From a virus, in the IMG/VR virus record IMGVR_UViG_3300028920_000057, positions 1 through 64,000 of that record: DNA of 64,000 bases; one strand, 5' to 3'. The notes under the pieces were generated by a model. That model had not been told where the DNA came from and did no database searches. It was given only the letters and a program-made list of their open reading frames with translations. How positions within the stretch are numbered: the stretch's first letter is position 1; each line of letters begins with the position of its first letter. Of the stretch, positions 1 through 64,000 are shown piece by piece. The position numbers and the translations under genes are program-made.

Positions 1-1352
1 ACATCACCATTACTTGTATCAAAATAAAGATCTCCAACTCTGCCAAAGGTATCGTCGGGAACACCATAATCGGTATACCAATATGTTCCATCAGCTCCAT
101 CAGCTCCATCAGCTCCATCAGCTCCAGACGATCCTGTGATACCTATTGGTCCTTGAGGTCCGGTTTCGCCCTGTATGCCTTGTGCTCCCGAAGAACCGGT
201 TAAACCGATAGGACCTTGCGGTCCCGTTGCTCCATCTGCGCCCGAAGATCCTGTTGGGCCTGTTTCTCCCTGTATTCCCTGAATCCCTTGTATGCCTTGT
301 GGCCCCTGAATGCCTTGGATACCTTGAGGGCCCTTGATGTTTCCAGAATAAATCCAAGCTCCAGGGTCGTCTCCTGCGCTAGATGAACTGGCTAGAATTC
401 TTTCATAGATATCACCAGTATCCCTGTCAAGGTACAAATCTTGGGCAATACCAATATCATCTGTAGGAGCACCCGTTCCCACATACCACAACGTACCTCG
501 CTGCCCGTCTGCTCCGTCAAGGCCATCTTGACCATCAGCGCCCGACGAACCAATGGGGCCGGTGGCGCCAGTTGGACCTATCGGGCCTTCCGGTCCTTGT
601 GCTCCCGAGGAGCCTGTTTCACCCTGTGGACCTTGAATCCCTTGTGGGCCCTGGATACCCTGCGGCCCCTGAACGCCTTGAGCTCCAGACGAGCCGACCG
701 GACCTGCTGGTCCTATAATATTTGTCTGATAGACCCATGAGTTTGACCCTCCCGAAGAAGAGGACATGGCCAATTTATAATAAACATCACCGGTAGAATT
801 GTCTAAATATAAGTCATAGATTTCGCCGACATCATCTGCTGGTTCTCCAGATCCTACATACCATTTGCTTGAGCCTTCAAATTCCAGATCGTCTATTCTA
901 AGATCGAGCGCATTTATCTGATTCTGAAGACTAACATCTGTAGATTGAAGATCTTCTATATCAGAAATGACTTCATCTAATGAGTCATTAAGAGCAGATA
1001 TGGCAGTTTGCAATGCGTCAATATCATTGCGCTCTGTTAATAGCATTATTACATTAGTCGCGCCATCGACAATATCGTCCGCAGTAATCGCCCCGTCATT
1101 TATGGCTTCTATGATAGTATCGTTAAGATTTGTGGTAAGTGCCAATAGCTTTGTCAGCGCATCAGTAAGGGCGGATTCAATAGCCTGAATGCGTGCATTC
1201 GTAATCGGCTCATCGTCTGTCACGTCTCCCGTATTCTGCACACCTCCTACCCGAGCAAGAGCATCAAGCATTTCCTGGGTAGTAGGCCTGTTTATGATCG
1301 CATCTTGAAGCTCAAGGACGCTTTGTTCAAGTTGTGAATTAGTCATTACCAT
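1..1352 (-). CDS. Collagen-like tail/whisker fibre protein (partial, runs off window start; absent from supplied ORF track)
   Basis: Manual translation from ATG at 1352 (upstream CGAGGA SD-like) gives MVMTNSQLEQSVLELQDAI..., open to position 1. It has an N-terminal coiled coil, then repeated WY.G.G.P.DD.G...DLY(L/F)D...GD(V/I)Y knob units alternating with Gly-X-Y runs of 24 (498-713) and 27 (90-332) triplets. Confidence 0.9.
   Translation of the reverse strand, partial: MVMTNSQLEQSVLELQDAIINRPTTQEMLDALARVGGVQNTGDVTDDEPITNARIQAIESALTDALTKLLALTTNLNDTIIEAINDGAITADDIVDGATNVIMLLTERNDIDALQTAISALNDSLDEVISDIEDLQSTDVSLQNQINALDLRIDDLEFEGSSKWYVGSGEPADDVGEIYDLYLDNSTGDVYYKLAMSSSSGGSNSWVYQTNIIGPAGPVGSSGAQGVQGPQGIQGPQGIQGPQGETGSSGAQGPEGPIGPTGATGPIGSSGADGQDGLDGADGQRGTLWYVGTGAPTDDIGIAQDLYLDRDTGDIYERILASSSSAGDDPGAWIYSGNIKGPQGIQGIQGPQGIQGIQGIQGETGPTGSSGADGATGPQGPIGLTGSSGAQGIQGETGPQGPIGITGSSGADGADGADGADGTYWYTDYGVPDDTFGRVGDLYFDTSNGD
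88..126 (-). repeat. 9-bp tandem repeat (CCATCAGCT x~4) encoding (Gly-Ala-Asp)n in the collagen segment
   Basis: Directly visible: ccatcagctccatcagctccatcagctccatcagctcca. Confidence 0.85.
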
Positions 1353-1383
1353 GGGATTTCCTCGGTTGATTCACTGTGTGTAA

Positions 1384-1434
1384 ATTATATCTCTAATACT
1401 CTTTCTATTATATCGTTAAACTTGCTTTTGCCAA
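1384..1434 (-). promoter_or_regulatory. Putative sigma70-like promoter for the collagen fibre gene
   Basis: Minus strand reads TTGGCA (1429-1434), a 16-nt spacer, then TATAAT (1407-1412). A second TATAAT lies at 1384-1389. This is one of the few real intergenic gaps in the operon. Confidence 0.5.
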
Positions 1435-1448
1435 TGGGTATGTTTCGC

Positions 1449-4079
1449 TTAACTAACCACACATCCGGCAACTTTAAATTCTTCTACTTCCCAATATATT
1501 GAATCACTCGTGATAATTCTCCAATATCTATGAGATCCTACATCGGGGGTGTCTGCCATAAATGCCTTTGTATGTCCTCCTGCCTGTTCGCAATAAAAAC
1601 ATTCCGGCACAAGTCCCGACTTAGCCGTACTCCAATCTATTGCATTGTCGCTATATTCTAAATCAATAGACGAGGTACTATTGCTTCCAGTGTCATATTC
1701 CTGAGCAATTGTAACACTCAATACCTTTTGAGCAGAACCAAGGTCTATTCCAATCCATGGATTAGTATCATCTAAGGCTCTCCAGAATGTACTGGTACTT
1801 CCATCTGTAGCATTAATGGGACCATGAGTCCTTGATCCAGAACTCGAAGAACTTGGAAGAGAATATTCGTCGAATCCGGTCCCATTGAAATAATCTTGAC
1901 AAATCCTAAAGGTTTCAGGACTACAATCACTTACATCAAGAGGTATAATCGACGTGTCTCCGCCACAATCTGTCCACGCAGTATCGCAATTATTTCCATA
2001 GATATTAAGCGCCTGTGGCGTCACTCCATCTGCAACAAGCTTGGTTGGACGAGGAGATACGTCGGGATCTGCCCACAAATAATCACAACATCCAATATAG
2101 TTCGGATAATAATAGGCACACGAAGCGAATCCCGCCCATGTTGGCTCATAATATTTCCAATAAATCCCACCAGAAAGATCCATAATAATAAAGGCACAAT
2201 CATCGGTATAATCGCTGACAAATATGGTGCAATAACGCCCCTGATCGGCAGACCAGTCATCCATAGGATCAAAGGCATAACCATATTCATCTTGATTGGT
2301 ATCAGATCCGGTGCTGTCTACTAGATCTGCTAAAACATAACCCTGATAATCTATATAGCTACTTCCTTCCAATTCGGTATCACATAATTTATCTTCGGCA
2401 CAATCGTCTACTTCGCCGCAATCATGTGTCGGCCCGTCTAATGTTGTTGTTTGTCCGGTATCACAATAATCCTCATTAAGGACCAGAGCGTCTATGTCTG
2501 CCTGAGTTTCTACGTCAGAAGCGCTTCCTCCCGGCATTGCATAGACAGACACGCCGGAACCATCTGGCTCAAAGTTTGTAAAGTATAGACAATCATGCTC
2601 CGAATCATACCAATACTTTTGAGTTGGTGGATATTCTTCATATTCAGACCCATTTTGTTCTGGACATGGATATTGATTACTGTTATAGCACTTTTTCCCG
2701 AGATCATCTTCAACCCAGCAGTCTTGATACCATGTACCATAGCCATATACTGTGGGAGGATAATCGTCAGCAAAAGAATCTCCATAAGAATAAGATAGAC
2801 TATAGCAATCTGTATTCTCAAAACGTTCAAGAGAATTATTATCATAATTCGTACTATTGAAATCTGTTACACATTGGGCGCACGCTTCTACAACACTACT
2901 GCTGGATTCTGAAGAACTAGATTCCGATGAACTGGATTCACTAGAGCTGGAAGATTCCGAACTAGAAGATTCAGACGAACTACTCGACTCCGAACTACTC
3001 GATTCTGAGGAGCTACTCGACTCTGAGCTTGATGACTCTGATGAGCTAGATTCAGAACTGCTTGATTCGCTTGAACTAGATTCTGAAGAAGACGACTCTG
3101 AGCTACCACTTGACTCAGAGCTGGATGAAGATTCAGAGCTTAAACTGGATTCTGAACTACTAGACTCTGACGAACTGCTGGATTCAGAACTAGAGCTTGA
3201 TTCACTGGAGCTGGACGATTCAGAGCTTGAGCTGGACTCCGAGCTAGATGATTCACTGGAGCTGGACGACTCAGAGCTTGAGCTGGACTCTGAGCTACTT
3301 GATTCACTGGAGCTGGATGACTCAGAGCTTGAGCTGGACTCTGAGCTACTTGATTCACTGGAGCTGGATGACTCAGAGCTTGAGCTGGACTCCGAGCTAG
3401 ATGATTCACTGGAGCTGGACGACTCAGAGCTTGAGCTGGACTCTGAGCTACTTGATTCACTGGAGCTGGACGACTCAGAGCTTGAGCTGGACTCTGAGCT
3501 ACTTGATTCACTGGAGCTGGACGATTCAGAGCTTGAGCTGGACTCCGAGCTAGATGATTCAGAAGATTCCGATTCACTACTTTCACTTGATTCTGAAGTT
3601 TCAGAAGTAGACAACGAACCAGAACCAGGCGCTGCACCAGACGAAGTTGGCTGATGCGCAGAAGAAGAGCAGGGCTCACATTCTGGACATGGCCATGGTT
3701 CTTGGAACGGACCTCTTTGTCCATCTTCTCCGGCTGGCCCCTGATTTCCGTCAGGCCCAGCAGGTGCCACATAAGTTTCTGGTTGAGGAGGACCCCAAAA
3801 AAGCACGGCAGAAATCACTCCATCGTTTCTCGTATCCTCAAATAAATCTATGATCTGATCGGGGGTGATGTTGTGCTTCTGGATATAATCTTCTACGGGA
3901 CTGAAGTTCGCTTTTGGAACATAATCCCACTTCTTAACTTTGATCAAAACCGGATTGGGAGGAGTCTCATAGAGAGGCGTATTCCAAACATGTCTCCCCT
4001 GTAATAGCTCTTTCAGCTCATCGATCTTAGCCTGTAAATCTAGGCAATTACATTCTTCAGAACTACTGGAACTTGTCAT
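1449..4079 (-). CDS. Modular fibre/adhesin: N-terminal trimerisation domain with short collagen, ~240-aa Ser/Glu linker, Cys/Tyr/Asp-rich region, C-terminal F5/8 type C (discoidin-like) domain
   Basis: 876 aa. GPDGNQGPAGEDGQRGP collagen stub; (SE-SSSS)n tract. The C-terminus NATDGSTSTFW...PWIGIDLG...LEYSDNAIDW...RYWRI...WEVEEF matches the discoidin/CBM32-like pattern. Confidence 0.75.
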   Translation of the reverse strand: MTSSSSSEECNCLDLQAKIDELKELLQGRHVWNTPLYETPPNPVLIKVKKWDYVPKANFSPVEDYIQKHNITPDQIIDLFEDTRNDGVISAVLFWGPPQPETYVAPAGPDGNQGPAGEDGQRGPFQEPWPCPECEPCSSSAHQPTSSGAAPGSGSLSTSETSESSESSESESSESSSSESSSSSESSSSSESSSSESSSSSESSSSSESSSSESSSSSESSSSSESSSSESSSSSESSSSSESSSSESSSSSESSSSSESSSSESSSSSESSSSSESSSSESSSSSESSSSSESSSSSESSSSSESSSSESSLSSESSSSSESSGSSESSSSESSSSESSSSESSSSESSSSESSSSSESSSSESSSSSESSSSESSSSSESSSSESSSSESSSSVVEACAQCVTDFNSTNYDNNSLERFENTDCYSLSYSYGDSFADDYPPTVYGYGTWYQDCWVEDDLGKKCYNSNQYPCPEQNGSEYEEYPPTQKYWYDSEHDCLYFTNFEPDGSGVSVYAMPGGSASDVETQADIDALVLNEDYCDTGQTTTLDGPTHDCGEVDDCAEDKLCDTELEGSSYIDYQGYVLADLVDSTGSDTNQDEYGYAFDPMDDWSADQGRYCTIFVSDYTDDCAFIIMDLSGGIYWKYYEPTWAGFASCAYYYPNYIGCCDYLWADPDVSPRPTKLVADGVTPQALNIYGNNCDTAWTDCGGDTSIIPLDVSDCSPETFRICQDYFNGTGFDEYSLPSSSSSGSRTHGPINATDGSTSTFWRALDDTNPWIGIDLGSAQKVLSVTIAQEYDTGSNSTSSIDLEYSDNAIDWSTAKSGLVPECFYCEQAGGHTKAFMADTPDVGSHRYWRIITSDSIYWEVEEFKVAGCVVS
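3199..3555. repeat. 51-bp tandem repeat, 7 copies, encoding a 17-aa Ser/Glu unit
   Basis: GATTCACTGGAGCTGGA recurs at 3199, 3250, 3301, 3352, 3403, 3454 and 3505 (exact 51-bp period), flanked by degenerate Ser/Glu-coding sequence at ~2897-3600. Confidence 0.95.
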
Positions 4080-4474
4080 TCACAATCCCTGCACCGAGGT
4101 TGCACACAAGGAGGACCTGGAGGACCGTCTCGTCCCGGAAGGCCGGCAGGGCCATCGGCGCCTGGAGGGCCTGCGATAAGAATAGGATTGGCTGGTCCCC
4201 ACATGAGAATAATCGTAAGAACCCCATCCGTACGACGCTCATGTGTCACTCCCACTACCATATCTCTGGTTATATTGTGTTTAGCAATATAATCATCAAT
4301 AGCAGACGTATTGCCTTTTGGTGTAATATCAAATTTCTTCGTCTGCACCAATGTAGGCTTCGTTTCTAGCTCTATATCTATCGGGGTTTGATATTCAATC
4401 TTCCCCTGTAGAGCATCAATTATCTGGTTTAATTGTTCTTGAATATCTGTGCATTCCATTATAGCTTCATACAT
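4076..4474 (-). CDS. Short collagen-containing fibre protein, paralogue of the N-terminal domain of 1449..4079
   Basis: C.D.Q......LQG....TP...KK.D..PK.N.S...DYI.KHNIT.D.......R.DGV.....WGP is shared by both proteins, followed by Gly-X-Y and a C..CE motif. Confidence 0.8.
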   Translation of the reverse strand: MYEAIMECTDIQEQLNQIIDALQGKIEYQTPIDIELETKPTLVQTKKFDITPKGNTSAIDDYIAKHNITRDMVVGVTHERRTDGVLTIILMWGPANPILIAGPPGADGPAGLPGRDGPPGPPCVQPRCRDCE

Positions 4475-5229
4475 AAATCGGGTTTATAAATCCACGGAGT
4501 AACCGTTGCGCTGTCTGTTTTATCGAGACCATATTTCGTTACCAATGCTTTGGCAATAGGCTCTGAGGCTGCTCTCAACTTTATGGTATTTATCTGATGA
4601 TTATATGTTAAAAGATTGATAGCTCCATAGGAAAATCTTTGATCTATCTTAGGGCCTAGAATGGCGACGTTCATATCTAGAATCATAATATCCAGAAGAG
4701 CTTCCTGTACTGGCATCTGTATGTCATTTAATATTGCTATCCTTCTTGCTTTCTTTAGATGTTCAAGAGCACGGAGAGAGGCAGAAAACCATCGTTGATG
4801 ATCTTTAAGCATAGGCTCATGATCACAAGCAAACATAATTAGATAGCCGGAATACATTTCGTGCATGAATTCAATATCAGCAGTTATTTGCTTTTGTCTG
4901 CAGCATTCATAGGCAACATCAGACAATTGCGCGATAGCAGGAACAACTCCGAGCTTGAGAGGAATGGCAATATCAATAATAGAATACAGAATAAACAAAG
5001 CCGTATGAGGATGCCATTCTTTATAGCGAGTCTTTAGGTAGCTCTCTAGTTTAAGTTCTTTAATTCTGCACATTTCAAGTATGGCTAGAGCAAATACATG
5101 GCAATCAGAAAGCCCCAAGGCCTTTGCGCTAGCTCTCTTCTCGTAGATATTCAATATATTGAGATATGTTGCCTGAAGATTCTCTATCATAGGCATCACT
5201 TCTGGCAGGCATTTATTGTTGTCCTTCAT
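4459..5229 (-). CDS. Hypothetical protein (256 aa, helical-looking; possibly a fibre assembly factor)
   Basis: Long ORF coupled to its neighbours by overlaps; no recognisable motif. Confidence 0.6.
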   Translation of the reverse strand: MKDNNKCLPEVMPMIENLQATYLNILNIYEKRASAKALGLSDCHVFALAILEMCRIKELKLESYLKTRYKEWHPHTALFILYSIIDIAIPLKLGVVPAIAQLSDVAYECCRQKQITADIEFMHEMYSGYLIMFACDHEPMLKDHQRWFSASLRALEHLKKARRIAILNDIQMPVQEALLDIMILDMNVAILGPKIDQRFSYGAINLLTYNHQINTIKLRAASEPIAKALVTKYGLDKTDSATVTPWIYKPDLCMKL

Positions 5230-8200
5230 TATTGATCAGCCTCTGCTTCTGTTGATTTTTCAAAAGACCTTTCCACAAAAATACTAAACGCTGTCTTGTG
5301 GATAAATTTAAACTCATGAGTATGGCTCTTAAGCCATTCTGCCCCTTTGTAGAGCTCATTAACATCTGATGCTAGAATACGGTCACCCTTTTCCAGGATA
5401 GTATTTAGTTCAGAGTCGCGTACCGTGCTTTTAACCTGACGCACATTATATGTATCTGCCGACGCACTTGTGCCTGAAGTAAACAAGGTCTTAATAGATT
5501 CACCGTCAACCGGTTTGTCGGTTTCGCCCGTTTCATGCTTAAGGTCTACGCCTGCGAACTGATAGATCGTGCCGCTCTTTTTCCCATGCTTTGAGAAGTC
5601 TTTCTCGATAGGAGTTAACGCCTCGACACGTTCTGATCTATTCATAAAATAAGAGACAGGAGAAGCCAGCCTAGATCCGGCCTTTTCGGTGTCCGAACTT
5701 CCTTCGTCCGTTCTTCTTAATGCCGCATTAAAAGATTCAGGAGTGCCGGGAACATCGCCTAGCGAGGCTCTTGTGTCTCTATCTACAAGTATTACGCTGT
5801 GATTCTTTAGAGTAAATCCATGAGCAAGATGATCTCTAACTTCTCGAGACTTACCTTCTATTACGATAGATTTAAAGTCAAAGCCACTGGCGTGAGAGAG
5901 TTCTGTTGTAGATTGAGGCGCCTCAGCTTCTTTGTATTTTCTAAAACCTTTATACGCATCAGTTTCTGCAACCTCCCACCACTCAGGCGTCTTCCCGTCT
6001 GTCAGGTCGTCTTCGAGAAAGATCTTAACTCCACGATATTTGGGACTTTCAGAATCTCCAAACGTATCTACACATACAACGTCATGATTCGTAGTGGTGC
6101 CATCCGTATAATGAACTGTAATTATTCTTGGTCCAATATAAACGTCGAGACTTCCTCTGGCCCCTATATAATCGTAAGGCACAGGCTCAAGCCCTCCTCC
6201 TGACGAGGAAGACGTCATCGCAGCAATACAACTCCCCTCCGGCTGAGCATTACCGCTCTCGGTAATCGGATATTTGCCCGTGATATCAAGCCACGAACTA
6301 TCTATCAAATAATCATCTTCGTCTTGGACGTTTTCATCTGTCAAATGCTTTTTGTATCTTAAGGGAGAGTCACCTCCTATAGCATCAAGAATGTCGTTGT
6401 CGGCATCCATATTTAAGGCCATGATAGGTAAACCAAGAGAGACAACGGCATCTCCAGTAACATATTGAGTTCCCTCATTAATATCAACCCTGTATTCACC
6501 AAAGCGCTGTGAATTAATACATTTAAATCTGTCTAAATAATCGGCATCTTCTCTGGTGGCTTTCAATTCGTCATCAAGTAGATCTAATCCGTCTTCTCTT
6601 ACTGTTTCGATTTGGCCCTTGGTTGCAGGAGCCGTATCTAATATATCCATAATAGTTTCATAGTTGTCTATTGCAGTTTCAATACCTACCTGCATGATAT
6701 AAGCTTCGTTCTCGCTCGCATCGAGCTGAGAGATGATAGCTGTGATACCATTCTCTTCATACTTGTATACAGTAGAAGCTATTGCAGAAGAAGGAGTTTC
6801 GTCGCTGACATCTTCTGCTACCTGAATAGCGTCAGATCCTACTACAGATTTAATTCTGTAAGGCTCATCTCCGTTGTACCCCGGAACCTTCAATAGTTGT
6901 CCAGGCGCCAATCCTTGGGTCGTACTGACTACCAGTGTATTGTTCGTTTCACTAAAACTTTGAACATTAACTGTAGATGTACCAACCAGCTTCAGTTCAG
7001 ATCTTCCGAATGCCAGATATGAAGACCCATTAAGATTTACGGAAAGCTCCACTTCGTGGAGGTCGTCTTCCTGGTCTGAAGAGATAACAACATCTCCGCA
7101 TAGATGAAGAATTAAGTTACCTTTTCTGTCTGAGACAGCAGCATGAACGGTCCACATGGAGTCCGTATCGGATAGTGCTCTGTCGTCAAATTCTCTATAC
7201 AAGCTCGGTTCTATCCAGATTTCAACCAAGTCTCTCATAGACTCTTTTAATATTTCTGTATTCCAGGATTCGTTTCCATCAGATTGTCCCAGGTCATCTA
7301 TTTGAAAGTTAACGTTTCTAAAATAATACCTACTGTAGTCTATGTCTGTCTGTATTGGTTCGTTATTTATCAGTCCCCGTCCATCATTGTCTCCACCTGT
7401 TCTTGCGATTCCTTTGGGTCCATCTGAATCATAATAACCTTTGCCATCACCAACGTCCCCAAACATTACCATTGGGGCTACAGAGTTGAATACTTCTCCA
7501 TCTATTCTGGCAAAAGTATTGAAGAACAGGGTCTCTTTCTTTGTTTTGCCACCCCAATCGTGTTCGAGATAGAAATTAGGTAGTTCAGAAAAGGCGTGGG
7601 GAGATAATGTGGTACACAAACACCCTGGTCGACCCATAGATAATACGTAGGCACGTCGACGATATTTATTTGCGGCAGAGTTAATATTGCTTAGCCCCTT
7701 GGGGATAAAGGATATACGCAGATATCCTTCATTTCCAAAGAGCCTCTCTTTAATGTCGTAGACTGCTGCTGGGTAATAAGCGTTTGGATTATAGACCGGA
7801 CCGATAGGATAGGAAGTAGGAGCATCATCGTCGTTATCAAGAATGTTATATACTTCACCATCAAATATCGTTTCGTCAAAATCATGGCTAGGATGGTCGA
7901 AGGGTACAAGCTTCATTTCTTGCGCCAAGACAGGAGTGTCTGCAAGGATCCTGGTTCTTCGAGAAACCTCCTGTCCTACGTACGATGTATTCGTAAGCTG
8001 AGTTCTGTATTCTTGAGCAGCATCATTGAACCAGGGATCTTCAGATAGCTTTGTCAAGTTTACCATGAGATCATGCTCTTCTGTAGCGGTAGGCGTCTCC
8101 GACATATAGGCTGGGTATCTCTCGTCTGTAAAGTCGAACGTTTCAAAGTCTTGATAGAAGACATAGTTATCCAGATCAGAAAAGCTCGAGCCATAGTACC

Positions 8201-9422
8201 AGGAGTGCTGAAGCAGAGGGGTCTCCAATCCAATAACATTCCCACCATACAGATAACCTGCATTACCAATAGTGCTTATCAGGTCTGAGACATAATATGC
8301 CGGCAATAGATCTTCATACTCAGGATCAATATCGAAAGCAGTTCCTTCTTCGCTGTCTTTCGCATTAGTTCCATCCAGACTCTTGAAGTCAATAGTTTGT
8401 AGAACCATATCGTGAGTATGATTTGCATAAGCCACCAGAGCTCGCCTTAATTCATTGATGTGTTCGGCTTGTACCGGGGTCGCCTCGGCGCCCGACGGCA
8501 TTGTTAAGCCCCAGTTATTCGAAAGGTTGGCGCGGAGCGCTGGTGTAAGATTTCCAATCCAGTTAGGGGTCATGTCAGGATAAACGCGCTTTATAAATGG
8601 TATAGTATATTTTGTCGCAGCGTTTTCGTTGGTGATTTTATATCCCGTAAACATATCTGGATTAAACGGTTTCTCTGTAGCCCACTTTGGAGGCTTGGTA
8701 TAATCTATAAAGTGCGATCCTCTAACTATCGTTGAATAGCCCTTAAATTCTTCTTCGGAAGTAATCGCTCCGATATACTGACGAGGATGTCTTTGACCTC
8801 CATCACCATATCTGTTGCGCCACTGAATAGTTTTATCATACCAATTATGACTACCTCTATGATTGTGTGCGCTATGTTTCTTTCTGTATGTTTCTTCTTC
8901 GTTCTTGCCCACGAAAGAATAGCCGGCCATATCCTGATATACAAAATGAATTTTATGAACATGACGATAATTCAATTCACAAATACGTCTTAATTCATTT
9001 ATTCTATTGGCAAGAACGAGATATTGTGCGGCTCGAGTTCTTTCTGCCGCAGTATCCATTGGAAGAGTATCGTTTAGAAGTGATTCCGGGCAGGACAATG
9101 CATAATCCCCCTCCGTCCCATATTGAAAAGTTTCCTGGACTAGAAGTTTAGGAGAAAATGTAGAATCGAATTCTTGATTCACCTTAAACAGATTCTCTGG
9201 AATAGAATAGTCCCACTTCCTGTCTTGAGGTATTACGGTCTCATCGTTAAGCATTTCCATTATGCCTTCTGTCGTCAAGGCTCTGGTATCTCCGAGTATG
9301 GCTCTCTGTGTTACTATCTGCAGGATAGCATTAGCTTGATCGTTGCTAGGGTATACTAATACCGGAGACTCGGTCCAGCCGATACCTTCGGTCTCTAAGT
9401 CTTGATAAGAAAGACTGGTCAT
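5229..9422 (-). CDS. Large tail fibre / baseplate-associated structural protein
   Basis: 1397 aa, acidic. Three copies of an A..(I/V)NEL......HxH motif (ANRINELRR..RHVH, AEHINELRR..NHTH, ASDVNELYK..SHTH) resemble trimeric fibre elements. One TSSSSGGG tract. Confidence 0.65.
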   Translation of the reverse strand: MTSLSYQDLETEGIGWTESPVLVYPSNDQANAILQIVTQRAILGDTRALTTEGIMEMLNDETVIPQDRKWDYSIPENLFKVNQEFDSTFSPKLLVQETFQYGTEGDYALSCPESLLNDTLPMDTAAERTRAAQYLVLANRINELRRICELNYRHVHKIHFVYQDMAGYSFVGKNEEETYRKKHSAHNHRGSHNWYDKTIQWRNRYGDGGQRHPRQYIGAITSEEEFKGYSTIVRGSHFIDYTKPPKWATEKPFNPDMFTGYKITNENAATKYTIPFIKRVYPDMTPNWIGNLTPALRANLSNNWGLTMPSGAEATPVQAEHINELRRALVAYANHTHDMVLQTIDFKSLDGTNAKDSEEGTAFDIDPEYEDLLPAYYVSDLISTIGNAGYLYGGNVIGLETPLLQHSWYYGSSFSDLDNYVFYQDFETFDFTDERYPAYMSETPTATEEHDLMVNLTKLSEDPWFNDAAQEYRTQLTNTSYVGQEVSRRTRILADTPVLAQEMKLVPFDHPSHDFDETIFDGEVYNILDNDDDAPTSYPIGPVYNPNAYYPAAVYDIKERLFGNEGYLRISFIPKGLSNINSAANKYRRRAYVLSMGRPGCLCTTLSPHAFSELPNFYLEHDWGGKTKKETLFFNTFARIDGEVFNSVAPMVMFGDVGDGKGYYDSDGPKGIARTGGDNDGRGLINNEPIQTDIDYSRYYFRNVNFQIDDLGQSDGNESWNTEILKESMRDLVEIWIEPSLYREFDDRALSDTDSMWTVHAAVSDRKGNLILHLCGDVVISSDQEDDLHEVELSVNLNGSSYLAFGRSELKLVGTSTVNVQSFSETNNTLVVSTTQGLAPGQLLKVPGYNGDEPYRIKSVVGSDAIQVAEDVSDETPSSAIASTVYKYEENGITAIISQLDASENEAYIMQVGIETAIDNYETIMDILDTAPATKGQIETVREDGLDLLDDELKATREDADYLDRFKCINSQRFGEYRVDINEGTQYVTGDAVVSLGLPIMALNMDADNDILDAIGGDSPLRYKKHLTDENVQDEDDYLIDSSWLDITGKYPITESGNAQPEGSCIAAMTSSSSGGGLEPVPYDYIGARGSLDVYIGPRIITVHYTDGTTTNHDVVCVDTFGDSESPKYRGVKIFLEDDLTDGKTPEWWEVAETDAYKGFRKYKEAEAPQSTTELSHASGFDFKSIVIEGKSREVRDHLAHGFTLKNHSVILVDRDTRASLGDVPGTPESFNAALRRTDEGSSDTEKAGSRLASPVSYFMNRSERVEALTPIEKDFSKHGKKSGTIYQFAGVDLKHETGETDKPVDGESIKTLFTSGTSASADTYNVRQVKSTVRDSELNTILEKGDRILASDVNELYKGAEWLKSHTHEFKFIHKTAFSIFVERSFEKSTEAEADQ

Positions 9423-9424
9423 TA

Positions 9425-10630
9425 TTATGCCTCAGTAATTGAAGTGTCTATCACAATCCCTTTTAGATAATCAACTATCGAATCATTAACGAGGAAACAG
9501 GTTAGTCGAATCTCATTAACGCCGCTATCAAACGTAAGCGATGTTGATATAAGATCATCGGTTTCTATTTGAGCTCTCAAAAGATGAGTGCTTTGCGTAT
9601 CGACGACATCGTTTTTATATCCTTCTATATTGATACGTTCACATTCCCCATCAATCCTGATTGTATTCAACGCCGTGAAGTCTTTACCCTCTGGAGAAAA
9701 GAAGCTCAGAATGATATGATTATCATTTGTCGTATCTGGTGTAACGGAGATTGCGGTTTCATCCCATGCGACATACTGCAGATCAACTTCCTGAAAACCA
9801 ACATAGAATGTTTTCATGCCGTTCTCTTCTACGAAGTTCTTCTGAGTTATCTCAAACTTCAACTGTGTGGTCCCAGATATAATCGGGAAAGCAACGGGTC
9901 CCGCATTTTCTATCGCGCTATCATCTACAAGGTTGTCGGCATTGCCGTCATAAAGAGCGTCAATATCAAGCCCCATACCTGGAAACGGGATGGCAACAAG
10001 GAAGTTGGGATCGGTACCAAAAACAGATGGGACATCAATAGTTATAGTTAATGAAATAGAACTTATATCGTCTGATGGCGGAAAAGCGTATTTTCTATAC
10101 CAATAAGACTGATTGTTCCCGTTAAACATATTGGAAGTATCACTTGTGGTTTGGGTCGCTGCAGAATAATCTCCTCCTTCGGTAATAGTTACCGTCGGAT
10201 CTCGACTAACCACAACCTGGCTATCAAGCAAGCCTTTCTGATAGAAGTAGTTGAGAACATTATTGCGAGGAGGATATACCGTGCCAACCATTGGGAGATG
10301 GAATGCGTGACGTTCATTATCTCCTTCGAAAGCAATCCCGTCTGTACGATAAAATGAAAACGGCATAACCAATGTACTGGAACTAGAGATTTCATCTCGC
10401 AAGATTGTCTCTGCATTACTGGCAGCATTAGAATTACGAGAGAACGCATATTCTCTGGCAAAGATTGCTTCATGTACCGATTGGTTATTGTTAAGTTCAT
10501 TTATCGCGTCTGCCAACGCTGTAAGATCGTATGCTATTTCATCAAACGAATCTTTCTTATCCGCAGAACTGTTGGGCCCTCTGAATGGGAAAGGACGCTT
10601 TTTAAATCTGAGACTAACAGGGAAAGTCAT
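9425..10630 (-). CDS. Virion structural protein (baseplate/fibre paralogue family, member 4)
   Basis: N-terminal coiled coil and a NMFNGNNQSYW galactose-binding-like motif shared with the three upstream paralogues. Confidence 0.6.
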   Translation of the reverse strand: MTFPVSLRFKKRPFPFRGPNSSADKKDSFDEIAYDLTALADAINELNNNQSVHEAIFAREYAFSRNSNAASNAETILRDEISSSSTLVMPFSFYRTDGIAFEGDNERHAFHLPMVGTVYPPRNNVLNYFYQKGLLDSQVVVSRDPTVTITEGGDYSAATQTTSDTSNMFNGNNQSYWYRKYAFPPSDDISSISLTITIDVPSVFGTDPNFLVAIPFPGMGLDIDALYDGNADNLVDDSAIENAGPVAFPIISGTTQLKFEITQKNFVEENGMKTFYVGFQEVDLQYVAWDETAISVTPDTTNDNHIILSFFSPEGKDFTALNTIRIDGECERINIEGYKNDVVDTQSTHLLRAQIETDDLISTSLTFDSGVNEIRLTCFLVNDSIVDYLKGIVIDTSITEA

Positions 10631-13600
10631 TAGTATATCCTCAATGTAAAGTTGTTTAATACAGGCGTCAATGAGCTGTTATAATTTAAGCTCCGAGTTA
10701 GTGTTGCTTTAAGCTGTATCTCTGCATGTAATGAATTAATTACATTTGTATCATTATTGTTGTAGTCATATTCGATCTCGAATTCCTCTCTCTTTTCTTC
10801 GATTAACGACGGACTAGAAATAATGCTACCAGATAAAGCGGCAGATAAATCTTCATTCTTAAAGATATTATATAACCTATTATTAATAAATGCGTTATCA
10901 TTTGGATTGAATGGAACAATAACTCTTTCATCAATTATAGTAAAATGCTGATGGCCTGCAAGTCTTGATGATCTGTAAAGCCTCTCGTGATCAACATAAG
11001 ACAAAGGCTCGCGAATAGCCAGCATTCGATTAAAGATATCGCTCACATTAAAGATCCTTCGGCCATCGGTGTCGGTGGCTTCGATAAACTTTATAAGCCT
11101 ATCTATATCTTTTGCCTTTATTGATACTTCGTGCCATCCGGGCTTTATCGTAAGAACTGAACCAGTCCTGAGTTCGGATCCATCAAAAGCAACCGTTTCT
11201 CCGGCATTCTTGTCTGGCGCATATACAGAATCTCCAAAACTGGCGATCTTTATTTGGACCACCCTTTCCTGTGCAGTATATAGATAGGTCTTTACTGTAT
11301 GTAAACTCTGTTTCCTTTCTTGATATTTATAGACCACAAAAAGATCTTTGACAATATCTTCTTTTAAAGAATGGATGGCGCCGTTGATATACTTGAAGTC
11401 TACGCCCTCTCTGAAGGTGGCGCCGGTCTGACTATCTATAACTTTGATAGTTTCAGGCATAACATCTATTTTAGAACTTCCCGCAGAGACTCGATATTTG
11501 ACCTCAATGACGTCTCCATCTTTAATGGTAATAGAGTCTTTGAATTTTATCTTATCGCCCATAATATATTTGACTTCAGACGTTAAGTCTTGAGACAAGA
11601 TCTCCCACGATTTAACTTGATAGGACGTTGCCTTTGGAATTGTACTCCCAAGTTTAGTCGGATTTGTAATCACGAGGATGGGTCTCCGGGTTCCATCTGC
11701 ATCGTAATCTGAGACACGATCTACCTCATAGACCCCGCTAAATGTATCTGTCGTAATCCGTACCGGAAATGGTACAATTAAATCGTCGACATCATTAACT
11801 TTGAAGACGTCAGAGGCTTGAGCAACATGCTTCGGGTTTGGAATCAAATGAAAACTATCAGACTCATGTCCTTTATTCTCAGGCTGTTCTGTAACCTTTA
11901 GTGAATTGAATATAATTTGTGAGACAGCTTTTATAGGAATGGTTACATCTACCCTGCTGGTATTTGTTAAAGACTCAAGGACATCGTTATCGCCTTTAAT
12001 AAATACGTCTTCCATGCCCTGTGCCGACCAATCTGTAGTTGTCGGAACCAGAACTCCGGTTTCCTCTATTTCCACATCATTAAAAGTCAATTGCGATCGA
12101 AGCAAGAGATTGAAAGTTATAGATGTTCCATCGGAGAATAAGAAGATAATATCTTCTTCTGGCTTACAGTCTGCGAGATAAGAATCTTCAGATTGTCTCG
12201 CTACAATAGTGTATGCGTCTGTCGTGGAAACCGTAACCGTCTCTGTGACTCCGGCCGGTTGAAGTACTGGATATTCTGTAAAATCCTCGACAAAGAATTT
12301 GTTCCCACTACCTGCCGTTCCGAATCCAATTGGTTCTTCAAATGATTTTCTTATAATACTTGCTATAGCTGCCGTGGGATTTATTTCGTCATATTTTCTG
12401 ACGATCATTTCCTGGCCAGCCTCATTGAAATCTACTTGATGGCTTACTGCTATTGTATCGTCTGCGATATAGCGAGCGTTTTCAACTTTATAGAAAAACA
12501 TCTGTGCATCTTTATCCATCCTCAAATCTATGCGAGTCTCTGCTGTCTGAGTTACAATATTTTCTCCGTCTAAATATTCCCAGGCATTAATTCCTCTATA
12601 GAGTTTTGCGGTTCTCATAAGAATATCATGATTACTTTCTACTGGCCCGATATCATAGAACTGAACAAAATCTCTGGAGTTAACAAGTTCCGGTGTATCA
12701 TTCGGTATAGAATCCCAATAATGACTTGTTCCAGATATTTCAATCTTCGATGGGTTTTCTTTTGTAGCTCTTGATTTTGGAGTCAGGCTCATCCAGCCCG
12801 TCGTGGCTCCTCCTTCTTCTTTTGCTTTTATCTGATATTGTATATCACAACCATCTGGGATGTCTTCTTCTGCCATCAATTCAATGGCAGAAATAGTATT
12901 CTGTAAATCCGGTTCATAGTATTCGGTAGTCATGACTCCCGAATTATTATAAATATCATCAAAGAGAGCTATCATTCTAAAACCAAACACATAGTCACTA
13001 ATCCCCTGTCGGATATAGGGTGGTGAGGCTATGGTTGCTCTAATTTTGATCGTTTTGATTAATCTCTTTTCAAAACGCCATTGCAGCTCATTCCCTCGTG
13101 TTTGCTGGGCAATTAAAGGCTCATAAAATGAACCGTCTTCAGAAACCTCTGGCAATATCGTCATTGGGATATCTGAATTAGGCTGAATGACTAATCGCGA
13201 AACATGTTTTTGCTCAATAGGGAACATGAAGATAATTGTTACAGAGCCCGTATAATCTGCTGTAGATACTCTATGAATCCATATATCATCTATATCTGTA
13301 ACCACATTGGCGAATGCGGTTCCATAATGAGTCCCAGAAGAAAGAACCTGTTCAACTGTCGGTCCCTCAATATCGATATTTGGATTGTACGTTTTTAGAT
13401 TAGGCAACTTAACACGTCGACTTAGATATGGTTTTTTACTAAGAATTACCTGCCCATATCCAATATCTACATCCGCAGTAGTGTTGTCAAAATTGATATA
13501 CTCTGTATCTGTAAAAGATTCGCTGATATAATCCACAGCCTTATTTTCTGCTACAGCCGTAAGCTCTTGAAGCTGGGCTTTTATGTCGGTAACGTCCTTG

Positions 13601-13908
13601 ACCATTTTTTGCTGACGGGTTGTATTCTTTGTAAATTCTACTTTATTCTCTACATAATATTCTCGTAAAATCTCTCTGAGAACTTCTATATCAAAAACCA
13701 GATTGGTAAAGAAGTTATCGAGATCTTTTGCAGGCAATAGCTGCCGATCACGTACTGCGACCAATTGCGCCGTAGGTTCTCCTAACTGTGAAAGCATCGA
13801 CCTCGCAATTGCAGCGATCTCTCTAGGATCTGGTCGCTTACCTTCTTTCATTAAGTTGGCTGTAATATCTTTTATCTTTTCTTGGAATTGTACCAGCTTT
13901 ACATTCAT
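10630..13908 (-). CDS. Virion structural protein (baseplate/fibre paralogue family, member 3)
   Basis: 1092 aa: coiled coil, ADVDIGYGQVIL motif, beta-rich body, C-terminal QLKATL.R......TPVLNNFTLRI. Confidence 0.65.
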   Translation of the reverse strand: MNVKLVQFQEKIKDITANLMKEGKRPDPREIAAIARSMLSQLGEPTAQLVAVRDRQLLPAKDLDNFFTNLVFDIEVLREILREYYVENKVEFTKNTTRQQKMVKDVTDIKAQLQELTAVAENKAVDYISESFTDTEYINFDNTTADVDIGYGQVILSKKPYLSRRVKLPNLKTYNPNIDIEGPTVEQVLSSGTHYGTAFANVVTDIDDIWIHRVSTADYTGSVTIIFMFPIEQKHVSRLVIQPNSDIPMTILPEVSEDGSFYEPLIAQQTRGNELQWRFEKRLIKTIKIRATIASPPYIRQGISDYVFGFRMIALFDDIYNNSGVMTTEYYEPDLQNTISAIELMAEEDIPDGCDIQYQIKAKEEGGATTGWMSLTPKSRATKENPSKIEISGTSHYWDSIPNDTPELVNSRDFVQFYDIGPVESNHDILMRTAKLYRGINAWEYLDGENIVTQTAETRIDLRMDKDAQMFFYKVENARYIADDTIAVSHQVDFNEAGQEMIVRKYDEINPTAAIASIIRKSFEEPIGFGTAGSGNKFFVEDFTEYPVLQPAGVTETVTVSTTDAYTIVARQSEDSYLADCKPEEDIIFLFSDGTSITFNLLLRSQLTFNDVEIEETGVLVPTTTDWSAQGMEDVFIKGDNDVLESLTNTSRVDVTIPIKAVSQIIFNSLKVTEQPENKGHESDSFHLIPNPKHVAQASDVFKVNDVDDLIVPFPVRITTDTFSGVYEVDRVSDYDADGTRRPILVITNPTKLGSTIPKATSYQVKSWEILSQDLTSEVKYIMGDKIKFKDSITIKDGDVIEVKYRVSAGSSKIDVMPETIKVIDSQTGATFREGVDFKYINGAIHSLKEDIVKDLFVVYKYQERKQSLHTVKTYLYTAQERVVQIKIASFGDSVYAPDKNAGETVAFDGSELRTGSVLTIKPGWHEVSIKAKDIDRLIKFIEATDTDGRRIFNVSDIFNRMLAIREPLSYVDHERLYRSSRLAGHQHFTIIDERVIVPFNPNDNAFINNRLYNIFKNEDLSAALSGSIISSPSLIEEKREEFEIEYDYNNNDTNVINSLHAEIQLKATLTRSLNYNSSLTPVLNNFTLRIY

Positions 13909-15614
13909 GCTGTTTTAACCTCCAATTGATACCCTCTAAGAACCGGGGTTATATTGTCTCGATCAATTGGCCTTTTAAAAATGGCTTTAAATCTTATTTG
14001 CGAGACTTCTTCTTTGGGCGTTAATACCAATGGCTTATCGTTTACATCTCTCCCCGCCCCATATGCTGCTATGGGATAAAATGTATTCCCATCAAAGCTT
14101 AGTTCATAATCAATCCATGAGTCGTTTCCAAAAACGGAAGGGATGATTTCATCTACTCTTAGACGTACTTCTTCTACTTTTCCTTCTACTAGAAATGGGG
14201 CTGATATGAATTCTGAGATTTCATCATATACAACCCTGTTGACTACGAGCTCGGAGATACCTATCGCTTGATGCATGCGATCTTCTTGAACGGTACTCGC
14301 GAAATTGCTTGGCTTAACCGACCATTGTCCCCCAATGCCGGTAACAGCGCGGATAAGTTGTGCTGTCGGGATATTTATGTCCTCACGAGAAGATAGTGCC
14401 ATAGATTGCAGATAGTCAAGATTGACATATCTATTTTCAAAGCGACCGGTATCCGGGTTTTCTCTGCCAACAGTCATCTTTAACTTGGGATATGGAACTA
14501 TCGAAGAATGTGCCTGAGACAGACTGATCAATAAATATCTCATCTCAACAGGATCGAACGCTATATCAATAACAGAATTATAATTAGAATTTGTTGGGGC
14601 ACTTGTTGCGTCTGGCTGGTCTATGGTTTCCAACCTATCTGGCGTCAAAAGATTTCTATGAATTTGAATATTGGACAGCTCTCCAGCGTTGGTTCCCCCT
14701 TTAATTCCTATTACATCTACGACGTCTCCCTGATGGATCAGATAAGGCGTCAGAGACACATTGCTTATAGTCTGGGCTCCGCCTAGATCAAGCAGAATAT
14801 CCACGAGAAGTGGCTGTGTATCGTTTGAGGTGGAATTCTCAACGTATTCACAGACCCAAGCCGTATCAATGGCTCCGTCGAAGACTTTAAATCTGTTCGC
14901 AAGCTTTTCTGCTTCAGTCGCTTGTTCCATAACAAGCTTCGGTGGATTAGTCTTCAATTTAAGATTAAAGCCTTGCCCTTCTGGGATTACATTATCCGCA
15001 TAGCCATAATAAATCCCCTCATAAAAGAAGTTAACGGGAGTTTCATCGTTGACATCTCTGAGGTTTTCTCTGTTTGACTTTAAGACCTTAAAATTCGCAG
15101 GAACAATACGTTCTCCAATCCTACGATTGAGAGTAACTGCTCCTAACGTATTGTCAACAAAGGCGTTAGATGCATTTACAGGGAAATCTGGATCATATCT
15201 TTCGTTCGATGTAAAGTTATCAGATATAAATATGATATTTGAATAGCCACGTTTTTTGGTTGCACTTTCCAAAGAAGCAAGCATTGGCTGGATTTCATTG
15301 ATCTCAGTTTGTACCAAGTCCAACATAGTTGTCGTCGCATTGTATTCTCTAGTTACGATATCAGGAATATCTGAGATAGAATCTTTAGAAGCCTGCATAT
15401 CGTCCTGCAGCATATCTAGCTTTTCATTCATATTTTCTGTATCTGGATACTCTAACGTCTTGTGCTGACTTGACTTAACGTCGCTCAAGTCGTCAATAGC
15501 ATCTATAAGATCCTCGATAAGATTGGCTGAGGATTCCACTGTTTTACCAAGCGTATCCTCGAAATGCTTTCGTTTAAGTTCTTCGTGAGGATTGATTGTT
15601 AGAGGATTTGTCAT
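13905..15614 (-). CDS. Virion structural protein (baseplate/fibre paralogue family, member 2)
   Basis: 569 aa: coiled coil, AFVDNTLGAVTL, VFDGAIDTAW, C-terminal RFKAIF.R......TPVLRGYQLEV. Confidence 0.65.
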   Translation of the reverse strand: MTNPLTINPHEELKRKHFEDTLGKTVESSANLIEDLIDAIDDLSDVKSSQHKTLEYPDTENMNEKLDMLQDDMQASKDSISDIPDIVTREYNATTTMLDLVQTEINEIQPMLASLESATKKRGYSNIIFISDNFTSNERYDPDFPVNASNAFVDNTLGAVTLNRRIGERIVPANFKVLKSNRENLRDVNDETPVNFFYEGIYYGYADNVIPEGQGFNLKLKTNPPKLVMEQATEAEKLANRFKVFDGAIDTAWVCEYVENSTSNDTQPLLVDILLDLGGAQTISNVSLTPYLIHQGDVVDVIGIKGGTNAGELSNIQIHRNLLTPDRLETIDQPDATSAPTNSNYNSVIDIAFDPVEMRYLLISLSQAHSSIVPYPKLKMTVGRENPDTGRFENRYVNLDYLQSMALSSREDINIPTAQLIRAVTGIGGQWSVKPSNFASTVQEDRMHQAIGISELVVNRVVYDEISEFISAPFLVEGKVEEVRLRVDEIIPSVFGNDSWIDYELSFDGNTFYPIAAYGAGRDVNDKPLVLTPKEEVSQIRFKAIFKRPIDRDNITPVLRGYQLEVKTA

Positions 15615-17776
15615 TAGATTGTCCTCGCCTTCATAAGCAATGTAATATCTTTCAACTCAGGAGTCACAGTTAAATTTGCCGTTGTGGTTCGCCTCAAAGT
15701 AACGATAGGTCGAATATATTCAGCCATTACATTATACTGTACTTTAATTTCTTTACCAGCTATCCTTGTTCCAAAAATCAATTCATTGCCTTCATGGATA
15801 TATTCGTAGACCGTTCCTCCAAAAGGATTTCTGGAAAGAGTTTTATTCTTTCCAGCCACATAATCTGTGACATTTATTGCGGGAATTCTATCTACAGTAA
15901 CTTTAATTGGCTCATAGAATTTATTTACATTCTCAGCATTTCCATAAGCCAGTCCATCTAAATATAGAACCTTTGTAGTACTATTTAAAGAATTGATATT
16001 AAGCTTGACTCTGGTGTCAATATCGTTTACACGAGCTCCGAGAACCGTATTGATCTCGCCTGCATAGAAGAATTTTCCTTCGAACTGATAGAAGTTAACA
16101 AGGTCATTTACTATGCTGTATTCTACATGAGGAAATGTCTTGAGCGACAAGCGTCCTGTTGGAGTTGTTTCCGTAAATATTTCAGGCTCTATTAGTGGTA
16201 TCGATAACAGGTCGTCATGGATATAGACGGGAGTGCCGCCAGAACTTACTGTATAAGATGCCGTATAGATATTCGATAGGTCAGGAGTGAACCCTGAAAT
16301 ATTCGTGAAGAGAGTAATCGAAGAAGTTGTAGCATAATAATAATTATGAGGCAACTCTTCTCCGTTTTCATATACAATAACTTGTTTGGTATTATCTATG
16401 GCGAATCTCGTAATTCCAGTATATGATCTACCAGAGAACTGCAATACTTCAGATTCAACAAGCCCTTCAGTTGCTCTGGGTAAAATTGGGATGCGCCTAT
16501 CATTTCCAATTTCTATATTGTACTCAACTGTAACGTCGCTCTTGGTTTGCTCTGTGATATCCAGCTCTATGCTGAAAGTGTTTTTATTGTTAACAAACTT
16601 AGGGCCGGCATATTGACTTTCAATATTGTACTCTATGTGATATAAGCTTATATCTGAAATACCAAAAAGATATTCATAACCTTCTAAGGATAAGAGTCTG
16701 TCAGGATCAGCACGAACTGCTCCCACAATAGCATTGAACAAGTCTTTTTTTATACTGTCACTCCGTAGGTCTGGCTGAGAATAATCTACGGTTTCGACTG
16801 CATGTTTTATATTTTCTCTGATTGTATCTACGGTAACCTCTTCATAGTTTGATGGAAGTAAACGATTTCTATCTATTGCATTATACTGTCTAAGCGTTAT
16901 TCTGATGTACTTCGCAGATATCTCAGAGAAAAGAATAGGGACATAATCCGTATTCTGTGTTGCCAAAGAAGCAGAGAATGAAGGTACTGTAGAATAGTTC
17001 GTTCCGTCCGTACTATATTCCAGGTTCTGAACTTTGAGAGGATAAGAAGCAAACGGTAAAATATATACCGCAGACATGTTTTGCGCCGAACCAAGCCTCA
17101 ACGTAATTGTACCATCCATATATCCCGCATTAGTCTTAGCCATAACCATTGCCTGCCAGAATGTTTCTGGATCGGGATCGACCATATTTTGAATATTCCC
17201 AACAGTAAATACATCATCACCATCAAATGTCACTGTTGGAGTTATGGTTGTTTGAGAGATTATATTGGTAGCTTTCTTTGGTCTCAATGTCAAACGACCA
17301 GATCTCGAATCAATTATCGCAGTATCTTCTGCTGCAGAATTGTTCCTCCTATCGGAAAAAGTAATCTTACGAATGTCGTCATATTCTGGATTGCTGTAAA
17401 CAGCAAGATGACTTTTAGCATCAGACTTCAATTTCAAGAAAGAATTCCTTACCGCATTAAACTTCTGAGTGGCCTTATATTTTTTAAAAGAAACCGCCTG
17501 CTCTGCGTTAAGCAGAGACCGATATAGGGAGTAAATATCGACGTACAGGCGGTCAATTATGTCGTTGAAATGGTCCGCCGAGAGTTTCTCTAAGGGGATA
17601 AAATTCCGCACGGTGTTTGCCAGGCCGGCAGCTTTTATCGACAAGGCCAATTCTCCGAATCGCTGTTCCCTCAGTTCGGGACGTAACGTTCCATTTGCGG
17701 TCCTTTTATCGAGCAACTTTTGCACAGCTTCTGATTGTGCTGGTTTAAATATAACATCTGGTTTCTTATCAAGCAT
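15614..17776 (-). CDS. Virion structural protein with discoidin/galactose-binding-like domain (paralogue family, member 1)
   Basis: 720 aa: AIIDSRSGRLTL, NMVDPDPETFW, LEYSTDGTNY, AKYIRITL, C-terminal TPELKDITL. Confidence 0.65.
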   Translation of the reverse strand: MLDKKPDVIFKPAQSEAVQKLLDKRTANGTLRPELREQRFGELALSIKAAGLANTVRNFIPLEKLSADHFNDIIDRLYVDIYSLYRSLLNAEQAVSFKKYKATQKFNAVRNSFLKLKSDAKSHLAVYSNPEYDDIRKITFSDRRNNSAAEDTAIIDSRSGRLTLRPKKATNIISQTTITPTVTFDGDDVFTVGNIQNMVDPDPETFWQAMVMAKTNAGYMDGTITLRLGSAQNMSAVYILPFASYPLKVQNLEYSTDGTNYSTVPSFSASLATQNTDYVPILFSEISAKYIRITLRQYNAIDRNRLLPSNYEEVTVDTIRENIKHAVETVDYSQPDLRSDSIKKDLFNAIVGAVRADPDRLLSLEGYEYLFGISDISLYHIEYNIESQYAGPKFVNNKNTFSIELDITEQTKSDVTVEYNIEIGNDRRIPILPRATEGLVESEVLQFSGRSYTGITRFAIDNTKQVIVYENGEELPHNYYYATTSSITLFTNISGFTPDLSNIYTASYTVSSGGTPVYIHDDLLSIPLIEPEIFTETTPTGRLSLKTFPHVEYSIVNDLVNFYQFEGKFFYAGEINTVLGARVNDIDTRVKLNINSLNSTTKVLYLDGLAYGNAENVNKFYEPIKVTVDRIPAINVTDYVAGKNKTLSRNPFGGTVYEYIHEGNELIFGTRIAGKEIKVQYNVMAEYIRPIVTLRRTTTANLTVTPELKDITLLMKARTI

Positions 17777-17784
17777 TACCTATC

Positions 17785-20244
17785 CTATGAAGAAGATGAA
17801 GATGAATTCGAACTCGAGCTAGAACTAGAGCTTGAAGAACTTGCTTCAAATGGTTCCTCGAATTTCTGATATATCTTTGTGCCTATTGCCACATGCTTTC
17901 CTATGACGTCAGAGATTTCACGTTCAGTAAATTGTTCTCTAACCTCATCTTCCATGGCTACTTCAACAAATACATGGGGAATATTTTTCCCATCATTATA
18001 CCCTATATCGTTGAAACCTACAACGTTTGGATTCTCCTTATAAGCCTCATCAAAATTCTTGTTCTCAATAACTCCTCCGCCTCGCTTTCTGACATCGGTA
18101 ATTTCAATATCAGACGCTGGAATACCCTCTGTGATATAATACGTACCAACAAGCATATAGATCTTATTGTCGTATCCAATCAACTCATCCGTTTCATCAA
18201 AGATCATAACTTCGCCCGTTGGACTTAAATAAATACTGATGGATGATCCGAGATAACTTTTCAAATCAAGATTGGCAACAATATGATTCTTTTGAACATA
18301 ATGATATTTAATATATTTGTCGGCATCAAATTTAATCTTACGACTGAAGATCAAAATCCCATTCTCAGTATCAAAATCTATTAAACTACTCGTGATATCC
18401 TCTGTCAATTTGTTCCCGACTTTCATCGTGAAGACAGGCTCCTCTGTAGTAGGATTGATATAAAGAGGTTTTCTACTTAGTCTAAACATATTTTCTGCAA
18501 TTTGAATGGGCGTTTCCCCATGTTCTTTGATGGGATATGCGTTTGCCTCATTTAAATAATACGTTTGAGTCGAAGCATAAGGGATACCATCAAGAAGCAG
18601 ATAGGACGCCTGGATATCTGTGACTGGTTCATAAACACCAGTCTCAACCACTTTAACTTGAGATATGCTTAATGGTCGGCTCATAAATCCAGGCTTTATA
18701 ACCGCTCTCCATTCTCCGTTAACATCTTCGAATGCCGGCTCTAGTCCTATAAGATGATCGTCCACATATTTAATATAGAGCGCCGCCGTCCTGAACGTAA
18801 CTCGCCTGTCACAATTATTCGGGACAACAGGAGTCTCGATAGTTAAAGAAGCCTCGGGAAACCCCTCGTCTGCGGCAGTCGCAGTTAGATATTCTGTATA
18901 AAGCCCTCCTTGCGGCATTGTTACCGACGTGATTACTCGTCCTTGATAATGCGTACTGATATTAATAGTGGCAACCAACTCGCCCGTTGTTTTCTTGCCA
19001 GTTGGTCCATATATAATTTCCGTACCCCCTATCTGAACCTTAGATACTGTTGGGAAAGTTACAACAGCCGGCCCGGTAAAAGCCTCGTGATTATCAAATA
19101 GATAAAGGAAATATCTATTAAGTTGAGTAACAGAATCTATATCGGTGAATAGAACTGGATAATCATCTGAATCCAATACACTCAACACCGTATTCAATAC
19201 AGATGTCAAGGCCTGGTCATATGTATATCCCTGATAAATAATCATATCGCTTGGCAATAAAGATATTCTGCTATAACGACAAAGACGAATGTTTGAAGCG
19301 TAGCCTTCTCCGGTATAAGATATATTATAGACCCCATATTCGTCCGACGGTCTCATCTCTACCCAAAATGTTTGTAGAGTTAATTCCTTATCAATAGTTC
19401 CGCTGGAAGAGTTTAAGCTCGATGAAGACTGCATGATATCTGCTTCTGCCACAGTGGTCAAAGGAAATTCTACCCATCCTGCAGTTTCTGGAATATCGGA
19501 GTGTTCTACGCTTGAAATTGCAAGCCTCTTATGCACTGCCCCATTATAATCTTGGTGAATGATTATATCAAATGTTCCACCAACATTACTGGCTTTACCC
19601 ATGTGAATATAAATCTTATCAAACATTCTTATCTCGTCTGTCTGCACCTTCATCAGATAAGTATAACCGTTTGTAATTTGTAACGATTCTCCGTTGGCTA
19701 CCAGAGGGCTTGATTCAATATTGTCAATCATCGGAATTGTAGATAACCCGCTATCAACATAAGTATATTGAGCAAGGTCATCAATCTGCTGATCAAAGTC
19801 CAGAATATATGGAATCATTTGAACTTCATCTGCGAAGTATTCGTCTGCCCATACAGACAGTCTGGGTCCATCATAATAGATGTCTAGAATAGGCATGCCA
19901 TAGTTTGTACGAGGAGATTCTGGGCGCCGACTTGCGTTCAACGCATTATTCAGCACAATAGCCTGTATGGGTGTTGTAAAATCTTCGATTGATACCGCGA
20001 TAGTTGTGTCTGGCTGACCGGTAAAAGATACCTCGTAGTATTCCATTGTTGGCAATTGAATATCTGTATCTGTAAAAGAATTACCCACCATTGTCATTGG
20101 AGTTCCATCAGACCTCACAACAGACGCTATGGTTCCATCGTCTGGATTTTGCAGCGTGGCTTCAATATCGTAAACGCCCGCCTGTAGAGACCCCGCTCTA
20201 ACATCGGTTACTTCTATATTGAATTGTGGATATACTGCTGTCAT
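17785..20244 (-). CDS. Virion structural (baseplate-region) protein with C-terminal poly-Ser tail
   Basis: 819 aa, acidic and beta-rich; ends FEASSSSSSSSSSNSSSSSS-stop; lies in the baseplate/fibre block. Confidence 0.6.
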   Translation of the reverse strand: MTAVYPQFNIEVTDVRAGSLQAGVYDIEATLQNPDDGTIASVVRSDGTPMTMVGNSFTDTDIQLPTMEYYEVSFTGQPDTTIAVSIEDFTTPIQAIVLNNALNASRRPESPRTNYGMPILDIYYDGPRLSVWADEYFADEVQMIPYILDFDQQIDDLAQYTYVDSGLSTIPMIDNIESSPLVANGESLQITNGYTYLMKVQTDEIRMFDKIYIHMGKASNVGGTFDIIIHQDYNGAVHKRLAISSVEHSDIPETAGWVEFPLTTVAEADIMQSSSSLNSSSGTIDKELTLQTFWVEMRPSDEYGVYNISYTGEGYASNIRLCRYSRISLLPSDMIIYQGYTYDQALTSVLNTVLSVLDSDDYPVLFTDIDSVTQLNRYFLYLFDNHEAFTGPAVVTFPTVSKVQIGGTEIIYGPTGKKTTGELVATINISTHYQGRVITSVTMPQGGLYTEYLTATAADEGFPEASLTIETPVVPNNCDRRVTFRTAALYIKYVDDHLIGLEPAFEDVNGEWRAVIKPGFMSRPLSISQVKVVETGVYEPVTDIQASYLLLDGIPYASTQTYYLNEANAYPIKEHGETPIQIAENMFRLSRKPLYINPTTEEPVFTMKVGNKLTEDITSSLIDFDTENGILIFSRKIKFDADKYIKYHYVQKNHIVANLDLKSYLGSSISIYLSPTGEVMIFDETDELIGYDNKIYMLVGTYYITEGIPASDIEITDVRKRGGGVIENKNFDEAYKENPNVVGFNDIGYNDGKNIPHVFVEVAMEDEVREQFTEREISDVIGKHVAIGTKIYQKFEEPFEASSSSSSSSSSSNSSSSSS

Positions 20245-20247
20245 GCT

Positions 20248-22224
20248 CTACACCTGATAAAATACATTGCCCTGATCCCAGTATCTTCTTTCTAGGACAG
20301 ATGTTGTGTTAATCAATTTCTTATAGGATGAATTTCCGCTACGATATACGATAAACCTTCCGTCTTCTTCCTGAGATCCTTTTTCAAGATATACCGTAAT
20401 ATTATAATATCCACCACTAATGTTATACTCATAAGAGATATTGAACTTTAATTCCAGAGTTTGTCCGTTTAAGTCTGTAAATGATATACGACTTAAAATT
20501 GTGTCATGGATTACTTTCTCCATAGCGGCAAGTGTAATCTTTTGTTCGATAGTTCTCGACGATTCTACGGTGCCTAAAATTGTGGCATAATCTGTTTCGT
20601 TTACAGGAGATATCATCTCTATTTCTTCCAGCTCTATCTTATAGAACATAGGAATAGGAGCGCCGAATATTGGATCGCTGGCTATGTTGGTTGCTACGCT
20701 TGTATTTGATTCAAGCTGAGTATAACCAATACCCAGAGCCACACCAGGATTTAATACGCTACTGGAAGAAGCCGTCTCTGTTTCTCCTATGATTAGATTT
20801 GATAATAGATTAAAGGAATAATGATATAAGAAAGGATCTCGTGGCAACTTCTTATTATTCAAACCATACGCCATACTCACGTTTTCGAGATACGCTGGTA
20901 CTTCACCATCAAAATGACATAGTGGTACGCCGTATCTGAACAACCTGTCTCTGACTTCAAACGCAAAGATTGTCTCACTTTCCGCTCCAGATGAAGTTGA
21001 TATAGATTCCGGCTCTTCAACGGCCGAACTGCTTGAGCTTGCCTCTTCAACAATAGAGCTCGAGCTAGATTCTTCTTCTGAAGATTCGGACGAAAGAGAG
21101 GACTCAGAAGATTCAGAACTTGATTCCGATGATTCAGAACTTGATTCAGAAGACTCACTGGATTCTGACGATTCGGAGCTTGACTCTGAAGACTCTGAGC
21201 TTGACTCTGATGATTCACTAGACTCCGAAGACTCCGATAAGATACTAGAACTTGAAGAAGATTCTTCGAGACCATATTGGTCGGCGCCGATATCCCACGA
21301 TCCCTCGCCTGTCCTATCTCCGTTATCTATGTCTTCTGGATATCCGAGGGCAGTCAAATCAGTACCAGCCCCAATGGCATCTGCTCCTGATTTTAAGTGC
21401 AGGTCTTCAGCTCCTCTCGTGTTACTGACATATTGGTTTGCAGAAGTTTTGTTAGTTAAACTGCCAGATCCAGGAGCGGAAGCGTCCGAACTCAGGTTCG
21501 TTGCATAATCAGCATTTGTATATACCGAATCAAAATCTTGAGAATCATTCTTACCAGCCGTGTCGGTTATGATGTTATTTTTTATGATGTCATTGGAATC
21601 GTTATTGGTATTTTCAATACCATACGAGGTATAAACGACATTACCTCTTATGTCGTGTACGGTGTTGTTTATAAAAATTAGCTTTTCAATAGTATTATTT
21701 GTAATAAACCCTTTAGATCTTTCTATAAGCGACTCAAAATCAAAGATGAAGTTATTAGCAAAAATAACAGTTCCTTTTCGCGCTCTCCACCCAAGGCCGA
21801 TGCCAGAAGCACGAGTGCCATCATAGATCAAACAATTAAGAACCTCAACGGTTGTTGAGGAGGTTTGTCCGTCATTACCATTTTCACCGCCAAAGTCGCG
21901 CATTTCCAGCCATTCAAATTTGGTATTTACTTCAGTGGCAATATAGTGATTATTGGCGCTATCAAAAATGGCCCCGGTACCAGCTGTTCCATCGTGTCGG
22001 CTGGACTCATCGACGGTAAGAGTAATAGAACCCAAAGGGATTCCTTCTCCAGCCGCGCCTGCGACTACCGCCCTGTCGTAAGCAGACCCCAAGTCATACA
22101 CAACACCTACAGCGTCATCTCCGCTGTTATAAATGACACCGCTATCCAGGTCGGACTCCCACGCAGCGACCGTTGTATAATCGCCTGAGCCGTCTGATTT
22201 AATTGTTTTTGTTACAGTAGCCAT
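20248..22224 (-). CDS. Right-handed beta-helix (pectate-lyase/pectinesterase-like) receptor-binding or depolymerase protein with Ser/Glu linker and C-terminal domain
   Basis: N-terminal KSDGSGDYTTVAAW pectinesterase-like start; IFANNFIFD / IFINNTVHD / IIKNNIITD beta-helix rungs; DLHLKSGADAIGAG...DID...R...WDIGADQY cap; then an ~85-aa Ser/Glu tract. Confidence 0.75.
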   Translation of the reverse strand: MATVTKTIKSDGSGDYTTVAAWESDLDSGVIYNSGDDAVGVVYDLGSAYDRAVVAGAAGEGIPLGSITLTVDESSRHDGTAGTGAIFDSANNHYIATEVNTKFEWLEMRDFGGENGNDGQTSSTTVEVLNCLIYDGTRASGIGLGWRARKGTVIFANNFIFDFESLIERSKGFITNNTIEKLIFINNTVHDIRGNVVYTSYGIENTNNDSNDIIKNNIITDTAGKNDSQDFDSVYTNADYATNLSSDASAPGSGSLTNKTSANQYVSNTRGAEDLHLKSGADAIGAGTDLTALGYPEDIDNGDRTGEGSWDIGADQYGLEESSSSSSILSESSESSESSESSSESSESSSESSESSESSESSSESSESSSESSESSLSSESSEEESSSSSIVEEASSSSSAVEEPESISTSSGAESETIFAFEVRDRLFRYGVPLCHFDGEVPAYLENVSMAYGLNNKKLPRDPFLYHYSFNLLSNLIIGETETASSSSVLNPGVALGIGYTQLESNTSVATNIASDPIFGAPIPMFYKIELEEIEMISPVNETDYATILGTVESSRTIEQKITLAAMEKVIHDTILSRISFTDLNGQTLELKFNISYEYNISGGYYNITVYLEKGSQEEDGRFIVYRSGNSSYKKLINTTSVLERRYWDQGNVFYQV

Positions 22225-22769
22225 TAAACATCCTTGCGTTTAGTTTCTAAGCGCCAGTAAATAATCAAGCCCTTTTCACGATAAGGTACGGCATCAACTA
22301 TGTTGTACTTATGCATGATATAATTTCGATTAGAAGGATTACCATATATATCTGTCTTATTTCCATCGGCATCCAAATAGATCTCCATAATACGGCTCAG
22401 CTCAGACTGTTCTCTCGCTTTTAGTGAGTCGTGTGCAACAAAGAAATATATTGCGTCAGATCTAAATTTCTGAGGACTACCAAGAATTTCTGGGCCATCC
22501 TCATATGATTTAAAAGATAATACTTCTCTATCATTATATAAGAATCCAAGTTGATCGCAAATCTTACAATTAGGATCCGGCTCATTATGTCTATCGTCTC
22601 TGAGAGAAATGCACTTGCAACGCTTTGTTCTATCTACAATACGAAGAACATGTGGAGATCCAATATCGTTAAGAAGTTGCTGAAATTCAATGCGGAAATT
22701 AACCGCATCGGCATTCTCGTCATACGTATTAAGAAATCGACTGATATTATCGTATTTATCAAAAGCCAT
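22224..22769 (-). CDS. Putative neck / head-closure protein with Zn-finger
   Basis: FQQLLNDIG.P.VLR......RCKC.......PDPNCKICDQLGFLY: a CxC...CxxC-G motif of the kind seen in head-completion proteins of large myoviruses. Confidence 0.55.
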   Translation of the reverse strand: MAFDKYDNISRFLNTYDENADAVNFRIEFQQLLNDIGSPHVLRIVDRTKRCKCISLRDDRHNEPDPNCKICDQLGFLYNDREVLSFKSYEDGPEILGSPQKFRSDAIYFFVAHDSLKAREQSELSRIMEIYLDADGNKTDIYGNPSNRNYIMHKYNIVDAVPYREKGLIIYWRLETKRKDV

Positions 22770-23623
22770 TATATCTTTGCCTTTCTTAACGCTTTATGAT
22801 TATGAGCCTCGGCCTTCCCGTAATGGTCGTGACCATCCCGTACCTCTTCAACGAACTTGGAATTTGACGTAGCCTTCTTCACTTCGTCTTCGACTATATC
22901 CCATAGTTTGCGGCCCGTATTGTCTACTTGTTGTTGGAAAACAGGGTTCTCCTTAACTTTCTGCAGACCTTTGAGCATTTCTTTAAGAGAATCATAAGAT
23001 TGTTTTCCTAGAATATGAAATGTCTTGAAAGCCCCTGTCCAAAAACGCTTTACTATCATTGCACCACCAGGAACGAAAGCTGCAACCAAAACAGATACAC
23101 CAATAGCAATAAGCAGCCAGAGTTTAAGAGTTCCGATAATTCCTCGTTGTTCTTTAACCTTTGCTTTAAGATCTGAGATGGATATTTCATAGTCGCGCAT
23201 CCTTTGCTGATACGTATAGTTGTTCTTCTGAAATTCCAGGATCTTACTTCGCAATTCCTGTATCATTTTAGTCTGTTTCTTAAAACTTAATTTATCAACA
23301 TCCATAGCTGAAGTTCCCACGGAACTCTGAAGAACTTTAACCTTCTCTTTCGCTGCGTTTAAATTACGATCAATATCAGTACGGGTCAGCGCTTCTCTGG
23401 CCGAATCGATATCCTTCTCCACCATAGACAAGACATCCTGCTCGCCTTTGACAATATCCCATGGCTTGATTGGTGGTTTGACTTCGCCCTTAATCTTCTG
23501 AGCTTGTTTTTCAGCTTTTTCCAGAGCACGTTCTTCCTTACTCTTCCAAAACTTCAGCTTCGGGAAACACCCTCCCAGGGGCAACACTAGGAGAAATGCG
23601 ATTACCAACATTCTTAATTTCAT
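22769..23623 (-). CDS. Lipoprotein with C-terminal transmembrane helix; candidate unimolecular spanin
   Basis: Signal II MKLRMLVIAFLLVLPLGG-C (Cys19), long coiled coil, TM LWLLIAIGVSVLVAAFVPGG. Has its own GAGG SD inside the upstream gene. Confidence 0.6.
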   Translation of the reverse strand: MKLRMLVIAFLLVLPLGGCFPKLKFWKSKEERALEKAEKQAQKIKGEVKPPIKPWDIVKGEQDVLSMVEKDIDSAREALTRTDIDRNLNAAKEKVKVLQSSVGTSAMDVDKLSFKKQTKMIQELRSKILEFQKNNYTYQQRMRDYEISISDLKAKVKEQRGIIGTLKLWLLIAIGVSVLVAAFVPGGAMIVKRFWTGAFKTFHILGKQSYDSLKEMLKGLQKVKENPVFQQQVDNTGRKLWDIVEDEVKKATSNSKFVEEVRDGHDHYGKAEAHNHKALRKAKI

Positions 23624-24053
23624 TACTTAACCTCACTAAGGCTTTTGTTATTTGATCTAATGCTTCAGAGACAGTTGAAACTTGCTGAATGCCCAGTTCG
23701 GGAGCAAGCTCAAGAAGCTCCTCGTTAAACTGATAGCCAGCTTGGCCTATCAATCCAGAGAGAGCATCCCATACTGTCCTGGTTTTATCAAATTTAATAT
23801 CCTTCGCATTTACTTGACCATAGAGGAACCGATGAAGATCCTCCAAAGCCTGCTTCAAAGTCATATTCTTAAACATAGGAGACATAACCTTGATTGATTC
23901 TGCAGTAATTGGCGGCTGTTTTCTAGACTCCGTCTTCTGCATTGGCTTATTTTCAAGCCTTACGATTCGCTCTATTATGTCGGTCAATACTTTATTTAAC
24001 GGTATGCCTCCGTACTGAAATACGTCGACCCCTATTTTCTTCTGTTTATTCAT
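23538..24053 (-). CDS. Small fibre/collar-like structural protein
   Basis: Three A..I.......T(L/V)..AL..L-type repeats (TAESIK..TLKQALEDL, NAKDIKFD..TVWDALSGL, STVSEALDQI), typical of phage fibre shafts. Confidence 0.55.
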   Translation of the reverse strand: MNKQKKIGVDVFQYGGIPLNKVLTDIIERIVRLENKPMQKTESRKQPPITAESIKVMSPMFKNMTLKQALEDLHRFLYGQVNAKDIKFDKTRTVWDALSGLIGQAGYQFNEELLELAPELGIQQVSTVSEALDQITKALVRLSNEIKNVGNRISPSVAPGRVFPEAEVLEE

Positions 24054-27000
24054 AGATCAAATATGTACCTTCTGTTCCGCTTACTCTGTGCGGATTCTGG
24101 AATCTATTTATATGACTATACAGTCCGCTGGTTTGAGCCAGGGGCTGACTTCCGTTCCACTCACGGATAGAGCGGTATGTATTACCAAGTTCGGGAGCGA
24201 CATAATCTTCTATATCGATTGTATCGGCATCTGCCGTAGCTGGGATTTGTCGATATACATAGAACGGAATAATAACTCCCTCATAATTAACATTGAATAA
24301 ATGACGATATTGCAGCGTCCCGCTTTGGTAATCGCTTATTATCTGCTCAATAGCAGCTTGCGAAAACTGAGCAGTACCGGCGGAATATGTCATTTCGTAT
24401 GGGCCAACACTACCATTATAAATATGGGCCAGGCCGATGTCTCCATCGAACATATCTAAGGCCTGTCCTATCGTAAGCAATCTATTGCCCGTAGCCCCGA
24501 TAAAGTCTGTCAAATTAACCTCGACATAACCAGATATTAAACCTTCCCTATCTCCCAAGACAATATAATATGGATTGTCAACATTGTTGTCTTCCATAAT
24601 GTCTCTGAAGGAATTATCGCTATTATACTTTAGAACTACATCTGCCTGATATTGAATCTTATACATAAAGGCAGGCAGTAAACAAATCGGCATTAGTTCT
24701 GCATCACCTTCGTCTAGATAGAACAATACAATATCTATTGTTTTAATAAGAACGCCCTGATCTTCTGCGGCCTCATCAAAGAAATCAGAAGGAATGTCTT
24801 CTGGATCAAAAGTAATATCGCCCTGTAGCCGTTTATCTGTCGAAGTCCATCTATATCGATTAGAGCCATTAGCTCCTGAATATGTAACACCTTCCGTCGT
24901 CCTGTCTTGTTCGTCCCAAAAGCTCAGGTCGTCAGATAATGCAGACGTGACGTCTCTATACTTGCCCTTATAATGAGTATATAATTTGAATACTATTTTA
25001 TTATCAAAATCAAGATCCAATCCAGTCTTGAAATTAAGTGCTTCAAGTCCGAAATCAAAACTTACTGTGTTAGTAATGTTTGAGTCTCCGTAAATATAAG
25101 GAGTAGGAACAGGCTGATCGTAAGTGACCGTTACGTTATAATTAGGAATAGCCTCAATCGTATGTAGTCTCTGGTAGAATGAGCCGGTTGTGATCTTATT
25201 ATCTGCGATAGTAAAATATGGTTGTTTTGTCTCGTCAGTATATTCCTCCACGGTAGGAGTAAGTGCAAGCTCCGTGTTTTTAACAGTTGGGATGATGTTG
25301 TACTTAACGGCGAGCTTTCCTGTAGATGCGAGATTGCTGTAAGATTGTCCCAACGTAGGTGCTTCTCGAGTAATTTTCACGCTCTGAGGATTAACCTTAA
25401 TCATCGGACCTATCAATCTAACTGTCCAGAACTCGCTATTATATGCATCAATAAGCGTATTTATATTGCCTGCGGCTTTTGGAATAATATCGTAGTATGC
25501 ATTTTTAATGACCCCATGTGGACTATCGAGCGTAATTGGCGATAGATCTGGATCTGGATCTGCGAAGTTGTTTTCTAGAGTGCTGGTTTCAGGGCCGGCA
25601 CTTGAAGAAGATCCTTCATTAACATTCAAAATGTCAGAAATGGATACGAGCGAACTTTCAGACAATTCGACTTCTTCCGCAATCCGTTCTTCAAATCCCG
25701 CAAAAGCGCGTTCCATATTGGTTTCAATTTCTCCAAGAGCTTCTTCCATTCTTTGAACGATATCAAAGTATCCAGTATTTCCATATCTGACAATAGTCTC
25801 TGTTTGTTGGAGGCGTTTATCTTCTTCATATTGCAGGGCTCTATTAACGGTATCTATCATTAAAGCTGTGCCGTTATACAGGTCGCCGGCAAAAGTATAT
25901 GGAGCATTCAACTTGATGGTATCAGCGTCTTCATCAAAAGTCTCTGGAGTATAATCTGTGTCAATTATAATGGCCGTCGCACTAACGGCAGTAATAGTGT
26001 GTTTGCCGTCGTAAGAATCTGTATTCTCAATTGTAACGATATCATCCACTCTAAAGGAATGTTGTACCGTATTCTCAAGCTTAATTTCCAAACGGGTCAA
26101 ACCATCTCCGGCACTTTGAGCAGATCCCGTTAGATAGCCATCTATCCTGCGTATTATAGACTCGGGAATCGTTACGTCACGATGTCCAAAATAGTCTGCA
26201 TAATAATCCAGCTGTTCATCCAGCCTGATCCAGCTATCTGTAAAGTATCGATCATATCCGCCAAATTCAGCAAGATCAAGCATAGTGGCATTCTTAAACA
26301 GATTGATCTGACGATATGTCGGGAATCCTTCAAGCTGCGAAATAGCATAAACACATCCCGAACTACTTGAAGATGAAGATCCTTCTTCTGAATCTGTGGG
26401 GCATGTAAATTCCCTGATTACTTCGTCGATATAAATCTTATAATAATAATTGCCAAAGACATTCAGTCCAGGACAGAACTCGTATGGCCCCGCTGAACTC
26501 GAAGGAATCTCGCAGCTTGACGACAAGGCGCTACTTGAAGAAGACAGAGATGATGAGGAAACCTCTTCTGCAGAAGAAGATGAGGCCGCTCTATTGTCGA
26601 TACCACAGACATCCAAGGTGATATCTTCAAAAGCGGTGCGGAATATCGTGTACTTCTTGGGGTTGCTATATAGCCAGGCTGTTGCGTCCAACAAAGTTAA
26701 CATTGCATCTGTGCCGAATGTTTCGCTCACAAACGTACGTCTAAGTATAATCATATTTGCACTTGGTGCGTCTGATACGACGTATGTGCCATTGTAATTA
26801 TCTGTCCCGCGAATAGTAACAGATGAGCCTAAAGTAATTCTGTGATCAGGTATATAGAGGCCGAATTTTGTAGAATCTCCGACACTTATTGCGTGTCCGC
26901 CGCTAAGAGAAAACTCTAATTGAGGAAGAGGATATATCGTATAAAAGGATTGCCCGCTCCTATTGTCGTAGCCGCTTCCTCCTCCGCCAAAGATTGTATT

Positions 27001-27930
27001 CCACAAATCATCAAAATCCACTGCTGCCAACCCCAATCCCTCTTCTTCGATAATTGAGCTGGAACATGAAGATGACGAAAGCAGTGCTTGCTCTTGTGAG
27101 CTGCTGCAACTGCTGCTGCCACCGCTACTGCAACTGCTGCTGCTTGCTGCCTCTTCCTCAATTTCTGAGAAAGGATCATAATTAATTACGAACTCCGGCG
27201 CCATAATAAGCCATTGATGCTTTGTTCTACCGTACAAGTCCTGCGGAGCCCACCTTGGAGAATAGCCATATGTAAGCTGGTATGGCACATATTGCGGTAC
27301 AATAAATCTGTCTTCACCAGGAGTTTTATATTTACAATAATCGGTTCCCGTAGAGAAATTGCAGGTAGGAGAATTGGGATCCAGATCTCTCAAGTATCTA
27401 TAGGATTTCACGTTCTTAAAGAAATCAAAGCCCTCGTTTTGTACTTTAGAGAACTTAGGCTGATTCAGATTTAATTCAGACTGACTGCTTCCCTCATACC
27501 AGAATACGTTGATATGGTAGTCAAGCAATTCCTGTTCATCTTCTACATCAAGAGGATCTTTTACATGTTGAAGCGCGTACTTCGCAAGTCCGATAAAAGA
27601 CAGCGGCAAATCGGTTCTGTACTCTGTGTCCGTCAGATTCTTGGGAGGATATACGTTGACCATCACCCATGCATTAAACAGGGCCAGGTTGTCGATGAAG
27701 TTTTCTGCCGGATCACTACAATATAAATCTTGCGATATAGAGCTATACTCAATTAATGTAGCCGTGCTTAATCCGATAGAATCCCAAGGAATACTCAAAA
27801 GAGATGCAGGTATATTGAAATCATCCGCGCCTATCCCGGCCCAATTTGCTTCACCACCAAGCAGGTTTGATTCAAAATCATACTTGATGGCGTCGGCCAT
27901 CTGGAAATCTTTATTGATTGCTAATGGCAT
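24046..27930 (-). CDS. Large virion structural protein with two small beta-barrel repeats and multiple Ser/Cys tracts
   Basis: 1294 aa. Two H.......VTI..TD.Y.G...(V/I)......I.....F..ETF repeats; four Ser-rich inserts; C-terminal NPHRV. Confidence 0.65.
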   Translation of the reverse strand: MPLAINKDFQMADAIKYDFESNLLGGEANWAGIGADDFNIPASLLSIPWDSIGLSTATLIEYSSISQDLYCSDPAENFIDNLALFNAWVMVNVYPPKNLTDTEYRTDLPLSFIGLAKYALQHVKDPLDVEDEQELLDYHINVFWYEGSSQSELNLNQPKFSKVQNEGFDFFKNVKSYRYLRDLDPNSPTCNFSTGTDYCKYKTPGEDRFIVPQYVPYQLTYGYSPRWAPQDLYGRTKHQWLIMAPEFVINYDPFSEIEEEAASSSSCSSGGSSSCSSSQEQALLSSSSCSSSIIEEEGLGLAAVDFDDLWNTIFGGGGSGYDNRSGQSFYTIYPLPQLEFSLSGGHAISVGDSTKFGLYIPDHRITLGSSVTIRGTDNYNGTYVVSDAPSANMIILRRTFVSETFGTDAMLTLLDATAWLYSNPKKYTIFRTAFEDITLDVCGIDNRAASSSSAEEVSSSSLSSSSSALSSSCEIPSSSAGPYEFCPGLNVFGNYYYKIYIDEVIREFTCPTDSEEGSSSSSSSGCVYAISQLEGFPTYRQINLFKNATMLDLAEFGGYDRYFTDSWIRLDEQLDYYADYFGHRDVTIPESIIRRIDGYLTGSAQSAGDGLTRLEIKLENTVQHSFRVDDIVTIENTDSYDGKHTITAVSATAIIIDTDYTPETFDEDADTIKLNAPYTFAGDLYNGTALMIDTVNRALQYEEDKRLQQTETIVRYGNTGYFDIVQRMEEALGEIETNMERAFAGFEERIAEEVELSESSLVSISDILNVNEGSSSSAGPETSTLENNFADPDPDLSPITLDSPHGVIKNAYYDIIPKAAGNINTLIDAYNSEFWTVRLIGPMIKVNPQSVKITREAPTLGQSYSNLASTGKLAVKYNIIPTVKNTELALTPTVEEYTDETKQPYFTIADNKITTGSFYQRLHTIEAIPNYNVTVTYDQPVPTPYIYGDSNITNTVSFDFGLEALNFKTGLDLDFDNKIVFKLYTHYKGKYRDVTSALSDDLSFWDEQDRTTEGVTYSGANGSNRYRWTSTDKRLQGDITFDPEDIPSDFFDEAAEDQGVLIKTIDIVLFYLDEGDAELMPICLLPAFMYKIQYQADVVLKYNSDNSFRDIMEDNNVDNPYYIVLGDREGLISGYVEVNLTDFIGATGNRLLTIGQALDMFDGDIGLAHIYNGSVGPYEMTYSAGTAQFSQAAIEQIISDYQSGTLQYRHLFNVNYEGVIIPFYVYRQIPATADADTIDIEDYVAPELGNTYRSIREWNGSQPLAQTSGLYSHINRFQNPHRVSGTEGTYLIYE

Positions 27931-27943
27931 TTATCTCTCCGTA

Positions 27944-28684
27944 TTAAGCGCCAGAAGAATCGGAAGAAGAATCAGAAGACGATGAAGATTCTTCTTCAGA
28001 ACTACTGGACTCTGATGATGATGAAGACGATTCGCCGGAAATCGGCGCTGTCGCATCTAAGCCCCTTGGATCTGGCTGATAAACAACATTTCTATCCGTA
28101 AGCTGCGAAGCTGTAACTTTATGTGGATTGTTATAGTCCGCTATATGTTCGTCCAAAGTTTGCTGCGATACCTGGAGTCTGTTTAAGATATCGCTTTTTG
28201 CTGCCGCAGTAGTATTGGCTGCATTATCTATTTGGGTTTCAAGCCTGTCGGTATTTGTTTCCAGCTTGTTCGTAAGTGTTTCAAACTTGGTTTGAACCGT
28301 AGTGAGCAAACTTGAAAGAGTCGTATTGATAGTCTGAATAGACGTAAGCTCGTCTTTGGTGGTCTCAATAAACTGTTCGATTGCTGTATCTAATTTGGCG
28401 TCGATATAGCTTTTCAATTCCCCGATAGACTCCTCTCTGGCAGTGGAAAGGGCCTGGGTATATTCCTGTACGACTTCGTTCATCTTCTCCCGAAGCTGAA
28501 CAAATCTGCGAGCTACTGCAAGTTCAACTTCCTTTGCCGCATCCTCGACCTCATATTTAAATGCGTCGATGGATTCTGCCAGGACCTGCATATTTTTATT
28601 GATAGCATGCCCCCAGTTGTTGTCTCCTGGATTGAAATAAACTATCTGTTGGCCTGTTAAGCCAGGTAAACTTGTTATTGACAT
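27944..28684 (-). CDS. Coiled-coil fibre protein with C-terminal poly-Ser tail
   Basis: N-terminal PGDNNWGHAINKNMQVL fibre-attachment-like motif, heptad repeats, LDEHIADYNNPHKVTASQL motif common in tail fibres; ends GESSSSSSESSSSEEESSSSSDSSSDSSGA. Confidence 0.7.
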   Translation of the reverse strand: MSITSLPGLTGQQIVYFNPGDNNWGHAINKNMQVLAESIDAFKYEVEDAAKEVELAVARRFVQLREKMNEVVQEYTQALSTAREESIGELKSYIDAKLDTAIEQFIETTKDELTSIQTINTTLSSLLTTVQTKFETLTNKLETNTDRLETQIDNAANTTAAAKSDILNRLQVSQQTLDEHIADYNNPHKVTASQLTDRNVVYQPDPRGLDATAPISGESSSSSSESSSSEEESSSSSDSSSDSSGA

Positions 28685-28697
28685 TTATAGACTCCTA

Positions 28698-31600
28698 TTA
28701 ATTACCAAAGTCTTCATCCCACTGATATCCCCATCCATCTTTATCTCCATCATAATAATTATCATTACTCGTATATGCCGGAGCAGATGGCGCGCTGAAT
28801 ACAGTAAAATCGGTTTCTATCTTAATGGGCGGATTATAATTAATGCCTTGGCTCGATGTTTCGTCTGGGTCATAGATTATTCTATGTCTACCCTTGCCTT
28901 GACCGTTATAAAGAGCGAAGTCTGTATCGACTATTAAAGCTTCGCTGAATTCTCCGGTTAATTTGATATAGAAAAATCCCCGCTTATAGCGAATATCATA
29001 ATCGATCTCGGTATATTCGCTCGTCAGATCTGTTTCGTATTCAATATATAGTTCTGCCGTATAGACATCGTCGCTTAGCAGTGTAAGCTTATCGTTTTCA
29101 TCTATAGAGAACTGAACCTCTTGAAGTTCAACGCTATGATCTGTCATAATAATAGGAGCTTGAGGATTATGCTCTTGAGATAGAAAATAATGCTCGTCCG
29201 GCAAAACTGTAACGTAGTGATTTTCATCTACAATTGTTCCATCTATATCTACGATCTTCAAAGATAGATTATATATAGACGCAGAGCTCGACAGAGAAGA
29301 AGATGAGCTGGTAGGAGATTGTTCTTTGATGTAGAGTTCTTGATCGGCTCTGCAATATACTATATTGTTAATATCTCTCAGCTCTCTACCATCAAGCGCT
29401 TCCGATAAAGAATCTGGATCAAGCTTATAGTAAACAAGATCGGTTAACAGCTCTCGTCTTTTATCTATGTATAGATAGAACTGCATCTCTCCGATATAGA
29501 AGAATCCCGGCTTGACCTGTGGATTATAATTGTCTGCGACACCAACAACCTCTAAGTCTTTAAAGATCTCGAAGTCCTCCAATGTTGCATTGACGCCACT
29601 CTGTATATCAGTAAGCTTTGTCCCATTTACATGATATGTTTCCGATTCTTCCGCGTCAACCCTCCCAAGCAATTGGCCGTTTGCATCAAGAAGCCAAGAG
29701 AAAAATCCGTCGTTATATGCCCTTAGAGTTCCTCCTCCGACCAGGTTTTGGGATATCATGTCCCATCTATCTCGGCCTGCAATTTGTCTGTCCCAGGTAT
29801 CGTGAATCAAATTGCGAAGCTCTATAGCTCTATTGTGAGTTCTGTTCAGTTCTTGTGCCGTAATACTTAAGTCTTGAAAAGCCGCAAACGCATCTTCATC
29901 AAAAGTATCTATCCTTACAGGAAGATAATCCATTGAAATATTAACCGTATCGCCATCCACGTCTCTCAGATTGATTGCCCTCAAAGTATCCATCGTCGTC
30001 AAGCCTATTTCACTATCTATCGTGAAGCCTTCGGCCTGTAATTGACGAACCAGATCTCCTATTGATAAACTCGTTAAATCAATCTCGTATTCATAATATC
30101 GATACTGCACTTCTACGCTTGTCGTTTTAGCTGGATCAGCATAATGATTAAACTGCAAGATAGTAGAGAATTCGTCGTGAGAATATAATGCAGCAGGATA
30201 TATTTTGTCGTCAACCTTTACGCTTATGATATTACGGATAGGATATGATAATGTAACATAAGCATAATTTGTGTCAGGCTGAACTGTCTCGGTTATTACG
30301 GCATCTGGCTGAGAAATATAAAGCATTTCCTTGCGTTTTATCAGAGCCATATTATCTCTGATAGATATGATGCTGGAGATTATTTCTCTGCCGAGCCTTA
30401 GAGTAATGGCATTCAAGATGTCTCGATTGTTACAGCCCGTAGCATAATTTGTACTATAATCGATCATCCTGTTTTTATATCTGTAATTTGATTCTCCTTC
30501 AAGACGAGGAAAATCCCGTATCAAACCATGTTCATCAAGCAGATTAAAATACGGAGCATAAGCAATATCATAGCTAGACAATCCTGTAAGCGTTGCATAT
30601 TCTTCTCTAAAGACAATATCGTTTGTGTCGTCGTCTATAAAATAATAGTCATATTTTAATTCGATCTCCCGCGTAACAACGACGTCCGTAGTTGAAGAAA
30701 CAAAGATCTTGTATGGATCTTCAAAAGTCCCGATAAGAGATATGGTGCCGGTTTCCAGGAAGTCAGAGTTAGACAAAGCAACACGTTTTGTAACCGTCAG
30801 GATGTTATCTTCTTCTTCCGGGGCGTCAGGCGTAATCCATAATAGACTATATGTATATTCTGAAGCCCCACTTGAGCTCGACGAGGAAGACGAGGATGAC
30901 GCTTCCTCACCATCTCGAACAAGAGCTACTATGTTTTCATCTTGTAAATATATGTCGATTATTTCTGATGTCGCTTCATCCAGAACACCATTTGGCATTA
31001 ATTCTTCAAGAGTATATCTGTATACAACCGAGCCATCAATAGTTTTAATAATCTGTCCATTATCAACAGAGAACTCTTGAGGATATAGAGTACCAAAGAA
31101 TTCTACTTTGAAATCAAAGAACGATTTACCAGTTGTAAACGGTTCGTCAATCGCCGCTTCTGTATCGGAAATACGAGCATACGTCGCAGGAGTTCTGCGA
31201 TACATGTCGTTTATACTATTCGTATAGTAAACTCTTCTACCATCGCCCATCAAATAATAAGGATCTGTTTCATTGGTAAGTAACCAATATGGAGTTTCGT
31301 CTGCCTTTCTTGACCATCCGTGATGCTCATAGTCGAGCCATAAGGCGATCTTTGCTCCGGCCGGATCTCCCTCTATAGTTATTTGTGTCAACTCTCTGGC
31401 GTCGGAATCCTTTAAATCAATCACAGAGCTAAAATCCGAGACCTCATAGCTATAATCGGCTCCAGTAGTAATGTTGGCGCCCTCGAGTGTAATTTTGCTT
31501 ATAGAGCCTCCTGAGACGCTTAGATAGAATGGTCGATTCCTTGCTATTTGTACGGATAGATATTGGGTGTATCCATCCGCCGTTTCTATCCAGTTAAGAT

Positions 31601-31916
31601 AGCCGTCTTTAACGTCCATAGAAAAGTCGGAATTACTAATTAGATTAACTGGATCATTGAGATAATCGTCATCAGAAACATGCGGCGTGACATAAAGTGC
31701 GCTTGGCATGTTGAGGATCGTAGTAGATAAATGCTGGCCGGTAGATATGGCAGATTGATATTCCAGAACATCGGTCAAGATTTCCCCCATAACAGGGCTC
31801 ATCAATCTACGCCAATTAGAATTTACCTTCCCACGAAAAGGATGCCATTCAGGAAAACGATTCGCAAACCGCGTAGTTTGCTCATTGTAACCTTCAAGTC
31901 TTATTTTTGTCTGCAT
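28698..31916 (-). CDS. Baseplate wedge protein (gpI/gp7-like, extended)
   Basis: Directly follows the baseplate J homologue; LLDEHGLIRDFPRLEGESNYRYKNR resembles the LD..G...R..GE.D..YR.R wedge motif; two poly-Ser inserts. Confidence 0.6.
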   Translation of the reverse strand: MQTKIRLEGYNEQTTRFANRFPEWHPFRGKVNSNWRRLMSPVMGEILTDVLEYQSAISTGQHLSTTILNMPSALYVTPHVSDDDYLNDPVNLISNSDFSMDVKDGYLNWIETADGYTQYLSVQIARNRPFYLSVSGGSISKITLEGANITTGADYSYEVSDFSSVIDLKDSDARELTQITIEGDPAGAKIALWLDYEHHGWSRKADETPYWLLTNETDPYYLMGDGRRVYYTNSINDMYRRTPATYARISDTEAAIDEPFTTGKSFFDFKVEFFGTLYPQEFSVDNGQIIKTIDGSVVYRYTLEELMPNGVLDEATSEIIDIYLQDENIVALVRDGEEASSSSSSSSSSGASEYTYSLLWITPDAPEEEDNILTVTKRVALSNSDFLETGTISLIGTFEDPYKIFVSSTTDVVVTREIELKYDYYFIDDDTNDIVFREEYATLTGLSSYDIAYAPYFNLLDEHGLIRDFPRLEGESNYRYKNRMIDYSTNYATGCNNRDILNAITLRLGREIISSIISIRDNMALIKRKEMLYISQPDAVITETVQPDTNYAYVTLSYPIRNIISVKVDDKIYPAALYSHDEFSTILQFNHYADPAKTTSVEVQYRYYEYEIDLTSLSIGDLVRQLQAEGFTIDSEIGLTTMDTLRAINLRDVDGDTVNISMDYLPVRIDTFDEDAFAAFQDLSITAQELNRTHNRAIELRNLIHDTWDRQIAGRDRWDMISQNLVGGGTLRAYNDGFFSWLLDANGQLLGRVDAEESETYHVNGTKLTDIQSGVNATLEDFEIFKDLEVVGVADNYNPQVKPGFFYIGEMQFYLYIDKRRELLTDLVYYKLDPDSLSEALDGRELRDINNIVYCRADQELYIKEQSPTSSSSSLSSSASIYNLSLKIVDIDGTIVDENHYVTVLPDEHYFLSQEHNPQAPIIMTDHSVELQEVQFSIDENDKLTLLSDDVYTAELYIEYETDLTSEYTEIDYDIRYKRGFFYIKLTGEFSEALIVDTDFALYNGQGKGRHRIIYDPDETSSQGINYNPPIKIETDFTVFSAPSAPAYTSNDNYYDGDKDGWGYQWDEDFGN

Positions 31917-31979
31917 AATTATATCCTAAATGGTGTACTTCCGATTGGTTTACTAAAAAGTATATCCTATCTAGTATAA

Positions 31980-33125
31980 TTAGAAATAAACCCGGACAGG
32001 CTCAGTTACAGTAATGTCAAAGAGAGCCAATTCGTCATCCTTGAGTGTATATGTCTTATCCTGCTGAACGATCCCGTCAATACACAGCTTCAATACTCTG
32101 CCAGTTACACCAGGATTCGCGGCAAATACGGGGTCTAAAGCCTCTGATGGATTTATTAAATCTCCAACACTGGCTGTCGATAAGACCGTACCAAATTCTC
32201 TCTTAAGATTATTTTGAATTGTAAGCTGTTGTGTTTCAGAGAGTTGAAGTCCACTGAATTGATATTCAACGTAGACAGAAACATATTTTGGACCTTCAAC
32301 AATAACCGTAGAACCAGCAGGTGCAACCGCTAAGACATTACCTCTAACACGATCGACCGTAGATGGGCTAACGGTATTGCCCTCGGGAATAACAAGAATA
32401 TAGATAACGCCGGGACCGAACTGGTCTGTATTAATGATAATGTCGCTAACTCCCGTCACAGATAATGCCGCGAGCCTTACTGCGGTTTCATTGCCTGTTT
32501 CTGACGCAAGATGTGCCTGAGAGATTCTATATCGGTAATTGTTATCTGTCTCAACTTCCTGTCCATTCGCTATTGCTCCCAAGTTTGTAACGCTTAATCC
32601 TTCAATATCAATACTTGTCAACGCTCCAGCAGAAACATTATAGACCTCACCTACTTCAAGTCCTATTACGGGGACAAAAACAGAAGATGCAAAATCGTCT
32701 TCAAGATAAGTATCGGCCGAGACCTGATATGAAATCTCTCCAGTAGTGTCCGTAATGACTGTGCCTTCCGGGACTTTATAGCCGATACCATTATCAAATG
32801 GTAAATAATCTGCGAGAACTCCTGTTGTCGTACTGATAAGAACGTTTTGATCTTGAGCAGAAACATTGGCTGGGACCGCTTCTAATCGGCTAAGACCAAA
32901 CAGATCTTCTCCAATCAAATCCAGATATCCAGCTTCAGCAGATCGTAAAAATGCAGAAGAAGTTACAAATCTAATGTCCCTCAGAATATCTATTCTTTCA
33001 TCCAAAAAGGCGTCTACAATGGCCCTAACTACACTCCCTGTAGAGAAAGCATTTAAGCCCTGAACGCTTAATCTGGAAAAAACACGGTCTGCAATTGTGG
33101 AGGGTGCGGTTTGTTCTATAAACAT
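31980..33125 (-). CDS. Baseplate J-like wedge protein
   Basis: AEAGYLDLIGEDLFGLSRLEA, G..YNVSAG.L, NGQEVETDNNYRYRI, ALSVTGVSD and GPG.IYILVIP motifs of the baseplate J/gp47 family. Confidence 0.9.
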   Translation of the reverse strand: MFIEQTAPSTIADRVFSRLSVQGLNAFSTGSVVRAIVDAFLDERIDILRDIRFVTSSAFLRSAEAGYLDLIGEDLFGLSRLEAVPANVSAQDQNVLISTTTGVLADYLPFDNGIGYKVPEGTVITDTTGEISYQVSADTYLEDDFASSVFVPVIGLEVGEVYNVSAGALTSIDIEGLSVTNLGAIANGQEVETDNNYRYRISQAHLASETGNETAVRLAALSVTGVSDIIINTDQFGPGVIYILVIPEGNTVSPSTVDRVRGNVLAVAPAGSTVIVEGPKYVSVYVEYQFSGLQLSETQQLTIQNNLKREFGTVLSTASVGDLINPSEALDPVFAANPGVTGRVLKLCIDGIVQQDKTYTLKDDELALFDITVTEPVRVYF

Positions 33126-33136
33126 CTGTTATCTCC

Positions 33137-33589
33137 CTATTGGCTATCTATATATGATAACTTACCTGTGCTAAGATGCAACCTGAAGGATATCGTCGCC
33201 TCTTCGCCTGTATGATATTCTTCGTTTTGATCTACATATTCTATGTTCTTTATTCTCAAGGTTATAGAAATCTGATCAGGAAATTCAGTATGAGGATATA
33301 TTATAACATCATAATCCGCAGGCGCCAGCAAGAATTCTTTGGCCAGTGCCCGCTGGATGTCGTTCTTGATTCGGTTATATGTTTCCTCGTTATTTGGAGA
33401 CCCCGCATGCCGTTCAAGGCCCGCCATGGCCCCGGAATCTGGACGCCATTCCAGAGGGCTGGTAAGAACTCTGAAAATAGCAGACTGGACGAGAGCCAAA
33501 GGTTCATCTGCTATCTTTAAGTCCCCATTTTCTATAACGAGGTCCATGTCCTCGTCTAACAAGATGTCTTTTATATTAAATACGGCCAT
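33137..33589 (-). CDS. gp25/gpW-like baseplate sheath-initiator protein
   Basis: DILLDEDMDLVIENGDL...VQSAIFRVLT...EW......GL...N......IKNDIQRAL; immediately upstream of J. Confidence 0.8.
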   Translation of the reverse strand: MAVFNIKDILLDEDMDLVIENGDLKIADEPLALVQSAIFRVLTSPLEWRPDSGAMAGLERHAGSPNNEETYNRIKNDIQRALAKEFLLAPADYDVIIYPHTEFPDQISITLRIKNIEYVDQNEEYHTGEEATISFRLHLSTGKLSYIDSQ

Positions 33590-35049
33590 TAGTTTCTCCG
33601 AATAAATTCATCTATATCAGATTTTGTGTTTTGTCCCGTAGATTTATCAAAGATATTTACTGCACTATCGATGACGTTGTTAGAATCTAATCCGCCCCGA
33701 GCTATCTGAGATTTTGGTAATCCCTTTTCATTGTTTTGCTCTCTGGCTTCTTTCGCATATTCTTCTAATCTTTCCTCTATACCAGATTTCTCTAGTGTAT
33801 ATTCAAACCCTTTAAGCAGCGCCGCCATGCCCGCAACCATAATAGCCTTATCCCCTAATTGGCCCAAGGCTCTGTTCCACGTTTTTACGCCAGTAACATT
33901 ATTACTATCAAACCATTTACCTAGAATATTCGGTTTCCATCCTTTGAATTCGAATGAGAACGGCTGAGGTTTGTACCATACTTTCTGACTAAGGTTCTTG
34001 TAAAACTTGTTCATCTTTAATGCGGCCAGCCCTACCTTGGTTTCGAGAAACTGACTGCCGGCCTTCTTCTTTTTGTTCTTATTCTTATTAGAACTTTCCC
34101 CTCTGGTTTTATCTCCGAGCTCGAGAGATGCCTCTCCTGCAAAGATTCCTTTTGCCTTATTCTTCATCAAGCTCTCTACCTTTTTATAGGCCTTAGACTT
34201 CTTTATTTTAGACTTAAAGGTATTCTTGATTTCATCAATGGTCTTATTTATAACTTGCTCGTCAGAGAAATCTTTCTCATCTTTCGTGACTCCTTTATTG
34301 CCCACTGCGGCGGCTTCTGTATCCAAGATGGTTTTTCTAAAGTTCTCATCATAGTTAACCAGTTTGGGATTAGCACTTTCAGGAGGGACTCCAACGGTTA
34401 CTTCAAGCGCTGTTTTCTCTGGATCAATATAAAAATCATAAACCTCAGCTCCGTTATAATTGATTGTGAATGTCTCAACTTTATCTCGTATAACAAGTTC
34501 AGCTTTCTTTTCTATCTCTTTAGTGAAAATAGAATCTCCGAATATTCTACGGGCAACACGACGTCCTTTTGCAGACCCGCCAGCGGCTCGCGCCTTTGAT
34601 AAAACCGTAGTTACTCTCTGGATCGCACCTCTATAAACTTCAAAAGGAACGGCTCGAACTTCCAGTGTTATAATAGCGCTGGTAGGGGGAATACAATTCT
34701 TGTATTCATTTTGAAAATCGTGAGCATCCTTTTTGACGCCTTCCACGTCCCGAAAGGCCTGCTGAGTTACGCTAGTTGCAACTACATTTTTCTGCCCCAA
34801 AGTAACGTCTTTTCTATTCACCGCCTCTATTCCTGCTACTGCTTGTGTTTTTATCTCATTTGCAGTATCAAGCGCTTGCTGTTTAATCTCTTCGGAAGCG
34901 GCTTCATATGTATCGTAGTTCTTTTTAATCTCTACCTTTTTGGGCTTCCAGCTCATAATGCGATAAAGAGTCCTCTTATTACGCGCAACCTGGTTAAAGG
35001 TTTTTGAACTATCAAGCGTCTGAGTAGTTTGCACATTAGGCGGAGGCAT
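33589..35049 (-). CDS. Basic hypothetical protein in the baseplate spike position
   Basis: 486 aa, Lys-rich, between hub and gp25; no recognisable spike motif. Confidence 0.5.
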   Translation of the reverse strand: MPPPNVQTTQTLDSSKTFNQVARNKRTLYRIMSWKPKKVEIKKNYDTYEAASEEIKQQALDTANEIKTQAVAGIEAVNRKDVTLGQKNVVATSVTQQAFRDVEGVKKDAHDFQNEYKNCIPPTSAIITLEVRAVPFEVYRGAIQRVTTVLSKARAAGGSAKGRRVARRIFGDSIFTKEIEKKAELVIRDKVETFTINYNGAEVYDFYIDPEKTALEVTVGVPPESANPKLVNYDENFRKTILDTEAAAVGNKGVTKDEKDFSDEQVINKTIDEIKNTFKSKIKKSKAYKKVESLMKNKAKGIFAGEASLELGDKTRGESSNKNKNKKKKAGSQFLETKVGLAALKMNKFYKNLSQKVWYKPQPFSFEFKGWKPNILGKWFDSNNVTGVKTWNRALGQLGDKAIMVAGMAALLKGFEYTLEKSGIEERLEEYAKEAREQNNEKGLPKSQIARGGLDSNNVIDSAVNIFDKSTGQNTKSDIDEFIRRN

Positions 35050-35058
35050 TTTGATCTC

Positions 35059-38000
35059 CTATAAGTTTGTTGTTATTTGTTCTCTTGCTTCTTCAATTGC
35101 ACGGGCAGTCTCTTCGGTACGCTTAATGAATCTAACGGTACCACGCCGCAGTGATAGCCAGAAATTACTAAAACCGAGCTTAAAGTCACGCTTTAATATA
35201 TCGTCAGCCTGTTGATTTGTCCAGTCGTTCTTTTCCCAGCCATCCAATCCGGCAACAAGAGGCTCTCCTTTATATCTCATAGGATGAATCCTGCAAGGAT
35301 TTCGTCGAGACAGCCCCTTGCTATCAATCCCGGCCCATCCAAACGCAGTCGACGTATGCCCCACGGCCGATATTGTAGGAAATGGGATTCCCAAAAACGA
35401 AGAGGTCGTACCCCCACGAGCCTTGGCGGACGCATATTGTGTCGCAGAAATCGTGGCTCCCGCAGCGATCATGGCAAAACCTAGTCCATACAGCGTAAAT
35501 AAACCTGGGGATGCCAATACCGCAATAGCTCCGACGCCCCACCATGCAAGTTCTGCTACCGATTGCTCAATCACCCTTTGCGATTCCATATCTTCATTGG
35601 CAAAAGATATTAAGTGAGGAGTGATCGTTGTCGTAAACCCTGTCTGATTATTATATAAATGGACAACCCTCTTTACCTCAAAGTTTCCTCTAAGGTCCCG
35701 CACGCTATCTTCTAAAGTCACAATATCATAGGGATTTACCTCGGGCTTACCCAGGGTAGTAACGTTGCCCTGATACATCTCTCTGAGATAATCTGCTAGA
35801 TATCCATGTCCAACCTGTGCAACCTTAGCTTCAAACCATGCTGATTCAGCCGCATTTCTGTCAAAAGCCGTAACAGGGATATCGTCTTGCAGTAAAGGAG
35901 AAAACGCAACAACGTGACGAACCATGTCTCCTGCACCCAGAGAGCTTTCTGGGCTTGCGGCCGCACTCCCAGTATTGGGAGTCCATAGAGTAACACTGTT
36001 TGCCATATGGGCCTTACTCGCTATGATATCGTCGGATATAATATCCATGTCCGTTATAATGTGAGTGTCTCTGAATGGCTTGCGGTTTGGAGGAATTCTT
36101 AAAACAGATTTGTCGATACCGACACTCATCTGCTCTCCTCTTGTAGGCATGTTTTTATTACGTATCTTTGTAGCACTCCTGGCTAAGACAGAAAGGTAGG
36201 TCTTTATAAAATCGTCCCCCAAAGCTATTTTTCTTGGTGCATAGATCGGCTGACTTGCCATAGGGTCTGAATCGTCATAGCCCACCTGTTCGCTTAGAAA
36301 ACTAAACGCATAAAACTTCTTTGCTGTTTCCTGAAGTTTTGCCTTTATTCCGCCCCTGCCGAGACCAACTATTAAAGACCTAAGACTTATATAGCCTACA
36401 TATTCAATTTTATCTGTTGCAAGAAATGCAAAATATAAGATTGGAAAATCTAAGCCCGCAGGAACAAGTTTTTCTACATGCGGTAATGTAGAAACTTTAC
36501 TGATAAGGCTTTCGAATATCTGTGAAACAAGGAATCCTGTACCTGCAGTTACTTTTAATACTTTAGATATATTTACACCTATTTCTTCTGCCGTATAATT
36601 AAATCTGCCTCCAGGGATCTTCACGTTCTCAGGTTTAGACAGAAAGTTTATAAGCGCGGAACTGAATGGAAGATTTCTTTCCTGTATGCTTTGTACAAAA
36701 TCGTTGTAGTCAACCGATGAGATTATCTGAACCCCTGTTGCTTCGGAGTTCGGGATGTCTATCCAATTACCGCTAGAAGGTTTTTTGAGTTTGACAAAAG
36801 CCCTTAGTGCTTCCAGATAATCGGCATTCCATATGTTTTTATGTTTTTGAAGCTTGTCTAATGCTGTAAAAATAGTTTGCCCATACTCTGACTCTCGGTC
36901 AACATCTTTTAGATCTACGTTAATTAGCTCAACCAAATTCGAGTTTCGAATCTCTTTCATGTCTGCAGAGATGGCGGCTTCTCTATAGAATACATCGTTA
37001 AACACTTTATGTACACCTGTATTTTTAAGTACGGTTATAATTTCATCTGTATTTCTTATATCGCTGTATTCCAGAAAACCTCCTGGCAAATAACTTGGGT
37101 AGTCACCATACTCATCGTCGCTAATCGTATGTACATACCGTGTCTTAAAACTAATAAGGTCTCCACGGGCAAACATGCGCCATAAACGAAGGAAGCAACG
37201 AGAGATATCTATCGGACTAAGATCTGTGGCTCCATTATAAACTAAATCGTTAGAACGGGCGATTTTTTCTCTTGTTGTATATGCGAATTTTATCTCTGTC
37301 TTTGTGCCGCTGATATCGTTATCTTCCGGCTTGCCGTCAAACGCAGGCAATCCTCGTCCCGGATAATAGTAGGTATCTCGTGCAATAATATTGCTTTCGC
37401 TAGGATTGTATTGTATATTATTGAGCCGATTATACATAACCATGTCTTGCGTCACATTGGATGTACAGATATAAACACCATCTTTAGGACCGAAATATAG
37501 AGTAGCCCTCTCATCATAGGGCTTAATCGCGATGGCATAGCCTGGAATATATCTTCTCATACTATAGATATTATCAAGGATAGGGCCGTTACAATACCAT
37601 TTTGATCCTTGTACAAGATTGAATGGATTCAATAGATTAGGAGAAGTGCCATGGTTTGGAAGGTTGTATAAATTATCGTTACATGTATCATTCATACCAA
37701 GCCATTCTTCAGCTCGGAACCACCCCTTGGCAGTCACGTAATCGGGAGATTTACTTTTGGACTTCTCATGAGCATCAGCTGTTGTCCAATTTGCAGAATA
37801 TTGATAGGGCTCCCACTTACCAAGATGTTCGGCATAATGAAGCATGTCCGTAATAATTGTGGGAAATGCGTTAAATGCGCCAGTCCAACTTTCTTCAAGA
37901 TGACGCATAAGCTGATAATCATAGCCCTGAGCAACAAGTCGAATTATCTTACCAGGCTGAACTTCCGCTACTTGCCCCGTAAATATAATCGGGTTCTCAT

Positions 38001-41000
38001 CATCAACAGAAGAATACCCCGCACGAATTTGAATCCTTACTCCCGGCTTCAATCTAAAGGAAACGATATCTCCAATAGCGGTTTCGGATAATTCTCCAGA
38101 TTCTATCACCCGCCCTTTTTGGCCAAGCCTGTACTTGCCTTTGGAAACTAGGGTTGTCGTAACCTCTTCTCCTTCAATAACGTCTCTTGGATCTATCTTT
38201 AATTTGCGATAATCTGGCTGATTCGTTAAAACGCCAGAGAAGTTAGTCAGTTCAACCGTGGCCCCAGAAACAGATTCTTTCTCGTGCATAACTGCTACAG
38301 AGATGATTGAATCATAATTATAAAGCTTGGACCAGTTTTGGAATACAGCCTGATTTTCCTGCAGGAAGTATAATTGAACAGTAGGAAAAGCCTTGCGTAT
38401 ATCGTATACACGATTACTTTTATTCATCTGTCTTAGACGAACTATGTCTGGCGTATATGTGCTGTTAAACACATCTACTAAATTTCTTCCTTTGTCCTTT
38501 TTAGGGTTAATAATTTTCTCTACTTCTTTTTGTCCTTTGTCTTTATCTTCTTTAGACTTAATTCCGATACTATGGTTTTGTAAATCGGGATCTTCCTTTA
38601 TTAAATTGCGAACTTCCTTTTGCCTTTTCTTTCTATATTCCGCTATTGTCTCTGCAGATTTAACAGCTTGCTTTTTAGTTATCTTGTCTACCTTAATAGA
38701 TCTTTCCTTATTAGCATCTCTCTTTGTGCTTATAAAAATGCCATGTTGCGGGATTTCTTTTGCATCATGCCTTGAGTTTTCGTAGTTCTCCCGAAAAAGT
38801 TGCACTGGCATAACCGGCTTATTATGATTGACTTTTTTACTCGGCTTTATAGATATATCGGGCTTCTGTTTCCCCGCCACGCCATACGGGACATAGTATT
38901 GCCAGCCCGGTTCAACAAGATTGTTGCCACTACGTGCTACCCCCTCTTTGTTTCTAACACCAAATTTGTTTATAGGAGGCATAACTCCAAGCTGTGCATA
39001 TGTAGGTAAATTCTCAATCTCTGTAAAGATATTCTTACGATTAATGCGGGGTATTTCCCCAAATTCTTCTAGAGAAGAGGCAAGCGCTTCGCTGGCTGCA
39101 GTTATATTGTCAAGCCTTTTCTGAGCCCTGGTTCTTTTATCTCCTGTAAAAACCTTATTGTTCGCAAGCTCATCATTGAGAACCTCTACTCTCTTATCTA
39201 TATTGTTGATTGAACTTTTGATATTCCGTATAATGTCATCTCTATTTTTATGGATGAGGCTAATAAAGGCTGCAGATTCATCTCCCAACCTTAAAACAGA
39301 ACGCAGTTTATTTGATTCGGATGTTAATATAGAATCTCCAATCCTTAACGAAGCAGTATATAACGCCTGTGCTTCAGTCAGCATATTCAGAACATTAACT
39401 CCTGGATGCCCCAATTGGCCATAAACATCGTTATAAGTCGGAAGATTAAGATCTGCATGAGCAGTTTGACGCAACTTGACTTTCTTATACAGCTCTTGGA
39501 TAATAGGATCGTCCGGGGCTGTTACGGCAAATATCGCAGATAAAAGCTCTTTATATGCATCTATCCTCAACGCGCTTTCGATCATAGTACGCACGGCCTT
39601 CTGCACATTTGCGTCTTCCCTATTCTTATACAGTAAACCAGAAAGCTCATAAATACAATATGCGAGGAAATTACCAGAGGTGAAGCGCTGGCGAGATCTT
39701 GCCTGCTTAATTTGTGCGGCTCGGAATAGAGATCCGAAGACTCTTGTGACTAACCATCCTGTCGGAAACGATACGTCTTCTTCATTATAAAACGCTATGC
39801 GATCATTAATGAACAGCGACTCCAATCCTTCTGTTCGATATCTTCCCATAAGCCCCATCTGTTTACGAGATATGTTCGGATTTAGATCGGTTTTCTTAAT
39901 AAGGTCATTTAAAGAATCTTGAGTAAGAGAAATGAAGTTGATACCTTGGGCAACCCACAAAGAACCTTTTTTTTCTATAATTCTGAATATAGTAGCATAA
40001 CCATGAGGGTCTACGCTAAACCATTTCTTTGCATTGGAAGGGACAGAACTCGGTGAGACCTGAATAATCCCGGCGAATTGCATCGCCCTCATATATGCAT
40101 TCCATGCAACACGATCTTCATTCGATGAAAAAACATTGAATTCATTAATTATCTTGAATATAGGACAGTTCTCTTTAATAGCAAATTTATACGGATATCT
40201 TCTTCGATTAGTGTCGGTTAAACTTGGATCATCCAAATTGTCAAACTTGGCCAGAATATCATGCCCTTTACCCACTGCGACATTAGTACTCTTCTTATAT
40301 GCTCTTTCAAAGAACGGAGTATATGCAATTTTATCTGGTACGTTCCTATTGGCTATCAGAAACTCATCGTCTTCATCCGGGTTTGTATATTGCAATAGAA
40401 TAGGAATTTCTTTAATCTTGTCTGCGTCTTCTGCTTCTGTGAAGAATTTGTTGGGGCCTATCAACATACGCCATATACGAGTAGACACTGCCGTATGTTG
40501 TATTTTCCTATTAAACAAAACCTCCATTAGAGTATCTACTATATCATCTTGTTCCTGTTCGCTTGCCTCAAATACATTGGGTAGTGCAACCAAATCAAGA
40601 TTTTCATTATGAGAATCCATATAACCAGATTCTATCATGTCAAATGTAACAAGAAACCATCCTGGACTACCTTGCTTGTCTGCTATTTTGATAGACTGCA
40701 AAATAAATTGTTTGTTCCCAAAGATATTCGTAACGGGACTTATAACCTGGACCTTTGTAGGAAATATTTCATGAAAGGTAGATCTTGCAACCTCTTGCAT
40801 AAGCTTGTCTACTTTACGAATCTCTGTTATTGAATCCAGATTGTTTGTACTTAAAGTGATAGATGCAAATGAGTTTCCCTTGCCCGCATATTGACAAGTT
40901 GGTATCTCGGACGCTTGCAGAGGTATTGTTTGTATATTGTTTGCTATGCTATAATTAATTGATTCGACATGTACGTTATATATGTTATCGAGATTTGTGT

Positions 41001-43464
41001 CGTTGCCCCTTGAATAAGGATACATTTTCAGCTGTATATTTTGTGTTGTTTTAGTATAAGAAAGGTTTTCTATATCCTTTTGTGTCAGATAAGCAAGGAT
41101 CGGATAGGTATACGAGAATATGAGAGGCGCGTCCTTTTCTCCCAAGGCATTGTATGGTGCAATCCTCTCTCTGATGTTCGCAGATTCATCTAAATACGTT
41201 TTGTCTATCCAATCTGTTACAACGGGAGTTCTGGCTAAATCTGATTCATATATATCATATTGTTTGTTAAGACCCGCAACTCCATAGCCCTCCTGAAATG
41301 CTCCCTCTATGGTTGCGATATACCCAAAGTTCGGAGCATACGGCATATAGTTGAAGAAAGAGAATCTCATTGTGGCATGTAAAGCTTCGGGGGCATTGGG
41401 AACTGTAGATATACTTAATCCCTTAAATACCATCGGGACCCAGTTATCTATAAACTTTTTAGCAAGAACTTCAGTATGAGCTTTTGAAGTATATTTGAAT
41501 GAATCCTGAAAATCAGCTTCATCCTTACGATCCTTTTCTGTCCTGTAAGATGCGAGGATGCTACGAATCTTTTCGAATTGTTGATCGTCATGAAATCCCT
41601 TGGGGCTTGAAAGTCCTATTGTGGTTTCAATCGTTTCTAATCTACGCTTCATCTCTGCGAGAGTGACAGCGGATGCATGTACTGACTGAGAAGGGACGGC
41701 GTCTATTCCTCGTACTACAGGAGACCACGAATCAGAACCTCCAAAATCGTTGAACTCAATAATGTTACGCCCTTTTGGGATCGTACTGAATGGGGCATAT
41801 ATATAAATTGTATCATGGGGTTCTGTCCCGAACTTGGTAAAATCACTTGGACCCATCATGGCATTGAATTCATGTGCATATCCTGTCGTTTTACTTCTCG
41901 TAAGAGTATCAAAAGAAGCAAAACTGCTTGCAGATATATGTCGGGTCATAAAATAAAAGTGCTTGTTTACCATCTCATTAAAGCTTGCAGGCCTTACAAT
42001 CCTTAACTTTATAGTAAATATGTCGTCCTGATTTGCTATGCGGAATTTGTTTTCCAATTCGTAATACGGATACTGATTGGCTAACGCAGGATTGTGAGAA
42101 GTTTTACCTGCCCATCCCGCTAGACTTGCAGCATCCATTTTGTAGATTTCAAATGCCGACGTCTTTTTGATAGATCTAAATGCATTAGGGGGTAGAACAA
42201 GATTGTCATCTCCTTGAGGGGTCGTTAACGCAACGCCGGTTTTGGGGTTAAAACCATTTGCATAAATATCGGGAAGAGCTTTGGCTGAGTTCCAAACACC
42301 CGTTCCTGAAGCACTTGACGTTTTACCCGCTTCCAGATAAGGTTTATCTTTAATCCCCGCATTACCTGCGTTTGCAAGAGACATGGGAAACGCGAGGCCT
42401 TGCTGTGCCAATACTGCGTTTTGATTCTTTCCGTTAGCATATATCTCTGTCAAGGTTCGACCATATACTCCTTCGTCTCCCTTTTTAAGAGTGACAGCAT
42501 CGTAGGGATCCCAGAAGTTTTTAGCCTGTATAGCATGGGTTTCCTCATAGGTAGTCGCACTCCTGTCGTACCATTCCTGTCCTGGCAAATTGTCGTGAGC
42601 AGTTTCGTAACAATCAATACCTACGATCCTTAGTTCTTCTCGGTTAGGAAGCCGGATGCTGTCTCCGTCTTTTATATCTGTTCCCGCAGCTTTGAGACTT
42701 ATCCCCTCTATTGCTGTCAAGCCTTTTCGAGACGCATCAAGTACCGTATCCGATATCCCATCACCATAAGATCCAATATCGTTGACGGCACATTTAACAA
42801 ACTGATCTACAAGCTTATCAACGGTAGGAGCTTCGTTTGGGCAATGCTTACCTGATAAGAAATTATATTTGTCTATAGCGATTTTATAGTATCTTTTGAC
42901 TTCACTTATAACTTGTCTTGCGGCATATACGGGGTCCTTATCAATAAGCTCGTCTATGTATTGCCTTCCTGTCTTATCGACAGTCTTAGTAATAACTTCG
43001 AGAACCGCTTGTAAACAAATATCTCTTGTTGCGGCATATACAAATTCTGGATAGAACAATTTGTCAACAATAGTCGATGTTAATAACAGGCCTGTCTGCC
43101 CCCTATTGACACCCAGGGCTTCCTTCCTTGTCTTTTCATATTGATCTTGTTCTGCCTGAAGTTGTGCGAGTTGTTCTTTGTTAAATAATGATTCAATATA
43201 GATAGATGCGAGAAGATCGCTTTGAACATTAATAAATGGCATAGAATTATGTAGAGCAATAAGCGGCCTGAGTTTTGTGTTGATATCCCTTTCGTTAGGA
43301 AACACTACGCTGAATTGAATCTCAAACGCAGAAGATCCAGAAGGAATGGCCTGTGGCATTCCTCCCCGTATAGCCGGAATGATTGCATTCTTTTTAATAT
43401 CCGCAATTACCAGTGAATCTGGATCGACCGTAAGCTCTACATGCCCTATTCTTATATTTGCCAT
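35059..43464 (-). CDS. Giant baseplate hub protein: Dit-like N-terminus, SNase (thermonuclease) domain, gp27/late-control-D-like hub, C-terminal hydrophobic helices
   Basis: 2801 aa. SNase: DGDS...LRIVGIDCYE...YGRTL...N..LAQQGLA. Hub: IQIRAGYS......IFTGQVAEV and GNVTTLGKPEVNPYDIVTLED......FEVKRVVHLY....GFTTTITP. TM-like: WWGVGAIAVLASPGLFTLYGLGFAMIAAGA. Confidence 0.8.
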   Translation of the reverse strand: MANIRIGHVELTVDPDSLVIADIKKNAIIPAIRGGMPQAIPSGSSAFEIQFSVVFPNERDINTKLRPLIALHNSMPFINVQSDLLASIYIESLFNKEQLAQLQAEQDQYEKTRKEALGVNRGQTGLLLTSTIVDKLFYPEFVYAATRDICLQAVLEVITKTVDKTGRQYIDELIDKDPVYAARQVISEVKRYYKIAIDKYNFLSGKHCPNEAPTVDKLVDQFVKCAVNDIGSYGDGISDTVLDASRKGLTAIEGISLKAAGTDIKDGDSIRLPNREELRIVGIDCYETAHDNLPGQEWYDRSATTYEETHAIQAKNFWDPYDAVTLKKGDEGVYGRTLTEIYANGKNQNAVLAQQGLAFPMSLANAGNAGIKDKPYLEAGKTSSASGTGVWNSAKALPDIYANGFNPKTGVALTTPQGDDNLVLPPNAFRSIKKTSAFEIYKMDAASLAGWAGKTSHNPALANQYPYYELENKFRIANQDDIFTIKLRIVRPASFNEMVNKHFYFMTRHISASSFASFDTLTRSKTTGYAHEFNAMMGPSDFTKFGTEPHDTIYIYAPFSTIPKGRNIIEFNDFGGSDSWSPVVRGIDAVPSQSVHASAVTLAEMKRRLETIETTIGLSSPKGFHDDQQFEKIRSILASYRTEKDRKDEADFQDSFKYTSKAHTEVLAKKFIDNWVPMVFKGLSISTVPNAPEALHATMRFSFFNYMPYAPNFGYIATIEGAFQEGYGVAGLNKQYDIYESDLARTPVVTDWIDKTYLDESANIRERIAPYNALGEKDAPLIFSYTYPILAYLTQKDIENLSYTKTTQNIQLKMYPYSRGNDTNLDNIYNVHVESINYSIANNIQTIPLQASEIPTCQYAGKGNSFASITLSTNNLDSITEIRKVDKLMQEVARSTFHEIFPTKVQVISPVTNIFGNKQFILQSIKIADKQGSPGWFLVTFDMIESGYMDSHNENLDLVALPNVFEASEQEQDDIVDTLMEVLFNRKIQHTAVSTRIWRMLIGPNKFFTEAEDADKIKEIPILLQYTNPDEDDEFLIANRNVPDKIAYTPFFERAYKKSTNVAVGKGHDILAKFDNLDDPSLTDTNRRRYPYKFAIKENCPIFKIINEFNVFSSNEDRVAWNAYMRAMQFAGIIQVSPSSVPSNAKKWFSVDPHGYATIFRIIEKKGSLWVAQGINFISLTQDSLNDLIKKTDLNPNISRKQMGLMGRYRTEGLESLFINDRIAFYNEEDVSFPTGWLVTRVFGSLFRAAQIKQARSRQRFTSGNFLAYCIYELSGLLYKNREDANVQKAVRTMIESALRIDAYKELLSAIFAVTAPDDPIIQELYKKVKLRQTAHADLNLPTYNDVYGQLGHPGVNVLNMLTEAQALYTASLRIGDSILTSESNKLRSVLRLGDESAAFISLIHKNRDDIIRNIKSSINNIDKRVEVLNDELANNKVFTGDKRTRAQKRLDNITAASEALASSLEEFGEIPRINRKNIFTEIENLPTYAQLGVMPPINKFGVRNKEGVARSGNNLVEPGWQYYVPYGVAGKQKPDISIKPSKKVNHNKPVMPVQLFRENYENSRHDAKEIPQHGIFISTKRDANKERSIKVDKITKKQAVKSAETIAEYRKKRQKEVRNLIKEDPDLQNHSIGIKSKEDKDKGQKEVEKIINPKKDKGRNLVDVFNSTYTPDIVRLRQMNKSNRVYDIRKAFPTVQLYFLQENQAVFQNWSKLYNYDSIISVAVMHEKESVSGATVELTNFSGVLTNQPDYRKLKIDPRDVIEGEEVTTTLVSKGKYRLGQKGRVIESGELSETAIGDIVSFRLKPGVRIQIRAGYSSVDDENPIIFTGQVAEVQPGKIIRLVAQGYDYQLMRHLEESWTGAFNAFPTIITDMLHYAEHLGKWEPYQYSANWTTADAHEKSKSKSPDYVTAKGWFRAEEWLGMNDTCNDNLYNLPNHGTSPNLLNPFNLVQGSKWYCNGPILDNIYSMRRYIPGYAIAIKPYDERATLYFGPKDGVYICTSNVTQDMVMYNRLNNIQYNPSESNIIARDTYYYPGRGLPAFDGKPEDNDISGTKTEIKFAYTTREKIARSNDLVYNGATDLSPIDISRCFLRLWRMFARGDLISFKTRYVHTISDDEYGDYPSYLPGGFLEYSDIRNTDEIITVLKNTGVHKVFNDVFYREAAISADMKEIRNSNLVELINVDLKDVDRESEYGQTIFTALDKLQKHKNIWNADYLEALRAFVKLKKPSSGNWIDIPNSEATGVQIISSVDYNDFVQSIQERNLPFSSALINFLSKPENVKIPGGRFNYTAEEIGVNISKVLKVTAGTGFLVSQIFESLISKVSTLPHVEKLVPAGLDFPILYFAFLATDKIEYVGYISLRSLIVGLGRGGIKAKLQETAKKFYAFSFLSEQVGYDDSDPMASQPIYAPRKIALGDDFIKTYLSVLARSATKIRNKNMPTRGEQMSVGIDKSVLRIPPNRKPFRDTHIITDMDIISDDIIASKAHMANSVTLWTPNTGSAAASPESSLGAGDMVRHVVAFSPLLQDDIPVTAFDRNAAESAWFEAKVAQVGHGYLADYLREMYQGNVTTLGKPEVNPYDIVTLEDSVRDLRGNFEVKRVVHLYNNQTGFTTTITPHLISFANEDMESQRVIEQSVAELAWWGVGAIAVLASPGLFTLYGLGFAMIAAGATISATQYASAKARGGTTSSFLGIPFPTISAVGHTSTAFGWAGIDSKGLSRRNPCRIHPMRYKGEPLVAGLDGWEKNDWTNQQADDILKRDFKLGFSNFWLSLRRGTVRFIKRTEETARAIEEAREQITTNL

Positions 43465-46400
43465 TAGAATCTTCCTGTATTCCTTTGATGATGACTATAC
43501 ATAAAGTTAATATCGTTTGTCATATTGTCGTTGACGTTAACGCTTCCTGTCATGCCTGCCGTGTTCATCATATTTACTACGCCAGGAACATCCGACGAGT
43601 AGCCATTAGCCACCATTCTGCTTCCTATTGCGCTCTGCTGATGCAGATAAGCGGGAGGAGCGGTTATGGCTCGCTGGGTCACTGAGGGATCTACTTCTTG
43701 GACGGGAGTTGGAGGCAGTAGTTCTCCTGTGTCTCCAAACATTCCTGCCATAGCAACCCCTCCAGCAAAAGCAACCAGTCCTGCAATAGCCCCCCGGCCT
43801 TCAGGGATTAGAGACCTAGATAGGATTGTGTTGATCAATTTACCTTCTTTTGCCTTACCGGCAGCTCTTGTTGTTGCCTCTAGAATCTTCTCTTGAGCAT
43901 CTTTAGACGCTCTTCCCGACTCAACAGCCTTCTTCATAGAATCTCTGAACGCACTACGAGCCATATCGGGATCGGCCACTCCCACTCCTACGGCGGCCTG
44001 AACCGCATGCAATAGAGGAATACCTGCTTCTGGAGCTAAGTCGTCAAGCTTATGCTTAGCCAAATATTCTTGGGTTCTGTAGAATAATTCCGATACATAC
44101 TCAGCACTTTCGCCTTTGGCCTGTTTGCTTGTAAGAACTCGCATGGTTTTAGCAAGAAGATCGGCACCAGATTCTATTTCTTTTAACTTGCCAGGAGTGT
44201 CTGCAGTTCTCTTTGCCAACACCTCTCTCAGTATATCGGCCATACCTCCAAAACGCTCGTCGTCCAGAAGGTACATATGTTCTTTACCTTTTGAGACCTT
44301 TTCGGTTAATGACAAGAAAGCTTCGTTTGGCAAAGCCTGGTCTCCAATATCGAGCATAAACTTACCTTTATGCTCACTAAGAAGTTTTCCTAAATGAGTA
44401 TTGACTCCTGCTAATTTAATGTCTTCATCAGTAATTCGACGCCCCAAAGAAGCTTTAAAGCTATCAATAAAATCTGTACGCTCTTGAGCTCCTAGAGTAT
44501 GTCCTCTTTCCATCTTTTGCAGCAAAGCATACATACCCTTGGCACGCAAAGCGTTGTTTATAGCTTTGGTGTCCTTGAACTCACGAATCCTTGCCTCACT
44601 AAGCGTAAAGCTTAGAGCGTCATACAGACCGGGTAGCAATTCCTTCTTTTTTATACCGGTTTCAGTAACCCATCCGGCCGCTTCTCCGAAGAGAGCTCCT
44701 TGCTCCAGCGCTTCTCCGCTAACTGCGGCTAGGACTCTGGCTGATAAGTTGGACACCTTTCCGGTTTCCAGCCCATACTCCAGCTGTCCTTTAATAATGC
44801 GCTCCCACTTATTATCTAAAGCGCCGAACTGTCTTCTATATGCCTGTTTGATTTTATGTAGTTGAGCATCTACTTTGGTCTTTGCCTTAATATTCTCTGG
44901 CCGCATTGGTTCGCCAGACTGTCTCATCTGCGCTCGAATCCTGTCTTCTTCAGCACTAACTCTATTTATGATTCTGGCCAGCTCATCTCTTTCAACATCG
45001 GCGCTCAGTTCTCTTACTGCTTTCAATGTCTGATAGCCTGTTGCATAATACTGAAGTTCTCCCAGCATCTCTTGCTGAGTGGCCTGAAACCCCTTGTCTA
45101 CCAACCTTCTCATCGCGTTAGAAGCTGTGCGGCCTGTTGGGAGAAATGTCAAAGAGCCCATATCAAAGTCGAAGTCCCCTTTTGCCAGCTCGATAAGTAG
45201 TCCGCCTACAGCCGCCTTGCCCCTAGCTACTTGTGGATCCGATATAAGTCGTACTACCTGTTGGTTGGTTGTGCTTAGATCGGGCCACCTGCGATAGATA
45301 CCAAAGGCTTTGTCGGTATCTTTCATGCCGGTACCACGCATGAACTCCTTCATGTCGTCAGGATTAATAAAGACGGTTGCCAAGTCTTCTGCAATTTGCC
45401 TCGCGCCCTTACTGCTCTTAAGCAGCTGTCGTAAATCTCCAGTATATTGTCCTGTTCTAAATTCATGAGCGATTTTATTAGCCAGCCTAAAAGCTCGAGT
45501 TCCCTTTTTGTGAACCGCTCCTATCTGCATAGGATGAACTATCGCGCCTTCCTCTTCAATCCAGAATGCCTTGGCGATTGATCCTCCTTTACCTCGCATG
45601 GCGTTTCCCATGGTGGATTTGAATTCGTTTTCAATAGTCTCAGTAAGAACCTGGGCATGGGCGATTCTCTCATCAAGAGACAAAGACTTGTCGGCCAGGC
45701 TTTCTGCAAACTCGACTGCCGCATTATATATCTTAGCTCTTGTCTTTAGAGCTGGCATACCAAAAGCTTTCTCATCAAGATTTCTCATAAGCTCTTCGTT
45801 GCTCGCAAAACCTATTCCTCTTTCAAACACCTGCTTTAATATCATCGCCCGTCGACCTGTCCAGAATTCGCTTCGGGTCATGATTGTGTCAAGAAACTCA
45901 TCAGTGAAATCAGCTCTATTTGAGAACTTCATTCTAAAGCCCATTGTTGCTGCATCTGTATCTTTAGGACGTCTGTGCCCTAATCTTTTGGAGGCGTCTT
46001 TGAACAACTCTCTCAGTGTTTCTGGAGAATCTTGATCTAAGGGATTTGACTTGACCTCGAAGAATTTAGATAACATGCGCGCCCCTCGCATCGTTTCATC
46101 CGAGGCCGCACCGACATCTATGTCTATAACTCTCCCCGCCTTTCTCATCACGTCTAAGTAGTCTCCCTGGAAGAACGGTAGCGCAGTATCAACCTGCATC
46201 ATTGCACCACGTAGATACTTAGCGTTTGACCCTTTAATAATAGCCTCTCTAAGCTGGCTTTGGCGATAAACATATGCGGCCATACCACCTTCGCTGCCAA
46301 AAGCTCTCCCGGTAATCATAAGCTGATCTCGAAAGGTGGTTTTCATTGGACTAAAGGTTCCCATTGTAGCCTGTTCGCTCATCTCTGTCTGCCATAAATT

Positions 46401-49037
46401 AAATGCAGTCAGCAATTCTCGTTTTACTTTCCTGGGTATGTTTCTTTGGCGAGCCATTCTTAATATAGCCCTCTCGGGAGATTTGCCTTTATACGTCTCT
46501 AAGAATTGTTCTGCCGTTTTAGGAAATTCACCTTTAAGTTTATCTCCTCCGAAATGCCTCCCGTACAACTCAACAAAAGCATCTCGGCCTGTCTTGTATC
46601 TTCCTCGGACCTTTAATTTTCTAGTCTGAGTTTGAGCAACAGAACGAGCATGTATCCGAGCATCTCTTCGGGGAGTACTTGCGCGATACAAAGGAGCGCC
46701 TCCAACTCCGCCAGCCTGCTCGGCAGTAGCTCTTGTCTTAGTCAATACAATGCCTTCTGCTTCGTTTATCAGCTTTTCGTCTACCGCATGAACTGCTGCG
46801 ACGGGAATCCTTCTCCTCCCCTTTATATCTCTTTGAGCATAGAAACCTTCTGGATCACCATAGATTTCTTCGAAAAAGCCTACATTACCTTTCAACTTTT
46901 CTTTGGGGCCTACTCTGTTCTGTTCAGCAGTAGCCTTGATTTCATCAATGACGACTGCGGGAGACTCTGTCAAGTCTTCACCATAGGTCCATGTCGCCCT
47001 AACTTCCTCAGACAAAGATCCCTGTGTATGCTTTAGTGAAACAAGTCCAGTATGAAGGGCTCGAATTTCTTTTGCTACATACTCTTCTGTTTCACCTGCT
47101 ACTTGTCTGGTCTCAATAATCTGAGCTAACAAAGCCCCTTTCTTGGCAAAGACGTCTCGATCAAGAGCTTCTTTTCTTAGAACTCTAAGGGTCTGCGTCT
47201 GAGGATCGATACCCCAACGATTAAAAGTCTCTGTTGTCTTTGTTAGTATTGAAGGATCTAAATAAGGGTTGACCTGAAACATTCCTGACGCTTTATTGGC
47301 TACAGTCGGAGACCCAATAGCTCCTAAAGAAAACTCTGGTACCAACAGGGGGAAATCAGCAGCTTGAGCTCGAGCCCATTTATTGTACTGACTCGTATAC
47401 TCTGCTACAGACATCTTCCCAAAAACAATGTCGCGACCCATCTCTTTGAAGCCCCAAGCGCGTCCTTGTTCTGTAATTGTTTTTCCTTTTCTTGCCAAGC
47501 CAACTAAATAGTCAACAAACTCCTCTTGATAAGCACCGTGTACAAAGGCAACACCAGCTTGCATGTGAGGAGTCGCTTTGTAACCAACGTTACGAGACAA
47601 TGCGCTAACCAATTTTCCGTACAAACCTCCCGCTTTCTTTGGAGAGGCTACAGATATATCTATTCCCATCTTTCTGGCCGCACGCAGTTTAAGTCCTGCT
47701 TGACCCGTTAGATTCCATGATGTCGTGTTAGCCAGGGCTTTGGCTGGGCCTTCTCGCTGATAAGTCCTCTCTGATAGACCGAAAAACTCATGAATGGACA
47801 TCTGATTCTCAAATAGAATAGAAGATGTAGTTCCGCTAAACAGTTTTTGCATCCTGCTACCAACCGCTCGATTCCACATATCTATCGCTTCACTAGTCGC
47901 TCCGACCATAGTCTTATCTTTTAAAATATAACCACTCTTGCTTTTTTGTAAAACCTGACCATATGTACTGATTTCATCTCTTGTAAACGCAGGCAGTATC
48001 CGATGGATGTCTGAAGTCGGGTCAGACATCTGCTCGCCAAGCACATTAAATGCCTTCTCTGCGTTTAGAACAACCTCGCCTTTTTTGTTCACGTCTTGAA
48101 GATCTTCGAACACGATTCGAGCGGAATGCAAGACCTGTTCTATAGCTCCCAGCTTATCGCTGACTTGTCTCTGTCGTGGTCTGGATGGCTCGTAGAACTT
48201 CTGAAATCTATCTACTAGCGATCCTTTTAATCGCTTAAACTTCCCTGCGGCTGAAGAAGCATCTCTCCATTCATCAGAATTGATCGCCTTAAATACCTGA
48301 GCCAAGACGGCTTCATTGTATGGCATCAGCACAGCACTTTTACCAGCCTGGGTGGCAGACAATCCAAACCCCTCAAGGCCTTCGGTAGCCACAAAGCCCG
48401 CAATCGGAGCCACGTTCATACCCCTACCATAAGAGCCGAAAACTCCTGTAATAAACGGTAAGCGAGTTTCGCCAATAGTTCTATCTCCTATAGAGGCTCG
48501 TAGCGACATAGAGAAAGTAGCGCCAGCTAAAGCATCTTCTTTCCCAGATCTTGCTAAGGTATTAATGGCTCTTTTGCTTAGGCTTGAATCAAGAACAAAC
48601 TCAAATTGTACACCAGTGTCTTTTTGTATCTGGGCAAATTGTTTCTGCACATTCTCCAGCTGTCTTACGTAGTTCTTGGCATGTTCAGACCCCGTTCTGA
48701 GTCCTTTGACATCTATGAAATCGATAAGATCTTTATTTTGATCGACCGTATATTCTGCTATCTGCTGTTGGATCCTGGCAATTTCTTTAACGTCTGTAAT
48801 AGAGACTCCTCCGACGGGTCTGGCTTCTATATCTGGACGCAACTCGATGTCTCGAGTATATTTACTGGGTTGCCTGACAACACTAGTTACACCTTTGATA
48901 GGCCTGGACGCGGCTCGAGATGCAAGCATAGACTTCTGCTCCCGACCAATGGCTTTACCAGTGATCAGAGTGTCGGCCTCCTTTGCTGCTTGGACCATCT
49001 CTTCAAACATATCTATCTTAAAACGCGCTTTGGCCAT
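43464..49037 (-). CDS. Tape-measure-locus protein with a two-barrel (DPBB) RNA polymerase-like catalytic domain; candidate virion RNAP
   Basis: 1857 aa, basic. VFINPDD...GIYRRWPDL...VVRL......GKAAVG......KGDFDFDMGSL parallels the beta-prime R-x-P-x-L ... ADFDGD barrel. C-terminal Gly-rich hydrophobic helix. Confidence 0.65.
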   Translation of the reverse strand: MAKARFKIDMFEEMVQAAKEADTLITGKAIGREQKSMLASRAASRPIKGVTSVVRQPSKYTRDIELRPDIEARPVGGVSITDVKEIARIQQQIAEYTVDQNKDLIDFIDVKGLRTGSEHAKNYVRQLENVQKQFAQIQKDTGVQFEFVLDSSLSKRAINTLARSGKEDALAGATFSMSLRASIGDRTIGETRLPFITGVFGSYGRGMNVAPIAGFVATEGLEGFGLSATQAGKSAVLMPYNEAVLAQVFKAINSDEWRDASSAAGKFKRLKGSLVDRFQKFYEPSRPRQRQVSDKLGAIEQVLHSARIVFEDLQDVNKKGEVVLNAEKAFNVLGEQMSDPTSDIHRILPAFTRDEISTYGQVLQKSKSGYILKDKTMVGATSEAIDMWNRAVGSRMQKLFSGTTSSILFENQMSIHEFFGLSERTYQREGPAKALANTTSWNLTGQAGLKLRAARKMGIDISVASPKKAGGLYGKLVSALSRNVGYKATPHMQAGVAFVHGAYQEEFVDYLVGLARKGKTITEQGRAWGFKEMGRDIVFGKMSVAEYTSQYNKWARAQAADFPLLVPEFSLGAIGSPTVANKASGMFQVNPYLDPSILTKTTETFNRWGIDPQTQTLRVLRKEALDRDVFAKKGALLAQIIETRQVAGETEEYVAKEIRALHTGLVSLKHTQGSLSEEVRATWTYGEDLTESPAVVIDEIKATAEQNRVGPKEKLKGNVGFFEEIYGDPEGFYAQRDIKGRRRIPVAAVHAVDEKLINEAEGIVLTKTRATAEQAGGVGGAPLYRASTPRRDARIHARSVAQTQTRKLKVRGRYKTGRDAFVELYGRHFGGDKLKGEFPKTAEQFLETYKGKSPERAILRMARQRNIPRKVKRELLTAFNLWQTEMSEQATMGTFSPMKTTFRDQLMITGRAFGSEGGMAAYVYRQSQLREAIIKGSNAKYLRGAMMQVDTALPFFQGDYLDVMRKAGRVIDIDVGAASDETMRGARMLSKFFEVKSNPLDQDSPETLRELFKDASKRLGHRRPKDTDAATMGFRMKFSNRADFTDEFLDTIMTRSEFWTGRRAMILKQVFERGIGFASNEELMRNLDEKAFGMPALKTRAKIYNAAVEFAESLADKSLSLDERIAHAQVLTETIENEFKSTMGNAMRGKGGSIAKAFWIEEEGAIVHPMQIGAVHKKGTRAFRLANKIAHEFRTGQYTGDLRQLLKSSKGARQIAEDLATVFINPDDMKEFMRGTGMKDTDKAFGIYRRWPDLSTTNQQVVRLISDPQVARGKAAVGGLLIELAKGDFDFDMGSLTFLPTGRTASNAMRRLVDKGFQATQQEMLGELQYYATGYQTLKAVRELSADVERDELARIINRVSAEEDRIRAQMRQSGEPMRPENIKAKTKVDAQLHKIKQAYRRQFGALDNKWERIIKGQLEYGLETGKVSNLSARVLAAVSGEALEQGALFGEAAGWVTETGIKKKELLPGLYDALSFTLSEARIREFKDTKAINNALRAKGMYALLQKMERGHTLGAQERTDFIDSFKASLGRRITDEDIKLAGVNTHLGKLLSEHKGKFMLDIGDQALPNEAFLSLTEKVSKGKEHMYLLDDERFGGMADILREVLAKRTADTPGKLKEIESGADLLAKTMRVLTSKQAKGESAEYVSELFYRTQEYLAKHKLDDLAPEAGIPLLHAVQAAVGVGVADPDMARSAFRDSMKKAVESGRASKDAQEKILEATTRAAGKAKEGKLINTILSRSLIPEGRGAIAGLVAFAGGVAMAGMFGDTGELLPPTPVQEVDPSVTQRAITAPPAYLHQQSAIGSRMVANGYSSDVPGVVNMMNTAGMTGSVNVNDNMTNDINFMYSHHQRNTGRF

Positions 49038-52000
49038 TAAAATCTCCCTGAGTACCTATACTTATAAGCGTCAAAAGTTGACCTGCGATCATACATTATA
49101 TCAATATTGGCGTGATTGTCACCTACGGCTCCCACGGTTGGCATGGAGCTTATTTGCATATTGTTAATAGGCATGGAATATGATGCTGCAATCATTTCGT
49201 CACCAATCGTAGCCATATTTGGCAATGTGATTAGGTTTTTTATGTAAGGTCGCGATCTATCTAAGTCTCGCTCGTCGGCTCCCCAGAATCCATAATCATG
49301 GACATCTCTGCCGTCGAACTGGACAGACGCCAGTTTAATATCATCAAGAGAGACATCTGGTCTCCATCCGGCCCAGCCTGGCCCAGGCATAGGAGTTCCC
49401 GCAACAGACGCCTGCGATTGCTGAAGAGCCTGCATATTTGCTCCCAGACTGCCACCCCTGGCTTGCCATATCTTTTGAAGCATTGGAGCCATATAATCTG
49501 GAACTTCCCTTAGAATGTCCTCGTGATACTCAGAGGGAGCGTGAGAGAAGTCCAGAAGAAAACGGCGATCCGCCTTCGGTAAAGCGAGATATGCATTTTC
49601 TATAAATTCTTGATTTGCACTTCCGTAATCCAGTCCTCTCATGGTTCGACCATGTATTTTGTCCAAACGAGCCACAACATCATTCCTGCCCGCTCTCTGA
49701 GCTATATCAGATAGAACTTCGACCTTTTGAGCCTTCATGCTGTCAAAATATGTTTCTATTTCACGACGGCGCTGTTCTTTCTCCCAGTGGTCTCCGGTGT
49801 TAAGTAGATTAGAAACGACGCCTGCTCCCATACCTCCTATTCCTAAAACCATTGCGCTATACGGGTCTCGACCCAAAACAGCAAAAGCAGCACCAGAAGT
49901 AGCTGAATCAATCACATCTCGAGAAGCCATCTGTCTCATATATGGAATCAGCATGGAATCTATCGGCTGAGTCCAATCGTAGAAATCATCACCCACAGTT
50001 ATTCTGTCTCTATAGAGGTCTAGAGGAGTCTGTCTCTGATAGAGTTTAGAAAAAGCATAAGGAATATGAGGTAAGGATGGCTTGAGTCCCATCGTCCAGC
50101 TGGTCGAGGGATTTACAGAGAAGGCCGCAGAATGGTCTGTCTTAATTAATGTGCTGGGCTGCCCTTGGCCTCCCATAAATGGAGATCCCGGAAATACCTG
50201 AAAGCCACCTGAAGCGTTGTATCCGTTATGAAAGTTAGATACCATTGGGTTTATTTCATCGCGAGTTCTCATTCCAGGTAGAAAACGGCGAAGCAACTCT
50301 GTTGAACCTATAGCTCCTCCCAGATCCATATCATAATAAGCCCTACTTGTAGAATAAAGGTCTGTCGCATTTTGCCAACGCCGACCTTCAGCAAAAAAGT
50401 CCGACGTACCCGTTAGCTGCTTCTTAGCAAAGCCAATAATAAACCCGCGCATCCCCCAAAAGGTCTTAATTCGATCAAGAGTCTGTCCTGCAGCATCTAA
50501 AAGGCTGGGAACTCTAGGTACTGTAAAACCAGGATTGATAGTCTCATATCCAAGCTCGCTCGCTATTTGCTGAAGTTCGTCTTTTTTACCTCTCTTCTGA
50601 ATAAAGTCTCGAATAGCATGACCATGCATTATCTTTGTAGGTTTTAGTCCCTCACCTATAGTCGCCCCAAGTAGAGGACCAATTATAGGTACGTCCGTAA
50701 AGAGCTGGCCCGTAAGAGGGTACGGCTGATTATAATAATTTCTGCGCTCTGTATAGTACGGATCGGTTCCCGGAAGTCCTGTCCAAGAGGTTAGAGGAGT
50801 TCTCAAAGGAAGGGTTAAGGGAGATACATTGAGAAAATATGCGCCTTTGCCCCCATAGATATCATATGGCTGATCTTCCATCTGCCTGGCAATGTAATGC
50901 TTACGCATTCTAGTTATATCACCACCAGCATAATCTTGAGGGCCAAGACCCCACCACCTGTTCTCTCGTATGGGAACCAGCTTCTCTCCCATATACTCAG
51001 CCCGCAGATCTCTCCAATCCTTCATTGTAGCAGAGGTTCCTAAAGCCAAACCTCCTACAACGGCACCAACCATCCCACCTCGAGTTTTAGCTGTAGCTTG
51101 CCCGATATCGCTTAGAATTCCTCTGTTTGCGGCGCGCTTTGAAGCCAGCCTCTTACCTATGGCGCCTCCAACAGCAATGCCGGCAAGGCCTCTAAACGCA
51201 TATCCAAGGAATGAATCTGGCAAACCTGGGAAAACAGCGTCTACGCCTTCGGCTACTGGCGTCATAGTATAGTTGGTAATTGCTTGCTGGCCGACCTTAA
51301 GAGTCCCGTAGGTGGCTAATGCAGATTTCTTCAGTCCTACATCACCAAATGGATTCGCTTTTTCTACCAGATAATCAAAGAAGTGAAGACCTTCCCATGC
51401 GAGATATGCCCCAACTCCTGTTAACGCTGCCGCTCCCAAGAATTGCATTGGCCCCATAGGCTTAACACCTAAGCCGGTAAGAGCTTCGATTAACCTTACT
51501 GTGGTTTGAGATCCTTGTGCAGCCTTAATCTTCAGGCTGTTCATAAAGCCGCCTTCGTAGGCCATGTACTGAGCTGAAACAGGACTACTCGGCTTCAGTC
51601 CTCGGAACGCATTTTGTCTACGCTGCTTAGGGCTCGGGTCTACCTTTCCAAAAGGACTGGCTTCACGCCCAGACTGCACTCTCCTGAGCCTGCGCAGTCT
51701 TTCCATACTAATTCTACCCTTCTGAGTCCGGGCAAGAATTAGCTCTTCTTCCGTTAAGTGCGCGTATTGGCTTGTCTCAATCCCAAGCTTATTCGCAATT
51801 CTTTCGAATAAGTCTAGCTGGTCTTCTCCTTTTACAAAGCCTCGCTTGGGATGCCAGACTATTCCTTCCGCACCAGAGTATTTTGGATGTGGCGTGGTTT
51901 TCCCGAAGCGTTTGAACCAGTCAAATATTTTACCGTATACAGTCTTAGGTTCTACTGCGTGTCTTGAGGAATAGACATCTAATCCCTTGCTGGTCAGCCA

Positions 52001-53155
52001 TTCGTCAACAGAGGCGGTAAGAGGAGTAGCTCCGGTGTCTGCATTATATACAAAATTTAGTCTACGCCCTGTCGCTCCCTCGATCAACTCATTTAAAGAG
52101 GGTCCTCCTCCTATTTTTTTATTAAAGATAGCTTCGAGTATTGGGTGGTCATAGAACCCTTTTTCAATAAGACCTTTTCTAGTCCTGCCGGTTGCAGCGT
52201 CTTTATATCCTCTTAAAGGCTTTGTGGAAGCATACCGCTCGTCCATAGAAGCGATGCCGCGTGCAGCAGAAGAATCTGTAGCATATATCTTATAGCCACT
52301 GCCGAGCTTCTGTAGCTCACCCTCTCTAATAGAGAACAGTTCGTCGTCAATAATAAAGCCTTGCTCTGGCTCAAACCCGAGCATCGCCATATTCTTCGCA
52401 CTAAGACGTGCAGTAAGAGGTCCTTCTCCTGAAAAGATAAAATCTAAAGGATTGCCAACAAAGGGATAGCGGAGTCTTTCAGTTAAAGCCTTTTGAATAC
52501 TTCCCGCAGTAAAGGCTTCCGTTATAACTCCTTCTTTTCTATTAAGAAATACTCCTCGGTCTATGATCTCTTCGCCAGTCAGCAGAGGATCTGCTTTGCG
52601 ACGCATTTGCTTCATTGCTATAAGATCTAGCTCGTCCATCTCCCTGCCAAAGATGGTAACGGTCTCCCTGCCGCCTCCGATAGGCTTGGCTGCTCCTGCT
52701 CCGACTCTCTCGTATTCCGATACAACGTGCTCTACGTTTAGGTACTCATATCCCTCTGGCAAGTTCGTATGTAAGCCCTCGGGTCTGGAGAATCTTCTCT
52801 TGATGGCTTTTTTGAGATTCCTCTGAAGCTGTTGTCTTACAGAGTCTGGAGTAGACATAAATTGTGTGTATTGCCTACTTATCTCTGGTAGTAAGCCCCG
52901 AGAAAATGTCCTAGTAGAACTAAGAGAGGAAAGAGATTCACGAAAGTTGTGACCCAGTCGGCCCAGCTTCATAGACAGAGGCTCTAACATATACCTTGCA
53001 TCGGCAAATGCTCCTGCCGTAGACTGTCTTAGAGCTCTGTAAGCTCCAATACCCAGGCCTACCCCAATCAGAGTGGCTCCAATCTTTAATGCCGCACCCA
53101 CCCCATCGGGCTGTTGAGGTCTTTCAGGATATGCTGTTGGATCATAAGGAGGCAT
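49037..53155 (-). CDS. Tape-measure-like / DNA-delivery membrane protein
   Basis: 1372 aa directly after the tail chaperones; several Gly/Ala-rich hydrophobic helices (GAALKIGATLIGVGLGIGAY, FLGAAALTGVGAYLAW, GGMVGAVVGGLALG, AMVLGIGGMGAGVV). Confidence 0.65.
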   Translation of the reverse strand: MPPYDPTAYPERPQQPDGVGAALKIGATLIGVGLGIGAYRALRQSTAGAFADARYMLEPLSMKLGRLGHNFRESLSSLSSTRTFSRGLLPEISRQYTQFMSTPDSVRQQLQRNLKKAIKRRFSRPEGLHTNLPEGYEYLNVEHVVSEYERVGAGAAKPIGGGRETVTIFGREMDELDLIAMKQMRRKADPLLTGEEIIDRGVFLNRKEGVITEAFTAGSIQKALTERLRYPFVGNPLDFIFSGEGPLTARLSAKNMAMLGFEPEQGFIIDDELFSIREGELQKLGSGYKIYATDSSAARGIASMDERYASTKPLRGYKDAATGRTRKGLIEKGFYDHPILEAIFNKKIGGGPSLNELIEGATGRRLNFVYNADTGATPLTASVDEWLTSKGLDVYSSRHAVEPKTVYGKIFDWFKRFGKTTPHPKYSGAEGIVWHPKRGFVKGEDQLDLFERIANKLGIETSQYAHLTEEELILARTQKGRISMERLRRLRRVQSGREASPFGKVDPSPKQRRQNAFRGLKPSSPVSAQYMAYEGGFMNSLKIKAAQGSQTTVRLIEALTGLGVKPMGPMQFLGAAALTGVGAYLAWEGLHFFDYLVEKANPFGDVGLKKSALATYGTLKVGQQAITNYTMTPVAEGVDAVFPGLPDSFLGYAFRGLAGIAVGGAIGKRLASKRAANRGILSDIGQATAKTRGGMVGAVVGGLALGTSATMKDWRDLRAEYMGEKLVPIRENRWWGLGPQDYAGGDITRMRKHYIARQMEDQPYDIYGGKGAYFLNVSPLTLPLRTPLTSWTGLPGTDPYYTERRNYYNQPYPLTGQLFTDVPIIGPLLGATIGEGLKPTKIMHGHAIRDFIQKRGKKDELQQIASELGYETINPGFTVPRVPSLLDAAGQTLDRIKTFWGMRGFIIGFAKKQLTGTSDFFAEGRRWQNATDLYSTSRAYYDMDLGGAIGSTELLRRFLPGMRTRDEINPMVSNFHNGYNASGGFQVFPGSPFMGGQGQPSTLIKTDHSAAFSVNPSTSWTMGLKPSLPHIPYAFSKLYQRQTPLDLYRDRITVGDDFYDWTQPIDSMLIPYMRQMASRDVIDSATSGAAFAVLGRDPYSAMVLGIGGMGAGVVSNLLNTGDHWEKEQRRREIETYFDSMKAQKVEVLSDIAQRAGRNDVVARLDKIHGRTMRGLDYGSANQEFIENAYLALPKADRRFLLDFSHAPSEYHEDILREVPDYMAPMLQKIWQARGGSLGANMQALQQSQASVAGTPMPGPGWAGWRPDVSLDDIKLASVQFDGRDVHDYGFWGADERDLDRSRPYIKNLITLPNMATIGDEMIAASYSMPINNMQISSMPTVGAVGDNHANIDIMYDRRSTFDAYKYRYSGRF

Positions 53156-53166
53156 AGATATTCTCC

Positions 53167-53808
53167 CTATTTAGTCTTCGAGGGATCGGCTGTCTTAATG
53201 TCAAAGGAGGCTTGTGACTCTCGGTTGATAAACTCTATACCAGAGATCAGCTCCATGATCTCAAAACAATTGAGATCATCAAGACTCGAAAGAGATAGGG
53301 CTGGCAGCCATTTACGTATAAACCAGTCCATACCCTTTTCAACGTCCCCTCTCTCGAGAGTCTCGCGAGCCATATTCTTAACTTCGCAGATAGCCTCGAT
53401 AGAGTGGAAGCCACTGCTTTCAAGAAGGATTTGTTTAATTTTACTGTCTATCCCCGCCTTGAGATTATTTGAAAACTCCGGGTCGTCAAATATTTCTCTG
53501 GTAGGATAGAAGATGTTGTCGCTGAATACATCGTAGATATCATATGCCGGGCCGACCATTCTTTCTACTGTCTCATAGATTTTAAATTGTCTTCTTGTTA
53601 GAGGACTGTAAATTAAATCTATATCATTGACCTTACAGTAAAAAACATAGCTATGTTTCTTTCTGGCTTCTACGATATATTTTGTGAGATAAGAAGGGAC
53701 AGTTCCATTGTTCGACTGTCCCATAATGTCGACTATAGAATGAGAGAGAGCGTCGTCAGTTGCGTCGCCCCCCGTCATGAATTCTTGTATCAAAGATTCT
53801 TGATTCAC
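53167..53808 (-). CDS. Tail assembly chaperone (longer paralogue)
   Basis: KKHSYVFY......LIYSPLTRRQF...IFYP......LKAGI...I...LLESSGF aligns with the upstream chaperone, plus an ~65-aa extension. Start (GTG 53808 or ATG ~53778) uncertain. Confidence 0.6.
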   Translation of the reverse strand: MNQESLIQEFMTGGDATDDALSHSIVDIMGQSNNGTVPSYLTKYIVEARKKHSYVFYCKVNDIDLIYSPLTRRQFKIYETVERMVGPAYDIYDVFSDNIFYPTREIFDDPEFSNNLKAGIDSKIKQILLESSGFHSIEAICEVKNMARETLERGDVEKGMDWFIRKWLPALSLSSLDDLNCFEIMELISGIEFINRESQASFDIKTADPSKTK

Positions 53809-53810
53809 GT

Positions 53811-54410
53811 CTACAGCTTAATAGGTTGAACATCCACATGACCAAAATCACTAGAACTTAGGATAGTGTTACATAACGTAGAGCTTGTACCAGCTCGCGT
53901 CCCTCGGCCACCGTCGCGGAGATCAAATGGCGTAAGTCTTGGAAATAGAGTGCACGAGCAGACAATCTTCTCTTCAATTTGCTCACGATTGATACCTTCT
54001 GTGTTCACGATCTTTCTATGCTCTGGCCTCATAATGGGGCGATAGATATATATACCGCTTGGCAGCTCTACAAAATAGATATCTTGATATTGCTCTTTCA
54101 GCTGCAGAATTAGCTCTGGAGGACAATCATCTGGCAGATAAGGTAAAAGCTCTAAGAGCCATTGGGGATACTCGATTCTACTGTCTTCTTGAGGTGCAAG
54201 AGGATCGATGGGTTCCTGTTGTTGCATCTGGGCTGAAGGTTGGGGAGTCTGAAGAAGAACATTCTCTCCCGATCCCATTTCTGAGGATAGTGCCTGCATA
54301 TCTGCATTAAGATCTGCTTTTCCGTGATCCGCAGTCAAATCAACCGGGGGTGCTTCCGGTACTACCGGAGTTTCGCTCTTCTGAGCTCTTTTTGGTGGGT
54401 TAAGTTTCAT
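53811..54410 (-). CDS. Tail assembly chaperone
   Basis: LKEQYQDIYFV......YIYRPIMRPEH......EEKIV..CTLFP........AGT.STL...IL..SDF; lies between the tube genes and the tape measure. Confidence 0.65.
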   Translation of the reverse strand: MKLNPPKRAQKSETPVVPEAPPVDLTADHGKADLNADMQALSSEMGSGENVLLQTPQPSAQMQQQEPIDPLAPQEDSRIEYPQWLLELLPYLPDDCPPELILQLKEQYQDIYFVELPSGIYIYRPIMRPEHRKIVNTEGINREQIEEKIVCSCTLFPRLTPFDLRDGGRGTRAGTSSTLCNTILSSSDFGHVDVQPIKL

Positions 54411-54422
54411 GCTGTGTCTCCC

Positions 54423-55424
54423 TTAAACAATAGTTTTAGCAAAAAATGAGTAGGCTTCTTTAATGTTTTCTCGGTCGCCTACATGAACCGATGTCGCCTC
54501 TGTATTGAAGTAACAATCCCTAAGTACCTTACGGTGCTTTCCGTCTGCACCGAATTCAATTTCGATATCTATTTTATGACCATTATTATACATGTCATCA
54601 AAAAACGAGCTCCCTACTAAAGATTTCTTGTATTTTTCAATCGTGACAGGCGATTCGGGAGGCTTAACGGCTTTCTCGTTAATTCCATTATTGATAATAT
54701 TGGAATTAGTTTTATTCTCTTCAATCCGATATTCTATATCGTTTGCGATACTGGCGAGGTTATTGTAATTATCTTTTAGATCCTGATCTGCCGGAGTCGA
54801 ATCGGTATTCTCCAGGATGTCGATTCTGTCGCTAATCTCGTTGATCGCATTACTAAAATCCTCTCGCAAATAGTTGACGATCCGAACGGAAGAATCATAC
54901 TCATTGCCTCCTTGCTCTGAATCTAGATAGGCTTGAGTATTCGAGAGATACAGAGTATTCTCTTGCTGAAGAGACGTCAACACAACCCTCAACGTAGGCA
55001 CGCTCCAGAGAGGACCAATCAATCTGCTACTCCCTCTGCCTAACACTTTTTGTAGGGCAGACAAAAAGACTAAGCCACTTCTGTGGTTTGCGCTATTTGC
55101 ACCGTAAGTGTCTTCCAGTAACGCCTGCTCTTCTCTAGACAGGCCTTCTTCTAGAACTTCGGGTGCTCCGAGACTATACAATAGAACGGCGGCTATAGAA
55201 TCCTTATAATTCTTATTGACCATCAGCATTCCGCTAACCAATTCTCTTCCAGAAGTAACTGCGGCGAATTGCTTATCTCTATACCCATAGAGGGGGATCT
55301 TCTGGTTTGATGCCTCATAAGTTATGCCGCAAGCATCGTCCATTAATATCGAAGGACGGCCCTGTACGCGGATATAGATAGCTATATCTGGCACCATAAA
55401 ATAAGGAGTTTTAGCTTTACTCAT
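54423..55424 (-). CDS. Tail-tube-fold protein (third paralogue) with large internal insertion
   Basis: GITYEASNQKIPLYGY......VTSGRELVSGML and C-terminal IDIEIEFG...VLRDCYF......V......EAYSFFAK match the two halves of the tube family. Confidence 0.65.
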   Translation of the reverse strand: MSKAKTPYFMVPDIAIYIRVQGRPSILMDDACGITYEASNQKIPLYGYRDKQFAAVTSGRELVSGMLMVNKNYKDSIAAVLLYSLGAPEVLEEGLSREEQALLEDTYGANSANHRSGLVFLSALQKVLGRGSSRLIGPLWSVPTLRVVLTSLQQENTLYLSNTQAYLDSEQGGNEYDSSVRIVNYLREDFSNAINEISDRIDILENTDSTPADQDLKDNYNNLASIANDIEYRIEENKTNSNIINNGINEKAVKPPESPVTIEKYKKSLVGSSFFDDMYNNGHKIDIEIEFGADGKHRKVLRDCYFNTEATSVHVGDRENIKEAYSFFAKTIV

Positions 55425-56046
55425 TGGTTATTTTCTCGTATAGCCCATTAACAGTATTCACGCCTATGCGTACGTCATTTATAAGCTGTGTCGCATCCAT
55501 TCCGAAGTCCAGATATTCTCTTGCAACATAGCTGTAGGTCTGTTCTGTGTATATATCATTTATAGATACGACAGTTCCGCTATCCATTAGGCTCACACCT
55601 ATCAGATATGCGGACGAAGTATCTACTCCGTACTCGTTAGATTGTGATAATTGAACATTAAACGGCAGGGTTCTATCGAACGATCTGAAGCCGCGAACAT
55701 CCAAATGTGCAGATTCAACATAGTTCTTAAAAAGATCCTGAATCTTATCTTTATGTATCTTTACAAAAACTATTGTTCCGCTGACAGTACGTGTTCCTTT
55801 TTTGTATGTCTTCGGAGAGTCGTATCCAATAGCTCTTACAGGAGCCAAATCTCTATGTGCAGAGATAGATATAGTCTGCAGATTTCCTATTGTATAGTAC
55901 GCACCGAGGACTGCATTCTCGCCATCAGCAGGGATTACATCTAGGGGGTTGACAGAAATTGAGGCAACAATGTCGGTACCGGAAAAGGAGTTGTAGTGGG
56001 CTGCTTTATTGATATTATTATCATCTGTAGTATTAACCGTCATCAC
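55417..56046 (-). CDS. Tail-tube-fold protein (second paralogue; possible tube initiator)
   Basis: YNSFSGTDIV...GNLQTISIS..R..APV..IG...P..Y..G.R..SGTIVF...LPFNV......NEYG...GV.L...G...SIND..TE.TYSYVARE aligns throughout with 56102..56749. Confidence 0.8.
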   Translation of the reverse strand: MMTVNTTDDNNINKAAHYNSFSGTDIVASISVNPLDVIPADGENAVLGAYYTIGNLQTISISAHRDLAPVRAIGYDSPKTYKKGTRTVSGTIVFVKIHKDKIQDLFKNYVESAHLDVRGFRSFDRTLPFNVQLSQSNEYGVDTSSAYLIGVSLMDSGTVVSINDIYTEQTYSYVAREYLDFGMDATQLINDVRIGVNTVNGLYEKITNE

Positions 56047-56058
56047 TACTCCCTAAGT

Positions 56059-56093
56059 AAAAAAAACAGCCGGCCTATAAGAGACCGGCTGTT
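56059..56093 (-). terminator. Rho-independent terminator after the sheath/tube genes
   Basis: Minus strand AACAGCCGGTCT-CTTAT-AGGCCGGCTG followed by a T-run, 9 nt after the tube stop. Confidence 0.85.
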
Positions 56094-56101
56094 CGTATCT
56101 G

Positions 56102-56749
56102 TTATTGAGGAAGATTCGCGTTTCCTGCAGAACTTGCCGAAGAATACTCGTCGGCAGTTTTGCCTTGAGGATTCCAATGGACAATTTCACGAGCCAGGAA
56201 GCTACACGTTTCATCCGTCGTGATGTCGTCAATTGAGATACCCGCACCATTATTCATCAGTTCAACGCCACGGATTTCCATCCCTGTCCTGACGCCATAT
56301 TCATTGGCGGCAGAAATTACGACGTTAAACGGCAGAATCTGATCGAAATACCAGTTAGGAACCTGTCTAGTTACAAGCCGCTGATCAAAGCTGCCTGAAT
56401 TTAACTGACCCGGATCTTTCTTCCAGTATTTATATCCAACAGTGCTAGCATTGAGCTCGCCAGTTTGAGCAAGCGGATTTACGTTGCCGCCAGTCAAAGT
56501 ATTGAGTTCATGCAACAGGGCGGATCTATCGAACACAGCGAACACAAGTGCGCCTGCGATCCCTCGCTTGCCGCGAGAGAATGTCCGGGGATTAGCATAT
56601 CCCATTGTGTAAATGGGGACCTTTTCCCTTGTCACAGAGTATGACAATCCCTGAAGTTCGCCAACCCATTTGCCGGCGAACGTCACGACCATGTCTACAC
56701 CCGAGAACCCGTTATAGGTCCTGTTGAAGTTTACATTATTATCAGCCAT
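56102..56749 (-). CDS. Major tail tube protein
   Basis: Immediately after the sheath; strong GGAGGTGA SD; GELQGLSYSVTREKVPIYTMG...PRTFSRGKRGIAGALVF; followed by a terminator. Confidence 0.85.
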   Translation of the reverse strand: MADNNVNFNRTYNGFSGVDMVVTFAGKWVGELQGLSYSVTREKVPIYTMGYANPRTFSRGKRGIAGALVFAVFDRSALLHELNTLTGGNVNPLAQTGELNASTVGYKYWKKDPGQLNSGSFDQRLVTRQVPNWYFDQILPFNVVISAANEYGVRTGMEIRGVELMNNGAGISIDDITTDETCSFLAREIVHWNPQGKTADEYSSASSAGNANLPQ

Positions 56750-56760
56750 GGTTCACCTCC

Positions 56761-58608
56761 TTATGATTTACTTAAATCAAGTTCAACTAGAACCTTGACG
56801 ATTTCGAAAGCAGGTACGATGACTGCTTTTACGCTGACTTGGCCAAGCACGGCCTGATCCTCGGTTTGTTCAAGCGAGAATTCATACCGATTAATAAAGC
56901 CATTGCCATCATCAACCAACTGTCTAAACATGTCGTCCAGATCGGCTCGCATACCATTGAGGCGGGCAGAATTGCCAGCTTCGCCAATATACGGATCGGC
57001 AACGCGCCGTATCAAATCCATAACCTTGGCCGTAATACGGACGGTGGTTAGGTTTGTATAGTCGCTCCGACGATACTGATCGATATTGTAGGCGGACGTA
57101 ATCCCTCTTGCCACAACGTATCCCCGACCAGGCTTTCTGATGGTGATAACGTAGCGTGCTGCAACAAGGTCGTCTGCGTCTGAACGCTTAATGTCTCTGA
57201 TTGACTGGAAGCCATCAATAGACTTATTGGTTGTAGAGCTGTTTTCAGGCAGCCTTAGAACCAGCGCCAGGTACTCACCCACGCCATTAGACACGTACGT
57301 GCGTTCACTCGGAGCCCCAATCAGGCGCAACGTCTGATCGCCATATGTGTTGCTGGAAACACCTTCCATGGCGCCAAGGCTAACCCATCGACCGAGGTCG
57401 ACTTTGTTGCCATGAGCATCCACGATGTCGCCAGTAGAACCTCCGGGATTTGCACTTGCACCCCCGGTGGCCTTCCACATACGATAAGTCGTAGGAACCA
57501 GATCGGATTCGCCAGCCGTATGGCCATCGAGTCCAGAGCTATTAGTGAAGTCCTTCGCATCGTCAATAAAATCGTTCCATTCGGCAAGAGTAATGCCGAA
57601 GGAATCCGTAGTTGAGGGATTATAACCTCTGAACGCTCGCCGGAAAGCGGTTTGCATCAGTCCTCTAACGGTATTGAATTCTGTTTCAGTACCATCAAAG
57701 ACTTCTACAGCGCCCAAAAGCTCAGTTCCCTCTATAGGCGTTTCTGTCACAGTTATGATGGCGGCATCGTCATCATAGCTTGCGACATAATAATCTCTAC
57801 TACCTGTGGAGTAATAGACGGTTATTTTAGCGCCTACATATGGAATACCCTCGCCCTCGAAATCTCCCGAAGATGAAGATGAGTTCGCAAGCAACGTAGA
57901 ATCAATTACGATCTGCTTGGTAGCAGCGTCAATAGAATCAATGTTGACCTGAGCAATGCTAAGCTTATTAAAATAAGACGTAGCAAATGCGTCACGGAAT
58001 TGCTTGAATCTGATAGGAAGTCGGCCAATGGCTGAAATGACAGCGTCATTTTCCAGGCTGGCATCTTCACAGAAGTTAGCAAGCTGATATGCGAAATCAC
58101 CCGAATCACCATCGTAGGTGCGAGTGGTATTATCTGAATCGTATACCTGAGTCAGGTCTGCCCGAAGATCAGCATAAACACCTGGGATATAAACAATATC
58201 CAAGGTATGATTAAGCAGATTCTCAAACGTTTCCTGAAGAGCAGTGTATCTTTCAGTTTCGGTCACAATGTGACCGTTGAAATTGGAGTTGCCGCAGTAA
58301 AGAAAACCTTCCTCACCCCAACCATGAGCGATCTTGACAAACTCTACCGTAACACCCTTTGAGACCTCCGCAATAGCTTTTGTAAGCTCGCTCGGCTTAG
58401 TGCCGAAGTCGTCGTTGATCGCAGGGTGAAACGTGGAATATCTGTCAGCGCTCGAATCCGTTAGGAGCACTGGGTCATTAAGGGGTATGTCTGCAGTCGT
58501 TACGCCCAATACCGTAATTTTGGTACCGGGAGCAGGACGTTCAACACGAAGATTCCCGTCATTCAGCGACACCACAGTTCCTGGTAAATTAGGGAATTGT
58601 GAAGTCAT
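56761..58608 (-). CDS. Contractile tail sheath protein
   Basis: N-terminal FPNLPGTVVSLNDG; C-terminal TTVRI......IRRVADPYIGE...GQVSVKAVIVPAFEIVKV sheath signature. Confidence 0.9.
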   Translation of the reverse strand: MTSQFPNLPGTVVSLNDGNLRVERPAPGTKITVLGVTTADIPLNDPVLLTDSSADRYSTFHPAINDDFGTKPSELTKAIAEVSKGVTVEFVKIAHGWGEEGFLYCGNSNFNGHIVTETERYTALQETFENLLNHTLDIVYIPGVYADLRADLTQVYDSDNTTRTYDGDSGDFAYQLANFCEDASLENDAVISAIGRLPIRFKQFRDAFATSYFNKLSIAQVNIDSIDAATKQIVIDSTLLANSSSSSGDFEGEGIPYVGAKITVYYSTGSRDYYVASYDDDAAIITVTETPIEGTELLGAVEVFDGTETEFNTVRGLMQTAFRRAFRGYNPSTTDSFGITLAEWNDFIDDAKDFTNSSGLDGHTAGESDLVPTTYRMWKATGGASANPGGSTGDIVDAHGNKVDLGRWVSLGAMEGVSSNTYGDQTLRLIGAPSERTYVSNGVGEYLALVLRLPENSSTTNKSIDGFQSIRDIKRSDADDLVAARYVITIRKPGRGYVVARGITSAYNIDQYRRSDYTNLTTVRITAKVMDLIRRVADPYIGEAGNSARLNGMRADLDDMFRQLVDDGNGFINRYEFSLEQTEDQAVLGQVSVKAVIVPAFEIVKVLVELDLSKS

Positions 58609-58619
58609 TTATTTTCTCC

Positions 58620-59654
58620 TTACTGAATATCCACTTTTTTGTTGTTATGGGCAAAGAGCACTTGCTCGTAATTCCCATTTCCTTGCATAAATGCAATCTT
58701 CAGTTCTTTTAGTAGAACATCTTCAGTCGAGTATAACTCTTCTGTTCTTACGCCATAAACACAGGTAGTTCCAACAATGTCATTGCGCCAGCGAGTGACA
58801 TTATATTCTGGTCCCTGCTGTAGAAACAATACGTCAACAACGCCATTCTCTTTGAAGATATTTCTATAACGCCTCATGAACGTGCGGAACCAGCGTGCCA
58901 GCCGTGATGTCGCCTCGTTCGTAGGTGTCCAGCATTGAAAATATACTTCAGAATCAAAATGTTGACCAAATACTGTTTCCATCTTATTTGTTAACGGATT
59001 CGCTCTTTCTTCTCTTCTCTGGGGCACGAGTTGTTTAACGCCACTTCTAAAAAACTCTCGGCCTCCAGGCGAGTAATCGTGAACCTTATAACAAATATGA
59101 TCCATAAAAGCTTCGGTAGCGTTCCGCTGTATTTCTTCTTCAGTATAATATCTATTGATATCATCAGAAGCCGGATATGCATGTAAAAACTTTACATGCT
59201 TCGCATTATCGAAGTCTAAGCGTAATACATCTGTTCCATGTACCGGCGCCGTCGCACCACTGTGAGCCTCGAGTGTCACAGAATGCTCATCTACATCGGA
59301 ATGAACCTGGCCAATAGTATAAACCGCATTGGTTGTCAGATTCAATACTTTATCTCCCTCTTCCAGATAGCGAGCAAAGGGAAATCTAATCATAAAGCGA
59401 TTTGATTCGCTTATTGATTGCCAGTAAGATTGATATCCCTTTAATCCCAAGTCTACCATATCGAGGAAATCCTCGATTACGCAGTCCCGTCGTGCCAGCG
59501 ATCGCTCTTCTGCGCTGGGAGGTAACATTTCCAAGTCTGGATGGAGCAAATAAGCACTATTCTCATAGTTGTTCCGGTGTTGAACAGGCTTAAGTCCCGG
59601 AAGTTTTTCCTTATGCTCTCCAAACGTTCTTTTATCTACTTTCGCTTTACTCAT
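58620..59654 (-). CDS. Tail terminator / tail completion protein
   Basis: Directly upstream of the sheath; GQHFDSEVYFQCWTPTNEATSRLARWF resembles the terminator-fold motif. Confidence 0.55.
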   Translation of the reverse strand: MSKAKVDKRTFGEHKEKLPGLKPVQHRNNYENSAYLLHPDLEMLPPSAEERSLARRDCVIEDFLDMVDLGLKGYQSYWQSISESNRFMIRFPFARYLEEGDKVLNLTTNAVYTIGQVHSDVDEHSVTLEAHSGATAPVHGTDVLRLDFDNAKHVKFLHAYPASDDINRYYTEEEIQRNATEAFMDHICYKVHDYSPGGREFFRSGVKQLVPQRREERANPLTNKMETVFGQHFDSEVYFQCWTPTNEATSRLARWFRTFMRRYRNIFKENGVVDVLFLQQGPEYNVTRWRNDIVGTTCVYGVRTEELYSTEDVLLKELKIAFMQGNGNYEQVLFAHNNKKVDIQ

Positions 59655-59928
59655 TTAGCAAATTCTTAGTAGCGTTTGTTATGATTGACCTAATATCCTT
59701 AATTGTATCCGCATAGTGTCTAGCGTCAACCTTGAGGTTATTGGCCAGGTATTTGAGCTCTATTTCTCTATAGTCTTTATAGGAAAAGACAAAAACGACG
59801 CGAACTCCTCTTGGATTAGCATCCTTCGGAGGCGTCTTTTCTATTCTGAGAGGCTCAAGTCCGCTCGTGATACATGCGGCGACTTTTTCAATATCGCCAA
59901 CCCTGATTTCTCCCTTGTTCTTGGCCAT
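59647..59928 (-). CDS. Small DUF5659-like protein
   Basis: D...VAA....G......EK......VVFVF.........Y....L.VD...Y...IK.IRS.I pattern recalled for this family. Confidence 0.55.
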   Translation of the reverse strand: MAKNKGEIRVGDIEKVAACITSGLEPLRIEKTPPKDANPRGVRVVFVFSYKDYREIELKYLANNLKVDARHYADTIKDIRSIITNATKNLLNE

Positions 59929-61955
59929 TAGCTAAAATATTCCGTATATTGTGGTAATTGATAATATCGGCTGGCTCCCTTAATTGTCGGGAACTGCCAT
60001 CCCTGTTTTGTTGATAGATATGTATAGGTACGAGTCCTGAAATTGGGCTTTGTCGTTCTGTGCATACTTCCTTTGATTGCAACCACAAATTGTACCCCTG
60101 TACCGCATAGTACCTTAAGTGCCCGTCGTGCACTTGCGACTTCATCGACAATGCCGTCTTCTTTAGGATTGCGCTTAGTGTTCGAGGCCCTGGCTCCTAC
60201 TCTGACGTTATAATCTCCAAGTCGTTTCGAAACCCCTCTCGAGACCGCCGTATCAATATAGGTCAAATCATAGAAATCAAGCAAGGTTTTCTTATATGCA
60301 TATGTGATAGCATCTTCCGGCGGTTCACATAGGTCATATGACATACAGGCTAATTTCCAGGCTTCTATAGAATTCTTCAGAATCATCCTGAGAATCTTCT
60401 CGTCAGAATGTTTATAATTCAGCCCTTCAAGTTCAAGGCGGATAAGATCAATATCAGAATAGATAGGGAACAAACCGGTCATAAACCATTTATGAAGTTC
60501 ATTATCCGTAGTCCAGACCATAACGGCGCCATTATCGTCCGCCTGTGACCTCAAGCCAGATTTGATGTAGATGTTAACATCTGTATTCAACGTAGGACCT
60601 TCATATGTGACAGTAATGCTCGACGAACTCGACACTTCTGGTTCTGAAGATTCACTATCGCTCGAACTTGAAGACTCAGGAGTAGGAGTCTCTCCGTCTT
60701 CTGCGGAGGAAGAAGTATCTTCAGTAGACGAAGTAGATATAGACGACGTTGACTCAGAGCTGGAGGAAGATTCTTCTTCAGCCTCTTCTTCTCTTGGATC
60801 TGTGTTGGAAATATAATATCCCCATGCCGTGCCTTGAACCTCTTGTGTGTCATCGCACCCAGCGATAATGGTTACAGAAAAGTTCTGGTTTGGCGTAATG
60901 GCTATTTCTTCGACTACATAATTGTCATTCGTACTAATACAACCACTATCAAATAAGGTTTGGCCAAGTTGATGAACGATAAATTGATCTTTCACCTTGA
61001 ACGAACGATACTTCAAATAGGCAGTTTCAGAAGCTCCAAAGTTGTATTCTCTTGTTTCTTCTCCTACAACGCCTTCTCTGTAGATGTTGTATTCAGTAAC
61101 TGTCGTAGTTTCGGTAGGGCCAGAAGGTAAAGAGGATGAAGATGAAGACGAACTGGATGCCTCTTCATATTGCTGGGCCTCCCAGTCTGCGAGCGTCCCC
61201 GGATAAGTAATAAGGACGTCATTCCCTTGAATATAATAATTAACATCAGGAAATAACTTGTCGTTTCTATTATCCAGACAAAATGCCGACGTTCCTTCTG
61301 CTGCATAAGAATCTTCAAAGTCTTCTACATCATAGACCATTGCCCTGATATCTACCATAGGCTTATGCTCTAATATGATATATTCTCTGGCAGAAGCCAG
61401 ATCTACTGGACGATTGAAGGTTAATCGAATACCATTCTCGGCTATAAACGCAGGAGAAACAAGCATCTCGCCATGCGCAGGTTCCATATCTACAAATTCT
61501 AAAGGAATCGTCTCTACTGCGATAGGTTGGTCGTCAATGACAACATAGACAGTCTCTGTCTCTTGAGGCGCATTTTCTCTAGGACTTGACGCAACAACCG
61601 CAGAAGGAGCCCTGACACCAGTAGTAAATAAAATAGTTTGTGTTTGTAGAACGGAATTGCCGTCTGTGTCTTTAACCTCTCCTACAAACTGGCTGAGATC
61701 TTTACCTGAAATAATGATCTTATAACCTGTTTGTTCATTGAGAGATAATGCAGGAAGAACCTTTACCACGTTGCCAGAAGTAACATAGCTTGCACGAACT
61801 GGTGTAGAAGTATCACGATTCAATAGCGCTATAGTGCCGCTATTAACAGAGGCTGAATCAATATCCTTATTAAAAGTTAGCGTAATAGTGTTTTCTATCT
61901 GAAAGTTGTTGTCTCCACTCGTAGGGGAACTTCTAACAAGAATAGGAGTTGACAT
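59928..61955 (-). CDS. Head-tail adaptor-like protein fused to Ig-like (Big_5/SbsA-type) domains with Ser-rich linkers
   Basis: N-terminal SSP..G.......ITLTFNKDID.ASV...P...L...T.YKI.I and a second IRLTFNRPVD unit. C-terminal PIYSDIDLIR...SKRLGDYNV resembles gp6/gp15-type adaptors. Confidence 0.65.
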   Translation of the reverse strand: MSTPILVRSSPTSGDNNFQIENTITLTFNKDIDSASVNSGTIALLNRDTSTPVRASYVTSGNVVKVLPALSLNEQTGYKIIISGKDLSQFVGEVKDTDGNSVLQTQTILFTTGVRAPSAVVASSPRENAPQETETVYVVIDDQPIAVETIPLEFVDMEPAHGEMLVSPAFIAENGIRLTFNRPVDLASAREYIILEHKPMVDIRAMVYDVEDFEDSYAAEGTSAFCLDNRNDKLFPDVNYYIQGNDVLITYPGTLADWEAQQYEEASSSSSSSSSLPSGPTETTTVTEYNIYREGVVGEETREYNFGASETAYLKYRSFKVKDQFIVHQLGQTLFDSGCISTNDNYVVEEIAITPNQNFSVTIIAGCDDTQEVQGTAWGYYISNTDPREEEAEEESSSSSESTSSISTSSTEDTSSSAEDGETPTPESSSSSDSESSEPEVSSSSSITVTYEGPTLNTDVNIYIKSGLRSQADDNGAVMVWTTDNELHKWFMTGLFPIYSDIDLIRLELEGLNYKHSDEKILRMILKNSIEAWKLACMSYDLCEPPEDAITYAYKKTLLDFYDLTYIDTAVSRGVSKRLGDYNVRVGARASNTKRNPKEDGIVDEVASARRALKVLCGTGVQFVVAIKGSMHRTTKPNFRTRTYTYLSTKQGWQFPTIKGASRYYQLPQYTEYFS

Positions 61956-62221
61956 TAAAGTGCCTCCATAATTTCTTTCTTCTCTGCTTCTGTTCTGTTG
62001 TCTCGTTCTTCCATCGCCCTTTGACGCCTTGCTACCTCTTCTTCATCTGTTATCTCGATCTTTACAATGCCATCTTTATTGGTGACTTCAACATGAGCTT
62101 CTTCAGATTCTGTGATAGGCGAGATTGAGCCCCAATTGCGTCTCGGGTCATTCTTTGGCACTTCTTCTTGAGGTTGTGGGCTGCGGTGGTCACTAAGATT
62201 AATAACATTTGTCGGTTGCAT
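61955..62221 (-). CDS. Hypothetical acidic protein (88 aa)
   Basis: GAGGGG SD upstream; TAATG coupling to the adaptor gene. Confidence 0.6.
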   Translation of the reverse strand: MQPTNVINLSDHRSPQPQEEVPKNDPRRNWGSISPITESEEAHVEVTNKDGIVKIEITDEEEVARRQRAMEERDNRTEAEKKEIMEAL

Positions 62222-62241
62222 AATATGCCCCTCTTTATATG

Positions 62242-62269
62242 AAAAAACCCCTGGCCGAAACCAGGGGTT
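62242..62269 (-). terminator. Rho-independent terminator after the major capsid gene
   Basis: Minus strand AACCCCTGG-TTTCGG-CCAGGGG followed by TTTTTT. Confidence 0.9.
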
Positions 62270-62293
62270 CTTAATATCGCACTACATAGTGGA

Positions 62294-63688
62294 TTAGGTA
62301 GCGCTGGAACTGGAGCTGTCTTCAATTCCCGCAGAAATTGTCGGCAGTTCACCGTTTGAGATGTCCCAGGTAACCTTATCTTCCATGAAGTAGGCTTGGT
62401 CGATTGCGATGTTCTTAAGAACACGCGCAGCTTTACCCTGGTTAACGTTAATCATGGAGTACCGTTCCCGGAACTTCATTTTATAAACGTCAACCCGAGG
62501 ATCGTTCCAGTCTTCAGTGTAGAGGTCTTCGTCGACGACGAGCAAACCTGCCTGATCGGCCTGAAGCAGAACGATGTCGGTGACCCACTTGCTCAGAGTG
62601 GTGTTCCAGGTTACAGGAGCATAAGGCGTAACAACAATGTTGAAGCCTAAGCCACCATAGCCAGGTACCTGGAATGCGAACGTTGCATTGGCGGCTCCGC
62701 CAACTGAAGTACCGGAAGTGGCACCCAGTGCGACAGATTGACCAACGTTCTGTCCGTAAGGTACGTTAACACCAAGCTGAGGAGCATAGACGGATCCACC
62801 CGTAGGAGGAGTCCAGAATGCGCCACCTTGACCACGGAAGAACTGTTCCCGAAGGATCGGATCTTTCGCGAAGATTGTCCATGCAAGCGGATGACAGACA
62901 AGCGTGTTGAGGTGCCAGCCTTCTTGCAGGGCGTCAATGTAAGCGTCAACCAGATCGTCAACGATAAGGGTCCAGTTACCATTACCATTGATATCACGAC
63001 CTTTGGACCGGCGAGCGCCGGAGGCAATGTTGTCGATATAGGTAGAACCCAGGTTGAAGATAAGGTCGGAAGCTTTCTTTTCTTTATGACGAATCAGAGC
63101 CTGACGCGCCTGACGGGCATGCAGGTTAACGACGTCAAATGCGGAATAACGGATAGCTTCTTCAGTGAAGTTTACCGCGATACCGACTTTCCCGATCGTG
63201 GCGGTTACTGAACCGCTGTAATCGAGAGCCAGTTCGGGGTATTCTTCGCCTTCTGCCATATCGAGCTCGAGGTTACCGGCTGCGCCTACGGCGGGGAAGG
63301 TGATTGAAGTACCGTTTTGGAATCTTACTTGCGTAAGCATCCGAGTAAGCGGGTTGTCCTGCGGAAGAGGTTCCCGAACCACGTTGGCGACAACGTGAGG
63401 AATCAGGTTCCGGTATTCAGCAGATGTGACAGCATCGCTCGTTTTGCTGGCTAATTCGACTGATTTGTCAATCAGATCTGGAAGCTCAACATGCTTGTCA
63501 AGCTCACGGTGGTAACCGTTATCTTTCCAGATTTGAGTCCACAGAGCAAGGCGGTCCCGAACTTCCTGTTTTTCAGTCTTCGGTTTAGCTTTGTCGTCTG
63601 CTTTTTCGATCTGGCCTTTGACAACAGCGTGCAGTTCTTCCATAACCTTATCAACTACAGCCATAGCATCTTTTTTTACATTATCCAT
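62294..63688 (-). CDS. Major capsid protein (HK97 fold)
   Basis: AEGEEYPE......ATIGKVGIAVNFTEEAIRYS.FDVV.......QAL.RHKE and LVCHPLAW motifs; GGAGG SD; followed by a terminator; ends IEDSSSSSAT. Confidence 0.9.
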   Translation of the reverse strand: MDNVKKDAMAVVDKVMEELHAVVKGQIEKADDKAKPKTEKQEVRDRLALWTQIWKDNGYHRELDKHVELPDLIDKSVELASKTSDAVTSAEYRNLIPHVVANVVREPLPQDNPLTRMLTQVRFQNGTSITFPAVGAAGNLELDMAEGEEYPELALDYSGSVTATIGKVGIAVNFTEEAIRYSAFDVVNLHARQARQALIRHKEKKASDLIFNLGSTYIDNIASGARRSKGRDINGNGNWTLIVDDLVDAYIDALQEGWHLNTLVCHPLAWTIFAKDPILREQFFRGQGGAFWTPPTGGSVYAPQLGVNVPYGQNVGQSVALGATSGTSVGGAANATFAFQVPGYGGLGFNIVVTPYAPVTWNTTLSKWVTDIVLLQADQAGLLVVDEDLYTEDWNDPRVDVYKMKFRERYSMINVNQGKAARVLKNIAIDQAYFMEDKVTWDISNGELPTISAGIEDSSSSSAT

Positions 63689-63702
63689 GTTTAGACCTCC
63701 GT

Positions 63703-64000
63703 TTACACGTTAACGTTGATAAGGACTCGCCATTTCGAAGACTCATTACCCGCAGCGGTATTAGACGCATGCGTTTGGGTAGTGGCGCCAAGGAAATGGG
63801 CCGGCAGACCTGCGCCTGCTGGAGAGTCGATTGTGCCATACAGATTCAGACCAGGGGCTCCCTGAATCCGATCCATACCATCAAGACCGTCGGTAATCTT
63901 GCCAACTTTGTAGCATTTACCGAAAGTGTTTTCCATGGTGATTTTGATTGACGCAACGTCAGCAAAGTCGGCAGCTACGGCCGGTCTCCAATAACCAGGA
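63703..64000 (-). CDS. C-terminal part of a head protein upstream of MCP (decoration/structural; partial)
   Basis: The frame of the listed 77-aa ORF stays open to the window edge (PGYWRPAVAADFADVASIKITMENTFGK...), so the listed ATG is internal. Confidence 0.6.
   Translation of the reverse strand, partial: PGYWRPAVAADFADVASIKITMENTFGKCYKVGKITDGLDGMDRIQGAPGLNLYGTIDSPAGAGLPAHFLGATTQTHASNTAAGNESSKWRVLINVNV

Follow-up and report, generated by a model that had tools for sequence, protein, structure and literature searches.

The particles of phages are commonly regarded as naked protein, and to our knowledge experiments have demonstrated glycosylated virions for just a few mycobacteriophages. In Gram-positive bacteria the serine-rich repeat (SRRP) adhesins (GspB, Fap1), which are served by an accessory Sec system, carry Ser-X dipeptide repeats glycosylated in the cytoplasm by GtfA/GtfB, and the bacterial autotransporter heptosyltransferases (TibC, AAH) likewise O-glycosylate a surface protein at many Ser positions in the cytoplasm. 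For the mycobacteriophages Che8, Corndog and Myrna, virion O-glycosylation with known phage glycosyltransferases and a proposed shielding role is reported, with glycans at the C-terminal ends of capsid and tail tube subunits (Freeman et al., 2023, Cell Host Microbe 31:1216, as cited in PMC12619734 and PMC11256854). Uninterrupted polyserine occurs as linkers in secreted carbohydrate-active enzymes of marine Gammaproteobacteria (Saccharophagus degradans and Teredinibacter turnerae; PMC2386152, PMC2699552), where it joins catalytic and binding modules. Literature searches on polyserine in phage capsids returned no relevant match.

The window analyzed here, a stretch of 64,000 nucleotides, belongs to a contig of 88,896 bases (~89 kb, estimated 46% complete) from an uncultured phage of the contractile tail type originating from marine sediment. 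Like the mycobacteriophages, it has a Ser-bearing C-terminus of the major capsid protein (MCP), Ser near the end of the tube protein and subunits assembled in the cytoplasm; unlike them, it has at least 12 tagged proteins, including sheath, baseplate and fibers, with tags in internal loops and long stalks, and no glycosyltransferase was seen in the 89 kb (46% of the genome). The capsid and tube proteins of Che8 end in ...TGS and ...DGS, respectively, with no poly-Ser, so the acceptor in the present phage would have to be of a different form. The SRRP adhesins are resembled by the 876-aa protein p876, whose Ser-rich stalk of ~250 residues is combined with a terminal binding domain (discoidin) and to which cytoplasmic Ser glycosylation would apply, while neither an accessory Sec system nor GtfA/B was found (no GT1/GT4 match in the contig). 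With the polyserine linkers (PMC2386152, PMC2699552), the tracts share pure Ser, mixed codons, the joining of domains and marine origin, in contrast to which many of the runs here are terminal or placed in a loop within one domain, and only virion proteins carry them. The modification proposed here would share with that by TibC/AAH its cytoplasmic setting and its many Ser residues on a surface protein; no GT9 or heptosyltransferase-like gene is present in the 89 kb, and the sugar genes lead to UDP-uronic acid and not to ADP-heptose.

Distribution and codon usage of the serine runs

The runs of at least four Ser numbered 69 and were spread over 12 of the 32 minus-strand structural proteins, whereas per-protein shuffles (n = 1000) gave 5.3 on average and never more than 13; 29 were left when p876, a repeat protein, was excluded. 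Any other amino acid formed 0–1 such runs in the same protein set. The positions of Ser runs reported in an earlier sequence-only reading, which had suggested a Ser tag for coat modification throughout the virion, were all reproduced. An internal control was provided by the following region:

33589..53155, minus strand: four basic proteins of 486, 2801, 1857 and 1372 aa, tape-measure and hub region, no Ser run

As the same reading had claimed, the 6,516 aa encoded here contained zero runs of four or more Ser, the chance of which is about 1e-5 with the 29 runs placed at random and about 0.013 when counted by tract-bearing protein. The 2801-aa protein matched an endolysin-type PHROG. The other 25 kb of the contig had a single run of at least four Ser, located inside the core of an epimerase and also present in its homologue from the viral contig L031. 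This differs from an equal frequency of tracts in non-structural proteins, which had been named in advance as the outcome that would speak against the tag.

All six Ser codons were used in the tracts, in approximately the same proportions as elsewhere. Only three tracts (3196–3561, 21101–21217 and 27100–27143) coincided with DNA tandem repeats, while more than 20 did not. Functionless low-complexity expansion by replication slippage or tandem duplication is disfavored and very improbable: it would fit these three repeats, including the array of 7.2 copies of a 51-nt unit in p876, and the break of the assemblies at the repeat of the 658-aa protein (p658), but not the more than 20 non-repeat tracts with all six codons, the restriction of runs to Ser (0–1 for the others), their absence, except for the run in the epimerase core, from internal and non-structural proteins adding up to about 14,000 aa, or the conservation of Ser identity under synonymous divergence described below.

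Head, tail tube and sheath proteins

The tagged proteins of the head and the tail tube/sheath region were as follows:

62294..63688, minus strand: MCP, 464 aa, HK97 fold (PHROG major head protein), C-terminus ...EDSSSSSAT with the run SSSSS at 62303–62317
59928..61955, minus strand: 675-aa protein (p675), N-terminal Big_5 Ig-like domain (Pfam Big_5, 1e-14), probably a head decoration protein; S9 at 61131–61157, acidic Ser-rich tracts at 60612–60785 (residues 391–448)
56761..58608, minus strand: tail sheath, 615 aa (PHROG tail sheath, 2e-42), SSSSS at 57868–57882
56102..56749, minus strand: tail tube-like protein, 215 aa (PHROG 9206, common to a paralogue at 55417–56046), SSASSA at 56126–56143

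The AF2 model of the MCP (pLDDT 75) matched HK97, encapsulins and many phage capsids with a Foldseek probability of 1.00, and its residues 452–464 had a pLDDT below 50. The SSSSS loop of the sheath lies inside a clade-specific insertion domain (residues ~197–339); the sheath model was poor overall (pLDDT 51) and its local confidence pattern alone was used, with residues 242–252 falling below 50 within a beta domain of pLDDT 62–89. The low pLDDT of the MCP tail and of the sheath loop is consistent with disorder of these segments in the models. Mapping of the tracts on AlphaFold models, proposed earlier as a check of surface exposure, yielded low confidence for these two tracts, while their facing outward is what we infer from how HK97-fold capsids and the insertion domains of sheaths are generally built. 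Neither p675 nor the sheath profile had a match in PDB sequence searches. The previous label of "adaptor" for p675 is replaced here by that of a probable head decoration protein with an N-terminal Big_5 domain. The tube protein lacks runs of at least four Ser; its motif is located seven residues before the C-terminus and is followed by GNANLPQ, correcting the previous statement that the tube ends in YSSASSA. Both the capsid and the tube subunits have a candidate Ser/Thr acceptor at or near the C-terminus, as is the case in the mycobacteriophages.

Baseplate-region, fiber and other tagged proteins

The remaining tagged proteins were as listed here:

28698..31916, minus strand: 1072-aa baseplate-region protein, no family match; S10 at 30870–30899, S5 at 29295–29309
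27944..28684, minus strand: 246-aa coiled-coil-like protein (p246), 35-residue Ser/Glu/Asp C-terminal tail at 27947–28051
24046..27930, minus strand: 1294-aa protein, seven Ser runs in three Ser-rich segments (27040–27159, 26488–26589 and 26338–26400) plus a run at 25600–25611
20248..22224, minus strand: p658, 92-residue Ser/Glu tract at 21004–21279, SSSS at 20758–20769
17785..20244, minus strand: 819-aa protein (p819), S11-N-S6 tail at 17788–17841 after a conserved C-terminal domain, SSSS at 19417–19428
9425..10630, minus strand: 401-aa protein, single SSSS at 10376–10387, a weak case (per-protein shuffle P = 0.02)
5229..9422, minus strand: 1397-aa protein (p1397), single SSSS at 6201–6212, a weak case (per-protein shuffle P = 0.03)
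1449..4079, minus strand: p876, fiber/adhesin-like, C-terminal F5/8 type C (discoidin) domain (Pfam F5_F8_type_C, 7e-14)
3..1352, minus strand: collagen-like fiber protein (Pfam Collagen, 1e-25), truncated at the end of the contig; two repeat copies of one module each hold SSSS, at 753–764 and 378–389

The label "wedge", previously attached to the 1072-aa protein, found no family support. The N-terminus of p876, MTSSSSSEE (Ser run region 4059–4073), is followed by a short collagen-like stretch, its stalk consists of (SSSS(S)E)n over ~250 residues at 2880–3623 and precedes a Cys-rich region, and a further SSSSS is present at 1839–1853. Part of the p658 tract (21101–21217) is the DNA tandem repeat mentioned above. 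Reads aligned over 17–32 kb showed a break of the source assembly at this repeat and revealed that the sample also contains another strain, which is diverged; they gave no clean signal on whether tract lengths are polymorphic.

The tags of MCP, p819 and p246 and the N-terminal tag of p876 are terminal, and tracts at such protein extremes cannot be linkers; together with the sheath run, a loop within one insertion domain, they agree with the placement at termini or loops that had been read from the sequence. Runs joining two folded domains, as polyserine linkers do, were found in p876, p675 and p658. The main rival explanation, quite possible although we lean away from it, is that the runs act as unmodified hydrophilic bristles or spacers. 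Being flexible, strongly hydrated and in many cases acidic, they would increase solubility, reduce sticking of the particles to sediment or to each other, or space the fiber domains, much like the polyserine linkers of the marine Gammaproteobacteria. The long tracts of p876, p675 and p658 between recognizable domains are linker-like, the phage comes from marine sediment and polyserine linkers are established in some marine bacteria (PMC2386152 and PMC2699552); furthermore, no modifying enzyme is present in the 46% complete contig. However, a run of five residues links nothing when it stands at the C-terminal extremity of the MCP or within the sheath loop. Disorder or hydrophilicity alone would not call for Ser only, and Thr, Gly, Asn, Gln, Pro, Asp and Glu formed no more than 0–1 runs each. 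Such spacers would also leave the Ser identity kept through synonymous change and the sugar-nucleotide genes, both described below, in need of another reason and another use, respectively.

An acidic residue was present within four residues upstream in 20 of the 29 runs compared to 45% expected (p about 0.008), in agreement with the acidic lead-in claimed before. This context, the SSSSEEE and DSSSDSS motifs in p246 and p658 and the marine sediment habitat would suit tags that are phosphorylated on Ser by a kinase of the host or the phage, or that bind divalent cations or mineral surfaces directly, in the manner of caseins and phosphophoryn. We consider such tags improbable: several runs (those of the sheath, the fiber and p1397) have no acidic context and a six-frame search of the contig (46% complete) detected no Pkinase-family gene. 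We know of no precedent for phosphorylated phage virion tags of such kind.

Conservation and gain of the tracts among related phages

A metagenome scan yielded one close fragment, L017 (75% nucleotide identity), in which the tracts are kept in place despite synonymous changes in most of the Ser codons; in the S9 of p675, eight of the nine codons were changed synonymously. By this comparison, the Ser tracts are under purifying selection at the protein level. Together with the mixed codon usage, this upholds the earlier claim that Ser is selected in the protein and does not result from slippage. Selection for disorder and hydrophilicity alone could also explain the conservation and the recurrent gain, as would be expected of bristles or spacers.

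A C-terminal SSSS was present in seven of the nine MCPs with at least 54% identity and in none of the 83 more distant ones. Scans of IMG/VR and of GTDB genomes with an alignment of the MCP clade gave either distant untagged relatives or no match. Within the clade, the sheath homologues had Ser tracts at 4–5 different insertion sites. Most homologues of the ~100-aa C-terminal domain of p819 end within a few residues of the domain, while a poly-Ser tail follows it in P0104 (82% identity) and P0107 (32% identity) and is missing from P0105 and P0106. Compared to the distant relative G001, which is Ser-free at the corresponding sites, four tracts are insertions or extensions: the MCP tag and the p246 tail are absent there, p675 residues ~250–450 are an insertion relative to a 501-aa homologue, and the insertion domain is missing from the 488-aa sheath. 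Insertion or extension with respect to homologues, as had been anticipated, is seen for these four tracts, with variable sites in the sheath. The distant relatives G001–G004 had 0–1 Ser runs in 54–90 kb. These comparisons support repeated, independent gain of the tags in related phages. Selection, Ser specificity, confinement to virion proteins other than the internal ones, placement at termini or loops and repeated gain are the behavior expected of a portable tag.

Sugar-nucleotide genes and search for a modifying enzyme

Two adjacent genes were found ~15 kb beyond the window, upstream of the structural genes and in the same orientation:

genome positions 78585–80788: TviB-like UDP-N-acetylhexosamine 6-dehydrogenase and UDP-uronate 4-epimerase-like gene

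The best NCBIfam match of the dehydrogenase was TviB NF011729 (491 bits, E 3e-147), below the equivalog cut-off of 592 bits, while the nucleotide-sugar dehydrogenase subfamily TIGR03026 was passed (369 vs 189.8). The strongest PDB match of the epimerase was 5U4Q, deposited as dTDP-glucose 4,6-dehydratase, and its best relative among named epimerases was the Bacillus cereus UDP-glucuronate 4-epimerase (6ZL6/6ZLA), ahead of WbpP. The nearest relative, on its contig of 109 kb, retains the dehydrogenase at 82% identity, while for the more remote Ser-tagged clade members no contig could be shown to carry the pair; TviB homologues in genomes, at about 50–56% identity, belong to many phyla and therefore give no clue to the host. 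The adjacent dehydrogenase and 4-epimerase genes resemble the Vi-antigen (TviB, TviC) and WbpO-WbpP synthesis of UDP-GalNAcA, in contrast to which the TviB score is below the equivalog cut-off and genes for a polymerase, a transferase or export were not found in the 89 kb. Among the other viral contigs examined, only L031 had such a pair; it is located there inside a Wzx-type cell-surface polysaccharide cluster, and L031 has no poly-Ser virion proteins. As an ordinary cell-surface polysaccharide kit, the pair could serve host-surface remodeling or DNA modification instead.

No glycosyltransferase was found with Pfam, PHROGs and NCBIfam among all ORFs at 64–89 kb, and a six-frame HMM search of the whole 89-kb contig gave no GT2, GT4/GT1, GT9 or Maf; PF01075 (Glyco_transf_9, BAHT-type) had no match at E ≤ 1 in the 88,896 bases and Glycos_transf_1, expected for GtfA/GtfB, had none in the contig. 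Since the contig is 46% complete, absence of the enzyme from the genome cannot be concluded. The prediction of a modifying enzyme outside the window was thereby supported in part: the sugar-nucleotide genes are there, while no glycosyltransferase, kinase or Maf-type enzyme was found in the 89 kb. Extension of the contig was achieved neither with an exact 28-mer from its end nor with a 1044-aa early protein. No tRNA genes were found, and for two proteins of unknown function (308 and 847 aa) the ESM Atlas offered nothing beyond viral clusters without a name or structure matches at noise level.

Proposed function of the serine tags

Ser runs at presumably exposed ends and loops, in combination with the phage's own predicted activated acidic sugar, make a sugar coat on the particle the leading reading. 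We favor O-glycosylation acceptor tags as the function of the runs, with a probability of roughly 0.45. According to this proposal, the clade would have repeatedly inserted homopolymeric Ser segments, short to long and in many cases with acidic residues around them, into outward-facing virion proteins, where they would occupy flexible ends, loops at the surface and stalks between domains. The recipients would be the proteins of capsid, head decoration, sheath, baseplate and fibers. The Ser residues would then be O-glycosylated in the host cytoplasm, during or before assembly, by a transferase whose gene belongs either to the half of the phage genome outside the contig or to the host. The TviB-like dehydrogenase and the uronate 4-epimerase of the phage would supply the activated sugar, UDP-N-acetylhexosaminuronic or UDP-galacturonic acid. 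Such a particle would be covered by a hydrated glycan coat of negative charge. We infer here that the transferase exists, that the Ser residues are modified and which sugar they receive.

A more specific and broader version is doubtful: a clade of large marine-sediment myoviruses would have portable poly-Ser tags in exposed loops and termini of more than 12 virion proteins, O-glycosylated with a GalNAcA/GlcNAcA-type sugar from their own TviB/TviC-like enzymes, resulting in a Vi-like anionic coat from capsid to fiber tip, and would represent one instance of a widespread, so far unpublished strategy of virion glycosylation in phages.

Sister phages carry tags of one kind at different loops within a single domain of the sheath, which is direct evidence of selection for the tag's own properties and not for its position, and this holds whichever chemistry applies. 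If homopolymeric Ser tags are general glycan acceptors, glycosylated phages would be recognizable from sequence alone, and the surface met by host defenses, grazers, antibodies and minerals would be carbohydrate and not protein, while the tags themselves would offer a ready-made handle for engineering of phage surfaces.

Contig and structural module

The contig is of the linear class, 88,896 bases long and 46% complete by the CheckV estimate. The window has genes on the minus strand only, and together these make up a large myovirus's structural module; the nearest cultured phages are two jumbo myoviruses, Moorella MTATph1 and Bacillus 0305phi8-36 (~30% identity of the major capsid protein, MCP).

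Main features of the structural module and of the contig beyond the window
62294–63688, minus strand: MCP
59928–61955, minus strand: 675-aa protein (p675) with a Big_5 Ig-like domain
56761–58608, minus strand: tail sheath
55417–56046 and 56102–56749, minus strand: two tube-like paralogues, both matching PHROG 9206
33589–53155, minus strand: four large basic proteins in tape-measure and hub position
35059–43464, minus strand: 2801-aa protein in hub position, with an endolysin-type phrog_20474 match (3e-38) near residues 2550–2630
31980–33125, minus strand: baseplate wedge subunit
~30 kb, minus strand: baseplate and fibre genes, with a discoidin-domain protein and a collagen-like fibre at the end
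78585–80788 of the genome (L002:15585–17788), minus strand, beyond the window: nucleotide-sugar 6-dehydrogenase (418 aa) and SDR epimerase (329 aa)

Some labels needed correction. Since the tube-like paralogues are encoded behind the sheath, their PHROG 9206 annotation, major head protein, looks wrong. The "adaptor" of the sequence-only reading was misnamed, the protein having an Ig domain, and no family support was found for its wedge label at 28698–31916. A 284-aa protein amid the tail genes (22769–23623, minus strand) is very basic (19% Lys+Arg) and has an N-terminal signal peptide of lipoprotein-like type, the last residues of which are the lipobox LGGC.

The phage DNA is present in marine-sediment metagenomes. 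Run X1, the probable source sample, contains a second, diverged strain, represented by a 7,244-base contig, mostly <90% alike, that spans parts of the tail genes at 22238–28290; the main assembly breaks at the Ser/Glu repeat of the 658-aa protein p658 (~21136–21151).

Serine runs in virion proteins

The reported Ser runs in at least 12 structural proteins were reproduced: 12 of the 32 window proteins contain 69 runs of at least four Ser, against 5.3 on average and 13 at most in per-protein shuffles, and 29 runs are left once the 876-aa repeat protein (p876) is set aside. Among the amino acids such behavior is limited to Ser, with a single run each for Gly and Lys and none for the others. The internal basic proteins at 33589–53155 are free of Ser runs over 6,516 aa, as had been claimed, while the rest of the contig (~7,400 aa encoded) has one, inside the epimerase core, and a homologue on another contig has this run as well. 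An acidic residue precedes the run in 20 of the 29 cases, more often than by chance (p ~0.008), and this part of the initial description also holds. The tube motif SSASSA, in turn, is not terminal as stated, lying seven residues short of the end.

The mixed codon usage was likewise borne out: all six Ser codons are used in near genomic proportions, and DNA tandem repeats account for only three of the tracts. Set beside these codon data, neutral expansion is very improbable and takes the last place among the four readings that were ranked.

Conservation and repeated gain of the tracts

A metagenome fragment from a close relative, L017, is collinear with the contig at 53–69 kb with 75% nucleotide identity and has the MCP, sheath and p675 tracts retained in place, although most of their Ser codons were changed synonymously (in the S9 run 8 of 9 codons, with no amino acid change). 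In a survey of 91 MCP homologues, the C-terminal SSSS(S) was found in six of eight proteins with at least 54% identity (with the window, seven of nine clade members) and was absent from all 83 more distant proteins. Of seven sheath proteins in the clade, six have Ser tracts; these are insertions in a single variable region, at four or five distinct sites of the alignment. The C-terminal end of the 819-aa protein (p819) is a ~100-residue domain, within a few residues of which most homologues stop; a poly-Ser tail follows it in the window protein and in relatives with 82 and 32% identity, and is missing in two other full-length homologues.

Aligning the tagged proteins to homologues, as had been proposed, gave the same picture for the distant relative G001 (36% MCP identity), which lacks the MCP tail, the p246 tail, p675 residues ~250–450 and the whole sheath insertion domain (~197–339). 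The four distant relatives have 0–1 Ser runs each in 54–90 kb, which for G002 is true after allowing for TAG recoding. The latter (IMGVR_UViG_3300033072_000678, L120–L123) is probably a TAG-recoded phage, its long-ORF coverage rising from 0.62 to 0.96 with TAG read as sense. Scans of IMG/VR and GTDB found no further representatives of the tagged clade. These comparisons show the tracts to be under selection and to have been gained repeatedly.

Location and predicted exposure

Five tracts are terminal or nearly so (C-termini of MCP, p819 and p246, the p876 N-terminus and near the tube C-terminus), those of the sheath and fibre modules are of the loop type, and p876, p675 and p658 have them in long inter-domain stalks. 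The AlphaFold2 model of the MCP, built with a 60-sequence alignment, has an HK97 fold (pLDDT 75, Foldseek probability 1.00), with pLDDT <50 in the tag-bearing last 13 residues. The sheath model was poor overall, except for a confident small beta domain at 212–305, in which the Ser loop is the low-confidence segment. From established knowledge we infer an outward orientation for the C-termini of HK97-fold shells and for contractile-sheath insertion domains, which would place the MCP tag and the sheath loop on the outside; of the claimed exposure, the placement at termini and loops was seen directly. In the second-ranked reading, a serious contender, the tracts would be bristles and spacers that are hydrated or acidic and carry no modification.

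As read from its sequence, p876 (1449–4079, minus strand) has the domain organization of a stalked adhesin: the ~250-residue (SSSS(S)E)n stalk, which derives from a tandem repeat of 51 nt, is accompanied by a short collagen-like segment, a region rich in Cys and, at the C-terminus, an F5/8 type C (discoidin) domain. Collagen-like GXY repeats are also present in a 132-aa protein with a Cys-rich end (4076–4474, minus strand) and in the terminal fibre protein (3–1352, minus strand). The latter is cut off at the contig end and is made of repeated modules, each a beta-rich unit with collagen after it.

Sugar-nucleotide genes and the search for a transferase

The dehydrogenase/epimerase pair lies ~15 kb beyond the window, in late-gene orientation and upstream of the terminase; the two genes overlap by 43 bases at the head of a long minus-strand gene block. 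The best NCBIfam match of the dehydrogenase was TviB (491 bits, below the equivalog cut-off of 592 bits), and the nearest relative retains the enzyme with 82% identity on its 109-kb contig. The epimerase had 5U4Q as the best PDB match and the Bacillus cereus UDP-glucuronate 4-epimerase as the best named epimerase relative. The predicted product of the pair would be a UDP-(N-acetyl)hexuronic acid of the GalNAcA or GalA type. Directly downstream is a class-3 lipase gene (Lipase_3, 7e-22; genome 77463–78239, L002:14463–15239, minus strand).

The expected modifying enzyme outside the window was matched only in part, by these sugar-nucleotide genes: ORF-based scans and six-frame HMM searches of the 89 kb (46% complete) found no glycosyltransferase, protein kinase or Maf-type enzyme, the 88,896-base contig has no gene of GT9, the type of the bacterial autotransporter heptosyltransferases, and two unexplained neighboring proteins gave no lead. 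Phospho-Ser or cation-binding tags, to which the acidic leads and the negative kinase search are both relevant, are an improbable reading. In the one other viral contig whose pair context was examined, the pair is part of a standard Wzx-type surface-polysaccharide cluster and poly-Ser proteins are absent, so the pair alone does not imply virion glycosylation. That contig (L031/G005, IMGVR_UViG_3300013739_000011) may represent host DNA or the edge of a prophage; its complete cluster around the TviB/TviC-like pair includes a PglF-like dehydratase, an aminotransferase, Bac_transf, a PglD-like acetyltransferase, GT4 and GT2 transferases and a flippase.

Possible function of the serine tag

The results strongly support a portable, Ser-specific tag under protein-level selection, one that was added to virion proteins many times over and is kept away from internal and non-structural proteins. 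This part of the coat-modification proposal stands, while the chemical modification itself is plausible but unproven. Putative O-glycosylation acceptors are ranked first, with a probability of roughly 0.45, because Ser identity is strictly kept, because tags are found at termini, and because of the phage sugar-nucleotide genes and the mycobacteriophage precedent, where glycans on capsid and tube C-termini are described (Freeman et al. 2023, as cited in PMC12619734 and PMC11256854). The known acceptors of mycobacteriophage Che8 are short ...TGS or ...DGS ends, in contrast to the poly-Ser found here; if glycosylated, this phage would have a different acceptor design, spread over many more proteins. 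Virion glycosylation as such is known, whereas homopolymeric Ser as its acceptor, if true, would be new.

Follow-up and report, generated by a model that had tools for sequence, protein, structure and literature searches.

The tail module and the 1857-residue protein

The window analyzed here is a stretch of 64,000 nt, positions 1–64,000 of IMG/VR record IMGVR_UViG_3300028920_000057, a metagenomic virus record (about 46% complete) whose full length is an 89-kb partial phage genome. On its minus strand, a coding sequence at 43464..49037 gives an uninterrupted translation of 1857 residues (P0001). The start of this gene overlaps the 3' end of an upstream gene for a 1372-residue giant protein (49037..53155, minus strand), homologous to gp145, a virion protein of 0305phi8-36 (blastp E = 9e-19), and its stop overlaps the start of a downstream gene for a 2801-residue baseplate-hub-like giant (35059..43464, minus strand), homologous to 0305phi8-36 gp147 (blastp E = 2e-12). 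The downstream giant also contains an SNase domain (Pfam PF00565, E = 6.5e-8) and an endolysin-like region, and it matches phrog_20474 (E = 3e-38). Further upstream lies a tail module (53167..58608, minus strand) with blastp matches to gp139, gp140, gp141, and gp143/144, in which we find a sheath gene (56761-58608, minus strand; PHROG sheath match, E = 2e-42), two tail tube paralogues (56102-56749 and 55417-56046, minus strand), a gene for a 333-residue protein, and genes for proteins of 199 and 213 residues at the chaperone position. The synteny with 0305phi8-36 runs gene by gene from gp139 to gp151; all neighbors are homologous to their counterparts, and the 1857-residue protein replaces gp146. 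The original prediction had placed the protein at the tape-measure locus of a contractile phage, and both parts are borne out, the first by this synteny, which puts the gene between the tail tube and assembly chaperones and the baseplate hub, and the second by the sheath and the two tube paralogues.

In 0305phi8-36, both gp145 and gp146 are virion proteins by mass spectrometry. The 1857-residue protein has no sequence similarity to gp146, which is the hypothetical tape measure of that phage, and matches no tape-measure family in Pfam or PHROGs. A possible C-terminal homology between the two was rejected, as hhalign gives no support for it.

The C-terminal module of the 1857-residue protein contains a hydrophobic Gly-rich helix, a PPxYL motif, and a terminal GRF. 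Its Gly/Ala-rich segment GAIAGLVAFAGGVAMAGMFG (residues 1749-1768; 43734..43793, minus strand), to which the original prediction had drawn attention, is indeed present and is the sole transmembrane-like segment of the protein, being the only hydrophobic 19-mer that scores above 1.4 on the Kyte-Doolittle scale. When the family was ranked for conservation in non-overlapping 50-residue blocks, this segment overlapped the most conserved block (residues 1753-1802), and gp145 of 0305phi8-36 has one like it (hhalign P = 0.008). The last 60 residues (43467..43646, minus strand), ending in a GRF that is invariant in the family, are common to the upstream 1372-residue giant (blastp, 33% identity, E = 0.006).

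A conserved catalytic-loop-like motif

An exhaustive HMMER search over 1.84 billion representative proteins revealed a family of only three lineages (P0001, P0002, and P0003/P0004), with identities to P0001 of 39% for P0002 and 21-23% for P0003/P0004. Word-indexed homologue searches returned nothing beyond these lineages, tblastn with P0001 and P0003 against 50,697 phage records gave no match, scans of viral contigs and genome contigs yielded nothing, and the ESM Atlas gave no usable match; a metagenome scan recovered the P0002 locus alone. Along the whole protein there are many invariant non-helical blocks, which suggest globular domains.

The sequence R-W-P-D-L lies at residues 1250-1254 (45276..45290, minus strand; RRWPDL, residues 1249-1254) and is a candidate for the R-x-P of a beta-prime-type barrel. 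It is followed by D-F-D-F-D at residues 1288-1292 (45162..45176, minus strand; KGDFDFDM, residues 1286-1293), a candidate Mg-binding triad. Both motifs stand exactly where they had originally been placed and in the same order, and the spacing, previously given as about 35 residues, is corrected to 38 from Arg to the first Asp and 36 from Pro to the first Asp. DxDxD occurs once in the whole 1857-residue protein and exactly once in each of the three lineages, in the same alignment column. The earlier claim that all three Asp residues are kept extends to the family, where Asp-1288, Asp-1290, and Asp-1292 are invariant across the three lineages, as are Pro-1252, Glu-1283, and Lys-1286, at 21-39% identity and with 11% of columns invariant overall. 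Two lineages retain Arg-1250; P0003 has Lys in its place. The block from R-x-P through DxDxD (residues 1245-1294; 45156..45305, minus strand), which may be the second half of barrel A, ranks third in conservation among the blocks of the protein.

In the two-barrel polymerase superfamily, an invariant Arg and Pro (Rpb1 Arg-446/Pro-448) lie about 33-45 residues upstream of the triad (PMC2919709). We found R-x-P followed by DxDxD at 33-45 residues in 15 of 15 two-barrel polymerases examined, all of them RNA polymerases or annotated as such. The Pro-to-Asp spacing of 36 equals that of P23-45 gp96, P23-45 gp64, and TSP4 gp64; it is 37 in crAss-like RNA polymerases, 33 in beta-prime, and 41-45 in YonO-like enzymes. 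The fourth position of the triad is Phe, Tyr, or Met in the family lineages and not Gly, and non-Gly residues at this position are found in active or annotated RNA polymerases (Val or Ile in the crAss-like enzymes, with DFDID in gp66 and DFDVD in crAss, and DFDYD in BUCT082). Position -2 from the first Asp holds a Lys; the known families used for comparison have Gly or Asn there. At the level of sequence, the family carries a conserved catalytic-loop-like signature of cell-type RNA polymerases that exceeds chance.

Weak similarity to polymerases beyond the motif

We masked the Arg, the Pro, and the three Asp residues and scored the remaining flanks against a five-family profile of 15 known RNA polymerase blocks. 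The masked flanks gave z = 1.62, 2.05, and 1.91 (p = 0.055, 0.024, and 0.031), which places them above about 95-98% of segments drawn at random. When true members were left out one family at a time, they gave z = 1.72-5.45, so the family described here sits at the weak end of the range, below most of them. With hhalign, the best local match of the 1001-residue family profile to P23-45 gp64 pairs IYRRWPDLSTTNQQV with IFNRRPDLPTGQSAV on the R-x-P strand (P = 0.41). The top local match to the crAss and all-family block profiles falls on the Asp motif, and that to crAss gp66 consists of the six-residue motif only (P = 0.16).

Searches of Pfam, PHROGs, and the PDB and comparisons with hhalign returned nothing significant. 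Pfam and PHROGs, searched with the whole protein and with six short segments at E <= 10, contained nothing relevant; in the PDB, searched both by sequence and by profile, only coiled-coil noise came up, with no significant match to an RNA polymerase chain. PF00623 and PF05183 had no match over the phage record at E <= 10, and as a control PF05183 found the YonO-like gene ORF099 of 0305phi8-36 at 1e-20. All hhalign comparisons with E. coli RpoB and RpoC, gp96, gp64, and the family block profiles were non-significant (probabilities below 1%; P >= 0.16, save for a P of 0.084 against E. coli beta-prime, given below). A crude five-family barrel-A HMM run against the six-frame open reading frames of the record did not rank the family first, and Smith-Waterman alignment of the region after the triad with known RNA polymerases gave z <= 2.9 and no co-linear bridge-helix match. 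For P23-45 gp64 and gp96 and for crAss gp66, too, the similarity to known RNA polymerases is described as extremely low or limited (PMC10770324; bioRxiv 10.1101/2020.03.07.982082), and it was for lack of profile similarity that the P23-45 polymerases, including the tape-fused one, were discovered by searching for the DxDxD motif (PMC10770324). AlphaFold2 models built from a four-sequence alignment are of low confidence (pLDDT 40.7 for residues 860-1560 and 40.6 for residues 1090-1320, with about 22-35 in the motif region) and mostly helical, and this confidence is too low for fold searches on them to carry meaning. Because the family has only three members, AlphaFold and profile methods are blind to enzymes of this kind.

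The second barrel of the superfamily contributes two basic residues and one acidic residue (Rpb2 Lys-979, Lys-987, and Asp-837). A tentative counterpart of its K-G strand is the conserved block at residues 927-976 (46110..46259, minus strand), in which the invariant Arg-943–Gly-944 precedes a hydrophobic run. Arg-943–Gly-944 ranked top of 1626 in a five-family K-G block scan, with a z of 3.4 that is about the chance maximum; it lies 307 residues upstream of R-x-P, where the distance in gp66 is about 310, and Lys-935 and Lys-940 are nearby. The acidic residue may be Asp-904, part of an invariant Arg-903–Asp-904 in residues 900-910 (46308..46340, minus strand), which lies 39 residues before Arg-943 (the same gap is 37 in gp64 and 39 in gp96) and ranked 76 of 1630 in a D-block scan. 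Lys-1150 and Lys-1156 (GKGGSIAKAF) were dropped as barrel-B lysines because Lys-1150 is Ser in P0003 and lies only 94 residues from R-x-P. The original prediction had sought a barrel lysine in VVIDEIKAT (residues 696-704); the segment is there and its Lys-701 is invariant, but nothing ties this residue to a barrel, and the second barrel with lysines that had been postulated is retained only as the tentative candidate formed by Asp-904 and Arg-943–Gly-944, away from the place proposed for it.

A speculative bridge counterpart is the second most conserved block of the protein, residues 1398-1447 (WERIIKGQLEYGLETGKVSNLSARVLAAV...; 44697..44846, minus strand), which lies about 125 residues after the triad, roughly the bridge-helix offset; another conserved block at residues 1466-1515 has a plausible offset for a trigger loop or bridge element. 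Neither block has significant similarity to known bridge helices or trigger loops. A sandwich-barrel-hybrid motif had also been suggested (AKKGALLAQI...KEIRALHTGLV). The segment was confirmed at about residues 632-668, and the region that contains it (residues 625-668, VFAKKGALLAQII...KEIRALHTGLVSL; 47034..47165, minus strand) has E. coli beta-prime 1109-1165 as its best hhalign match, which is non-significant (P = 0.084), and no Pfam match, leaving the suggestion with no statistical support.

Elsewhere in the record, outside the window, the protein P0005, considered as a possible second polymerase, contains a fully conserved HHRFDTADFDDTAH block and gave one BLAST match to RpoB 438-544 (pairwise E = 5e-6), in a segment that is poorly conserved in its homologue P0006. 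No Pfam model matches that segment, P0005 has no similarity to the 1857-residue family, and the 89-kb partial genome yielded no clear non-virion paralogue of the putative polymerase.

Interpretation and comparison with known systems

We give a probability of about 0.5 to the following reading: in a jumbo myovirus resembling 0305phi8-36, the 1857-residue protein is the virion protein at the tape-measure position and carries a divergent candidate two-barrel polymerase-like catalytic module. The putative module would span residues ~900-1500 as a highly divergent, single-chain two-barrel (double-psi beta-barrel) nucleotide polymerase. Arg-1250 and Pro-1252 with Asp-1288, Asp-1290, and Asp-1292 would make up the beta-prime-type half of the active site, where the catalytic Mg ions are held, an upstream second barrel (tentatively Asp-904 and Arg-943–Gly-944) would supply basic residues, and residues 1398-1447 may act as a bridge element. 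Since a polymerase signature is found at the tape-measure position, the protein may be an enzyme injected through the tail. Its packaging in the tail lumen and membrane anchoring are suggested by this position and the one hydrophobic segment: the C-terminal module would load the protein into the tail and, once the sheath has contracted, may lodge in the host membrane. Entering together with the DNA, the polymerase part would go on to transcribe the first genes with no need of the host RNA polymerase, as has been shown for P23-45 gp96. In its widest form the proposal is somewhat more doubtful, namely that a hitherto unrecognized family of single-chain two-barrel RNA polymerases, with a non-Gly catalytic loop K-G-D-F-D-[FYM]-D, is built into the tape-measure-position protein of contractile-tailed jumbo phages, passes through the tail tube, is tethered by a C-terminal membrane segment, and transcribes the first genes. 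A cell-type polymerase would then have been fused to a protein of the tail lumen for a second time, independently.

The protein could instead be ordinary if fast-evolving, a tape measure or an ejection protein of the tail lumen, its acidic loop being a structural, metal (for example Ca/Mg), or interaction site that has nothing to do with polymerization and its likeness to RNA polymerases coincidental. It occupies the slot of gp146 among neighbors that all have 0305phi8-36 homologues, C-terminal hydrophobic segments are typical of tape measures, its C-terminal tail is common to the neighboring giant, the low-confidence models are mostly helical, and there is no profile evidence for an RNA polymerase. 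By a composition estimate, moreover, about 3 DxDxD motifs are expected in the ~21,000 residues of the window, about 3% of them with an RxP 30-42 residues upstream. However, chance does not explain the invariance of the Pro and the three Asp residues at 21% identity together with the spacing of 36 and the p of ~0.02-0.05 for the masked flanks. The loop does not fit an EF-hand-type DxDxDG, since position 6 is not Gly and position 12 is not Glu, and both the lack of a match to a Pfam or PHROG tape-measure family and the invariant non-helical blocks argue against this explanation, which we regard as unlikely.

Distinctly improbable, in our judgment, is that the virion delivers an enzyme whose Asp triad performs two-metal chemistry but which is not a DNA-dependent RNA polymerase; it might be another nucleotidyl transferase, a primase-like or DNA-polymerase-like two-barrel enzyme (archaeal PolD is one such), or a phosphodiesterase. 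The conserved triad with its invariant Lys and Glu would suit such an enzyme, the Lys at position -2 and the bulky fourth position depart from the RNA polymerases compared, and among two-barrel enzymes there are non-transcriptional polymerases, PolD and QDE-1 for example (PMC10770324). Yet the arrangement of R-x-P and DxDxD was found in RNA polymerases, or proteins so annotated, in all 15 cases, and the searches revealed no likeness to another enzyme family. Least probable of all is that a tape-measure-fused polymerase has decayed and now has a structural role only: neither the second barrel nor the bridge helix can be recognized, Arg is Lys in one lineage, and the fourth position is non-Gly, but one would not expect an inactive remnant to retain all three Asp, the Pro, and the neighboring Lys and Glu unchanged across lineages at 21% identity, nor to have its motif block among the most conserved of the protein.

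To our knowledge, the only tape-measure-fused RNA polymerase is P23-45 gp96, found in a long-tailed siphovirus. If our main reading is true, a second one, unrelated in sequence, exists in a contractile jumbo phage, and tail delivery of a cell-type polymerase recurs as a strategy. The two-barrel superfamily would gain a very divergent branch, with a bearing on the origins of these enzymes, and the mechanical question would arise of how a module of ~1000 residues passes the myovirus tube. Screening by motif plus conservation can detect such enzymes where profile and AlphaFold methods fail.

Among known systems, 0305phi8-36 gp146 holds the corresponding place in a tail module that is syntenic gene for gene. 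Each of the two is a giant protein, known (gp146) or predicted (here) to be in the virion, and has a hydrophobic segment close to its C terminus; gp146 differs in length (2537 versus 1857 residues), lacks DxDxD, and has no sequence similarity. Instead, 0305phi8-36 has a separate YonO-like RNA polymerase, ORF099, which matches PF05183 (1e-20), a model that finds nothing in the present record. The YonO-like enzymes (SPbeta YonO, 0305phi8-36 ORF099, and BUCT082) also have R-x-P followed by DxDxD, and the DFDYD of the Bacillus phage BUCT082 protein is identical to the loop of P0002, but their spacing is 41-45 and they are not at a tape-measure locus. The original prediction had correctly cited two virion enzymes from the literature, phi14:2 gp66 with its DFDID loop and the tape-fused polymerase of P23-45 (bioRxiv 10.1101/2020.03.07.982082; PMC10770324). 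The crAss-like gp66 of Cellulophaga phage phi14:2 (PDB 6VR4) resembles the 1857-residue protein in its giant size, its DFDxD with a non-Gly fourth residue (Ile or Val there), its Pro-to-Asp distance of 37, the tentative barrel-B K/R-G to R-x-P distance (~310 there, 307 here), and in that most of the protein has no recognizable fold or family. Unlike our protein, gp66 is a podovirus head or cargo protein and not at a tape-measure locus, and no homology was detected beyond the motif.

A close parallel is with P23-45 gp96, a tail-tape-measure-fused two-barrel virion RNA polymerase with a paralogue, gp64 (PMC10770324). Here too a giant protein at the tape-measure locus has R-x-P and then DxDxD with a 36-residue Pro-to-Asp spacing; in gp64 the segment NRRPDLPTGQSAV resembles YRRWPDLSTTNQQV of the present protein, and in both gp96 and gp64 a hydrophobic strand and then a Pro follow the triad, as they do here. 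In contrast, there is no significant sequence similarity to gp96 or gp64, both of which have Gly at position 4 (Phe, Tyr, or Met here) and Gly at position -2 (Lys here). Whereas gp96 comes from a non-contractile siphovirus and has its polymerase at the N terminus (the first ~1200 of 5002 residues, followed by ~3800), our phage has a sheath, and the motif stands at residue 1288 of 1857. Because of this location, with only ~350 residues left after the putative module to do any measuring and no paralogue found, the 1857-residue protein would by analogy work like a P23-45-type tape-fused RNA polymerase without belonging to that family. Should the main reading be true, a contractile phage would have its own variant of the P23-45 tape-fused polymerase.

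Gene context in the tail module and the probable early region

The parent IMG/VR record comprises 88,896 bp (estimated completeness of ~46%), with the window as its first 64 kb, and all large genes are carried on the minus strand. Using PHROG and BLAST comparisons, we recognized a contractile-tail module that runs on this strand from the major capsid protein (62294-63688) through the sheath (56761-58608), two tube paralogues (56102-56749 and 55417-56046), a 333-aa protein and two chaperone-position genes (53811-54410 and 53167-53808) to three giants (1372, 1857 and 2801 aa) whose translation is coupled, with the baseplate genes last. In the phage database, only the group of Bacillus phage 0305phi8-36 is related, and distantly so. 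Gene-by-gene BLAST revealed co-linear homology across the module: the sheath pairs with gp139, the tubes with gp140 and gp141, and a 199-aa gene with the chaperones gp143/144; of the giants, the one of 1372 aa is homologous to the virion protein gp145 (E=9e-19) and the one of 2801 aa to the hub/endolysin gp147; and a 150-aa and a 381-aa gene correspond to gp150 and the gpJ-like gp151, respectively. The 1857-aa giant (P0001; 43464-49037) is the only member of the row that gave no similarity to its positional counterpart in this comparison. That counterpart, gp146, is a hypothetical tape measure protein and, according to the 0305phi8-36 record, a virion protein by mass spectrometry.

The C-terminal ~110 residues form the most conserved part of the P0001 family and include the only hydrophobic segment of P0001 (1749-1768). 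Its last ~60 residues (43467-43646) resemble the C terminus of the 1372-aa giant (49040-49220) with 33% identity (E=0.006), and both giants finish in GRF, an ending invariant in three homologous versions of the 1857-aa protein. This common C terminus may be a shared module or signal for tail loading or ejection. Together with the locus, these features fit a tape-measure or tail-lumen protein, which makes the tail lumen a candidate location for P0001.

The tube paralogues (55417-56749) match PHROG 9206, labeled "major head protein", and gp140/gp141 (0305phi8-36 locus L005:11319-13661) carry the same RefSeq product name with notes that read tail tube; for all of these proteins the label is a propagated mislabel. 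In the hub-like 2801-aa giant (35059-43464), Pfam PF00565 (E=6.5e-8) marks aa 278-392 as a staphylococcal-nuclease domain, in addition to an endolysin-like region; a nuclease is an unusual cargo for a baseplate hub.

Beyond the window, an opposite-strand and probably early region encodes a 1044-aa orphan, P0005 (whole record 82809-85943, plus strand; L007:2809-5943), with one homologue, P0006, on the contig that carries the P0001 homologue P0002. The block HHRFDTADFDDTAH is fully conserved between them. A single pairwise BLAST match links P0005 to E. coli RpoB 438-544 (32% identity, E=5e-6) over a segment poorly conserved in P0006, and Pfam gave no support; P0005 might be a second protein related to polymerases that has diverged very far. 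On the same strand (L007:1439-6983; whole record 81439-86983), each of six strong hairpins precedes one and the same TTTTTTATTT(T) tract and then A-ACGG, often with ACTAT. The tract was counted 8 times where 1.3 would be expected, and 0 of 200 shuffles reached this number. Lying between early genes, these units resemble intrinsic terminators with a conserved element fused on downstream.

Conservation of the DxDxD motif

The original prediction of a polymerase motif in P0001 was exact in its coordinates, with RWPDL at aa 1250-1254 (45276-45290) and DFDFD at aa 1288-1292 (45162-45176). The family is tiny: among 1.84 billion representatives searched exhaustively with HMMER, the only further members are P0002 (1831 aa, 38-39% identity), from a metagenomic contig with the gene order seen around P0001, and P0003 (1813 aa, 21-23% identity). 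Invariant columns make up only 11% of the three-way alignment, and P1252, E1283, K1286, D1288, D1290 and D1292 are among them; R1250 is replaced by lysine in P0003. DxDxD is conserved, each of the three proteins having exactly one, at the same column. In the family consensus K-[GS]-D-[FQ]-D-[FYM]-D, every position except the Lys and the three Asp varies, as would be expected of a triad that binds metal. Within P0001, the stretch of 50 residues bearing the motif ranks third in conservation, after the C-terminal hydrophobic/PPxYL block (1753-1802) and block 1398-1447.

Comparison with two-barrel RNA polymerases

We compared the block from R-x-P to DxDxD (barrel A, the beta-prime-type half) with that of 15 known or annotated two-barrel RNA polymerases, namely E. 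coli beta-prime, gp96 and gp64 of Thermus phage P23-45, TSP4 gp64, the crAss-like virion polymerase gp66 of phi14:2 with six further crAss-like or Flavobacterium phage proteins, and four YonO-like proteins. The Pro-to-Asp spacing is 36 in all three P0001-family members and also in the three Thermus phage enzymes. Beta-prime has 33, the crAss-like proteins have 37 and the YonO-like proteins 41-45. gp64 FNRRPDLPTGQSAV aligns with P0001 YRRWPDLSTTNQQV, which is the best local hhalign match of a 1001-residue family profile to gp64, albeit not significant (P=0.41). Motif position 4 is Gly in most RNA polymerases and I or V in crAss-like enzymes (bioRxiv 10.1101/2020.03.07.982082). The YonO-like protein of Bacillus phage BUCT082 (L020, MZ969646.1 3293-5398) has DFDYD instead of DxDGD, identical to P0002, so a bulky fourth residue is not restricted to crAss-like virion polymerases, and the F/Y/M of the P0001 family has precedent in both groups.

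Similarity beyond the residues on which the motif was originally picked was assessed with the R, the P and the three Asp masked: the 51 positions flanking them were scored against a BLOSUM profile weighted by family, and 30,000 two-segment windows drawn at random from ORFs of the phage itself served as the null. The resulting values, which are not independent, were z=1.62 (p=0.055) for P0001, 2.05 (p=0.024) for P0002 and 1.91 (p=0.031) for P0003. True members scored against the other families gave z=1.72-5.45. The P0001 family thus outscores ~95-98% of random segments and falls at the weak end of genuine members, where FpV4, BUCT082 and the YonO-likes also lie. The similarity is supportive of polymerase kinship but not decisive.

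For barrel B, the second barrel that supplies basic residues, a mini-profile of the K-G strand was applied to four single-chain RNA polymerases and ranked the true site 1-5. Its best site in the P0001 family is an invariant R943-G944 followed by a hydrophobic run, with a z of 3.4 that is about the chance maximum of 1626 positions. This site lies 307 residues upstream of R-x-P (310 in gp66). An invariant D904 sits 39 residues before it, compared with 37 in gp64 and 39 in gp96, and ranked just 76th of 1630 in an acidic-block scan. The sandwich-barrel-hybrid-like segment (625-668) and K701, proposed earlier as barrel candidates, found no statistical support.

Neither sequence nor profile searches matched any curated family or solved structure, even with short segments at E<=10, and all profile-profile comparisons gave probabilities of <1%. 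Pfam PF00623 and PF05183 detected nothing in the phage record; PF05183 detects the YonO-like gene of 0305phi8-36 at 1e-20. Two AlphaFold2 runs, each with a four-sequence alignment, gave models of pLDDT ~41 that left the motif region essentially unmodelled, and fold searches with such models are uninformative. The sequences of gp64, gp96 and gp66 are described as resembling known RNA polymerases to an extremely low or limited degree (PMC10770324; bioRxiv 10.1101/2020.03.07.982082), and gp96 was discovered through a DxDxD search among virion proteins (PMC10770324).

Does P0001 carry a polymerase module?

On the sequence evidence, we put the probability that P0001 carries a polymerase module at roughly 0.5. 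Several observations favor it: the composite signature is unique and strongly maintained by purifying selection, the spacing is exact, similarity outside the motif is weak but consistent, some conserved blocks lie at offsets that are plausible, and a locus of this kind already offers a direct precedent. Against it stand the lack of any homology statistic reaching significance, the second barrel not being located, the Lys at motif position -2, the short stretch that would remain for measuring beyond the putative module, and gp146, which lacks a DxDxD motif in the slot where P0001 has one. The missing homology would suit an ordinary tape measure whose acidic site has nothing to do with polymerization, the strongest competitor, which we nevertheless consider rather unlikely given the selection on the composite signature. 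Another Asp-triad enzyme would explain the fixed Asp residues and could accommodate the Lys at -2; the arrangement of R-x-P and DxDxD, shared with all 15 polymerases compared, argues for an RNA polymerase, and we regard such an enzyme as improbable. Least probable of all is an inactive relic, to which the unlocated second barrel would point and against which the purifying selection speaks.

If P0001 does carry a polymerase module, it would work like P23-45 gp96 and yet stand outside the gp96 family, because the polymerase is placed differently within the protein, the tail of its phage is contractile and the two proteins have no detectable homology.
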